Part shown: positions 1 to 64,000 of the stretch, one piece after another
How the letters are laid out: each line of letters opens with the position of its first letter
Numbering within the stretch: position 1 is the stretch's first letter
Assembly (NCBI GenBank): GCA_032718475.1
Contig: JAUCBJ010007417.1
Coordinates: forward strand, 36,373-100,372
Length of the DNA: 64,000 nucleotides
Origin: Nemertoderma westbladi
Lineage: Eukaryota > Animalia > Xenacoelomorpha
Direction: 5' to 3'
Made by a program: the position numbers and the translations under genes
The notes under the pieces: generated by a model
Database searches by the model: none
What the model was told of the DNA's origin: nothing
Seen by the model: the letters and a program-made list of their open reading frames with translations, nothing else

Positions 1-18
1 ACAAATCTAAAGGACTAC

Positions 19-2366
19 TTGCAAATAAACAAAGAGGGAACAATTTTCATTCAAATAAATAGCCGTAGTCTAGTTAAAAATATAAACGAACTTCGTCACG
101 CCTTGGTGGGATCCAAAAATGCCATCGTTTCTGTTACAGAAACGTGGCTAAAACGTAATATCCACGATAGTGTAGTAGCAATTCCTGGGTATGTACTACA
201 TCGACGGGATCGAAAATCTAAGAAAGGCGGGGCGGGGGGGTTCTAATTTATGTACCAATAGGAATAAATAATACAGGACGGCAGGACATAAAATCAAACA
301 ATAAACTGGAGTCAATATGGGTGGAAATAGACAATTACTTAGTATGTACTATATACAATCCTCCAAGAGCTAATAAAGAATTTTTCAAGCAGTTTTCCGA
401 AGAGCTAGAAAATGCACTAATGTTAGAACCTAGCAAGAGGATTTTAGTACAAGGCGACTTTAATATAAATATACTTAAAACAGAAAAAAATCCCAAAAAG
501 CAATTACTAAACGATCTACTTAATCAATATAACATTTCAATATTAAATACAAAGACTCCGACTCGAATAGCAAAAAACTCCGAATCGCTCATAGATTTAT
601 TACCGGTACTATCAAACATTGACAACAATAAAATTAAAGCGTGCCTTACGATTCCATGTATATTTTCTGATCATGACTACACAATAATTAAAATAAACCA
701 AAAATGCAGATCATCGGCAGGGCAACAAAAAGTATGGGTACAGTACCGTGACTACTCAAAATTTGATAAAAATAAATTCCGGGCTGACTATCAAAACTCG
801 ATATGGGACCACATTTATAATGAATCAGATATCAATAAACAATTCGAAATTTTTGAAAGTCAAATTGAAACAGTTTTAGATCGTTTTGCCCCATACAAAC
901 GGAAACTTCAACTCACAGAAAAAGAGCACCATCAATTTACAGCGGATAATAATTGGTCGACAGAAAAATTAGAGGAACTACGTAAAAATAAATATTCTAA
1001 ATTTTTACAGTGGCGGAAAACAAAATTGGAATTGGACTATAAAGAATATAAATTATTAAGGAACAAGTTTAACACACTAAACAGCAATCTGAAAAATAAA
1101 TACATTAAATCAAAATTCGCTGAGGCCTCAAATAGCAAAACACGTTGGCAAATAATAAACAAAATCCTGAACAGAAATAAAAACTTACGAAATATATGCA
1201 GCTAAACACATCTTGGAAAACTAATAACTGAAAAGAAACAAATTGTAGATATTTTGAACAGCACGTATATAAATATAGGAAATTTCTATAAGGACGCGCC
1301 AATATCAAGTCAAGGCAACAATAAATTAAATGTCAAAGACGTTCACAAATTTTCATTTACGGGGGTAACAGAACTCGAAGTTTTTGAAATAATTAATAAA
1401 CTAAATAAAAATAAATCTAGTGGGCCTTCGAACATACCAACAGAAATATTTAAACAGTTAAAAGCCGACATAGTTATTCCGCTAACATACATATTAAATC
1501 AGTGCCTAACGAAATCAAAATTTCCAGATAAACTGAAAATAGTCAACATAACACCAATTTATAAAAAAGGCGATGCTCTTGACCCAGAGAATTATAGACC
1601 AGTAGCTGTAACATCACCAATTGCGAAGGTATTTGAAAAAATAATGTTTAATCAGATGCATAGATATATAAATCACAATAAAATATTATACAAAAAACAA
1701 TTTGGATTCAGGAATGGTTACTCCACTATCGATGCAATTACATACCTAACAGAAAAGTGGCGGGAGAATTTGAACAAAGGTGAATATATAGCGGTGGCAT
1801 TTTTGGATCTCAGCAAGGCATTTAATTCCATAAATAGACAACTTTTAATAGATAGACTATCAACTATAGGGTTTCACACCACAGCAACATCGCTCATACA
1901 AAATTATTTACATAACCGGAAACAAAGGGTAAGCATGGGTCAAACAAAATCCGATTGGTTAGTAGAAACCAGGGGAGTACCACAAGGAACTATTTTGGGC
2001 AGCCTACTATTCACACTATATATAAATGACATTCACCACGCCACACAAAATACAACGGACATATTGCAATACGCAGACGACACAGTATTATATACAACAC
2101 ATAAGGACCCCGTAGAGGCAACAAAAATACTAAAAGCTGAAATTGACACAATAAATAAAACGTTTCAAGATCACCATTTAAAATTAAACCCTTCAAAAAC
2201 TGAATTTTTACTCTTATCACCAAAACAACAACAAACAAATATCACGAATACTCATACACAAATTCATCTTCACGTGGGGCAGGCAGATCCAATAGACCAA
2301 TCACTATCAGTTAAATATTTAGGTGTACAAATAGATAACCAATTGCAATGGAAAGAATATAAATAA
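19..2366 (+). pseudogene. LINE ORF2 (endonuclease + reverse transcriptase), broken by frameshifts near 240, 1200 and 2366
   Basis: ORFs 19-246, 321-1205 and 1254-2366 give consecutive parts of one APE-RT protein as separate ORFs. Confidence 0.88.
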
Positions 2367-2594
2367 AATGACTCAAAATATGGCACTAAGTATATCAACC
2401 CTACGTAGTATAAAAGGACAGCTAACAAACACAACAAAACTGCAAATCTATAAATCACTCACATTATTAAAGCACAAATCCCTTTGCTGTCAGCCTTACG
2501 CGAATATGTCGGACTACAATTTCTATATAAATACATTAACAACATAACACAACCGTTCTCAACTCTCGACCTACCATTCCTAAATCGAGCAGAC

Positions 2595-3940
2595 GGATCT
2601 AGGACACTTCCCCCCCGGACACTTCCCCCCCGGACACTTCCCCCCCGCCCAAGTAGGACACTTCCCCCCCGGACACTTCCCCCCCGGACACTTGCCCCCC
2701 GGACACTTCCCCCCCAGTTAAAGTGTTAAAATTAATCTGGGTGCATCAAAGCAATAAACAAAAGTTAAAGATGGTTACAGGACAAGTTGTATCTAGACAA
2801 GTTTTTTGAAAATTATAAAAGAAACATTTTTTAGTCAAATTTTGTTTGTTTTTCTTTTAATTCCTTTAATTCTTTAAATTTCTTTTAATTGGGGGCTGCC
2901 GCCGCCAAACCCCCGCTTCTTTTGTTGGGAGCTACCGCCCCCAAACCCCCGCTTCTTTTGTTGGGAGCTACCGCCCCCAAACCCCCGCTTATTTTCTTGG
3001 GGGCTGCCGCCCCCAAACCCCCGCTTCCTTTGTTGGGAGCTACCGCCCCCAAACCCCCGCTTATTTTCTTGGGGGCTGCCGCCCCCAAACCCCCGCTTCT
3101 TTTCTTGGGGGTTATCGCCCCCAGACCGCGGCATTTCCCTGAGTGCCCGTGGTGAAAGACTTAAGACCACTTTAAAATAATTAATTCATGTTTGTATCAT
3201 TAGATAATAAATTGACTAAGCCTAAAGTAGGAGCTGTATTGAATGTTAACCAATTTAATATATAAATTACTACAATATTATATAATTCAACAAAATCCTA
3301 TTAAAAATATTGCAAGTAACCAGGAAATTTAATATGTAGTGTGTATAATATCTATATACAGTAGTATGTATAGTAGTAATACGTATACCAATATGTAATG
3401 CTGAACACAGAATACAGGTCGACGCATGTCGATTTTACCCTGGAGAGGTATAATTTTGATTGCAACAATAATATTAATCCCCATCTGCTACAATTTGAAG
3501 AATACTATTACATAATAATACCTATAATTAAAACAATTAATTATTATAATTCTATAGTTAATAAAAACAGTATATCATTCCGGGGATGGAATTTATAGGT
3601 CATCTAATATAATTAATTGTTTAAAGATTAGTAAACAATACGATGTAATTGCATTGATAAAACCCATAAATAAAACTTGGATATAAAATGTAAAATCGGG
3701 ATGCAAAAGATCACTTTCTGAGCTACGAATGGAAAATTGGATACAAATTATCTGGATACAAGCGGTCCGTTTACCTTACAAAATGAAAAATACGAATGTG
3801 CGAAGTTAAGAACAGTCGGGGGGGAAGTGTCCGCGGGGGGGAAGTGTCTGGGGGGGAAGTGTCCGGGGGGGAAGTGTCCTACTTGAGCGGGGGGGAACTG
3901 TCCGGGGGGGAAGTGTCCGGGGGGGAAGTGTCCGAACACC
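2595..3940. mobile_element. Non-autonomous DNA transposon (MITE/foldback-like; Mutator- or hAT-type target duplication) nested in the LINE
   Basis: Left end has tandem GGACACTTCCCCCCC units (2602-2716) and right end has the inverted GGGGGGGAAGTGTCC units (~3818-3933). Direct repeat (C)GAGCAGAC at 2586-2594 and 3940-3948 is an 8-9 bp TSD. Removing the insert rejoins the LINE peptide LPFLNRAD/IKINPRTNN. Confidence 0.85.
2889..3123. repeat. GC-rich ~39-bp minisatellite (about 6 copies) inside the TIR element
   Basis: Repeated TTGGG(G/A)GCT(G/A)CCGCCCCCAAACCCCCGCTT unit. Confidence 0.85.
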
Positions 3941-4520
3941 GAGCAGACATAAAAATAAATCCACGCACTAACAACATAAACATTCCACACACAAAAAACA
4001 GATACGGGCACGAAAGTATTACAGTAAATCTTATTAATTTATGGAACACATTACCGGTTCACGTGACAAGTTCAAAATCACTCCAAATTTTTAAAAATCT
4101 ATTGAAAAAAATATTCCATGTAAAATTTGAGCGGAGCGAGGTGACATAATTAGTAATATATAATAAAATGAACACGAACCGCAAAATAAACACAAAAGTC
4201 AAAATATAAAAAACCTGCACCCCCAACAAATGAATGTTTAATAACAAACTATCTTTAACAATTACCTACCTATTGATTACGTTTATTGTGCTGTGTATAG
4301 AGTACTACCGTTTAGTTAGGAATTATTAGATACAGTAGCTTATATGTATATTTAGTTAGAAACATGCATCATAGATACATGCCGCCCTGTGACACTTATT
4401 CAGTCAATTATCAGTAGGTACCTCGTGTACAAACTGCCTCATGTATGTTTTGTTGCATAATGAGTTTTACTGAATAAAAGAGTTGAATGAATGAATGAAT
4501 GAATGAATGAATGAATGAAA

Positions 4521-7500
4521 GTACCCCTTAGTACATCCGTTATTGTTGCAGGTCAGACAGGGTGCGGTAAGACCACCCAAGTACCCCTTAGTACATCCGT
4601 TATTGTTGCAGGTCAGACAGGGTGCGGTAAGACCACCCAAGTACCCCTTAGTACATCCGTTATTGTTGCAGGTCAGACAGGGTGCGGTAAGACCACCCAG
4701 GTACCCCAGTATACCTGTTATTGTTGCAGGTCAGACAAGGTGTGGTAAGACCACCCAGGTACCCCCCAGGACATCCGATATTGTTGCAGGTCAGACAGGG
4801 TGTGGTAAGACCACCCAGGTACCCCCCAGTACATCCGTTATTGTTGCAGGTCAGACAGGGTGCGGTAATATCACCCAAGTACCCCTTAGTACATCCGTTA
4901 TTGTTGCAGGTCAGACAGGGTGCGGTAAGACCACCCAGGTACCCCATTACACCTGTTATTGTTGCAGGTCAGACAAGGTGCGGTAAGACCACCCAGGTAC
5001 CCCCCAGTACATCCGATATTGTTGCAGGTCAGACAGGGTGCGGTAAGACCACCCAAGTACCCCTTAGTACATCCGTTATTGTTGCAGGTCAGACAGGGTG
5101 TGGTAAGAAGACCACCCAAGTACCCCTTAGTACATCCGTTATTGTTGCAGGTCAGACAGGGTGCGGTAAGACCACCCAGGTACCCCTTAGTACATCCGTT
5201 ATTGTTGCAGGTCAGGCAGGGTGCGGTAAGACCACCCAGGTACCCCCCAGTACATCCGATATTGTTGCAGGTCAGACAGGGTGCGGTAAGACCACCCAAG
5301 TACCCCTTAGTACATCCGTTATTGTTGCAGGTCAGACAGGGTGCGGTAAGACCACCCAGGTACCCCAGTACATCCGTTATTGTTGCAGGTCAGACAGGGT
5401 GTGGTAAGAAGACCACTCAAGTACCCCTTAGTACATCCGTTATTGTTGCAGGTCAGACAGGGTGCGGTAAGACCACCCAGGTACCCCCCAGTACATCCGA
5501 TATTGTTGCAGGTCAGACAGGGTGCGGTAAGACCACCCAAGTACCCCTTAGTACATCCGTTATTGTTGCAGGTCAGACAGGGTGCGGTAAGACCACCCAG
5601 GTACCCCCCCAGTACATCCGATATTGTTGCAGGTCAGACAGGGTGCGGTAAGACCACCCAAGTACCCCTTAGTACATCCGTTATTGTTGCAGGTCAGACA
5701 GGGTGCGGTAAGACCACCCAGGTACCCCCCAGTACATCCGATATTGTTGCAGGTCAGACAGGGTGCGGTAAGACCACCCAGGTACCCCCCAGTACATCCG
5801 TTTTTGTTGCAGGTCAGACAGGGTGCGGTAAGACCACCCAGGTACCCCAGTACATCCGTTATTGTTGCAGGTCAGACAGGGTGTGGTAAGAAGACCACCC
5901 AAGTACCCCTTAGTACATCCGTTATTGTTGCAGGTCAGACAGGGTGCGGTAAGACCACCCAGGTACCCCCCCAGTACATTCGTTTTTGTTGCAGGTCAGA
6001 CAGGGTGCGGTAAGACCACCCAAGTACCCCTTAGTACATCCGTTATTGTTGCAGGTCAGACAGGGTGCGGTAAGACCACCCAGGTACCCCCCAGTACATC
6101 CGTTTTTGTTGCAGGTCAGACAGGGTGCGGTAAGACCACCCAAGTACCCCTTAGTACATCCGTTATTGTTGCAGGTCAGACAGGGTGCGGTAAGACCACC
6201 CAAGTACCCCTTAGTACATCCGTTATTGTTGCAGGTCAGACAGGGTGCGGTAAGACCACCCAGGTACCCCCCAGTACATCCGTTTTTGTTGCAGGTCAGA
6301 CAGGGTGCGGTAAGACCACCCAGGTACCCCTTAGTACATCCGTTATTGTTGCAGGTCAGACAGGGTGCGGTAAGACCACCCAGGTACCCCCCAGTACATC
6401 CGATATTGTTGCAGGTCAGACAGGGTGCGGTAAGACCACCCAGGTACCCCCCAGTACATCCGTTTTTGTTGCAGGTCAGACAGGGTGCGGTAAGACCACC
6501 CAGGTACCCCAGTACATCCGTTATTGTTGCAGGTCAGACAGGGTGTGGTAAGAAGACCACCCAAGTACCCCTTAGTACATCCGTTATTGTTGCAGGTCAG
6601 ACAGGGTGCGGTAAGACCACCCAGGTACCCCCCCAGTACATTCGTTTTTGTTGCAGGTCAGACAGGGTGCGGTAAGACCACCCAAGTACCCCTTAGTACA
6701 TCCGTTATTGTTGCAGGTCAGACAGGGTGCGGTAAGACCACCCAGGTACCCCCCAGTACATCCGTTTTTGTTGCAGGTCAGACAGGGTGCGGTAAGACCA
6801 CCCAAGTACCCCTTAGTACATCCGTTATTGTTGCAGGTCAGACAGGGTGCGGTAAGACCACCCAAGTACCCCTTAGTACATCCGTTATTGTTGCAGGTCA
6901 GACAGGGTGCGGTAAGACCACCCAGGTACCCCCCAGTACATCCGTTTTTGTTGCAGGTCAGACAGGGTGCGGTAAGACCACCCAAGTACCCCTTAGTACA
7001 TCCGTTATTGTTGCAGGTCAGACAGGGTGCGGTAAGACCACCCAAGTACCCCTTAGTACATCCGTTATTGTTGCAGGTCAGACAGGGTGCGGTAAGTCCA
7101 CCCAGGTACCCCTTAGTACATCCGTTATTGTTGCAGGTCAGACAGGGTGCGGTAAGACCACCCAAGTACCCCTTAGTACATCCGTTATTGTTGCAGGTCA
7201 GACAGGGTGCGGTAAGACCACCCAGGTACCCCCCAGTACATCCGTTTTTGTTGCAGGTCAGACAGGGTGCGGTAAGACCACCCAAGTACCCCTTAGTACA
7301 TCCGTTATTGTTGCAGGTCAGACAGGGTGCGGTAAGACCACCCAAGTACCCCTTAGTACATCCGTTATTGTTGCAGGTCAGACAGGGTGCGGTAAGACCA
7401 CCCAGGTACCCCCCAGTACATCCGTTTTTGTTGCAGGTCAGACAGGGTGCGGTAAGACCACCCAAGTTCCCCTTAGTACATCCGTTATTGTTGCAGGTCA

Positions 7501-8080
7501 GACAGGGTGCGGTAAGACCACCCAAGTACCCCTTAGTACATCCGTTATTGTTGCAGGTCAGACAGGGTGCGGTAAGAAGACCACCCAAGTACCCCTTAGT
7601 ACATCCGTTATTGTTGCAGGTCAGACAGGGTGCGGTAAGACCACCCAGGTACCCCCAGTACATCCGATATTGTTGCAGGTCAGACAGGGTGCGGTAAGAC
7701 CACCCAAGTACCCCTTAGTACATCCGTTATTGTTGCAGGTCAGGCAGGGTGCGGTAAGACCACCCAGGTACCCCCCAGTACATCCGATATTGTTGCAGGT
7801 CAGACAGGGTGCGGTAAGACCACCCAAGTACCCCTCAGTACATCCGTTATTGTTGCAGGTCAGGCAGGGTGCGGTAAGACCACCCAGGTACCCCCAGTAC
7901 ATCCGTTATTGTTGCAGGTCAGACAGGGTGCGGTAAGAAGACCACCCAAGTACCCCTTAGTACATCCGTTATTGTTGCAGGTCAGACAGGGTGCGGTAAG
8001 ACCACCCAAGTACCCCTTAGTACATCCGTTATTGTTGCAGGTCAGACAGGGTGCGGTAAGACCACCCAGGTACCCCAGTA
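4521..8080 (+). repeat. 60-bp tandem array (about 59 copies) made from the DHX9 Walker-A exon start and its acceptor-like AG|GT
   Basis: Unit GTACCCCTTAGTACATCCGTTATTGTTGCAGGTCAGACAGGGTGCGGTAAGACCACCCAA translates as [20 protein letters not shown]. The last copy runs directly into unique DHX9 coding sequence ([29 protein letters not shown]). Confidence 0.95.
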
Positions 8081-8495
8081 TATTCTCTCTCGGATGATCA
8101 GCCAAGGCAGGGCGGCTGACTGCAACATCGTGGTCACTCAACCACGACGGATTTCCGCGATTTCTGTTGCGGAACGCGTCGCAGCTGAACGAGGCGAGGA
8201 CATCGCTGATTCTGTCGGGTACTCGGTACGTTTCGAGTCCTACCTCCCACGGCCTCACGGCTCCGTAATGTTCTGCACCGTGGGCGTCCTCCTCAGGAAG
8301 CTTGAGTCCGGTCTCCGAGGAGTATCCCACGTAATTGTGGACGAGATCCACGAACGGGATTTGAACTCGGATTTTCTCCTCATTCTCCTTAAAGACATGG
8401 TCGCCAAGTATCCTGCTATGAGAGTGATTCTCATGAGCGCGACCATCGATACCTCCATGTTTAGCGATTACTTTGGCAATTGTCCAGTCATAGAG
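8041..8495 (+). CDS. DHX9: DHX9 / RNA helicase A (maleless) exon: RecA1 domain with motifs I, Ia, II, III
   Basis: (G)[15 protein letters not shown]...[16 protein letters not shown]...GYSVRFES...[39 protein letters not shown]...LMSATIDT. Acceptor TTGCAG at 8040 (phase 1, inferred as the last repeat copy); donor GAG|GTTTG at 8495/8496. Confidence 0.92.
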
Positions 8496-8699
8496 GTTTG
8501 TTTTTATATTATATCGTTCTTCCGTTCGTACTTTTAATACAAATATTGCATTCCATTTGGGAGACGTGATAATTTTGTTTTTTTTTTACAATAAAACTTT
8601 ACTTGAAAATTTAAATACTCTGTCTGTAGTATATATAACAACATGTTTATTGTGTTGAACTTTATACGTCGGTTGGGAATACTTTATGTGACTACCGGT

Positions 8700-10028
8700 T
8701 AGAGTTGTAACTGAGACCTGTTTTTCTTAATCCCGGTGTACCAGAGACCTACCCAGAGAATTATTTTGAAAAATACCGGAGACCAGAGCCGGAGATCAGA
8801 GACTTTGTTTATTTTTGTACTTACAATTTGATTACTCCCCTATAGCACAAACAGGTACATACGGCCTTAGAACTATTTTTCTATGGTTGAATTACAGTAA
8901 AGTAAATCCAACCCATTTCAACCTCTACTTACTTACCCATTGTAAGAAAATAAGCGCACGTACAGTTTTGGGGGCTTAATTAATATTAATTTGGTTATTT
9001 GTTTATTAATTCGTTCTTATTTTGTTACTACTACTACTACTACTACTTATGTTATCGTCTATTATCTATTATCTATTATCTTATGATGTTATCATCTATT
9101 TTGTTATTGTTAATAATATGTTACATAAATTTGTTTTGCGCCATAGGTACCGGTACTTTGTTAATTAAACTAAAGGCACTTATTTTACAATTGTTCAAAT
9201 CATATACATTTCAATGTACTATAAACTTAGTCATTTACGAATACTTAGTGCACCCAGGTATAGTGCTCTACTCGCCCCATTTACAAGCCTCGTTACGCTC
9301 GTTCTCTCCATTTGGTCGTCATATTATCTATCCAATAACAAATTGAATGGAGATCAGCCCTTTCTTTCACTTTTAAACTTTGAGTGCTCAAATTAAGCGC
9401 CCGTATCCTTAAAGAAGAACCATCTTTAGGTGCTAATTTAACTTAAAATTAAACGCACCTTAAATTAATTAAATAGAAGATTATCGGTACATTTATTAGA
9501 AATATAAATAGTGTAAAAGTAAATATATATAATTGTGTTGAATTGGTATATGAAAAATAGTTAAAAATGAAAGAAATAATTGTAAAAAATTTGTGAAAAA
9601 TAATCATCATTTCACATTTTGTGTTGTACAGGATCTATTTTTAAATATCTATTTCTGTCAAATCACTTATCTCTGGGTAAAATGCCTGTTTCAATACCCG
9701 GGAACCAGAGAACTATCCGGAGACCGAAAAATAGCCCGGAGAATCCAGAGACAGAGATCAATGACAAGTCTCTGTTTCAACTCTACTACCGGTATATACT
9801 AGAGTTGAAACAGAGACCTGTTTTTCTTAATCCCGGTGAACCAGAGACCTACCCGGAGAATTATTTTGAAAAATACTGTAGACCACAGATCAGAGACTTT
9901 GCTTATTTTTCTACAATAATAATTGATTATAGCACAAACAAGTACCGGTACGTAATTATATTACGTATTATATAGAGTTGAAACAGAGACCTGTCACTGA
10001 TCAAAAACAGGTCTCTGTTTCAACTCTA
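8700..10028. mobile_element. Cluster of fragments of a small TIR family (terminus TAGAGTTGAAACAGAGACCTG) in a DHX9 intron
   Basis: Related pieces at ~8700-8830, ~9690-9785 and ~9800-9950, plus a perfect 21-bp inverted repeat at 9973-9993/10008-10028. Confidence 0.6.
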
Positions 10029-10428
10029 GTATTATATTATATAATTACTTAAATATTGTAACTATTTTCTATACTCCAACACATTCGACCCTTAAAACCC
10101 AATAACAATCGAAAAAATAATCGCTGAGTACAGTTTAGGTTATTGTAACATTAATTTGTTTTCAGTTTTCCTACATTTAGGTAATTTGTCTATAATAAAA
10201 AAAGGCATTTACCTTCCAATGTTTCTATAAACTTGGTCATTTACTACTCCGCTCGCCACCTTTACAAGCCTCATTGCGCTCGTATCACCATTTGTTCTCC
10301 GTAATATATAACCTACGCCTACAACAAGGTGAAAAGAACTCAACCTTTACTTTTCAACTTTGTGCTCAAATTAAGCACACTTATCCTTAAAATAAGAACC
10401 CCTGTAGGTGCTAAATTATCTTAATTAA
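9218..10428 (+). repeat. Two diverged copies of a ~200-250-bp dispersed repeat (~9218-9470 and ~10225-10428)
   Basis: Shared blocks CTATAAACTT(A/G)GTCATTTAC, TTTACAAGCCTC, GTGCTCAAATTAAGC and TAGGTGCTAA in the same order. Confidence 0.6.
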
Positions 10429-10442
10429 ATCGGGTTAAATCA

Positions 10443-13400
10443 GGTCGAACCCACCCGGTTACGGTTTACTATTTCGTTGTGTTTTAGGTGTCCGGTCGGA
10501 CCCACCCGGTTACGGTTTACTATTTCGTTGTGTTCTAGGTGTCCGGTCGAACCCACCCGGTTACGGTTTACTATTTCGTTGTGATCTAGGTGTCCGGTCG
10601 AACCCACACGGTTACGGTTTACTATTTCGTTGTGTTCTAGGTGTCCGGTCGAACCCACCCGGTTACGGTTTACTATTTCGTTGTGTTCTAGGTGTCCGGT
10701 CGAACCCACCCGGTTACGGTTTACTATTTCGTTGTGTTCTAGGTGTCCGGTCGAACCCACACGGTTACGGTTTACTATTTCGTTGTGTTCTAGGTGTCCG
10801 GTCGAACCCACCCGGTTACGGTTTACTATTTCGTTGTGTTCTAGGTGTCCGGTCGAACCCACCCGGGTACGGTTTACTATTTCGTTGTGTTCTAGGTGTC
10901 CGGTCGAACCCACCCGGTTACGGTTTACTATTTCGTTGTGTTCTAGGTGTCCGGTCGAACCCACCCGGTTACGGTTTACTATTTCGTTGTGTTCTAGGTG
11001 TCCGGTCGAACCCACCCGGGTACGGTTTACTATTTCGTTGTGTTCTAGGTGTCCGGTCGTACCCACCCGGTTACGGTTTACTATTTCGTTGTGATCTAGG
11101 TGTCCGGTCGAACCCACCCGGTTACGGTTTACTATTTCGTTGTGTTCTAGGTGTCCGGTCGAACCCACCCGGGTACGGTTTACTATTTCGTTGTGCTCTA
11201 GGTGTCCGGTCGAACCCACCCGGTTACGGTTTACTATTTCGTTGTGTTCTAGGTGTCCGGTCGAACCCACCCGGTTACGGTTTACTATTTCGTTGTGTTC
11301 TAGGTGTCCGGTCGAACCCACCCGGTTACGGTTTACTATTTCGTTGTGTTCTAGGTGTCCGGTCGAACCCACCCGGTTACGGTTTACTATTTCGTTGTGT
11401 TCTAGGTGTCCGGTCGGACCCACCCGGTTACGGTTTACTATTTCGTTGTGTTCTAGGTGTCCGGTCGAACCCACCCGGTTACGGTTTACTATTTCGTTGT
11501 GTTCTAGGTGTCCGGTCGAACCCACCCGGTTACGGTTTACTATTTCGTTGTGTTCTAGGTGTCCGGTCGAACCCACCCGGTTACGGTTTACTATTTCGTT
11601 GTGTTCTAGGTATCCGGTCGGACCCACCCGGTTACGGTTTACTATTTCGTTGTGTTCTAGGTGTCCGGTCGAACCCACCCGGTTACGGTTTACTATTTCG
11701 TTGTGTTCTAGGTGTCCGGTCGAACCCACCCGGTTACGGTTTACTATTTCGTTGTGTTGTAGGTGTCCGGTCGAACCCACCCGGTTACGGTTTACTATTT
11801 CGTTGTGTTCTAGGTGTCCGGTCGGACCCACCCGGTTACGGTTTACTATTTCGTTGTGTTCTAGGTGTCCGGTCGAACCCACCCGGTTACGGTTTACTAT
11901 TTCGTTGTGTTCTAGGTGTCCGGTCGGACCCACCCGGTTACGGTTTACTATTTCGTTGTGTTCTAGGTGTCCGGTCGAACCCACCCGGTTACGGTTTACT
12001 ATTTCGTTGTGTTCTAGGTGTCCGGTCGAACCCACACGGTTACGGTTTACTATTTCGTTGTGTTCTAGGTGTCCGGTCGAACCCACCCGGTTACGGTTTA
12101 CTATTTCGTTGTGTTCTAGGTGTCCGGTCGAACCCACCCGGTTACGGTTTACTATTTCGTTGTGTTCTAGGTGTCCGGTCGAACCCACCCGGGTACGGTT
12201 TACTATTTCGTTAGGTGTCCGGTCGAACCCACCCGGTTACGGTTTACTATTTCGTTGTGTTCTAGGTGTCCGGTCGGACCCACCCGGTTACGGTTTACTA
12301 TTTCGTTGTGTTCTAGGTGTCCGGTCGAACCCACCCGGGTACGGTTTACTATTTCGTTAGGTGTCCGGTCGAACCCACCCGGTTACGGTTTACTATTTCG
12401 TTGTGTTCTAGGTGTCCGGTCGGACCCACCCGGTTACGGTTTACTATTTCGTTGTGTTCTAGGTGTCCGGTCGAACCCACACGGTTACGGTTTACTATTT
12501 CGTTGTGTTCTAGGTGTCCGGTCGAACCCACCCGGTTACGGTTTACTATTTCGTTGTGTTCTAGGTGTCCGGTCGAACCCACCCGGTTACGGTTTACTAT
12601 TTCGTTGTGTTCTAGGTGTCCGGTCGAACCCACCCGGGTACGGTTTACTATTTCGTTAGGTGTCCGGTCGAACCCACCCGGTTACGGTTTACTATTTCGT
12701 TGTGTTCTAGGTGTCCGGTCGAACCCACCCGGGTACGGTTTACTATTTCGTTGTGTTCTAGGTGTCCGGTCGAACCCACCCGGGTACGGTTTACTATTTC
12801 GTTAGGTGTCCGGTCGAACCCACCCGGTTACGGTTTACTATTTCGTTGTGTTCTAGGTGTCCGGTCGAACCCACCCGGGTACGGTTTACTATTTCGTTGT
12901 GTTCTAGGTGTCCGGTCGAACCCACCCGGGTACGGTTTACTATTTCGTTAGGTGTCCGGTCGAACCCATCCGGTTACGGTTTACTATTTCGTTGTGTTCT
13001 AGGTGTCCGGTCGGACCCACCCGGTTACGGTTTACTATTTCGTTGTGTTCTAGGTGTCCGGTCAAACCCACCCGGGCACGGTTTACTATTTCGTTGTGTT
13101 CTAGGTGTCCGGTCGGACCCACCCGGTTACGGTTTACTATTTCGTTGTGTTGTAGGTGTCCGGTCGAACCCACCCGGTTACGGTTTACTATTTCGTTGTG
13201 TTCTAGGTGTCCGGTCGAACCCACCCGGTTACGGTTTACTATTTCGTTGTGTTCTAGGTGTCCGGTCGGACCCACCCGGTTACGGTTTACTATTTCGTTG
13301 TGTTGTAGGTGTCCGGTCGAACCCACCCGGTTACGGTTTACTATTTCGTTGTGTTCTAGGTGTCCGGTCAAACCCACCCGGGCACGGTTTACTATTTCGT

Positions 13401-13707
13401 TGTGTTCTAGGTGTCCGGTCGGACCCACCCGGTTACGGTTTACTATTTCGTTGTGCTCTAGGTGTCCGGTCGGACCCACACGGTCACGGTTACGGTTTAC
13501 TATTTCGTTGTGTTCTAGGTGTCCGGTCGGACCCACCCGGTTACGGTTTACTATTTCGTTGTGTTCTAGGTGTCCGGTCGAACCCACCCGGTTACGGTTT
13601 ACTATTTCGTTGTGATCTAGGTGTCCGGTCGAACCCACCCGGTTACGGTTTACTATTTCGTTGTGTTCTAGGTGTCCGGTCGAACCCACCCGGTTACGGT
13701 TTACTAT
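10443..13707 (+). repeat. 51-bp tandem array (about 64 copies) of the DHX9 3' splice site plus the first 36 nt of the exon
   Basis: Unit TTCGTTGTGTTCTAG|GTGTCCGGTCGAACCCACCCGGTTACGGTTTACTAT. The last copy continues as VSGRTHPVTVYYLEDCVE, which follows PVIE of the previous exon in frame. Confidence 0.95.
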
Positions 13708-14022
13708 CTCGAGGATTGCGTGGAACTCGTCGACTTTAAACCGCCGCCGCCGCGGAAGAAGGGCCGCGGTAACCGTGACGACGACGAAGACGAACCCGAT
13801 CTGGAAGCCGTCGGAGAGGACGACGAGAACCTGAACCTGATCGTGTCTGACGCGTACAAAGCCACGACCAAGTGGGCCGTCACCCACATGTCGGAGAAGG
13901 AGTTGAGTTTCGAGTTGATCGAGGCTCTTCTGCGGCACATCTCGAGTCTCAACCAACCCGGCGCTGTGCTCATCTTCCTTCCCGGGTGGTCCCTCATCCA
14001 GGCTCTCCTAAAACACCTCCAG
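13672..14022 (+). CDS. DHX9: DHX9 exon: RecA1-RecA2 linker and motif IV
   Basis: VSGRTHPVTVYYLEDC...SEKELSFELIEALL...GAVLIFLPGW. TAG| acceptor at 13671, CAG|GTTTG donor at 14022; 351 nt, phase 0-0. Confidence 0.93.
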
Positions 14023-14679
14023 GTTTGTTATTGTTATCGGTATTAACTTAAAAATATTTAAATTCAATCAATATTGGCAAACCATCAATCAGTAATCGAT
14101 ATAGTTTCTATATTTCACAAAAAAATTTATTACTTAATTATTAAATTTATTTGCTTATTTTTTATTCAGTTTGGGACTTTTGGAAATGACCTGGTATAAT
14201 TATTGTTCACCTTTCCTGGTTAACGTGCTACTACCATATTAAGTGTTAGTGAGGCTGAGCCCAACCGAATACAAACAGTAGTCAGTATAGTTCAGTCTTA
14301 TGTTTAAATTTGTTTGAATATAAATGTAAATTTATTTTTGGTGTTTTTTACATTTACATTAATTCTTTTTTGTTTTACATTAATTGTTAATTTTGTCAAC
14401 TATTAATTCGTTGTACGGGCAAAAAATCGGCCAAAAAATGTACATCCGTCTGGAGCAGGAACCGGTTTTTCTCAAAAAACCGGCCGAATAACCGGCACAC
14501 CCCTCGAAGTAATTAATTACTAATTAGTAATTATAAAATAAAAATAATATAATATAAATAATATAATAATAATATAAACTAATATAAAAATAAATAAAAT
14601 TAATTTGTAATTAATATTACAAATTAAAGATTTTGAATAAGTCGCATCCGCCGATTCTGTAGAAAGATGTAGAAGAGGA

Positions 14680-15172
14680 ATGAATATTAATTAAACTTAT
14701 ACAGTAAACCTAACCTTTAAATGAATATTAATTAAACTTATACAGTAAACCTAACCTTTAAATGAATATTAATTAAACTTATACAGTAAACCTAACCTTT
14801 AAATGAATATTAATTAAACTTATACAGTAAACCTAACCTTTAAATGAATATTAATTAAACTTATACAGTAAACCTAACCTTTAAATGAATATTAATTAAA
14901 CTTATACAGTAAACCTAACCTTTAAATGAATATTAATTAAACTTATACAGTAAACCTAACCTTTAAATGAATATTAATTAAACTTATACAGTAAACCTAA
15001 CCTTTAAATGAATATTAATTAAACTTATACAGTAAAACCTAACCTTTAAATGAATATTAATTAAACTTATACAGTAAACCTAACCTTTAAATGAATATTA
15101 ATTAAACTTATACAGTAAACCTAACCTTTAAATGAATATTAATTAAACTTATACAGTAAACCTAACCTTTAA
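14680..15172. repeat. 41-bp AT-rich minisatellite (about 12 copies)
   Basis: Unit ATGAATATTAATTAAACTTATACAGTAAACCTAACCTTTAA, near-perfect copies; not derived from an exon. Confidence 0.92.
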
Positions 15173-16075
15173 TTAATTACCGAGTATATTTATATCGAAT
15201 TAATTCTAAATCAAATGATAAATAATAATATAATATTATTTGGTGGTTTGGTTACCAAAATAGTTATCTCTATCCGTGTAAGTAATATTTAATTAATAAA
15301 TTATTGATTTTATTTTTTGCATTAATTTTCAGTCACTTTTATTTATTATTTTAATCAAACGAAAGTTTCCAAATTCGTTTCAATTTTAACACAAAAACTT
15401 CACTTACCCTATTATCCTATCGTAGTTAGTAAAATATTTGCAATTTGTTTAACAAATTTAACAATTTATTTATTTTTGTAGATAAAGGTTTATATTTAGT
15501 GGTTAAAGGGGAAATATAGAAGATTCTTTCTTACAGAATCAGCCTCCTTATTAACCTTTAGGAAAGCAACGGGCAGTAAAAGTTAAAAATCGCAATATTC
15601 GTTTCCGGTGTTGGGCCACCGGGCACCGGCTGCTATAGAAATTGGCTTTAAAGTCACTAAAAATATCAACAATAATAATTTATCTTATAGGAATGAAAAC
15701 TGTATATATTTCATTTATTTTATGTCGCTGAAGAAGAAGATGTCTCAATAGCGCCATAATATAGTTTTTATAATGTATTATTGTTGCTACGTCTTTGCCG
15801 ACTTTGCAAAGCTGTGCCCAACAATAAATTAATAGTTTGTTATAATAGCATCTGTACTATATCATAATAATACATCGAACAATTAATAGTGACTTAGTAT
15901 TAGTTTTTACCCTAAAACTGTACAGAACTGCATCATATTCAACGTGCACCTGATGGGTTATCTCATTATGATGTTTTAGAAGCGCAAAATTTGTAGAAAA
16001 TTATTGTTTGTTTCTGGAAATGGATTTCCCTTCACGGATTATTTCATAATTAATAATTATTTTTATTTCCGATAG

Positions 16076-16575
16076 GCTCACTCTTTGTTCGGTAACGGAC
16101 AGATGTTCCGACTGCTTGCTCTCCACTCCCAGATCCCCAGACAGGATCAACGCAGGGTATTCGACCACACCCCTCCCGGAGTCACCAAGATAATCATATC
16201 GACAAACATCGCGGAATCCTCTATAACCATCGACGACGTTGTCTTTGTTATCGACTCATGTAAGGCCAAGATTAAACTCTTCACGTCGCACAACAACATG
16301 ACCAACTACGCGACGGTGTGGGCCTCGCGAACCAACCTCGAGCAGCGACGGGGCCGGGCGGGTAGGGTGCGGCCGGGTTTCGCCTTCCACCTGTGCTCGG
16401 CCGCGCGCTACGCCCGACTCAACGAGCACGCAGTCCCCGAGATCCTCCGGACCCCGCTGCACGAGATCGCGCTCTCGGTCAAACTGCTGCGACTCGGTGA
16501 CATCCGCGCGTTCCTCGCCAAGGCCCTCGAACCGCCTCCTATAGACATGGTGGTTGAGGCTGAAGTCACTCTCAG
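16076..16575 (+). CDS. DHX9: DHX9 exon: RecA2 motifs V and VI and start of HA2
   Basis: LHSQIP...[14 protein letters not shown]...[16 protein letters not shown]...[13 protein letters not shown]...[17 protein letters not shown]. Acceptor GATAG| at 16075, donor CAG|GTATA at 16575 (phase 2). Confidence 0.95.
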
Positions 16576-16644
16576 GTATAATTAGAAGTCCTTTATAATA
16601 CCTTTATAAACTTATTGTAATTTTCGTTGTGCACTACCTAGCAA

Positions 16645-16720
16645 ATTCGGCATCCAGGTGGGATCGAACTGCTGACCTCCAGGTTGGAAGTCTTTCAGCT
16701 GTAAACTCAGCAGATAAATG
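16645..16720 (-). mobile_element. Possible tRNA-derived SINE head fragment
   Basis: The minus strand reads ...CAACCTGGAGGTCAGCAGTTCGATCCCACCTGGATGCCG, containing a Pol III B-box-like GTTCGATCCC. No complete cloverleaf is seen. Confidence 0.35.
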
Positions 16721-17539
16721 GTAGACCGGGGAAGTGGAAAACTATCTTAGTAATGTATGTCCGCAATTTACCTCAGAACTGTCAATCATCTACAGTCTAT
16801 GTCCTCAACTCTATGATGTACTTCGCGTTCTTATCCTCTCGCTACTAATGAACTACTTCGCTATAGCTATCCCCGAAGGGAAATTATAATTAATAACATA
16901 ACATAATGCTACTCTGGGCTATTATAATTCGTTTGAAATGCGTACAGTTTTATACAGTAACAGTTGTAACACGGATATCGCAATAAACAAACCTAAGGAA
17001 CAATTTGTAACTATGGTAACTAACGTTGGTAATGTTAAGTGTTATTATCGAATCTTTCATTGAATAACGAAAAGGGGTTATTTCTTTTAAATATACGACG
17101 GTTATTCGAAATTAAGCTGAGTTAAATCGGGAAGATTTAAACCAAGTTTATTTTCGAGAACGTCGTTTGTTTTGTAATAAAAACCGTAGTTTACAGGTTT
17201 AAACCGTATGCTTTAGGGGCTATAAATGTAAAAAACACGTCTGTGTTTGTAAAACCATGGTTATTTCCGAATGCTATAAAACTACGACTATTATTATTAT
17301 CACCTTTAAATATATGAAGATTATTTTTTATTTATATTTTATTGATTTAAATTAACCCGCGTGGTTACATTTGAACCGCGGCAGTGATTATAAACTAATG
17401 ATGTTGCAACACCAACTACACTAAACTTGCAACACCGTTTATTTTCTAAACCGTTTTTTCAGAGTGCCGGATAATCCTGGATCATATGGAATGGAAAAAT
17501 AGTTTTATTCTTAAATTGATACTTTTTCGCTCGAAAATA

Positions 17540-18303
17540 CCCCAAAATCGGGATCAAAAGGAGTACATTTTTTCCCTAGGGAAAAAGAGAACCCAGGATT
17601 GTATTGATTTTACTTTTTTTCGCCGAAAAAATCTAAATTAAACATGAGAAAATATTTTTGGATTTATTTCTTAAATTTTATGAGATGTGTTGAATGAGCT
17701 TTGAAGTAGAAAAGGTTTGCATGTAATTTGAGCAAAATCCATTGAAACACTCAAAAAGTTATTGCAACTTTAGTGTCTGCAATGCGAACTCCAAAACGGA
17801 ACTCAATATCCATCCAATAGGGTTGGTGTGCGAAAAAATTGTTGGGCTAGAAACAATTGAATGAGGGGTAATAAGGTGCCCTCAATCGAGTGGCGGGGTG
17901 TGTTTTTTTGTAAAAACACGAGGAAACGTTCTAAATGGCGGGTTTAATTAAGCGCGAGACGGGAAGCCCATTGTGAAAATCGGCTGTGATTGGCTGCTAC
18001 ATATTACGCAGTACTTGATCTGATAACTTTTTATCTTGGTTTCTATGGATAGACATTTTCGATCGATTCAAAAACATATTAAATCTCAATCATTTTTCAC
18101 ACGTGGCTTATATCACTATATTATTTACATTGACTAAGGCAGCATCAGGAGTTGAAGAGCTAATCACAGTAAAATACTCAATGTTCAATATTTTATATTT
18201 TATTTTACTTTTTTCGCCGGGAAAAAAGTAAAATCATTGCAATCCTATGGGTTACTTTTTTTCCATCTAGGGAAAAAGGTGCCCCTTTTTCTCCCGATTT
18301 TGG
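17540..18303. mobile_element. Old DNA-transposon relic bounded by ~90-bp degenerate inverted repeats
   Basis: CCAAAATCGGGA...CCCTAG...GGATTG...TGATTTTACTTTTTT (17541-17620) mirrors AAAAAAGTAAAATCA...CAATCC...CTAGGG...TCCCGATTTTGG (18222-18303). Confidence 0.5.
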
Positions 18304-18790
18304 TTTTGAAAACTAACACAATATTATCTCTACAATCAGACGATATGATATTAGACGGCGCTAACGCCGAGGATATTTTTCCCCAAGTAAACTAATATAT
18401 AATATTTAAGATAAAAACGGAAACCACTCTTTTCATTAAATTTTCTAGCGAAATTCAGATATTCTGTCCTCGTGTGTTGAGTTTTCCACTCGTTGGCATT
18501 CTAGCACTCACTTCAATTTTGTAAAATTCAACCACTAAGACAGAATAGTTGAATTTCGCCAAACTGAAAATAAGTGAAAATATCGAATTTTCTTTCAACA
18601 AATATTTTTTTATAATAATAGTCTCCACTCCACCACTTTTTTAAAAACATTTTACTCGAAAATTAAACAGGATTTACAAACTGTAACCCATTATTAATAA
18701 TTATTCGATAATTATTCGAATAATTGTTTATTAAAAATTAACTTCGAATGGAATTCCATATTCTAGTTGTCTATGTTTGTTTGTTTCCAG

Positions 18791-20315
18791 GGAGATGAAG
18801 GCGTTGGACGTGCAGGATGAGTTGACGGCTCTCGGACGACTTCTCGCCCGGATGCCAATAGAACCGCGACTCGGGAAGATGGTCATAATGGGGAGCATCT
18901 TCGGTGTGGCCGACGCGATGGCCGTAATCGGGGCGATGACCTGCTTCCCGGAGCCGTTCGAGAGCCCCGGCGAGCGACGCAAACTGACGTTCGCGCAGCG
19001 CGCCATGGCCGGAAGCCGGTGTAGCGACCACGTGGCGTTACTCACCGCCTTCCAGGGATGGGAGGATGCGCGTACTGTAGGCGGCGACCGCGGCGAGGAG
19101 ATGTACTGCGAGCGGAAGCTGCTGAATATGTCGACCCTTCGGATGACCTCGGAAGCGGTGAACCAACTCAAGGATATCCTAATGGCCGCGGGATTCCCGG
19201 AAGAGCGGTTACTCCCCACGCAGTACAGCAACACCGGCCCCGACAGTAAACTCGATCTGGTCATCTCGTTGCTCACACTCGGTCTCTACCCCAACGTTTG
19301 TTTCCACAAGGAGAAACGAAAGATCATCACGCAAGGCGGTCGACTCGCTTTGGTTCATAAACTCAGCGTTAATTGCTCGAACGAAGGCCGCGTATTTCCT
19401 TCGCCGTATTTCGTTTTCGGCGAGAAGATTCGCACTCGAGCTGTTTCCGCGAAACAGATGACCATGGTGACCCCGGTGCAGCTTCTATTGTTTGGTTGTC
19501 GGAATGTGCAGAGTGAAGGTGGTCTCGTTCGTATGGACGATTGGTTGAACTTTCGGATGGAGCATAAGGAAGCCGCCAATGTTGTCGCTATTCGGCAGGT
19601 GATGGAGGACTTTGTGATGAGGGTTTGTTCGGATCCCGATATGTTGGCTGGGGATCTTGGGGAAGAAGATCGGGAGTTGTGCGAGGTGGTTCGGTTGCTG
19701 TCCCGGCCGAGTATAGGGGCGAGGAGTGCGGAGGAGGTGGGGGCAATGGGGGGCGACCAGGGGGGGCCGTCGGCGAAACGGATGCGGCCGAGTGGGGGTG
19801 TGTACGGGGGAGGGGGGTATGGGGGTGGGGGGTACGGGGGAGGGGGTGGGGGGTACGGGGGAGGGGGCTACCAAGGTAATAGGGGGTTTAGGGGTGGTGG
19901 TGGTGGTAGGGGTTACGACTTTGGTGGGGCGGCCCGTGGTGGGGGGTTTGGCGGCGGAGGGGGGCCCCCAGGGGGCTTCGATTCTGGATCTGGAGAGAGT
20001 TACTCGGGCGGTCCGTATATGGGCGACGGGGGCGCTACTGATGGGAACGCCGCCCAGAACGGAGGCGACGGCCGTTGGGGCGGCCCTAGGGGCGGTTCCT
20101 GGGCGGCCAGGCCGTCGTTACAAGGGAGCGGTGCCCCCCCGCCGGGTGGCCCAAGGGGGGGCGGACCCCCAGGGCCCAGGGGGTTCAGGGCTGGGCGGGG
20201 GATAGTTGGTGCTGGTCCCTATGGGGCCGATTTTGGGGCGAATAGGGGGGCTCCGCGAGGCGCCCCTAGGGGCAGTTGGCGGCACCAAGGATACGGTTCT
20301 AGCACGGGTTACTAG
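18791..20315 (+). CDS. DHX9: DHX9 terminal coding exon: HA2, OB-fold, basic NLS-like motif and Gly/RGG-rich tail; stop TAG at 20313-20315
   Basis: Acceptor TTCCAG| at 18790 completes AG|G (Arg). ELTALGRLLARMPIEPRLGKM...SDHVALL...GLYPNVCFHKEKRK...SPYFVFGEKIRTRAVSAKQMTMVTPVQLLLFG...PSAKRMR, then YGGG/RGG repeats typical of DHX9. Confidence 0.95.
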
Positions 20316-21106
20316 GCAACCAGTATACTGGTTACTAGGCAGCTACAATGACTTATGATAACTCTGTTTCGCTTCATTGTTTGTCCACTTCTATAAACGT
20401 ATTTTTGTTTTTTGCAATTCTCAACATCGTAGCTTAAGTGACATAAAATAACAATTTTTCAGTCTATAGATTTATCTAGAGAGATTTAGGGCCTTTCTGT
20501 AGTGCAATATTGCCCAGTGGGTTATGGGGCTTTACAAATAATCATCAGTCCCAACCCATTATTGGTTAAAGTGTTCAAAACTTCATCACCTAATAGAGTA
20601 TAGCATGTCTTAAAGTGTGAAATAGTATAAAAAAATAAAATCCGACACAACTCGACACCTTATGACACTTAAGTTACGACAAACTACTATGACTGATTTA
20701 TGGATTGTCGATATGCAATTCTAGAGTATTTAGTTCAATTCAACTTACAATATCCTAATAGTTACAAAAGTTGAAAGTTTAGTAATATCGTTGTTAGTTC
20801 GGTTTAATCTTCACCACTAAACATAACTTGTTTCCATGACATTTTGTGTTTGTTTTGTTTCCTTTTGAATTATTATATACGTAAAGAAAACATAACTCAG
20901 TTCCATTTTATTTATAATATACATCAAACAAACCCACTACCACGTTGTTTTTAGAAGACATTGGGGGTGGTATGGGTGTCTTACGGGGGAGATTGTGTCC
21001 GCAGTTAGTTTTCTTTATTGATATAGCATTGTGTCTCTTACAGTACAAAATTTAAAATGTTTTATTATTAAATTGTTATTTTTCGCAGTTCGCACGAATA
21101 TGGGTA

Positions 21107-21429
21107 GGTGTAAAACGCGGATCCGGATCCGGATTCAGGATCCGGATACGGATCAGGACCCGGATTTGCGAGTGTAAAAGGCGGATCCGGATTTACATAC
21201 AATCCGTAACTGAGTGTAATATGCGGATTCTGAAATACGCAATCCGTATTGCAGTGTAAAACGCGGATTCATATATTTTGTGAATCCGGAATGGAGTGTA
21301 AAATACGGATTTACGTTAATTACCAAGTTTTGTTGGATCCGGAATGGAGTGTAAAACACGGATTTTCGTTAATTACCAAGTTTTGTTGGATCCGGAATGG
21401 AGTGTAATACACGGATTTTCGTTAATTAC
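21107..21429. repeat. GGATCC/GTGTAAAA-rich subterminal-type repeats, probably the end of a DNA transposon, cut by the Gypsy LTR
   Basis: Recurring GTGTAAAA..CGGAT(C/T) units and ~53-bp direct copies; the last copy breaks abruptly at GTTAATTAC|TGTTATG. Confidence 0.5.
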
Positions 21430-21791
21430 TGTTATGTTGTATGAATATATGGAAATCTATATAAACATTACGACATTATAATATTATTATTAGAACTTCA
21501 TTATGTAGGTTAGCAACACATGCATACCGGCACCACAGTACTAAAGCACTATGACAGTATCAGACATATTGGTAGGCCTAGCCTAAACAACAATATAGAT
21601 ATGTAACAATCGCGGTACCGGTAAAGATATATATATTTTTTTTTTTTAATAACTACACCCCAGTCGGGGTAAAATGACTGTATATTAATTAATTTTAATT
21701 AAATACCATATAATATTATATACACCGAAATAACATGATAATTATTGAAGTCGATACAGTACAGTTTAGTTAGGCCTTAAATATTGATTTG

Positions 21792-24645
21792 TTATGGTTG
21801 TGCTAAGGTTGATAAGGGTGGACAAAGTGTACATGAAAGACAGTGATAGCGGTCCGAGCATGAGTGCTGGCAGAATCGGCAGACGCAGTTCTGTGACAGC
21901 GGGTGAAAAAGAGTTTGATCGGTGCAGAGTTTAAAATGAAAACCATGGGAAGTTGTCCGAGTTACAACGTGTCGGTTTTTCTGGTTTTGGCGTTTCCATA
22001 TGTCCGAGGTGAAAGCGGGCCCGTTTATAAAACCTTCTTGGATGAAATTTAATTCGCGTTCCTCTCGGTGTACTCTGTATAATGAGATTGCGTTTCGATT
22101 GAAGGTATTTGGGTTGCGTTCTAGAATGCACTCGACAAACATTTGTTGATCAATAAGCTTTAGTGCCATAGTGGAAGATGCGGATTTGTGTAAGGCCAGC
22201 ATTGATTTAGCGAATGCTGATTTTATTTTATCTACTTCTTTTAAATGTGCCAGTGTAAAATAAGGACCGATTTCTGTGAACGCGTATGTTACCAAAGGGT
22301 CTATTTTAGAATTAAAAATTTTGATGGCAGTGTCAATTGATAATAAACGGAGGTGCTGTATTGAGCCAATAATTCCAAATGCCTTTATTTTCTTTAATTG
22401 AATATGCTGTGTGAATGATAATGAAGGCTGGAGAGTAATTCCTAGGTATTCGTATTTATTCTCGAGTTTGACTATATTATTTCCATATGTGAATTTGTCA
22501 TCTTTGCTGTATCGACCGCCCTTGCGAAATTTAATAATCTTTGTTTTCAATAAATTTACTTCCATACCGTTTAATTTACACCAGTTGGATATAACATCGA
22601 GAGCTGATTGGACGTCGCATCTGTTACTGGAGTATATCACCAAATCGTCTGCATAGAATATGAATTTGAGTAAGGCAGCTACATTTCTTAGTGCCGTTGC
22701 TAGGTCGGCAATGAATAAAATAAAGCAGGTGGGGCTCAGACAGTCCCCCTGTAAAATCCCTCGTAATTGTTCAATGAGGTTCGAGTAACGGAGACCATCA
22801 AAGATGCGGAAATAATTACATAACAATTCCTTTATTATGTCGAAGGTCTTTCCCCTCACACCTAAGTTGTAGAGCTTGTTTAGTAATACTTTACGGCTTA
22901 AAAGGTCAAACGCTTTCCGGAAATCAACAAATAATGCATATGTTATTCTTGATTGTCTAGTGGGCGAGTTAAAGGCTGTTGTAATGTCCTGAAGTAACTT
23001 CGATATAGCATGTATTGTAGATCGTTGAGGGACAAAACCAAACTGTTCGAGTGGAATGAAGTTAGCGAGAGCGCTGCGTATTCGCTTGTTAATAGTCGAC
23101 GTGAGAATTTTCAGAAGAACACACAGAAGAGCTATCCCGCGGTAGTTGTCGGGGTCCGTGATTTTTCCAGATTGAAGGCAATTTCCCAATATCAAAGCAG
23201 ACGTTATAGAGTAGAGTTATTAATGATAAAAGTTGTGGAATCCCCTGTTTTATGTGCTCATAGTATATGCCGTCATGTCCGCACGCCTTGTTGTTTGGTA
23301 GGTCGGTAATTGTCTCTAGAATTTCCGATTCTGTAAACTGTTCATTGAACCACTCGTCCAGCTCGCGTTCGGGATCAGATGAAACCGGGGTAGTAGCCAC
23401 TCCTTCAGGATCATTTGGAGTTCCTAGTAAGTCCGTAAAATGTTCCTCGAGCCGTGTAGCATCAATGGGAGCAATCGACGGTTTATGTTTCTGCTTGAAA
23501 AGGGACCAGGGAGTAATTTCGACGCGGACGATCAGATCCAATAGTTTATCATTGTCGTAGGCGTTTCGTTTATCCTTTACTAGAGATTTATATTGCTTCC
23601 GTAGACGCCAGAAGTGTGTGTTAGCGTCTGTAGAAACGTGACGAGACAACATAGCAGCCATTAATGTAGATTTTTGATTTCGGCATTCTTCGTCAAACCA
23701 TGGCTTCCCATGGGTTACTCGGGGGCGTATCAAATTGGAAGACCCGGTTATAGCATCATTTAGAAGTAGTGTGGCCGTGTTAATATCGCTATGAGTTACT
23801 AGATTTTCAAACACAAGTTGAAGATTCGCATGGTTAGAAAGTTTACCAGAATCAATTTTTCGTGTATATCGATGTGGCCTGCTGGGGATCTGAAGGTTTG
23901 AGTCTGTATTAAGATATATGTTTGCAGAGACTCTCTGATGTTTACGTATTGGACTGAGGTGGATTTGCAGCTGTGGTAGACAGCTTGGAGCCACCGAGGG
24001 GTAACGAATAAACACTAGATCTATTACACTTTCTCCCTGGGGTGAGATGTAGGTAGGAGCAGATGGATCATTTAAACAATAGAATCCGAGTTGATTTAAA
24101 TTATCTGATAAACATGCTCCACGGTTACCCTTATCCAATCGACAGTTGAAATCGCCTGACACCACTATAGGTTTACTGTAGTCAGCGAATGAGATTGCTC
24201 GGTTAATAGAGAGAGTTATATCTTCTAGCGCAGTATCAGGGTTAAAGTAAAACACACTAAAATATCCCGAATTTGTTTTAATTGCTATGTAATTCCGATC
24301 CAGAGACACGATAGATGGATTCAAACACGGTTTGCATAGAATAATTATACCTTCGGACGGCCGACCCCGGGTGCGTTTCAGCGCGGGTTGGATAAATGAG
24401 TAATAGTTTGGAAAATCAATTTCTGACTTACAATATAAAGTTTCGGTGAAGAGTAAAACATCTGCACTACTGCTTAGTTCATTGTCATCGACATTATCGC
24501 GAATAAACTGTAGGCCCTCAACATTCCAGAGAACAATGTTGAGGAGGCGCCCCGTACCTACTGGGGGTTGTGTTGTTGGGTTTGATTTGAGTCGTTGAGA
24601 TGAGAGTCCGAATGAATAAGTGCCATTTGTCCCGTAGGAGGCCAC
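21792..24645 (-). pseudogene. LINE ORF2 (endonuclease, RT, C-terminal Cys/His cluster) with one frameshifting deletion near 23165
   Basis: WNVEGL, FTET, SGDFN, SVIDL; NYRGIAL, QFGF, FVDFRKAFD, GILQG, FYADD, YEYLG; CRFC..DRYHCLSC. GKLPSIWK joins almost directly to DPDNYRG, lacking the usual intervening PIxKxG segment. Confidence 0.88.
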
Positions 24646-25367
24646 ATTTGGTTGCCGAGATCCCCGTTCTCTCGCGGTCTGACTCCATACCGAGCACGTT
24701 CGTCACCGCGTAATTGATAGTTTCGGATGGTTATTCCGCTATCCCAAAGTAGGGGATCCATGATTCGATCGCGATCGGACTGGTTGCACACAATGTGAAA
24801 GCTATTAAACGTTGGGTTTTCCATTCTCGACGTTACAGGGTTGACTTCACTAAAGGGTACTCCTTCAGCGGTTAGATACGATGTGATATCTTCAGCAGTT
24901 GTTGACGGTACTAGTCTGCCGATATGTATGTGGGCATTACGTGGGGGTGATGGTGCTGCGCGAAGAGGGCCTCCGACCTTAACGCCGCGAGCGACTGGCG
25001 CGGTGCCCGGGGGTCTATAATATCGAGGAGGTCCTGGAGGGGGGGCAGATGTTTGTGTACCGGGTGGGAGTCCCTGAGTGTTACCGGTAGGCCTTGCAGC
25101 ATCAGCATATGAAACCGAGGTACTGGTAGGTGGGGGCGGGGTAACGGATCTGGAAGACTGGAGCTTTATCAGGTTGTCTTTCGAGGATATCGATTCCTGT
25201 TGAGCATTTGCGAGCCTACCCAAACAGGAGGTGAACATGGCCGACATGTCCATCAGTTTATCCGTTACTAGTTTCTCATCTTCATTAGATACACTCTTTT
25301 TCAATTTGGCATTCCTGAATAGTCTGAGGATTTCTTCTTGGTGCGCGCTAAATTTATCCGGATCCAT
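24558..25367 (-). CDS. LINE ORF1 protein (helical N-terminus, SYADAA motif, Pro-rich linker, RRM-like C-terminal domain)
   Basis: 269-aa ATG-initiated ORF immediately upstream of and overlapping ORF2; HIHIGRLVPSTTAEDITSYL...FNSFHI...LWDSGITIRNY resembles LINE ORF1 RRM domains. Confidence 0.75.
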   Translation of the reverse strand: MDPDKFSAHQEEILRLFRNAKLKKSVSNEDEKLVTDKLMDMSAMFTSCLGRLANAQQESISSKDNLIKLQSSRSVTPPPPTSTSVSYADAARPTGNTQGLPPGTQTSAPPPGPPRYYRPPGTAPVARGVKVGGPLRAAPSPPRNAHIHIGRLVPSTTAEDITSYLTAEGVPFSEVNPVTSRMENPTFNSFHIVCNQSDRDRIMDPLLWDSGITIRNYQLRGDERARYGVRPRENGDLGNQMWPPTGQMALIHSDSHLNDSNQTQQHNPQ

Positions 25368-25607
25368 AAGAAGATCAGCAGTACAGCAGTGAGTCAGTCA
25401 CACAGCAGTACCAAGCGTACAGTCTTACAGTCCCAGTTGGACAAGTAGGCAATGTCAAAGGTTGTATGTGTGCTGTGTATTTAATAGTTAATAGACACCT
25501 TAATAATTTGTCTATGTCGTGGGAACGTGACCTCTCTGGTAGAGCGGCTCTGTAGACAATTATATATATCATATCATATCATATCATATATGATATGATA
25601 TGATATA

Positions 25608-26736
25608 CAGTTGTGTTCTCAATTAAAGTCCATTCTTCAATCTGTTCAATCTGTTCAATTTCCTCAATCTGTAAAACTCTTTCATGGCACCGCAAGTTTC
25701 TAGCCTACTGAGTGATTGACAGACGGTCGTGGTTGGCTCCACAAAGTAAAGCTGTTTGTTGATTTGACTGAGTAGATTAATGCAGGGTTCAGATAAATTA
25801 TGGGGCACTTGCAAGCCAATAAAGTAAATGTATTTTAGTAAGCATTATTTACAGTATATTACAAATTAAATGTTTACTAACTGATTACATTTAACATGGT
25901 ATAGCAAATAAATGTACTATTTAAAAATAAAAACGTTTAAAATATCTAAAGCGGCTAAAGCGATAACGAACGGTTTTTCTAAACATAAACTATCTAAGGG
26001 ACATGCAGCACATTAAATATTGTATATAAGAGATTGCATTATAATGATCTAATGATTATGATTATATTTTTTCATTCCTTGTTGTGTTATTTGCATGCTT
26101 TTATTTGTATATTTAAATTAAATAATTGAATAATAATTAACATAAATATATTTAATTATAAACAATTATTTATTGAAAAATTATTTCTACAGAACAATAC
26201 ATTCTACCAAGCATTTTTCCAGGGGCTTATTCGTTTATTGTAATAATTAATGCAGGGAATAGTGCGGTTAGCCAAGTCAAATAATCTACAGTACATTGTA
26301 TAGACTGCAACTGGAAAGGAGGAATTTAACTACAGTATTCTACAGTACACTACCGCAATTCAGTAGAACACCACACACACACCAACTGTATTGTTACAGT
26401 GCCTGTCAATCAATCTAAGGCTTTGCGGGATCCCATTAGTAGCCTGGCCTATAGTTGTTTGATGCAGCCGCCATGCTCTTTGAGCTTAGTCTACCCGCCT
26501 AGCCGCCCTGCTCTTTATTCCCCTGCCCTATACTAACCCATGGCATATCTGCACAGAGGGATACTTCGGCTCTACATTTTCAATCTGTTAAATCTGATCA
26601 ATCTAGACAGAAAGTCTGGATTGAAGAAGTTGAACGTAGGTTCAATTTCATCAATCTAACTATTATTTTTCTACGAGAGTAGATTGATTCGGATTGATGC
26701 AGATTGAAGAATGGATTTTAATTGTGAACAAGACTG
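25608..26736. mobile_element. Non-autonomous Tc1/mariner-type element (MITE), ~1.13 kb
   Basis: TIRs CAGTTGTGTTCTCAATTAAAGTCCATTCTTCAATCTG and (reverse complement) CAGTCTTGTTCACAATTAAAATCCATTCTTCAATCTG, flanked by TA at 25606-25607 and 26737-26738; no transposase ORF. Confidence 0.82.
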
Positions 26737-26970
26737 TATATCTTATATATATATATCTTTGATATATATCATATCAAAGATATATATCAGATATATAACA
26801 ACTCCCCTTTCTTTCAGTTTAATGTCTGGACTATAGTTAATTATCCTATAATTTCCTTTCCTTTCCTTTCCTTTCGAGTTTAAAATATAACTTTCTTCTT
26901 ATTTAAAATGTTTCAATCACAATTAAACTTTTCCAGTTTAAAATATAACTTTCGTCCTAATCAAAATATT

Positions 26971-29900
26971 TCAATCATAATAGTCTTGAAATCGAACTTT
27001 CTTAACATTATTAGCGAGTCTCTCTGACCGACGTAGCGATGAAGGTTTCATATCACAGCTTATTGGAAAGTGGATAGAGGTTTCTTCCATCGATTCAGTT
27101 TCTTCCAATAAACGTTGTCGTAGAAATCGACGATTTCTCCAAAGTGTACGGCCTGAACGTAGTTTCACTCTGTAATCTCTATATTTCCCGACGGAAACGA
27201 TTTTGCCACTTCGATCCCACAATTTCGATTTAGGGTTTTGAATCCAAACTTCCATGTCAACCTTCAATGGTGTTAGATCGTGCGCTGTAGCATTATAATG
27301 TGATGCTACTTTATCTTCCAACTTTATTTGTTTGTCAACAAAATTGGCATGTTGTACCCACGTTTTCATAAAATTCGAATGATGTATTGGCAACCGAGTT
27401 CGAATATTATGGCCAAAGATCATCTCATTTGGTGATGCACCCGATGATCTCGGCGTATTGCGGTATTCCATCAGTGCTTCTTGGAATTGTTCATCGTCGA
27501 TATGTATGTTATCCATTTTCAGTAACATATTTTTAACAGTTTTAACCGTTGCCTCTGCGAGTCCATTCGCCTGCGGGTAATGTGGGCTACTTGCTTCCCA
27601 TTTTGCTTCCCACCGTGTTAGAAATTTATTAAAACTTCGAGCCATAAACTGCGGCCCCCCATCGGATTTAAATAATTTTGGAGCTCCTGTTAAGATGAAG
27701 AATTTTCTGACGACGAATTCCACTTGTGATGAATTTGGTACATGACTCCACTCGGCAAGGAGGGGATATCCAGAGAAACGATCAACATATACAATAAAGT
27801 GTCGTCCTGCGGCCTCAAACAGGTCAGCGGATACACTCTCGAATGGGTACTCAGGTTTGCGTTCGGTTTTTAATGTCTCCTTTGGTAGACTTTCTCGTCG
27901 AGTTTGACATTCATCGCATCGATTAATCATATCCACGATATCCTGATTCATCCCTGGCCAAAACACAGCCAAGCGTGCACGTTGTTTTGTTCTAGTACAC
28001 CCGAGATGAGAAGTATGTAAAATAGTCAATATATCCTGTTGTTTGGATGTGGGAATAACTATTCTAGAACCATAGAGTACCAAACCTCGTTCAATGGATA
28101 ACATATCTCTCAATGAATAAAATTTCTTTACATATGGTGAATAATTGTTTCTGTGGAATCCATTTTGAATTTCGTTTATTAAAGATTGATAATCATCATC
28201 TCTTTTACAAGAATCTCGAAGGTTCTCAAGTATAGGATCATTGATACTGTAATTTTCAGTTTCTTCCACATCATTATCACATGTACCTGTACCAGAAATA
28301 ATAGAGATCTGAACTCTATTTAATGAGAAGTATTCTTCGGAGTTCTCTTCAGGGTCGTCGATCGGAGCTCTGCTCAGACAATCAGCAATGCAGTTTTCAG
28401 AGCCTTTCCGCCATTCAACCGTAAAGCTATATGTAGACTGAAGCTCTGACTTAATTTTTTGTAATTTCACATTTTCAACTTGAACTAATGTTTGTTTATT
28501 GAATATACTCGTCAGTGGTCTATGATCAGTGACCACACGAAAGTGTTGCAACCCGGCAAGGTAAACTCGACATTTCTCTTTTGCATATTTAATGGATAAT
28601 GCTTCTAGTTCGACCATGGCATACCGACTTTCAGGGTCGGTTAGAAACCTGCTGCCACACGTAACTAAACGCCAGCCGTCGTTGTGCTTCTGTAACAAGT
28701 CATAGCCAAAGCCGTTCAGGCGGCTTGCATCACATTCTAGAATAACTTCTAATTTCGGGTTGAATATACTCAAAATCGGTGATTTTGTTAATAAGTCTTT
28801 CGTTTTATTAAATGCATTTCTATGGGTTTCTTCCCATAGAAAACAGTTTCTATTACTCAGAAGGTCGCGTAATGGTGTAGCGACTGAGCTTAATTCTGAG
28901 TTGAAACAGCCTAGTTGGTTTGCTAAGCCCATGAATGACCGTAAATCGCTTATATTGCATGGTTCTGGGAATTCTTTTATTGCGGCTATTTTCTTTGGGT
29001 CCACAGATATACCAGCATCGGACACAACATATCCAGCGAACTTTACAGACTTCTGTCCCAAAATAAATTTACTTTTATTCAGTGTAATGCCGTGAGTTCG
29101 ACATCGATCTAGCACTTCTCTAACTCGACAAATATTTTCTTCCAAGTTATTGCCTTCGATGATCACATCGTCAACGATCTTTCTGGTACCTTGTAAACCT
29201 TCCAAAGCTGCATCTGCACGAAGGTTATAATGGTCCCCGGCGGATATAAAACCCATTGGTGCGCGTGTATATCGGTATCTGCCCCATGGCGTTATAAATG
29301 TGGTAAGATCTCTGCAGTCTTCATGCAGCGCCACTTGCCAGTATCCTTTCTGGGCATCCAGGGTTGTAAAATACTTTGAAGTAGGACTAATTTCTGACAC
29401 TAAATCAAAAGGTGATGGTGCGTTATGAACTACGCGCTTCACTTCCGAGTTCAACCTCGTCAAATCGACTGTCATGCGTATGCCTCCTGAGGGTTTGGGC
29501 ACAATGACGCAGGGGTGACACCATTCTGTTGATCTGTCACCTATACGCTCAATTATTCCGGTTTTTTCCATATTTGCTAGCTCTCCTTTCACTTGTTCAC
29601 GATATGCGTACCGAACAGGGCGAGCCGCATACGTAATAAACGGTGTAGCATTATCTTTCAACTCAATTATCATCTTCTCACTATTCATAGGTTTCAATTC
29701 GTCCGATGACGCAAAAACATCTCTGTATTCATTGATCAACTTTTGTTTCAACTTATCCATATCAGTGAGGTCGTCTCGAACATTTGAAATTTTGCTAATA
29801 ATAAAATTATTTGAGTTTATTGGTTCTGGAAAGTTTTGGTGCACGATATTGAGGTTTTTACATGCGTTAAATGAAAGATATACCTCATCCTTTGGTACAT

Positions 29901-30190
29901 CGGAGCAGAATATTACCCGCTCAGTACATTCATTTATACCTATTTTTAGTTTCATATCAAAAGATCCTAAACTTGATAGTTTATTTCCATTAACAGATTG
30001 AAGATTTTCCTTCATTATTGACAGTTTATTTGTCCTTATACCAAGTTTCCTTAAGATTTGGGCTCCAGCAACAGTAGCCTGTGCACCTGTATCAGCAACT
30101 GTTTTAATACAACCTAGGTGGCTGTTTCCGGTTGTATAGAAATCAATTGAGATCGTTGGTTTCTCTAATTCATCTCTGTAAAAGCTTTTG
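26971..30190 (-). CDS. Gypsy Pol polyprotein (protease, RT, RNase H, integrase), frame intact
   Basis: The listed 1014-aa ORF has LDAQKGYWQ, PMG, IVDD, CDAS, TDHRPL, H..H/C..C, DLF..SDGGPQF..NGLAE. The same frame upstream of 30015 reads KTVADTGAQATV (aspartic protease, ~30070-30105). Confidence 0.92.
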
Positions 30191-31369
30191 TGGGATAACT
30201 GATTCGTTTGCCTTGCTGGCCAGTCCCCCCCCGGTCGCTAGAATACTCTAAAAAGGATCTATAGGTAAAATAGTGCAAGCTACCAGCTTATTGGCTGATG
30301 GGCTGTACGAAAGTATCTGGGTTCTGTTCGATCAGCCAACCAGCTTAGGGAGGTTGCCTTAGCCCTGCTGTCCGTATCGGCCAATAGAATTTGAGTGGGC
30401 GTTGATTTTGACCTATCCCAGAGCTACTGAACTGAATTTTCCTATCTCACTGCTCATCCTCTGTGTTGAACGGGAGCTTCGGGGAATAAGGGTAGTTGGT
30501 ATCCTCGTATAGTTAGGTAGTCATATGATTTTATATGATTCTGTTGTTGTGTTCCCATTTTTCGCCATAACACCAGCTTTTTGGGAAGAACTCTAGTAAA
30601 ACTGCTTAAATTATCGAAAGTATAACTGTTATCCGATCAATCCGACCTAATTACTTATCTGATCTAATTAACTCACTATTAATCATATTGTTTGTACTGT
30701 TATTTACCGTCAGTTATTAATTGTATCTATTTGTTGATGGAAATATTGCTCTTTGGAGAATACTGATAAATCACCCAAATTTCCCAATTTTCTTGATACA
30801 CTACAGGTTAGAGAGACAGGCTATATATAACAATTGCGATTTATATTAATGTGGTGTGTATTGAATCTAATGTTATTTAGCAGACCCTACATGAGTCAAT
30901 TGCTGCTCTCTTTATGTGTGATCAAATTTACTGACGGTCGGCAGAATAGTGTGCATGATTGTGATTGGTAACAAAGCATTTCCTAAAGAATGCGCCTTAT
31001 ACTTTAATCATAAGCAGTATCGTTGCGTTTAGTATAAGTCCTAGTTCTGTTTAAATAGATAGAGCGCCACGTCCTAAAGGAACTGTTAATATTTCCCGAA
31101 AGCCAATAATATCTGTCAGAAATTAATTATTAACGATCTATCGAATAATACAGTAGGTTTACATTGCAACCTTACACTGCAATAATAATAATTTAAGCAT
31201 CCGAATTCAGCCTCCCGGGTGTAGATCCATCGGGTGAATGATCGCGCATGGGCTGGCTTCGGTTAATGTTTTGTTTATTAGCATAAAATATTGTCGTATG
31301 CTAAAGGTGTTTTAATTAACTAAAAGACATATAAATTTTGGCAGGTTAAACTGCTAAAGGTCTTCAAAA

Positions 31370-32445
31370 GCGCGAACAATAACAGTTATTCTTTGTATTG
31401 CAGTGTAGGCATTAAATACAGTTTAATATTGTTCTGGTACGAACAATAACAGTTAATCTTTGTATTGCAGTGTAGGCATTAAATACCGTTTAATATTGTT
31501 CTGGTAAGAACAATAACAGTTAGAGATCTTATTGCAGTAGGCAATAAGGTTGCAAGATACCGTAGTAACCGGTACTTCTGTAGGTCAGTAGGCCCAACTG
31601 CCAGAACCGGTACTGCTGTAGGTCCGTAGGTCCAACTGTCAGAACCGGTACTTCTGTAGGTCTGTAGGCCCAACTGTCCTAACCGGTACTGCTGTATAAG
31701 TACATTAGTATTATTCGATTTTGATTATTGTATACCGGTAGGTCTTGGTACTTAATCAGGGAACGGCCGCCCTGATTTTTATTTGAGATTCTACTTATTT
31801 CTGTCGGTTTTATTTACTAGTAGGCTAATATTGTGCAGAAGGCGTGTGACCCTGCTCAGATTGTTCAGATAATTGTAGGCTGAACTGCTGTCTGACTGTT
31901 GTTGGGTTTGGAGAGATTACGGCGTGTGTAGAGTTTGTCTGATAAAGTGCCGTTAGTAAGTTGGGGCAGCCATATGCTGTAAGGTCAATCCCCTCTTAAA
32001 GAATAAGTCGTACTACCGTGTTAGAACGCATACTAACTAACTGTTTCAGAATCTGCATATACTGTAGTTTATTTAGGCTTGATCGTAGTCTGCCAGTGTT
32101 TTAGCCTGTGTTTGTTTGTGTGGTCTGTTCAGGTACCGTAATAGTTATTACTCAGATATTTTGTAGGCTGGATTGTTGTCTAGCTATTATTAGGTCTGAA
32201 GAGATTGCTGTGTGTGTGGAGTTGGTCTGATAAAGTGCTGTTAGTAAGTTGGGGCAGCCATCTGCTGTAAGGTCAATCCCCTCTTAAAGAATAAGTCGTA
32301 CTACCGTGTTAGAACGCATACTAACTAACCATTTCAGAATCTACACGTACGGTAGTTTATTTAGGCTTGGTGGTAGTCTGCCAGCGTTTGGTTTGTATTT
32401 TGTTTGAGTATTCTGTACGGGTAGCGTAATATTTACTATTCAGAG
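31370..32445 (+). repeat. Internal tandem duplications in the putative Bel/Pao leader (~69 bp x2-3, ~38 bp x3-4, ~288 bp x2)
   Basis: GAACAATAACAGTTA units at 31374/31441/31508; AACCGGTACT units 31567-31695; identical GTAAGGTCAATCCCCTCTTAAAGAATAAGTCG... block at ~31979 and ~32267. Confidence 0.75.
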
Positions 32446-33759
32446 TTTATGCGATTATTCGCAACATTCATGTCCCCAAGTTTATTCCTACAGTAATTGT
32501 GTTTGTTACACATACCGTTATAGTTAAATTAACCCCGGTACTACACGGGCTGCTTGGCGTAGGACAAGACTGGTGACTTTGTGCTTCGGTCACTCCAGCA
32601 GATGCCGTGGTTCTTTTAACTGTTCAAGTATATTTAACTACTGATTATTTGTTATACCGGTACTTGTACCTAATTTAGGGTTTAGTGTACAGTGCTTTCC
32701 GAAGTAATTAGTGTGTAGGCAGTATATTTGTGTTGTAAAGTGGTTGATAGGCACATTCGTTAGCTCTATTAACTTCTAGGTAGGAACACTCCGTGATACA
32801 TAACGTAGTACCTATAGCGATACGGTTATAGGTCGTCAGGCGGTGGTATTTTCCTATCTGGACAGTACAGTATATTTACTACTACTTATTATTTCAAATA
32901 CCGTAGTACCCTGTCCATTGTAATAACCAGAAATCTAACCCTTTGTTAGGCTGGTTTGTAGACTTCCTGTAAAATTACCCTAAAAATTTCGTACGTAATA
33001 TTTTTGTTGTGTTTAATTAGAGATTTAATCTCACCCATATCGTAAGTAATTTGTAGTATTAAGTAACTTAGGTAAATTAGAATTATCAGTTTTAGTGTCT
33101 CAATAAGTAACACTTCACTGAGAGCGCACAGCTTCTGTGTAGAGACTCCCCCAGAAATAATAACATTTATTTCAAATATTGACAAAACCCCTTTTAAACG
33201 GGTATATATCTATTATAAATCAACTCAAACGATTTATAAATAGTAGGCCTGCCATACAACAACTAGGTCTCAATATCAGTTGAACTACTGCTTAAATAAC
33301 GGTAATAAAGTAAGTTAAAGTAACCAAGTAACCCTAAAATATTCAGAAATTCAATTATTCTAAAATAATTGACATACCGGTATTTACCATAGGCTTATTA
33401 TATTTATTTCTATAAATTTGAGCTGAAATCATACCGGTACTCTGTACTTAATTCTAGTTTGTAATAATTATATTTATATATACTATAAGTGTCAGCTGTA
33501 TACCGGTATTCACGATAGGCCTATTATATATTTATATATATTTGTGCTAAAATTATATACCGGTACTCTGTGGCAAATCTAGTCTGTGATAATACTTATA
33601 TATATTATAAGCATACCGGTATTCTAATATATTGTATATATATCACGTTACACCGAGTAACGGTATCGGTAATAAATCGCTAGGCTTGCGGTCATACTGA
33701 ATTACCAGACTTGCTTTAACTGAAACTATAGTAGTAGACATTCAACTGTATAGCTAAAC

Positions 33760-36700
33760 ATGTCTGACACTCAGCAAAACCTGTCAGACAGTCTGATCGA
33801 TACAACTATCTGTGACTCAGATAGGAGTGTGGAGCGATTAAGAAAGGAGTTCAGCTCACCTCCTACTGCAAAAAAGGTCATCCCTCCAGTAGTATCAGAC
33901 CCTAGGCTAATCCACCATAGGTCCATCATAGGCACTCGGGCACAGGTCAAACGGAACCAAGAGGCAGTTGTCCTATCGCAGCAACATCTTGGTCAAGAAC
34001 CTACTTCCCAGCGACCCGATAGCTCCAGTAGTTCGGATACTGTAGAGCTGACCCCCGAACGCGGAGTGCAGATGGTTGCTACCGTCTACTCAGACCCCCT
34101 TCTTACCCTTCCTGCTGCAGTGCTAACTACTATATTCATTGCGGTAGAGGAACATCAAGCCGATTGGGCGAGGAATAAGCGAGCGACCCAAGATAATTAT
34201 GCGGGATACGCCAGGGAAGAATTGATGTCTATTGTCGAGTCACAATGGAAATTTCCCGGACTCGGACTCCCGTTGGACCTGTCCGAGGCTACTTGGGAAG
34301 ATATACACAGGATGGGAGTGGCTAAAGATACAATGGATCCAGCTGTTTGGAAGAGGTCGGCAGCAGGATATGTGCAGGGATTCTTCGGCTCCTTGGAGCG
34401 ATTGGAAGAACAACTGTTTCGACAACCTCAAGGACCTCAAGAGCAGGAAGAGCTGCTATACCAAATACGCGAAAGAACCCTACGCATAAGACTAATCCTC
34501 TCCGCCTTTGAGGAAACTTCCAAAAGAAGACAGGACACGTCGCTGCAGGTTGCTGTCAAAACTTGGTTACATCGGGTAGATCTCAAAGTGCAGGAAACGG
34601 CCCAGTGGAAATCCCAGCTGGCTGAGAGATCACCCCATGAAGAACAAACTGATGTCACCCTTTCTCAAGCGGAAAGCGAAGAGACCGCCGAGAAGCCGCG
34701 AACTAGAGACGCTATCGACATTTATTTGTCCGACTATCAGCGATTCCTAGGAGACGAAGAGTTGAGGAGACGGCTGTCTGGACTTTCCCCTAATAGTGAA
34801 GGAACCAAGCTTGTGTTGGACTCAATCGACGCGGAAATGTTAGCTGCAAACCAAGCTGAATGTGATGAAAAACTCCGCCTCACTAGAGTCCGAGAAGAAC
34901 AAGTAAAGAAAGAATGGATAGAGAAAAGAAAGGTGGCAGCAGCAGCGGCGGCAGAAGCAGAAGCCGAAAGAAAGGCTGCAGAAGCAGAAGCCGAAAGAAA
35001 GTCGGCAGAAGCAGAAGCCGAAAGAAAGGCGGCAGAAGCAGAAGCCGAAAGAAAGTCGGCAAAAGCAGAAGCCGAAAGAAAGGCGGCAGAAGCAGAAGCA
35101 GAAGCCGAAAGAAAGGCAGCAGAAGCAGAAGCAGAAAGAAAAGCAGCAGTGGCAGAAGCAGAAGCCGAAAGAAAGGCGGCAGAAGCAGAAACAGAAAGAA
35201 AAGCAGCAGTGGCAGAAGCAGAACGTAGAGCTTCTGAGGAGACTATCCAATTGGAGTTGGAGAATCTGCAAGAGACGCAAGACAGTATAAACAAACAGTT
35301 TACTGCTAATCAAATGCAGATGATGAGAAAATCTACTCCCAAGCGCCAGGGATACACATCCTCGGAGGAAGGCGAGACTACCGATCCTGAAGGCGGAGGA
35401 AATAGATCTCATCTAAGTAGGCGTAGAAAAACATCTTACCGTCGCAAATTGCCTGATTTGCCCCCAGCTGTTAGAAGACAGCTAGCTAGCACAGACTTGA
35501 GTAGTATAGAACCTACAGCCCAAAGTATTAAGGTCCAAAGACTCTACAATAGTTGATGAGCCTGAGATAATTAGGCCTGTCGTTCCAAAAGTCACTTCTG
35601 TGTTAGAGACCCCTGTACTTCCAGAGCTTAACTCTAAATTCCCTTTACATAGTACTACACTGCCTGTACCCGGTGGAACAGTCCAAGAGAATATCCCTGT
35701 CCAGATAGCAGAGAGAGAAATCAAAAATTTGTCTCCCGTCGTCCCGCGTCAGCCCGCTACTATGTTGGCGACTCCCGCTTCGGCGGTTGAGTGGGTGGAA
35801 GAGGGACGGCGGGGGATGAATCTCCTGCTAGGACAGATGCAGGAGACTGTCCACCAACTTAAGGGAACAGTGAGGGAAGGTAGAGCAGAGTTGCAAGAAG
35901 TGCAGCAAAGTATCGCGCTAGAACGCGACAAATTAGTCAATATACAAAAGGGCATACCAATACCCCCTGTAACATTGTGTCAGCCTGTTAGGTCTGAAGT
36001 ATTACATGCGCAAGGTGTGGAGCCTACACGCATCTATACTGCTAGTGAAGTTGAAACTCCTATAACAAACCCTATTAAGGGTGATTATAGACCTGTTATT
36101 AATGATATTCCCTATAGACCTGATAATGATCCGAGAAATTTATATACCAATAATTCGATATTAAATAACACGATGGCCCAAGAAAGCTTTACGCGTCAGA
36201 TGGCTAGAACAGAAGCCCGCCAAGCGGTCAAAGTGGGAGAGATCGTCAAATTCAATGGAGATGAGATGAAATGGTTACCTTTCAACGAATATTACAAAGA
36301 TAGCATACAGAACTCTGTACTATCTAACGGAGAGAAACTTAGATTCCTCATCAAGTGCTTGGAAGGACCTCCCAAGTTAATGGCGTTAAAGTTTATTGGA
36401 CATCCAGATGGATTAAGACAAGTTTGGGATACATTAAACATCAGGTATGGTAACAAGGATAACATAGCTAAGTATTTGTATGCAAAATTAGTAGCCCCCC
36501 GACACTTCCTTAGTAGCGGGATTATAGAGTTTTCCGATGAAATTCAAGAGATCTGTAGACAACTGGACTGGTTAGGTAAGTCGCATGAATATCAGAGTTC
36601 CATGGTTATTGGAGCCGTAGTCTCTACTTTACCAAAGGGCGGAGTATGTACACGCTGGGACAAGAAAGTGTTGTACATGAATGAACAACAACGACGAAGT

Positions 36701-39346
36701 CCTACCATGGCTGATCTCATGTCCTTCTTAGATGGTGAGGTAAAACTACAACTCATCAAGCAGTCCAGAGAGAAAACATCGGAAAATAAGGTAAGTGAGA
36801 AACCCGCTTCTAGGAGAAGAGTAACACCGGTGTGTTACACTGACGACGGCGAAAGCCAAGCTTCTCAAGAAGAAGACAGCAGGAAGGACACCGAACGATC
36901 TTACTATGTTGACAAAACCTCCAAGGACGTAAGTAAATACAAGGCTCGAACCAACAATAGGAGAGAACAGGTTGTTAAGACCCCTCCTCAGTCTCCTAGC
37001 AGAATGCGCGGAAGAAAGCCCGAAGAAAGAACAAGAGTGCATCAGACTACCCAAAGTAAAGTAAGTAACATAAAACCTAACTGTGCGCTGTGCGACGGGA
37101 CCCACCGTTTGAGTTCGTGCGCGGAATTTCTAAAGAAATCCCTTGTAGACAGACGTACAGTTGTGTGGGACAAGCGGTTATGCTATAATTGCCTCAGACC
37201 AGGACACCAACGGCGAACCTGTTACTCCGACATAAAGTGTGAAAAGTGTGGTGCGAAACATCACATCTTGTTACATAGTGAGTTCGAACGAGACAAGCAG
37301 AGTCAGGTAAGTGAGTCCGAACTACATGTCCAATTCAGTGATGTAAACGACACTGATCAGGAGTCTGAGATGGAAGGATTCTATACTGACGAATTCTCCG
37401 ACGCCAACGAATCCTGTTATCTAATAAATACCGCAGTGTATCGAGCACTTACTTACGAAAAGGACATCAACAATGAGTTTCCCCTAACTACTTTCGCCAA
37501 ACAACCATCTTGGAAAGCTCCAGCTTCCAACGTAGGAATCAGAGAATTTCCTGTAGTTCAGGTAAGAGTTCACGGTCTTAACAAAAGCTACATAGTGAAC
37601 GCCCTCCTGGACTCCGGCAGCACAGGAACATTCATCGATCAAGAACTAGCCGAAGATATCTTTGCTGGACAACCCAGGTTCTGGACTAAATTGAATATGT
37701 CAGGAATTATGCAGGTTTGGAAATCTACCCTAACGGCAGATTACTATATAGGTGTGTTGTCCACCCCCCAGGATAAGTTAGGAACACAAGGTATAAGGTC
37801 AGTAAAAATGGTGGCTATAAAGAACTTTGCTACTACTCAAGCAGACCTTTATAATTGGGACGAAGATGAGAGCGTCCAACATCTTAAGATACCTCGATTC
37901 CAGACAGATTATCCTGGAGTGCAAATACTTATCGGCCAAAACGCGCACGAGGCGCTCGAAACATTAGAGAAACGGCCTGCTCAACCACAACCACTGCAAA
38001 CATATGCGGTAAGAACTAGAGTAGGTTGGTACTTTACTGGCCCTTCCCGTAGAACTCTCGAAGAGAGAATGCCACACGAACAAATACATCAAGTAAATGA
38101 TTGGGAAGTGGAAAGCAGTGAGGTGGACGAACTAACTGAGGGAACGCCATACTCCTCAGATAATGACGACATCTACCAACTCTTCGAAGAAGAGAATACA
38201 ATTGACCTACTTACAGAGAATCAAACTTGGAAAAACCAAACGAACCTATGTCAACTGATTCGCCCAACGGAATCCATTATTTATAATGACGAACTTAATG
38301 ACGAGGTAGAGCGCTACAACGCTAGAACTCGGGACGAACTCGCCGTACGATTCTTTACCCAAGAATTAGTAGAACCCAATTCATACGACAAAGCCCTGTC
38401 GATAGAAGAAGAAAGAGCCAAGCAAATCCAGGAAACAACCACACGTTTTTTAAAAGATCAAGGTAGATATGAAATCGGACTACCCTTCCGAAAACGTGAA
38501 CCCAGATTTATAAATAACAGACCCTTGGCTGAGAAAAGAATCAATCAATTACATCGGCGTCTTACAGCTAATGCTTCAGCGAAAGAAATGTACCAAACTC
38601 AGCTGAAGAAATTTATAACAAAGGGATACGCGGAGCGAGTACCGGAAGGAACACCAGTGACTGAGAGAACGTATTACTTAACACATCATTACGTTCCCAA
38701 ACCCGGTAAGCCCCATGAAGTACGAGTCGTATTCGATGGCTCTGCTCTATATATGGGCCAATCCCTTAATTCCGAGTTGTTACCAGGACCCAATATACTC
38801 CAATCTTTGTTGGGAATACTTTTGAGATTAAGACAATATTCCATCGCGTTCGCTTCCGATATCGAAGGAATGTTCTTACAAGTCAAGGCGCTGGAGAGAG
38901 ATAGAGACAGCCTGAGATTTCTGTGGTGGCCTGAAGGAGACCTCAACCAGAAACCGGTGGAGTACTGGATGACCATCCAGGCTTTTGGGATCATATCTAG
39001 CCCTTCCAACGCTTGCTCCGTGGTGCGAACCACTGCGAATGACAACCGAGACTCCTTCTCCAAAGAAGTGATAGACAACATAAAACGCAATATATACATG
39101 GACGACAATTTAAGGTCCCTTCCATCAGTAGAAGAAGCCATAGCTGTCGCGAAAGGAACGGTAGAGTGTTTGAAAAGAGGTGGATTTCGACTGACGAAAT
39201 TCACTAGTAACTCCCGTGAGTTTCTGGAAGCCATACCGGTAGAGGATCGCGGAGCGAAAGACCTAGACTTAATAAAGGACGATCTTCCTGAAACCAAGAC
39301 GCTAGGCTTGAAGTGGGACATTCATTTTTTTCATTTCTTTGTTTAA
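33760..39346 (+). pseudogene. Bel/Pao Gag-Pol: long N-terminal extension, DUF1759-like gag, three zinc knuckles, protease, RT; frameshift at ~35510-35556; truncated at LGLKWD
   Basis: FNGDEMKWLPF..EKLRFLIKCLEG; CALCDGTHRLSSC, CYNCLRPGHQRRTC, CEKCGAKHHILLH; ALLDSGS; RVVFDGS, SLNSELLPGP, DIEGMFLQV, LRFLW, YMDD, LGLKWD. RNase H and integrase are absent. Confidence 0.92.
34935..35226 (+). repeat. Coding minisatellite encoding (AEAEAERKA)n
   Basis: GCAGAAGCAGAAGCCGAAAGAAAG units in frame within ORF 33760-35556. Confidence 0.9.
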
Positions 39347-39899
39347 TTCGCATGTAGCGACAAAATAATAAACATGATAAAAAAATGTGCACGCATTAAT
39401 TACACATGTGTGAAATAATCCAGTTAAATATTGCACAATTGTAGAGAGATTAGTGTTCAAGACAAATTCTGCAGTAAAATAGCAATAAGTAAAATCGATT
39501 AAACGAAAGACCTTATAGTGGTTTTGAAAATAAGTGCTTTAAATAAAATTAATGTTTGAATATACTATATTAAAAAGAAAGATACAGTAGCTGGTCCTTA
39601 TTGATTTTATTGAATTTCCCATCAGCTGCTTATGTGGAGTATGCCTACTGCAAGAGTGACTAAGATACCAAAGTATATAATAAACATATACAATAAGCAT
39701 ACTGTAGTATAATTGTAACTATACCAGATCAACTAATATCATCATTTGATTTAATTCGCACGAGGCGACAATACCGGGTAAATGTAAATAAAAATGCACG
39801 CAAATGCACAATAAAAACAGCTGGCTAAAAATATAAAGTATGTGATTAGAATATGGATTGATATTATGTATATGTATTGATGATATAGGGATTGATATT

Positions 39900-41640
39900 A
39901 TTATATATATGATATGGATTAAGATTGATAGAATCCAAATAAAATCATAGTCAGACAAAGCGAATTATCGGTCAAAGTATTGCTGGATCCGCCTTCTTTT
40001 GGTACTAAAGGGAACATTGCACCTAAAGCAGTTTTGGATGAAATTCACCCCACCCAATTCTGGGATTGTAAGTGATCCCGACTCGACCCGTGTCCTAAGT
40101 TGTCTCCTGTCATACCTGGCCGTGCAGAGAGACCTTACGCTTGGAAGTGGATACAGGGAGCTGCAAGTTTGCTGACAAGAGCTCAGACCACCATGGGATT
40201 TAATTGTTGAGTGAGAAAGGTATCGACAGACAAGAAAGTTACATTCTGTGGCATTCGGACCATTGCAGGCACGTTGCAAGCAGCACATGTTGTCATAAGC
40301 GATCACAGCGGAGATTGGAGTTGTGTTAGTAATCTTGTGCAAAAACAGCATTTGGCACGTAACAGCTTACGTGCATCAGTCCACGCAGCACCTTCCTATA
40401 GGAAATGTCAAGTTCGCGCAGTTCCTTGTCAGTAAGCCGTCCCACCAGGAATCTCATCTTGTACAGTAGCGATGGGACCGCCGCTGTGTTCCATAGAGCG
40501 AAGAGTGTGCTCGGGTTTATTCTCCTTGCGGTCCAACCCTTCTGGTGGAAGGTCTCTGAGATTATTGTTAGATATCGTTTGAGTTCCTTCAATACTGCGG
40601 TCCTTTGTATATTTAGTGAGACGCCAAGGAATGATAATGACTTTGTTGGCTGTATAAGTACACCATTTATTTTAAGAAAACATGGAATCCCCTGACCATT
40701 ACGTCCAGATCCTAGGATATAAGTCCATTCTGTCTTTGAGCCTTCCACAGATAGACCCACACGTGCGAGTTCACAAGAGATTATCACTATCATATCTTCT
40801 AGATCCTTAACTGACTCCCCGGTTAAAAATAGATCATCCGCGTAACAAAAGAGATGAGAGTATGATGCCAGTTTTCCTGGACCGAATCCCGATTCCTTCA
40901 GTTTATCTGGTAAGAATCCGATATAGAAGGTGAATAGTACAGGTGAGATTAATGAACCTTGCTTGAGGCCACGAGTCAACTTGATTCCAATGGACTCAAC
41001 CAACTCCCCAAATTTCAGATGAATCATTGTTTTCCTATAGTAGTCAAGCAGGACTGCACAGATATGGGGATTTAATACTTCCAGTAGCTTGTCATGGAGA
41101 ACATGAAATTCGACACTGTCGAATGCTGACTTGATGTCCAGCTTGCACAGGATTGAATTCCTCCCATTTTCCCGTTGCATCTCCAATTGTTCCATGATTA
41201 CTGCTAGTGCAATATCTGTACCCAACCTTTTCCTATAGGCGAATTGCGAGCGGGGTTTAGGAAGTGCCATGAGGTATTCTGACAGAATCACAGCCTCAAA
41301 CACTTTGGAAAGAATGCTTATAGAGGCGATAGGCCTGAATGAGTTGGTTTTTAGTGGATCCCTTTGTTTTCCTTTGAAAATGTTCGTGACTACAGTCCTG
41401 CCAAAGCAAGAGGGGACCTTGCCCAGTCTGAGACAGGCATTCAATAGCTTGGCTATTGTGTCTGTAGCAATGTCCAGACTTACTAGGAGTATGTGCTCTA
41501 TTACTAAAGATCCAAAATCTGGCGCTTTCCCTGGGGATATGGCTAGGATAGCCCTCCGTACTGTAGCTTTGGACACCGAAGGAATGTTACTGTGCTGGCA
41601 CGCCACTGATATATTATGCTCCACTTCCCGTGTAAGATTT
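39900..41640 (-). mobile_element. 5'-truncated LINE fragment (RT domain and frameshifted C-terminus)
   Basis: ORF 40326-41624: GKAPD, SFRPIA, QFAYR, LDIKSAFD, GLKQG, CYADD, SFLG. It continues in ORF 39965-40351; no endonuclease domain is seen. Confidence 0.85.
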
Positions 41641-42071
41641 TCGTTTGCATCTGCCTGTTAGTTTTTAGTGTTGTATTGTAAAGTTTTGTACTGTATTATA
41701 TTGCTTAGTATTGTATTGTAAAGTTTTGTACTGTATTACATTGTTTAATATCGTATTATGTACCTTAGATACATTGGACAACAATAAATAATAATAATGG
41801 ATATCTTAAAAATAAAAAAAAATAAAAAAAAACTTACTGAGTCTGTAGTATATACTCAAGTCATGCATTTGACACCAAATACAATATTTACCAGTTGTTT
41901 CGGTTTAAGTGTATGGGCGTTGTTTGGGATAAGATTGTTTTGGTTAGGAGGTTGGGCGTTTTGGGTTTATTTATTTACAATTATTATTTAACCATCCACC
42001 TAATAGTGTATTTATTATGTATCATTAAACAGATTCTTCGCCAACTACGTGTCTCTCCCCACACCTGAAAC

Positions 42072-42300
42072 ATTGGAACTAAATTCGCATCCATTGCCAT
42101 TGGAACTAAGTTCGCATCCATTGGAACTAAATTCGCATCCATTGGAACTAAATTCGCATCCATTGGAACTAAATTCGTTTTCGTTTTTCTCTAGTTATTG
42201 GAACTAAGTTCCCCTAAATTGGAACAAAATTCGCCAAAATTGAAACTAAATTCGTTTCCATTGGAACTAAATTCGCATGAGGCTTAAATTAGAACTAAGT
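42072..42300. repeat. ~20-bp tandem/clustered repeats CATTGGAACTAAATTCGCATC, probably transposon subterminal repeats
   Basis: About 10 TTGGAACTAA(A/G)TTCG units just upstream of the UNC80 exon. Confidence 0.65.
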
Positions 42301-42404
42301 ACGGGGAATCTTAATTTTTATAGTAGACTACGGGAATCGCATTTGCAGATAGCCCCCCGATCTGTAATTTTAATTGCTATTTCTTTTTCACTTTCTCATA
42401 ATAG

Positions 42405-42599
42405 TCGAGGCATGTGCCTATGGCGATCCAATCGTTTCTATGGCGACAAACAAGTCCGTTCCTGAGGTCAAAGATTACCCGCCTATATGAAGCGTCATGT
42501 CTCTCATTCGTCAAGGTGATCGTTGAGAACAAACTAATTGGTATAAGTCCAGTACTGGTGGAAGCCATGGAGTCTGTTAGTCGTCACCAACTGATAGAG
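42405..42599 (+). CDS. UNC80: UNC80 (NALCN channelosome subunit) N-terminal exon
   Basis: SRHVPMAIQSFLWRQTSPFLRSKITRLYEASCLSFVKVIVENKLIGISPVLVEAMESVSRHQLIE matches, from recall, the conserved UNC80 N-terminus (IPLPIQTFLWRQTSAFLRPKLGKQYEASCVSFERVLVENKLHGLSPALSEAIQSISRWELVQ). Pyrimidine tract + TAG| at 42404 and donor GAG|GTAGGT at 42599; 195 nt, phase 0-0. An in-frame ATG at 42420 is an alternative start. Confidence 0.88.
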
Positions 42600-45500
42600 G
42601 TAGGTAGGTACTGGTGGAAGCCATGGAGTCTGTTAGTCGTCACCAACTGATAGAGGTAGGTACTGGTGGAAGCCATGGAGTCTGTTAGTCGTCACCAACT
42701 GATAGAGGTAGGTAGGTACTGGTGGAAGCCAAGGAGTCTGTTAGTCGTCACCAACTGATAGAGGTAGGTACTGGTGGAAGCCATGGAGTCTGTTAGTCGT
42801 CACCAACTGATAGAGGTAGGTACTGGTGGAAGCCATGGAGTCTGTTAGTCGTCAACAACTGATAGAGGTAGGTACTGGTGGAAGCCAAGGAGTCTATCAG
42901 TTGTCACCAACTGATAGAGGTAGGTACTGGTGGAAGCCATGGAGTCTGTTAGTCGTCACCAACTGATAGAGGTAGGTACTGGTGGAAGCCATGGAGTCTG
43001 TTAGTTGTCACCAACTGATAGAGGTAGGTAGGTACTGGTGGGAGCCTTGGAGTCTGTTAGTCGTTACCAACTGATAGAGGTAGGTACTGGTGGAAGCCAT
43101 GGAGTCTGTTAGTTGTCACCAACTAATAGAGGTAGGTAGGTAGTGGTGGAAGCCATGGAGTCTGTTAGTCGTCACCAACTGATAGAGGTAGGTAGGTACT
43201 GGTGGGAGCCATGGAGTCTGTTAGTCGTCACCAACTGATAGAGGTAGGTAGGTACTGGTGGGAGCCATGGAGTCTGTTAGTCGTCACCAACTGATAGAGG
43301 TAGGTACTGGTGGAAGCCATGGAGTCTGTTAGTCGTCACCAACTGATAGAGGTAGGTAGGTACTGGTGGAAGCCATGGAGTCTGTTAGTCGTCACCAACT
43401 GATAGAGGTAGGTACTGGTGGAAGCCATGGAGTCTGTTAGTCGTCACCAACTGATAGAGGTAGGTACTGGTGGAAGCCATGGAGTCTGTTAGTCGTCACC
43501 AACTGATAGAGGTAGGTAGGTACTGGTGGGAGCCATGGAGTCTGTTAGTCGTCACCAACTGATAGAGGTAGGTAGGTACTGGTGGAAGCCATGGAGTCTG
43601 TTAGTCGTTACCAACTGATAGAGGTAGGTACTGGTGGAAGCCATGGAGTCTGTTAGTCGTCACCAACTGATAGAGGTAGGTAGGTACTGGTGGAAGCCAT
43701 GGAGTCTGTTAGTCGTCACCAACTGATAGAGGTAGGTAGGTACTGGTGGAAGCCATGGAGTCTGTTAGTCGTCACCAACTGATAGAGGTAGGTACTGGTG
43801 GAAGCCATGGAGTCTGTTTAGTCGTCACCAACTGATAGAGGTAGGTACTGGTGGAAGCCATGGAGTCTGTTAGTCGTCACCAACTGATAGAGGTAGGTAG
43901 GTACTGGTGGAAGCCATGGAGTCTGTTAGTCGTCACCAACTGATAGAGGTAGGTACTGGTGGAAGCCATGGAGTCTGTTAGTCGTCACCAACTGATAGAG
44001 GTAGGTACTGGTGGAAGACATGGAGTCTGTTAGTCGTCACCAACTGATAGAGGTAGGTACTGGTGGAAGCCATGGAGTCTGTTAGTCGTCACCAACTGAT
44101 AGAGGTAGGTACTGGTGGAAGCCATGGAGTCTGTTAGTCGTCACCAACTGATAGAGGTAGGTACTGGTGGAAGCCATGGAGTCTGTTAGTCGTCACCAAC
44201 TGATAGAGGTAGGTACTGGTGGAAGCCATGGAGTCTGTTAGTCGTCACCAACTGATAGAGGTAGGTAGGTACTGGTGGAAGCCATGGAGTCTGTTAGTCG
44301 TCACCAACTGATAGAGGTAGGTACTGGTGAAAGCCATGGAGTCTGTTAGTCGTCACCAACTGATAGAGGTAGGTACTTGTGGAAGCCAAGGAGTCTGTTA
44401 GTCGTCACCAACTGATAGAGGTAGGTAGGTACTGGTGGGAGCCATGGAGTCTGTTAGTCGTCACCAACTGATAGAGGTAGGTAGGTACTGGTGGAAGCCA
44501 TGGAGTCTGTTAGTCGTCACCAACTGATAGAGGTAGGTACTGATGGAAGCCAAGGAGTCTGTTTAGTCGTCACCAACTGATAGAGGTAGGTACTGGTGGA
44601 AGCCATGGAGTCTATTTAGTCGTCACCAACTGATAGAGGTAGGTAGGTACTGGTGGGAGCCATGGAGTCTGTTAGTCGTCACCAACTGATAGAGGTAGGT
44701 ACTGATGGAAGCCAAGGAGTCTGTTAGTCGTCACCAACTGATAGAGGTAGGTACTGATGGAAGCCAAGGAGTCTGTTTAGTCGTCACCAACTGATAGAGG
44801 TAGGTAGGTACTGGTGGAAGCCATGGAGTCTGTTAGTCGTCACCAACTGATAGAGGTAGGTAGGTACTGGTGGAAGCCATGGAGTCTGTTAGTCGTCACC
44901 AACTGATAGAGGTAGGTAGGTACTGGTGGAAGCCAAGGAGTCTGTTTAGTCGTCACCAACTGATAGAGGTAGGTACTGGTGGAAGCCATGGAGTCTGTTT
45001 AGTCGTCAACAACTGATAGAGGTAGGTAGGTACTGGTGGAAGCCATGGAGTCTGTTAGTCGTCACCAACTGATAGAGGTAGGTAGGTACTGGTGGAAGCC
45101 AAGGAGTCTGTTTAGTCGTCACCAACTGATAGAGGTAGGTACTGGTGGAAGCCATGGAGTCTGTTTAGTCGTCACCAACTGATAGAGGTAGGTAGGTACT
45201 GATGGAAGCCAAGGAGTCTGTTTAGTCGTCACCAACTGATAGAGGTAGGTACTGGTGGAAGCCATGGAGTCCGTTTAGTCGTCACCAACTGATAGAGGTA
45301 GGTACTTGTGGAAGCCAAGGAGTCTGTTAGTCGTCACCAACTGATAGAGGTAGGTAGGTACTGATGGAAGCCAAGGAGTCTGTTTAGTCGTCACCAACTG
45401 ATAGAGGTAGGTACTGGTGGAAGCCATGGAGTCCGTTTAGTCGTCACCAACTGATAGAGGTAGGTAGGTACTGATGGAAGCCAAGGAGTCTGTTTAGTCG

Positions 45501-48500
45501 TCACCAACTGATAGAGGTAGGTAGGTACTGGTGGAAGCCATGGAGTCTGTTTAGTCGTCACCAACTGATAGAGGTAGGTACTGGTGGAAGCCATGGAGTC
45601 TGTTTAGTCGTCACCAACTGATAGAGGTAGGTAGGTACTGATGGAAGCCAAGGAGTCTGTTTAGTCGTCACCAACTGATAGAGGTAGGTACTGGTGGAAG
45701 CCATGGAGTCCGTTTAGTCGTCACCAACTGATAGAGGTAGGTACTGATGGAAGCCAAGGAGTCTGTTAGTCGTCACCAACTGATAGAGGTAGGTACTGAT
45801 GGAAGCCAAGGAGTCTGTTAGTCGTCACCAACTGATAGAGGTAGGTACTGATGGAAGCCAAGGAGTCTGTTTAGTCGTCACCAACTGATAGAGGTAGGTA
45901 CTGGTGGAATCCGTGGAGTCTGTTAGTCGTCACCAACTGATAGAGGTAGGTAGGTACTGATGGAAGCCAAGGAGTCTGTTTAGTCGTCACCAACTGATAG
46001 AGGTAGGTACTGGTGGAAGCCATGGAGTCCGTTTAGTCGTCACCAACTGATAGAGGTAGGTACTGATGGAAGCCAAGGAGTCTGTTTAGTCGTCACCAAC
46101 TGATAGAGGTAGGTACTGGTGGAATCCGTGGAGTCTGTTAGTCGTCACCAACTGATAGAGGTAGGTACTGATGGAAGCCAAGGAGTCTGTTTAGTCGTCA
46201 CCAACTGATAGAGGTAGGTACTGGTGGAATCCGTGGAGTCTGTTAGTCGTCACCAACTGATAGAGGTAGGTACTGGTGGAAGCCATGGAGTCTGTTAGTC
46301 GTCACCAACTGATAGAGGTAGGTACTGGTAGGTACTGGTGAAAGCCAAGGAGTCTATTAGTCGTCACCAACTGATAGAGGTAGGTAGGTACTGGTGGGAG
46401 CCATGGAGTCTGTTAGTCGTCACCAACTGATAGAGGTAGGTACTTGTGGAAGCCAAGGAGTCTGTTAGTCGTCACCAACTGATAGAGGTAGGTAGGTACT
46501 GATGGAAGCCAAGGAGTCTGTTAGTCGTCACCAACTGATAGAGGTAGGTACTGATGGAAGCCAAGGAGTCTGTTTAGTCGTCACCAACTGATAGAGGTAG
46601 GTACTGGTGGAATCCGTGGAGTCTGTTAGTCGTCACCAACTGATAGAGGTAGGTACTGGTGGAAGCCATGGAGTCTGTTAGTCGTCACCAACTGATAGAG
46701 GTAGGTACTGGTAGGTACTGGTGAAAGCCAAGGAGTCTATTAGTCGTCACCAACTGATAGAGGTAGGTAGGTACTGGTGGAAGCCATGGAGTCTGTTAGT
46801 CGTCACCAACTGATAGAGGTAGGTACTGGTGGAAGCCATGGAGTCTGTTTAGTCGTCACCAACTGATAGAGGTAGGTACTGGTGGAAGCCATGGAGTCTG
46901 TTAGTCGTCACCAACTGATAGAGGTAGGTAGGTACTGGTGGAAGCCATGGAGTCTGTTAGTCGTCACCAACTGATAGAGGTAGGTACTGGTGGAAGCCAT
47001 GGAGTCTGTTAGTCGTCAACAACTGATAGAGGTAGGTACTGGTGGAAGACATGGAGTCTGTTAGTCGTCACCAACTGATAGAGGTAGGTACTGGTGGAAG
47101 CCATGGAGTCTGTTAGTCGTCACCAACTGATAGAGGTAGGTACTGGTGGAAGCCATGGAGTCTGTTAGTCGTCACCAACTGATAGAGGTAGGTACTGGTG
47201 GAAGCCATGGAGTCTGTTAGTCGTCACCAACTGATAGAGGTAGGTACTGGTGGAAGCCATGGAGTCTGTTAGTCGTCACCAACTGATAGAGGTAGGTAGG
47301 TACTGGTGGAAGCCATGGAGTCTGTTAGTCGTCACCAACTGATAGAGGTAGGTACTGGTGGAAGCCATGGAGTCTGTTAGTCGTCACCAACTGATAGAGG
47401 TAGGTACTGGTGGAAGCCAAGGAGTCTGTTAGTCGTCACCAACTGATAGAGGTAGGTAGGTACTGGTGGAAGCCATGGAGTCTGTTAGTCGTCACCAACT
47501 GATAGAGGTAGGTAGGTACTGGTGGAAGCCATGGAGTCTGTTAGTCGTCACCAACTGATAGAGGTAGGTACTGATGGAAGCCAAGGAGTCTGTTTAGTCG
47601 TCACCAACTGATAGAGGTAGGTACTGGTGGAAGCCATGGAGTCTTTTAGTCGTCACCAACTGATAGAGGTAGGTAGGTACTGGTGGGAGCCATGGAGTCT
47701 GTTAGTCGTCACCAACTGATAGAGGTAGGTACTGATGGAAGCCAAGGAGTCTGTTAGTCGTCACCAACTGATAGAGGTAGGTACTGATGGAAGCCAAGGA
47801 GTCTGTTTAGTCGTCACCAACTGATAGAGGTAGGTAGGTACTGGTGGAAGCCATGGAGTCTGTTAGTCGTCACCAACTGATAGAGGTAGGTAGGTACTGG
47901 TGGAAGCCATGGAGTCTGTTAGTCGTCACCAACTGATAGAGGTAGGTAGGTACTGGTGGAAGCCAAGGAGTCTGTTTAGTCGTCACCAACTGATAGAGGT
48001 AGGTACTGGTGGAAGCCATGGAGTCTGTTTAGTCGTCAACAACTGATAGAGGTAGGTAGGTACTGGTGGAAGCCATGGAGTCTGTTAGTCGTCACCAACT
48101 GATAGAGGTAGGTAGGTACTGGTGGAAGCCAAGGAGTCTGTTTAGTCGTCACCAACTGATAGAGGTAGGTACTGGTGGAAGCCATGGAGTCTGTTTAGTC
48201 GTCACCAACTGATAGAGGTAGGTAGGTACTGATGGAAGCCAAGGAGTCTGTTTAGTCGTCACCAACTGATAGAGGTAGGTACTGGTGGAAGCCATGGAGT
48301 CCGTTTAGTCGTCACCAACTGATAGAGGTAGGTACTTGTGGAAGCCAAGGAGTCTGTTAGTCGTCACCAACTGATAGAGGTAGGTAGGTACTGGTGGAAG
48401 CCAAGGAGTCTGTTTAGTCGTCACCAACTGATAGAGGTAGGTACTGGTGGAAGCCATGGAGTCCGTTTAGTCGTCACCAACTGATAGAGGTAGGTAGGTA

Positions 48501-51500
48501 CTGATGGAAGCCAAGGAGTCTGTTTAGTCGTCACCAACTGATAGAGGTAGGTAGGTACTGGTGGAAGCCATGGAGTCTGTTTAGTCGTCACCAACTGATA
48601 GAGGTAGGTACTGGTGGAAGCCATGGAGTCTGTTTAGTCGTCACCAACTGATAGAGGTAGGTAGGTACTGATGGAAGCCAAGGAGTCTGTTTAGTCGTCA
48701 CCAACTGATAGAGGTAGGTACTGGTGGAAGCCATGGAGTCCGTTTAGTCGTCACCAACTGATAGAGGTAGGTACTGATGGAAGCCAAGGAGTCTGTTAGT
48801 CGTCACCAACTGATAGAGGTAGGTACTGATGGAAGCCAAGGAGTCTGTTAGTCGTCACCAACTGATAGAGGTAGGTACTGATGGAAGCCAAGGAGTCTGT
48901 TTAGTCGTCACCAACTGATAGAGGTAGGTACTGGTGGAATCCGTGGAGTCTGTTAGTCGTCACCAACTGATAGAGGTAGGTAGGTACTGATGGAAGCCAA
49001 GGAGTCTGTTTAGTCGTCACCAACTGATAGAGGTAGGTACTGGTGGAAGCCATGGAGTCCGTTTAGTCGTCACCAACTGATAGAGGTAGGTACTGATGGA
49101 AGCCAAGGAGTCTGTTTAGTCGTCACCAACTGATAGAGGTAGGTACTGGTGGAATCCGTGGAGTCTGTTAGTCGTCACCAACTGATAGAGGTAGGTACTG
49201 ATGGAAGCCAAGGAGTCTGTTTAGTCGTCACCAACTGATAGAGGTAGGTACTGGTGGAATCCGTGGAGTCTGTTAGTCGTCACCAACTGATAGAGTTAGG
49301 TACTGGTGGAAGCCATGGAGTCTGTTAGTCGTCACCAACTGATAGAGGTAGGTACTGGTAGGTACTGGTGAAAGCCAAGGAGTCTATTAGTCGTCACCAA
49401 CTGATAGAGGTAGGTAGGTACTGGTGGGAGCCATGGAGTCTGTTAGTCGTCACCAACTGATAGAGGTAGGTACTTGTGGAAGCCAAGGAGTCTGTTAGTC
49501 GTCACCAACTGATAGAGGTAGGTAGGTACTGATGGAAGCCAAGGAGTCTGTTAGTCGTCACCAACTGATAGAGGTAGGTACTGATGGAAGCCAAGGAGTC
49601 TGTTTAGTCGTCACCAACTGATAGAGGTAGGTACTGGTGGAATCCGTGGAGTCTGTTAGTCGTCACCAACTGATAGAGGTAGGTACTGGTGGAAGCCATG
49701 GAGTCTGTTAGTCGTCACCAACTGATAGAGGTAGGTACTGGTAGGTACTGGTGAAAGCCAAGGAGTCTATTAGTCGTCACCAACTGATAGAGGTAGGTAG
49801 GTACTGGTGGGAGCCATGGAGTCTGTTAGTCGTCACCAACTGATAGAGGTAGGTACTTGTGGAAGCCAAGGAGTCTGTTAGTCGTCACCAACTGATAGAG
49901 GTAGGTAGGTACTGGTGGAAGCCAAGGAGTCTGTTTAGTCGTCACCAACTGATAGAGGTAGGTACTGGTGGAAGCCATGGAGTCTGTTTAGTCGTCACCA
50001 ACTGATAGAGGTAGGTAGGTACTGATGGAAGCCAAGGAGTCTGTTTAGTCGTCACCAACTGATAGAGGTAGGTAGGTACTGGTGGAAGCCATGGAGTCTG
50101 TTAGTCGTCACCAACTGATAGAGGTAGGTACTGGTGGAAGCCATGGAGTCTGTTTAGTCGTCACCAACTGATAGAGGTAGGTACTGGTGGAAGCCATGGA
50201 GTCTGTTTAGTCGTCACCAACTGATAGAGGTAGGTACTGGTGGAAGCCATGGAGTCTGTTTAGTCGTCACCAACTGATAGAGGTAGGTAGGTACTGGTGG
50301 AAGCCATGGAGTCTGTTAGTCGTCACCAACTGATAGAGGTAGGTACTGGTGGAAGCCAAGGAGTCTGTTTAGTCGTCACCAACTGATAGAGGTAGGTACT
50401 GGTGGAAGCCATGGAGTCTGTTTAGTCGTCACCAACTGATAGAGGTAGGTAGGTACTGGTGGAAGCCATGGAGTCCGTTTAGTCGTCACCAACTGATAGA
50501 GGTAGGTACTGATGGAAGCCAAGGAGTCTGTTAGTCGTCACCAACTGATAGAGGTAGGTACTGATGGAAGCCAAGGAGTCTGTTAGTCGTCACCAACTGA
50601 TAGAGGTAGGTACTGATGGAAGCCAAGGAGTCTGTTTAGTCGTCACCAACTGATAGAGGTAGGTACTGATGGAAGCCAAGGAGTCTGTTAGTCGTCACCA
50701 ACTGATAGAGGTAGGTACTGATGGAAGCCAAGGAGTCTGTTTAGTCGTCACCAACTGATAGAGGTAGGTACTGGTGGAATCCGTGGAGTCTGTTAGTCGT
50801 CACCAACTGATAGAGGTAGGTAGGTACTGATGGAAGCCAAGGAGTCTGTTTAGTCGTCACCAACTGATAGAGGTAGGTACTGGTGGAAGCCATGGAGTCC
50901 GTTTAGTCGTCACCAACTGATAGAGGTAGGTACTGATGGAAGCCAAGGAGTCTGTTTAGTCGTCACCAACTGATAGAGGTAGGTACTGGTGGAATCCGTG
51001 GAGTCTGTTAGTCGTCACCAACTGATAGAGGTAGGTACTGATGGAAGCCAAGGAGTCTGTTTAGTCGTCACCAACTGATAGAGGTAGGTACTGGTGGAAT
51101 CCGTGGAGTCTGTTAGTCGTCACCAACTGATAGAGGTAGGTACTGGTGGAAGCCATGGAGTCTGTTAGTCGTCACCAACTGATAGAGGTAGGTACTGGTA
51201 GGTACTGGTGAAAGCCAAGGAGTCTATTAGTCGTCACCAACTGATAGAGGTAGGTAGGTACTGGTGGGAGCCATGGAGTCTGTTAGTCGTCACCAACTGA
51301 TAGAGGTAGGTACTTGTGGAAGCCAAGGAGTCTGTTAGTCGTCACCAACTGATAGAGGTAGGTAGGTACTGATGGAAGCCAAGGAGTCTGTTAGTCGTCA
51401 CCAACTGATAGAGGTAGGTACTGATGGAAGCCAAGGAGTCTGTTTAGTCGTCACCAACTGATAGAGGTAGGTACTGGTGGAATCCGTGGAGTCTGTTAGT

Positions 51501-54500
51501 CGTCACCAACTGATAGAGGTAGGTACTGGTGGAAGCCATGGAGTCTGTTAGTCGTCACCAACTGATAGAGGTAGGTACTGGTAGGTACTGGTGAAAGCCA
51601 AGGAGTCTATTAGTCGTCACCAACTGATAGAGGTAGGTAGGTACTGGTGGGAGCCATGGAGTCTGTTAGTCGTCACCAACTGATAGAGGTAGGTACTTGT
51701 GGAAGCCATAGGAGTCTGTTAGTCGTCACCAACTGATAGAGGTAGGTAGGTACTGGTGGAAGCCAAGGAGTCTGTTTAGTCGTCACCAACTGATAGAGGT
51801 AGGTACTGGTGGAAGCCATGGAGTCTGTTTAGTCGTCACCAACTGATAGAGGTAGGTAGGTACTGATGGAAGCCAAGGAGTCTGTTTAGTCGTCACCAAC
51901 TGATAGAGGTAGGTAGGTACTGGTGGAAGCCATGGAGTCTGTTAGTCGTCACCAACTGATAGAGGTAGGTACTGGTGGAAGCCATGGAGTCTGTTTAGTC
52001 GTCACCAACTGATAGAGGTAGGTACTGGTGGAAGCCATGGAGTCTGTTTAGTCGTCACCAACTGATAGAGGTAGGTACTGGTGGAAGCCATGGAGTCTGT
52101 TTAGTCGTCACCAACTGATAGAGGTAGGTAGGTACTGGTGGAAGCCATGGAGTCTGTTAGTCGTCACCAACTGATAGAGGTAGGTACTGGTGGAAGCCAA
52201 GGAGTCTGTTTAGTCGTCACCAACTGATAGAGGTAGGTACTGGTGGAAGCCATGGAGTCTGTTTAGTCGTCACCAACTGATAGAGGTAGGTAGGTACTGG
52301 TGGAAGCCATGGAGTCTGTTAGTCGTCACCAACTGATAGAGGTAGGTACTGGTGGAAGCCAAGGAGTCTGTTTAGTCGTCACCAACTGATAGAGGTAGGT
52401 ACTGGTGGAAGCCATGGAGTCTGTTAGTCGTCACCAACTGATGAGGAGGTAGGTACTGGTGGAAGCCATGGAGTCTGTTAGTCGTCACCAACTGATAGAG
52501 GTAGGTACTGGTGGAAGCCATGGAGTCTGTTAGTCGTCACCAACTGATAGAGGTAGGTAGGTACTGGTGGAAGCCATGGAGTCTGTTAGTCGTCACCAAC
52601 TGATAGAGGTAGGTAGGTACTGGTGGAAGCCATGGAGTCTGTTAGTCGTCACCAACTGATAGAGGTAGGTACTGGTGGAAGCCATGGAGTCTGTTAGTCG
52701 TCACCAACTGATAGAGGTAGGTAGGTACTGGTGGAAGCCATGGAGTCTGTTAGTCGTCACCAACTGATAGAGGTAGGTAGGTACTGGTGGAAGCCATGGA
52801 GTCTGTTAGTCGTCACCAACTGATAGAGGTAGGTACTGGTGGAAGCCATGGAGTCTGTTAGTCGTCACCAACTGATGAGAGGTAGGTACTGGTGGAAGCC
52901 ATGGAGTCTGTTAGTCGTCACCAACTGATAGAGGAGGTAGGTACTGGTGGAAGCCATGGAGTCTGTTAGTCGTCACCAACTGATAGAGGTAGGTACTGGT
53001 GGAAGCCATGGAGTCTGTTAGTCGTCACCAACTGATAGAGGTAGGTACTGGTGGAAGCCATGGAGTCTGTTAGTCGTCACCAACTGATAGAGGTAGGTAC
53101 TGGTGGAAGCCATGGAGTCTGTTAGTCGTCACCAACTGATAGAGGTAGGTACTGGTGGAAGCCATGGAGTCTGTTAGTCGTCACCAACTGATAGAGGTAG
53201 GTAGGTACTGGTGGAAGCCATGGAGTCTGTTAGTCGTCACCAACTGATAGAGGTAGGTACTGGTGGAAGCCATGGAGTCTGTTAGTCGTCACCAACTGAT
53301 AGAGGTAGGTACTGGTGGAAGCCATGGAGTCTGTTAGTCGTCACCAACTGATAGAGGTAGGTACTGGTGGAAGCCATGGAGTCTGTTAGTCGTCACCAAC
53401 TGATAGAGGTAGGTAGGACTGGTGGAAGCCATGGAGTCTGTTAGTCGTCACCAACTGATAGAGGTAGGTACTGGTGGAAGCCATGGAGTCTGTTAGTCGT
53501 CACCAACTGATAGAGGTAGGTACTGGTGGAAGCCATGGAGTCTGTTAGTCGTCACCAACTGATAGAGGTAGGTAGGTACTGGTGGAAGCCATGGAGTCTG
53601 TTAGTCGTCACCAACTGATAGAGGTAGGTACTGGTGGAAGCCATGGAGTCTGTTAGTCGTCACCAACTGATAGAGGTAGGTAGGTACTGGTGGAAGCCAT
53701 GGAGTCTGTTAGTCGTCACCAACTGATAGAGGTAGGTACTGGTGGAAGCCATGGAGTCTGTTAGTCGTCACCAACTGATAGAGGTAGGTACTGGTGGAAG
53801 CCATGGAGTCTGTTTAGTCGTCACCAACTGATAGAGGTAGGTACTGGTGGAAGCCATGGAGTCTGTTAGTCGTCACCAACTGATAGAGGTAGGTACTGGT
53901 GGAAGCCATGGAGTCTGTTTAGTCGTCACCAACTGATAGAGGTAGGTACTGGTGGAAGCCATGGAGTCTGTTAGTCGTCACCAACTGATAGAGGTAGGTA
54001 CTGGTGGAAGCCATGGAGTCTGTTAGTCGTCACCAACTGATAGAGGTAGGTAGGTACTGGTGGAAGCCATGGAGTCTGTTAGTCGTCACCAACTGATAGA
54101 GGTAGGTACTGGTGGAAGCCATGGAGTCTGTTAGTCGTCACCAACTGATAGAGGTAGGTACTGGTGGAAGCCATGGAGTCTGTTAGTCGTCACCAACTGA
54201 TAGAGGTAGGTACTGGTGGAAGCCATGGAGTCTGTTAGTCGTCACCAACTGATAGAGGTAGGTACTGGTGGAAGCCATGGAGTCTGTTAGTCGTCACCAA
54301 CTGATAGAGGTAGGTACTGGTGGAAGCCATGGAGTCTGTTAGTCGTCACCAACTGATAGAGGTAGGTAGGTACTGGTGGAAGCCATGGAGTCTGTTAGTC
54401 GTCACCAACTGATAGAGGTAGGTACTGGTGGAAGCCATGGAGTCTGTTAGTCGTCACCAACTGATAGAGGTAGGTACTGGTGGAAGCCATGGAGTCTGTT

Positions 54501-57500
54501 AGTCGTCACCAACTGATAGAGGTAGGTACTGGTGGAAGCCATGGAGTCTGTTAGTCGTCACCAACTGATAGAGGTAGGTACTGGTGGAAGCCATGGAGTC
54601 TGTTAGTCGTCACCAACTGATAGAGGTAGGTACTGGTGGAAGCCATGGAGTCTGTTAGTCGTCACCAACTGATAGAGGTAGGTAGGTACTGGTGGAAGCC
54701 ATGGAGTCTGTTAGTCGTCACCAACTGATAGAGGTAGGTAGGTACTGGTGGAAGCCAAGGAGTCTGTTAGTCGTCACCAACTGATAGAGGTAGGTACTGG
54801 TGGAAGCCATGGAGTCTGTTAGTCGTCACCAACTGATAGAGGTAGGTACTGGTGGAAGCCATGGAGTCTGTTAGTCGTCACCAACTGATAGAGGTAGGTA
54901 CTGGTGGAAGCCATGGAGTCTGTTAGTCGTCACCAACTGATAGAGGTAGGTAGGTACTGGTGGAAGCCATGGAGTCTGTTAGTCGTCACCAACTGATAGA
55001 GGTAGGTAGGTACTGGTGGAAGCCATGGAGTCTGTTAGTCGTCACCAACTGATAGAGGTAGGTACTGGTGGAAGCCATGGAGTCTGTTAGTCGTCACCAA
55101 CTGATAGAGGTAGGTAGGTACTGGTGGAAGCCATGGAGTCTGTTAGTCGTCACCAACTGATAGAGGAGGTAGGTACTGGTGGAAGCCATGGAGTCTGTTA
55201 GTCGTCACCAACTGATAGAGGTAGGTACTGGTGGAAGCCATGGAGTCTGTTAGTCGTCACCAACTGATAGAGGTAGGTACTGGTGGAAGCCATGGAGTCT
55301 GTTAGTCGTCACCAACTGATAGAGGTAGGTAGGTACTGGTGGAAGCCATGGAGTCTGTTAGTCGTCACCAACTGATAGAGGTAGGTAGGTACTGGTGGAA
55401 GCCATGGAGTCTGTTAGTCGTCACCAACTGATAGAGGTAGGTACTGGTGGAAGCCATGGAGTCTGTTAGTCGTCACCAACTGATAGAGGTAGGTACTGGT
55501 GGAAGCCATGGAGTCTGTTAGTCGTCACCAACTGATAGAGGTAGGTACTGGTGGAAGCCATGGAGTCTGTTAGTCGTCACCAACTGATAGAGGTAGGTAG
55601 GACTGGTGGAAGCCATGGAGTCTGTTAGTCGTCACCAACTGATAGAGGTAGGTACTGGTGGAAGCCATGGAGTCTGTTAGTCGTCACCAACTGATAGAGG
55701 TAGGTACTGGTGGAAGCCAAGGAGTCTGTTAGTCGTCACCAACTGATAGAGGTAGGTACTGGTGGAAGCCATGGAGTCTGTTAGTCGTCACCAACTGATA
55801 GAGGTAGGTAGGACTGGTGGAAGCCATGGAGTCTGTTAGTCGTCACCAACTGATAGAGGTAGGTACTGGTGGAAGCCATGGAGTCTGTTAGTCGTCACCA
55901 ACTGATAGAGGTAGGTACTGGTGGAAGCCATGGAGTCTGTTAGTCGTCACCAACTGATAGAGGTAGGTAGGTACTGGTGGAAGCCATGGAGTCTGTTAGT
56001 CGTCACCAACTGATAGAGGTAGGTACTGGTGGAAGCCATGGAGTCTGTTAGTCGTCACCAACTGATAGAGGTAGGTAGGTACTGGTGGAAGCCATGGAGT
56101 CTGTTAGTCGTCACCAACTGATAGAGGTAGGTACTGGTGGAAGCCATGGAGTCTGTTAGTCGTCACCAACTGATAGAGGTAGGTACTGGTGGAAGCCATG
56201 GAGTCTGTTAGTCGTCACCAACTGATAGAGGTAGGTACTGGTGGAAGCCATGGAGTCTGTTAGTCGTCACCAACTGATAGAGGTAGGTACTGGTGGAAGC
56301 CATGGAGTCTGTTAGTCGTCACCAACTGATAGAGGTAGGTACTGGTGGAAGCCATGGAGTCTGTTAGTCGTCACCAACTGATAGAGGTAGGTACTGGTGG
56401 AAGCCATGGAGTCTGTTAGTCGTCACCAACTGATAGAGGTAGGTAGGTACTGGTGGAAGCCATGGAGTCTGTTAGTCGTCACCAACTGATAGAGGAGGTA
56501 GGTACTGGTGGAAGCCATGGAGTCTGTTAGTCGTCACCAACTGATAGAGGTAGGTACTGGTGGAAGCCATGGAGTCTGTTAGTCGTCACCAACTGATAGA
56601 GGTAGGTACTGGTGGAAGCCATGGAGTCTGTTAGTCGTCACCAACTGATAGAGGTAGGTAGCTGGTGGAAGCCATGGAGTCTGTTAGTCGTCACCAACTG
56701 ATAGAGGTAGGTAGGTACTGGTGGAAGCCATGGAGTCTGTTAGTCGTCACCAACTGATAGAGGTAGGTAGGTACTGGTGGAAGCCATGGAGTCTGTTAGT
56801 CGTCACCAACTGATAGAGGTAGGTACTGGTGGAAGCCATGGAGTCTGTTAGTCGTCACCAACTGATAGAGGTAGGTACTGGTGGAAGCCATGGAGTCTGT
56901 TAGTCGTCACCAACTGATAGAGGTAGGTACTGGTGGAAGCCATGGAGTCTGTTAGTCGTCACCAACTGATAGAGGTAGGTACTGGTGGAAGCCATGGAGT
57001 CTGTTAGTCGTCACCAACTGATAGAGGTAGGTACTGGTGGAAGCCATGGAGTCTGTTAGTCGTCACCAACTGATAGAGGTAGGTACTGGTGGAAGCCATG
57101 GAGTCTGTTAGTCGTCACCAACTGATAGAGGTAGGTAGGACTGGTGGAAGCCATGGAGTCTGTTAGTCGTCACCAACTGATAGAGGTAGGTACTGGTGGA
57201 AGCCATGGAGTCTGTTAGTCGTCACCAACTGATAGAGGTAGGTACTGGTGGAAGCCATGGAGTCTGTTAGTCGTCACCAACTGATAGAGGTAGGTACTGG
57301 TGGAAGCCATGGAGTCTGTTAGTCGTCACCAACTGATAGAGGTAGGTAGGACTGGTGGAAGCCATGGAGTCTGTTAGTCGTCACCAACTGATAGAGGTAG
57401 GTACTGGTGGAAGCCATGGAGTCTGTTAGTCGTCACCAACTGATAGAGGTAGGTACTGGTGGAAGCCATGGAGTCTGTTAGTCGTCACCAACTGATAGAG

Positions 57501-60500
57501 GTAGGTAGGTACTGGTGGAAGCCATGGAGTCTGTTAGTCGTCACCAACTGATAGAGGTAGGTACTGGTGGAAGCCATGGAGTCTGTTAGTCGTCACCAAC
57601 TGATAGAGGTAGGTAGGTACTGGTGGAAGCCATGGAGTCTGTTAGTCGTCACCAACTGATAGAGGTAGGTACTGGTGGAAGCCATGGAGTCTGTTAGTCG
57701 TCACCAACTGATAGAGGTAGGTACTGGTGGAAGCCATGGAGTCTGTTAGTCGTCACCAACTGATAGAGGTAGGTACTGGTGGAAGCCATGGAGTCTGTTA
57801 GTCGTCACCAACTGATAGAGGTAGGTACTGGTGGAAGCCATGGAGTCTGTTAGTCGTCACCAACTGATAGAGGTAGGTACTGGTGGAAGCCATGGAGTCT
57901 GTTAGTCGTCACCAACTGATAGAGGTAGGTACTGGTGGAAGCCATGGAGTCTGTTAGTCGTCACCAACTGATAGAGGTAGGTAGGTACTGGTGGAAGCCA
58001 TGGAGTCTGTTAGTCGTCACCAACTGATAGAGGAGGTAGGTACTGGTGGAAGCCATGGAGTCTGTTAGTCGTCACCAACTGATAGAGGTAGGTACTGGTG
58101 GAAGCCATGGAGTCTGTTAGTCGTCACCAACTGATAGAGGTAGGTACTGGTGGAAGCCATGGAGTCTGTTAGTCGTCACCAACTGATAGAGGTAGGTACT
58201 GGTGGAAGCCATGGAGTCTGTTAGTCGTCACCAACTGATAGAGGTAGGTACTGGTGGAAGCCATGGAGTCTGTTAGTCGTCACCAACTGATAGAGGTAGG
58301 TAGGTACTGGTGGAAGCCATGGAGTCTGTTAGTCGTCACCAACTGATAGAGGTAGGTACTGGTGGAAGCCATGGAGTCTGTTAGTCGTCACCAACTGATA
58401 GAGGTAGGTACTGGTGGAAGCCATGGAGTCTGTTAGTCGTCACCAACTGATAGAGGTAGGTAGGTACTGGTGGAAGCCATGGAGTCTGTTAGTCGTCACC
58501 AACTGATAGAGGTAGGTACTGGTGGAAGCCATGGAGTCTGTTAGTCGTCACCAACTGATAGAGGTAGGTACTGGTGGAAGCCATGGAGTCTGTTAGTCGT
58601 CACCAACTGATAGAGGTAGGTACTGGTGGAAGCCATGGAGTCTGTTAGTCGTCACCAACTGATAGAGGTAGGTAGGCTGGTGGAAGCCATGGAGTCTGTT
58701 AGTCGTCACCAACTGATAGAGGTAGGTACTGGTGGAAGCCATGGAGTCTGTTAGTCGTCACCAACTGATAGAGGTAGGTAGGTACTGGTGGAAGCCATGG
58801 AGTCTGTTAGTCGTCACCAACTGATAGAGGTAGGTAGGTACTGGTGGAAGCCATGGAGTCTGTTAGTCGTCACCAACTGATAGAGGTAGGTACTGGTGGA
58901 AGCCATGGAGTCTGTTAGTCGTCACCAACTGATAGAGGTAGGTACTGGTGGAAGCCATGGAGTCTGTTAGTCGTCACCAACTGATAGAGGTAGGTACTGG
59001 TGGAAGCCATGGAGTCTGTTAGTCGTCACCAACTGATAGAGGTAGGTAGGTACTGGTGGAAGCCATGGAGTCTGTTAGTCGTCACCAACTGATGAGGAGG
59101 TAGGTACTGGTGGAAGCCATGGAGTCTGTTAGTCGTCACCAACTGATAGAGGTAGGTACTGGTGGAAGCCATGGAGTCTGTTAGTCGTCACCAACTGATA
59201 GAGGTAGGTACTGGTGGAAGCCATGGAGTCTGTTAGTCGTCACCAACTGATAGAGGTAGGTAGGTACTGGTGGAAGCCATGGAGTCTGTTAGTCGTCACC
59301 AACTGATAGAGGTAGGTACTGGTGGAAGCCATGGAGTCTGTTAGTCGTCACCAACTGATAGAGGTAGGTAGGTACTGGTGGAAGCCATGGAGTCTGTTAG
59401 TCGTCACCAACTGATAGAGGTAGGTACTGGTGGAAGCCATGGAGTCTGTTAGTCGTCACCAACTGATAGAGGTAGGTACTGGTGGAAGCCATGGAGTCTG
59501 TTAGTCGTCACCAACTGATAGAGGTAGGTACTGGTGGAAGCCATGGAGTCTGTTAGTCGTCACCAACTGATAGAGGTAGGTAGGTACTGGTGGAAGCCAT
59601 GGAGTCTGTTAGTCGTCACCAACTGATAGAGGTAGGTAGGTAGTGGTGGAAGCCATGGAGTCTGTTAGTCGTCACCAACTGATAGAGGTAGGTACTGGTG
59701 GAAGCCAAGGAGTCTGTTAGTCGTCACCAACTGATAGAGGTAGGTACTGGTGGAAGCCATGGAGTCTGTTAGTCGTCACCAACTGATAGAGGTAGGTACT
59801 GGTGGAAGCCATGGAGTCTGTTAGTCGTCACCAACTGATAGAGGTAGGTAGGTACTGGTGGAAGCCATGGAGTCTGTTAGTCGTCACCAACTGATAGAGG
59901 TAGGTAGGTACTGGTGGAAGCCATGGAGTCTGTTAGTCGTCACCAACTGATAGAGGTAGGTACTGGTGGAAGCCATGGAGTCTGTTAGTCGTCACCAACT
60001 GATAGAGGTAGGTAGGTACTGGTGGGAGCCATGGAGTCTGTTAGTCGTCACCAACTGATAGAGGCAGGTAGGTACTGGTGGAAGCCAAGGAGTCTGTTAG
60101 TCGTCACCAACTGATAGAGGTAGGTACTGGTGGAAGCCATGGAGTCTGTTAGTCGTCACCAACTGATAGAGGTAGGTACTGGTGGAAGCCATGGAGTCTG
60201 TTAGTCGTCACCAACTGATAGAGGTAGGTAGGTACTGGTGGAAGCCATGGAGTCTGTTAGTCGTCACCAACTGATAGAGGTAGGTAGGTACTGGTGGAAG
60301 CCATGGAGTCTGTTAGTCGTCACCAACTGATAGAGGTAGGTACTGGTGGAAGCCATGGAGTCTGTTAGTCGTCACCAACTGATAGAGGTAGGTACTGGTG
60401 GAAGCCATGGAGTCTGTTAGTCGTCACCAACTGATAGAGGTAGGTACTGGTGGAAGCCATGGAGTCTGTTAGTCGTCACCAACTGATAGAGGTAGGTAGG

Positions 60501-63500
60501 CACTGGTGGAAGCCATGGAGTCTGTTAGTCGTCACCAACTGATAGAGGTAGGTACTGGTGGAAGCCATGGAGTCTGTTAGTCGTCACCAACTGATAGAGG
60601 TAGGTACTGGTGGAAGCCAAGGAGTCTGTTAGTCGTCACCAACTGATAGAGGTAGGTACTGGTGGAAGCCATGGAGTCTGTTAGTCGTCACCAACTGATA
60701 GAGGTAGGTAGGCACTGGTGGAAGCCATGGAGTCTGTTAGTCGTCACCAACTGATAGAGGTAGGTACTGGTGGAAGCCATGGAGTCTGTTAGTCGTCACC
60801 AACTGATAGAGGTAGGTACTGGTGGAAGCCATGGAGTCTGTTAGTCGTCACCAACTGATAGAGGTAGGTAGGTAGTGGTGGAAGCCATGGAGTCTGTTAG
60901 TCGTCACCAACTGATAGAGGTAGGTACTGGTGGAAGCCATGGAGTCTGTTAGTCGTCACCAACTGATAGAGGTAGGTAGGTACTGGTGGAAGCCATGGAG
61001 TCTGTTAGTCGTCACCAACTGATAGAGGTAGGTACTGGTGGAAGCCATGGAGTCTGTTAGTCGTCACCAACTGATAGAGGTAGGTACTGGTGGAAGCCAT
61101 GGAGTCTGTTAGTCGTCACCAACTGATAGAGGTAGGTACTGGTGGAAGCCATGGAGTCTGTTAGTCGTCACCAACTGATAGAGGTAGGTACTGGTGGAAG
61201 CCATGGAGTCTGTTAGTCGTCACCAACTGATAGAGGTAGGTACTGGTGGAAGCCATGGAGTCTGTTAGTCGTCACCAACTGATAGAGGTAGGTACTGGTG
61301 GAAGCCATGGAGTCTGTTAGTCGTCACCAACTGATAGAGGTAGGTAGGTCTGGTGGAAGCCATGGAGTCTGTTAGTCGTCACCAACTGATAGAGGTAGGT
61401 ACTGGTGGAAGCCATGGAGTCTGTTAGTCGTCACCAACTGATAGAGGTAGGTACTGGTGGAAGCCATGGAGTCTGTTAGTCGTCACCAACTGATAGAGGT
61501 AGGTACTGGTGGAAGCCATGGAGTCTGTTAGTCGTCACCAACTGATAGAGGTAGGTACTGGTGGAAGCCATGGAGTCTGTTAGTCGTCACCAACTGATAG
61601 AGGTAGGTAGGTACTGGTGGAAGCCATGGAGTCTGTTAGTCGTCACCAACTGATAGAGGTAGGTAGGTACTGGTGGAAGCCATGGAGTCTGTTAGTCGTC
61701 ACCAACTGATAGAGGTAGGTACTGGTGGAAGCCATGGAGTCTGTTAGTCGTCACCAACTGATAGAGGTAGGTAGGTACTGGTGGAAGCCATGGAGTCTGT
61801 TAGTCGTCACCAACTGATAGAGGTAGGTACTGGTGGAAGCCATGGAGTCTGTTAGTCGTCACCAACTGATAGAGGTAGGTACTGGTGGAAGCCATGGAGT
61901 CTGTTAGTCGTCACCAACTGATAGAGGTAGGTACTGGTGGAAGCCATGGAGTCTGTTAGTCGTCACCAACTGATAGAGGTAGGTAGGTACTGGTGGAAGC
62001 CATGGAGTCTGTTAGTCGTCACCAACTGATAGAGGTAGGTAGGTACTGGTGGAAGCCAAGGAGTCTGTTAGTCGTCACCAACTGATAGAGGTAGGTACTG
62101 GTGGAAGCCAAGGAGTCTGTTAGTCGTCACCAACTGATAGAGGTAGGTACTGGTGGAAGCCATGGAGTCTGTTAGTCGTCACCAACTGATAGAGGTAGGT
62201 ACTGGTGGAAGCCATGGAGTCTGTTAGTCGTCACCAACTGATAGAGGTAGGTAGGTACTGGTGGAAGCCATGGAGTCTGTTAGTCGTCACCAACTGATAG
62301 AGGTAGGTAGGTACTGGTGGAAGCCATGGAGTCTGTTAGTCGTCACCAACTGATAGAGGTAGGTACTGGTGGAAGCCATGGAGTCTGTTAGTCGTCACCA
62401 ACTGATAGAGGTAGGTAGGTACTGGTGGAAGCCATGGAGTCTGTTAGTCGTCACCAACTGATAGAGGTAGGTACTGGTGGAAGCCAAGGAGTCTGTTAGT
62501 CGTCACCAACTGATAGAGGTAGGTACTGGTGGAAGCCATGGAGTCTGTTAGTCGTCACCAACTGATAGAGGTAGGTACTGGTGGAAGCCATGGAGTCTGT
62601 TAGTCGTCACCAACTGATAGAGGTAGGTAGGTACTGGTGGAAGCCATGGAGTCTGTTAGTCGTCACCAACTGATAGAGGTAGGTAGGTACTGGTGGAAGC
62701 CATGGAGTCTGTTAGTCGTCACCAACTGATAGAGGTAGGTACTGGTGGAAGCCATGGAGTCTGTTAGTCGTCACCAACTGATAGAGGTAGGTACTGGTGG
62801 AAGCCATGGAGTCTGTTAGTCGTCACCAACTGATAGAGGTAGGTACTGGTGGAAGCCATGGAGTCTGTTAGTCGTCACCAACTGATAGAGGTAGGTACTG
62901 GTGGAAGCCATGGAGTCTGTTAGTCGTCACCAACTGATAGAGGTAGGTACTGGTGGAAGCCATGGAGTCTGTTAGTCGTCACCAACTGATAGAGGTAGGT
63001 ACTGGTGGAAGCCATGGAGTCTGTTAGTCGTCACCAACTGATAGAGGTAGGTAGGTACTGGTGGAAGCCAAGGAGTCTGTTAGTCGTCACCAACTGATAG
63101 AGGTAGGTAGGTACTGGTGGAAGCCATGGAGTCTGTTAGTCGTCACCAACTGATAGAGGTAGGTACTGGTGGAAGCCATGGAGTCTGTTTAGTCGTCACC
63201 AACTGATAGAGGTAGGTACTGATGGAAGCCAAGGAGTCTGTTAGTCGTCACCAACTGATAGAGGTAGGTACTGATGGAAGCCAAGGAGTCTGTTTAGTCG
63301 TCACCAACTGATAGAGGTAGGTACTGGTGGAAGCCATGGAGTCTGTTTAGTCGTCACCAACTGATAGAGGTAGGTAGGTACTGGTGGAAGCCATGGAGTC
63401 TGTTAGTCGTCACCAACTGATAGAGGTAGGTAGGTACTGGTGGAAGCCATGGAGTCTGTTAGTCGTCACCAACTGATAGAGGTAGGTACTGGTGGAAGCC

Positions 63501-64000
63501 ATGGAGTCTGTTAGTCGTCACCAACTGATAGAGGTAGGTAGGTACTGGTGGAAGCCATGGAGTCTGTTAGTCGTCACCAACTGATAGAGGTAGGTAGGTA
63601 CTGGTGGGAGCCATGGAGTCTGTTAGTCGTCACCAACTGATAGAGGTAGGTAGGTACTGGTGGGAGCCATGGAGTCTGTTAGTCGTCACCAACTGATAGA
63701 GGTAGGTAGGTACTGGTGGGAGCCATGGAGTCTGTTAGTCGTCACCAACTGATAGAGGTAGGTAGGTACTGGTGGGAGCCATGGAGTCTGTTAGTCGTCA
63801 CCAACTGATAGAGGTAGGTACTGGTGGAAGCCATGGAGTCTGTTAGTCGTCACCAACTGATAGAGGTAGGTAGGTACTGGTGGGAGCCATGGAGTCTGTT
63901 AGTCGTCACCAACTGATAGAGGCAGGTAGGTACTGGTGGAAGCCATGGAGTCTGTTAGTCGTCACCAACTGATAGAGGTAGGTAGGTACTGGTGGAGCCA
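42552..64000 (+). repeat. 52/56-bp tandem array (about 400 copies, over 21 kb, runs off the window) of the last 48 nt of the UNC80 exon plus its 5' splice site
   Basis: Unit GTACTGGTGGAAGCCATGGAGTCTGTTAGTCGTCACCAACTGATAGAG|GTAG(GTAG). The first copy is the exon's own 3' end (VLVEAMESVSRHQLIE). Confidence 0.96.

Follow-up and report, generated by a model that had tools for sequence, protein, structure and literature searches.

The window analysed here, a stretch of DNA of 64 kb in its full length, carries parts of two conserved genes on its forward strand. Four exons belong to a DHX9 helicase gene: exon A (8041..8495), which spans the Walker A to DEIH region, lies between a phase-1 acceptor (AG|GT after 8040) and a donor after 8495 and matches the Pfam DEAD family (E 1e-7); exon B (13672..14022) begins at a phase-0 AG|GT acceptor; exon C (16076..16575) has an array at neither border; and exon D, the last (18791..20315), encodes a glycine-rich tail and the stop codon, its best matches, where the source gives a name, being annotated as RNA helicase or ATP-dependent RNA helicase A. 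Joined as 8043-8495, 13672-14022, 16076-16575 and 18791-20315, these exons give a single open frame of 942 codons that keeps its motifs, contains neither stop nor frameshift and, over 815 columns, shows 60% identity to DHX9 of Branchiostoma, the alignment running ungapped across the exon A/B junction; the N-terminal 400 residues of the protein fall outside the window. The second gene is represented by an N-terminal exon of UNC80 (42405..42599, acceptor position inferred), an open stretch of 65 codons with a donor after 42599 that matches human UNC80 from the PDB (E 2e-19) and the Pfam family UNC80_N (E 3e-24, well above the cut-off). The identities given to both genes in the first-pass annotation therefore hold, on the basis of homology and of the joining of the four DHX9 exons in one frame. 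In a quick tree of 32 rows (27 of 120 homologues, four loci and the DHX9 of the window), the window sequence stood on a long branch and fell into no group with good support; it was 58-65% identical to all animal rows, with no close relative among the matches, and 63% identical to Branchiostoma in the tree set (path 1.09).

Three tandem arrays, all in forward orientation, adjoin these exons. Tandem Repeats Finder placed them at 4519-8076 (period 60, 59.2 copies), 10443-13711 (period 51, 64.7 copies) and 42552-63984 (period 52, 399.1 copies), with 92-94% matches within arrays, and summed to 44% of the 64-kb window, the share that had been described as exon-echo DNA from inspection. Array 1 (4519..8078) contains 59 acceptor copies in units of 58-63 nt, each consisting of 20 nt before the AG and the first 38-40 nt of DHX9 exon A, including Walker A codons, and its final copy continues into the real exon A. 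Array 2 (10443..13707) contains 64 acceptor copies in units mostly of 51 nt, composed of 15 nt of intron end and 36 nt of exon B. Array 3 (42552..64000) starts with the real end of the UNC80 exon as copy 1, passes the window edge and has at least 391 donor copies, the unit being the last 48 nt of the exon plus 4 or 8 nt (52 or 56 nt); the donor reads GTAGGT in 389 of the 391 copies and GCAGGT in two. Altogether, the units comprise 36-48 nt of exon and 4-20 nt from the other side, and AG|GT is found at all three array junctions. The unit sequences are mutually unrelated, scored no better than shuffled controls when compared with five other parts of the window and, for array 3, had no exact match in metagenome contigs. 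This decomposition into 59, 64 and 391 sites confirms what the annotation had proposed, namely a unit made of a host exon end and its splice-site side, and the units and their register with the exons bear out one architecture in three unrelated arrays of independent origin. The terminal copy is taken as the real exon on homology rather than RNA, since coding similarity continues only from that copy. The arrays also extend only to the intron side, as described, a property that is close to automatic for any surviving gene.

Within the arrays, whole blocks of units recur, 10 unit types long in array 1 and 18 in array 3, with differences between blocks, and exact repeats reach up to 661 and 1015 nt. 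Such re-duplicated blocks are what unequal exchange would be expected to leave. Both DHX9 arrays have cut far ends that start mid-unit at transposon junctions. Array 1 adjoins a LINE-type retroelement (222..4519, forward strand, with endonuclease and reverse transcriptase frames at 222-2366), and a forward-strand (TGAA)n run at 4484-4519, which we take to be the 3' tail of the LINE, stands directly before the array. The left end of array 2, located 1.9 kb from exon A, abuts a high-copy repeat remnant with short filler (10262..10442, no strand assigned) that shows raised depth and is cut at about 10429, a position joined to 9467 in run X2. No unit remnants were detected past the far ends of these two arrays in the window searched, so their original left ends have been lost or lie outside the window, and the first duplication is unreadable in both because the far ends are cut.

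The presence of the arrays could be assessed in short-read contigs. Cover of the DHX9 region came from four runs, which represent two samples and two studies, one of them maybe the assembly's own sample; X2 and X3 represent one sample, and X5 was left out since exon A was uncovered and its cover fell on shared repeats only. DHX9 exon A forms single contigs at a depth of about 30 in X1 and X2. The head-to-tail junction of array 1 was present in contigs of X1, X2 and X3, at depths of 756+276 in X1 (exon A: 29.7), 219+76 in X2 (exon A: 30.5) and 138+89 in X3 (exon A: 6.7). Depth was also raised at the first unit of array 2 in the three runs, and for the array 3 unit depth was high in X1 and X3 and lower in X2; in X1 it reached 2350+166, with contigs at 2350 and 2125 that include both the 52-nt and the 56-nt forms. 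Smaller irregularities were a 15-nt gap somewhere in 9973-10464 in one X3 contig and a lack of cover over 42300-42551, the UNC80 portion outside the unit, in all three runs, a hole that is uninformative in records that had been pre-filtered. As the units stand at high depth in contigs from two samples and two studies, the arrays are not an invention of the assembly. The array-to-exon depth ratios (about 35, 21 and 85-108 for arrays 1, 2 and 3 in X1, and 10, 4 and 4 in X2) are below the copy numbers of the window and vary several-fold even within one sample, from one run to the other; contig depth is not copy number, and these data thus speak to the presence of the arrays and not to their length.

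Taken together, these observations are best explained by three separate minisatellites spanning splice sites, which, judging from the sequence, probably arose by duplication, were enlarged by exchange and are tolerated because splicing uses the site next to the exon. Each array would have started when a short stretch spanning an AG|GT exon border was duplicated locally, slippage between a few shared bases being the likely first step, and would then have grown by unequal exchange. Splicing would use the first donor and the last acceptor, i.e., the site beside the real exon, and this exclusive use of exon-adjacent sites likely accounts for the tolerance of the arrays. From every one of the 63 decoy acceptors in array 2, translation would meet a stop before exon B ends (at codon 17 for 57 of them), 40 of the 58 decoys of array 1 shift the frame and 16 reach a stop, and reading through the first UNC80 donor ends at a stop after 16 codons. 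Since almost any decoy breaks the frame, mis-spliced RNA would, from general knowledge, mostly be degraded. Boundary-spanning tandem copies are reported to leave splicing intact in known cases (PMC3087553, PMC3902484, PMC1557585). With 391 or more donors that are nearly identical, or 63 such decoy acceptors, these genes put first-donor scanning and exon definition to an extreme test in nature.

Two decoys nearest exon A, at 7918 and 7981, keep the frame open and could be used; human cases in which the nearest pseudo-donors are used are cited in PMC1557585. Recursive splicing was also considered and is unattractive for array 2, where the regenerated donor agrees with the U1 consensus at 4 of 9 positions, while in array 1 the regenerated donor would agree at 7 of 9.

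The UNC80 array gives further clues to how its donor may have formed. A 565-nt contig carries the array 3 unit with an inserted-T variant; it follows the unit up to and including donor base +3, and the sequence beyond is unrelated. Its depth (31.8 in X2, where exon A has 30.5, and 10.6 in X3) is that of single-copy sequence; this exit contig comes from one sample (X2 and X3), was not seen in X1 and is tied to the UNC80 locus through the unit sequence alone. The array 3 unit itself opens with GTA, and plain slippage from one GTA to the other would duplicate 48 exon bases exactly and keep the frame. Such a plain 48-nt junction occurs in none of the 391 copies, every junction having one or two extra AGGT. 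The donor at the exit and the plain 48-nt junction each fit the U1 consensus in 5 of 9 positions, against 7 of 9 for the array donor. The first duplication in UNC80 would likely have taken in 48 bases, all of them exonic, from one GTA triplet to the other, and a slip of AGGT where the copies met would likely have produced the stronger donor that all copies now have; if this slip occurred early, the donor of the first copy became strong while later copies went out of frame. The sequence suggests, then, that the working UNC80 donor likely arose at a repeat junction, the weak donor at the exit being the older one. Alternatively, the intron may always have begun with GTAG and the exit may reflect a later cut that fell by chance at +3, and the exit contig could indeed mark a later deletion or insertion.

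A broader form of our interpretation holds that amplification of exon borders is routine and of satellite scale in this lineage, that splice sites are remade by the very arrays that copy them, that the in-frame duplication of 48 bases in UNC80 became intron and expanded beyond 21 kb, and that the UNC80 donor, and maybe the Walker A intron, were born from repeats. We regard this extension as possible but well short of probable. Should the exit contig be the true end of the UNC80 array, the locus would exemplify a repeat junction creating a stronger donor, a step towards intron remodelling.

A related explanation is that the introns themselves were born from AG|GT duplications, the arrays being new, exon-derived introns. 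The intron-gain model summarised in PMC3443670 resembles the arrays in that exon sequence containing AG|GT is duplicated, but it needs a wholly exonic unit and an exon that resumes after the last copy. The annotation had invoked this classical model, and only part of that suggestion stands. It fails for array 2, whose 15 intron bases are unlike the end of exon A and include an in-frame stop, and where the joined exons A and B align ungapped; for array 3 it is contradicted by the one exit contig, in which the UNC80 frame is not continued and the sequence read onward lacks a proline present in all 31 continuing homologues; only array 1 remains a candidate for it. Judging from the units, a wholly exonic origin does not apply to array 2, is likely for array 3 at its start and is weakly possible for array 1. 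Coding sequence directly at the far end was found neither at the array 3 exit nor at array 2, and the far side of array 1 lies outside the window.

Array 1 is where an intron birth would be most plausible. In frame, the 18 nt ahead of its Gly codon translate as TSVIVA, to be compared with NSVVIIR in homologues; the profile score is 6.1, a value that 0.9-1.5% of simulated acceptors reached in this post hoc comparison. However, the 27 distinct true homologue contexts all score higher (11.4-20.1), and Ser at position -5 occurs in none of 113 DHX9 proteins, so the TSVIVA likeness is at most a weak, post hoc hint of such an event in the sequence. Comparative data offer some encouragement to the same idea: one genomic DHX9 locus (L062) is without an intron at either the Walker A or the A/B site, another (L039) is without one at the A/B site, and 31 of the 33 UNC80 matches that cover the region run past the donor site, none stopping at it. 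Of all 52 UNC80 matches, 13 are short and end at reference residue 46-47, a position without an intron in this animal. Yet intron position is informed by L039 and L062 only, most others of the 80 loci being other DEAH helicases or intronless, and full-length proteins are silent on introns. The intron positions at the DHX9 and UNC80 arrays look lineage-specific, though the evidence is thin and consists of two distant loci in the case of DHX9. Overall, intron birth appears an unlikely account of these arrays. Separately, four UNC80 matches with repeats (P0140, P0155, P0122 and P0126) were inspected as possible mirages and rejected, the repeats being unrelated or whole-exon duplications.

Slightly less likely again, in our assessment, is a dedicated process that targets splice junctions, such as transcription- or RNA-coupled repair or the rolling-circle copying of small circles, beyond ordinary minisatellite turnover. 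Its appeal lies in the placement of the arrays, since three of the four larger arrays and three of the nine splice sites coincide in one window. The probability that at least three of four arrays would overlap a splice site is about 8e-6 (nine sites, 35,436 non-array bases; arrays of at least 10 copies and period above 30), a rough estimate from one window chosen after the fact that indicates local enrichment only and falls short of the genome- or domain-wide process suggested in the annotation. The AG|GT at all three junctions, the apparent coincidence of the array 3 breakpoint with the donor and the exon stuttering reported for 3.4% of introns on chicken dot chromosomes (PMC12954441) point in the same direction. 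Under the minisatellite explanation favoured here, survival alone leaves the position of three of four arrays at junctions unexplained. Against a targeted process, beyond the post hoc choice of a single window, a bias towards GC-rich DNA combined with the loss of expansions inside exons could yield the same pattern; GC content is 0.47-0.63 in the exons and 0.25-0.33 in the introns. Moreover, the fourth array (14679-15172, 41 bp x 12, strand unassigned) is purely intronic: it is AT-rich, with 99% matches, and lies mid-intron with no link to an exon. The six other of the nine splice sites in view showed no exon echo, the longest shared word being 6-8 nt. Hairpins in the units gave no signal explaining expansion (z +0.75 to +1.1), and no three-tier G-quadruplex motif occurs in them. 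A loose two-tier G pattern, which is unspecific, was counted 397 times in array 3.

It is improbable that the arrays exist but owe their lengths to inflation by the assembly, a concern that applies above all to the 21-kb array. The contig depth ratios do fall under the copy counts of the window, exact repeats reach 1015 nt and no read spans an array. On the other hand, the 43 unit types include region-specific variants (the inserted T, for instance, has 71 of its 75 occurrences within 44000-54000), the repeated blocks differ from one another, and contig depth, which lies several-fold apart between two runs of one sample, is no copy number. That the arrays have damaged their genes, either through use of the decoys or with UNC80 as a dead copy, is highly improbable: a single UNC80 exon is in view, with a His at the position of a Trp conserved in homologues, and the first 400 residues of DHX9 lie beyond the window, but DHX9 retains its motifs over 942 codons free of stops and frameshifts, the UNC80 exon is open with a Pfam match well above the cut-off, and substitutions are to be expected where the whole DHX9 protein sits on a long branch.

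The architecture we favour, splice-site-spanning minisatellites that grew on the intron side of intact exons, has already been described under the names of mirages in amphioxus (PMC3087553, PMC3902484) and exon stuttering in chicken (PMC12954441), and in human minisatellites that span exon ends (PMC1557585). By structural tests on their sequence, the present arrays belong to this known kind: parts of an exon are copied as direct tandems into the adjacent intron, the unit spans the border and repeats the splice signal, and the coding sequence in view, 942 codons of DHX9 and one UNC80 exon, is open.

Human donor-spanning minisatellites include the 37-bp VNTR in intron 7 of F7, the 6-16 gene, CBS, lamin B2 and PDGF, and they share with array 3 (PMC1557585) a real donor followed by identical pseudo-donors, of which the first or nearest ones are used. 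They have 5-25 copies, against 59, 64 and at least 391 here, and the F7 unit is mostly intron (4 exon and 33 intron bases) whereas that of UNC80 holds 48 exon bases; unlike that of F7, the UNC80 donor likely arose at a repeat junction. Amphioxus mirages, reported in Adh3, the globins BflGb6 and BflGb9, troponin C and PGBD5, are likewise minisatellite-like duplications of intron-exon boundaries, on 5' and 3' sides, in which AG/GT is repeated; they are reported to leave splicing undisturbed and are proposed as a route of intron gain (PMC3087553, PMC3902484). BflGb6 has 3-6 units of 150-160 bp, so that the copies here are 10 to 100x more numerous, and the host of our arrays is not a lancelet, its DHX9 being 63% identical to that of Branchiostoma.

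Exon stuttering in chicken (Hron et al. 2026) affects 236 introns in 115 genes on dot chromosomes, with 1-44 exon copies (median 4) over spans of up to 23,555 bp, and its mechanism is stated to be unknown in PMC12954441, a text in which the word "mirage" gave no match. There, too, the lateral part of an exon is repeated with its donor or acceptor into the intron while the coding exon stays intact, purely intronic arrays occur alongside stuttered exons, and the exon part has a median of 36 bp, compared with 36-48 nt here. The chicken tandems are imperfect, lie on GC-rich dot chromosomes and have length polymorphism as a main feature (PMC12954441), whereas the arrays described here, with 59, 64 and at least 391 copies, stand in AT-rich introns of an invertebrate. 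The available literature contained no case with hundreds of copies or with a donor made by an array, although the supplements of PMC12954441 and PMC3087553 may contain some. As a kind, repeats at splice borders are known and apparently widespread, and what is notable in the present locus is the copy number, the occurrence of three cases in two neighbouring genes and a donor likely made by its own array. Overall, these arrays extend exon stuttering and mirages to another animal lineage, at about 9x the largest copy number found in chicken.

The single-copy-depth short-read contig that leaves the unit of the UNC80 donor array after donor base +3, found in runs X2 and X3, carries 30 loose letters behind window position 42602, and these include a pyrimidine run that resembles an acceptor and closes with CAG just 25 bases past the donor. 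After this CAG, the in-frame reading would be Ile-Thr-Ile/Met, with only 8 bases visible. As a weak lead from these few bases, they may represent the beginning of the next UNC80 exon, in which case the intron would have been very short before the array arose. Within the UNC80 exon, a His codon at 42588-42590, where the homologues compared have Trp, lies in the stretch copied by the array. Two short 21-bp arrays (42097-42276), about 130-300 bp upstream of this exon, are unrelated to it.

A nearly perfect, AT-rich array of 12 copies of a 41-bp unit occupies a mid-intron position (14679-15172), and is an intron-only counterpart of the three exon-derived arrays, which span splice sites of DHX9 and UNC80. 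Repeats also occur in an element at 2602-3934, located within the 3' part of a LINE, which looks like a non-autonomous DNA transposon. Its GC-rich inverted ends, at 2602-2715 and 3817-3934, bear 15-bp repeats, and its interior holds 7 copies of a 36-bp repeat. The interval between DHX9 and UNC80 (21792-41657, about 20 kb) is full of retroelements, namely a LINE (21792-24702, minus strand), an LTR-type element (26971-30237, minus) that encodes reverse transcriptase (RT), RNase H and integrase, an element with DUF1759 that we take to be BEL/Pao-like (33754-39346, plus), and a further RT (40326-41657, minus).

Intron turnover and little gene-body methylation in DHX9 and UNC80 are hinted at by the composition and structure of these regions (8041-20315 and 42405-42599), which combine GC-rich exons (GC3 of 0.70) with AT-rich introns, show an undepleted exon CpG ratio of about 1 and contain few introns, the last exon of DHX9 reaching 1.5 kb and UNC80 having no intron at reference residue 47, a break point in many animals.
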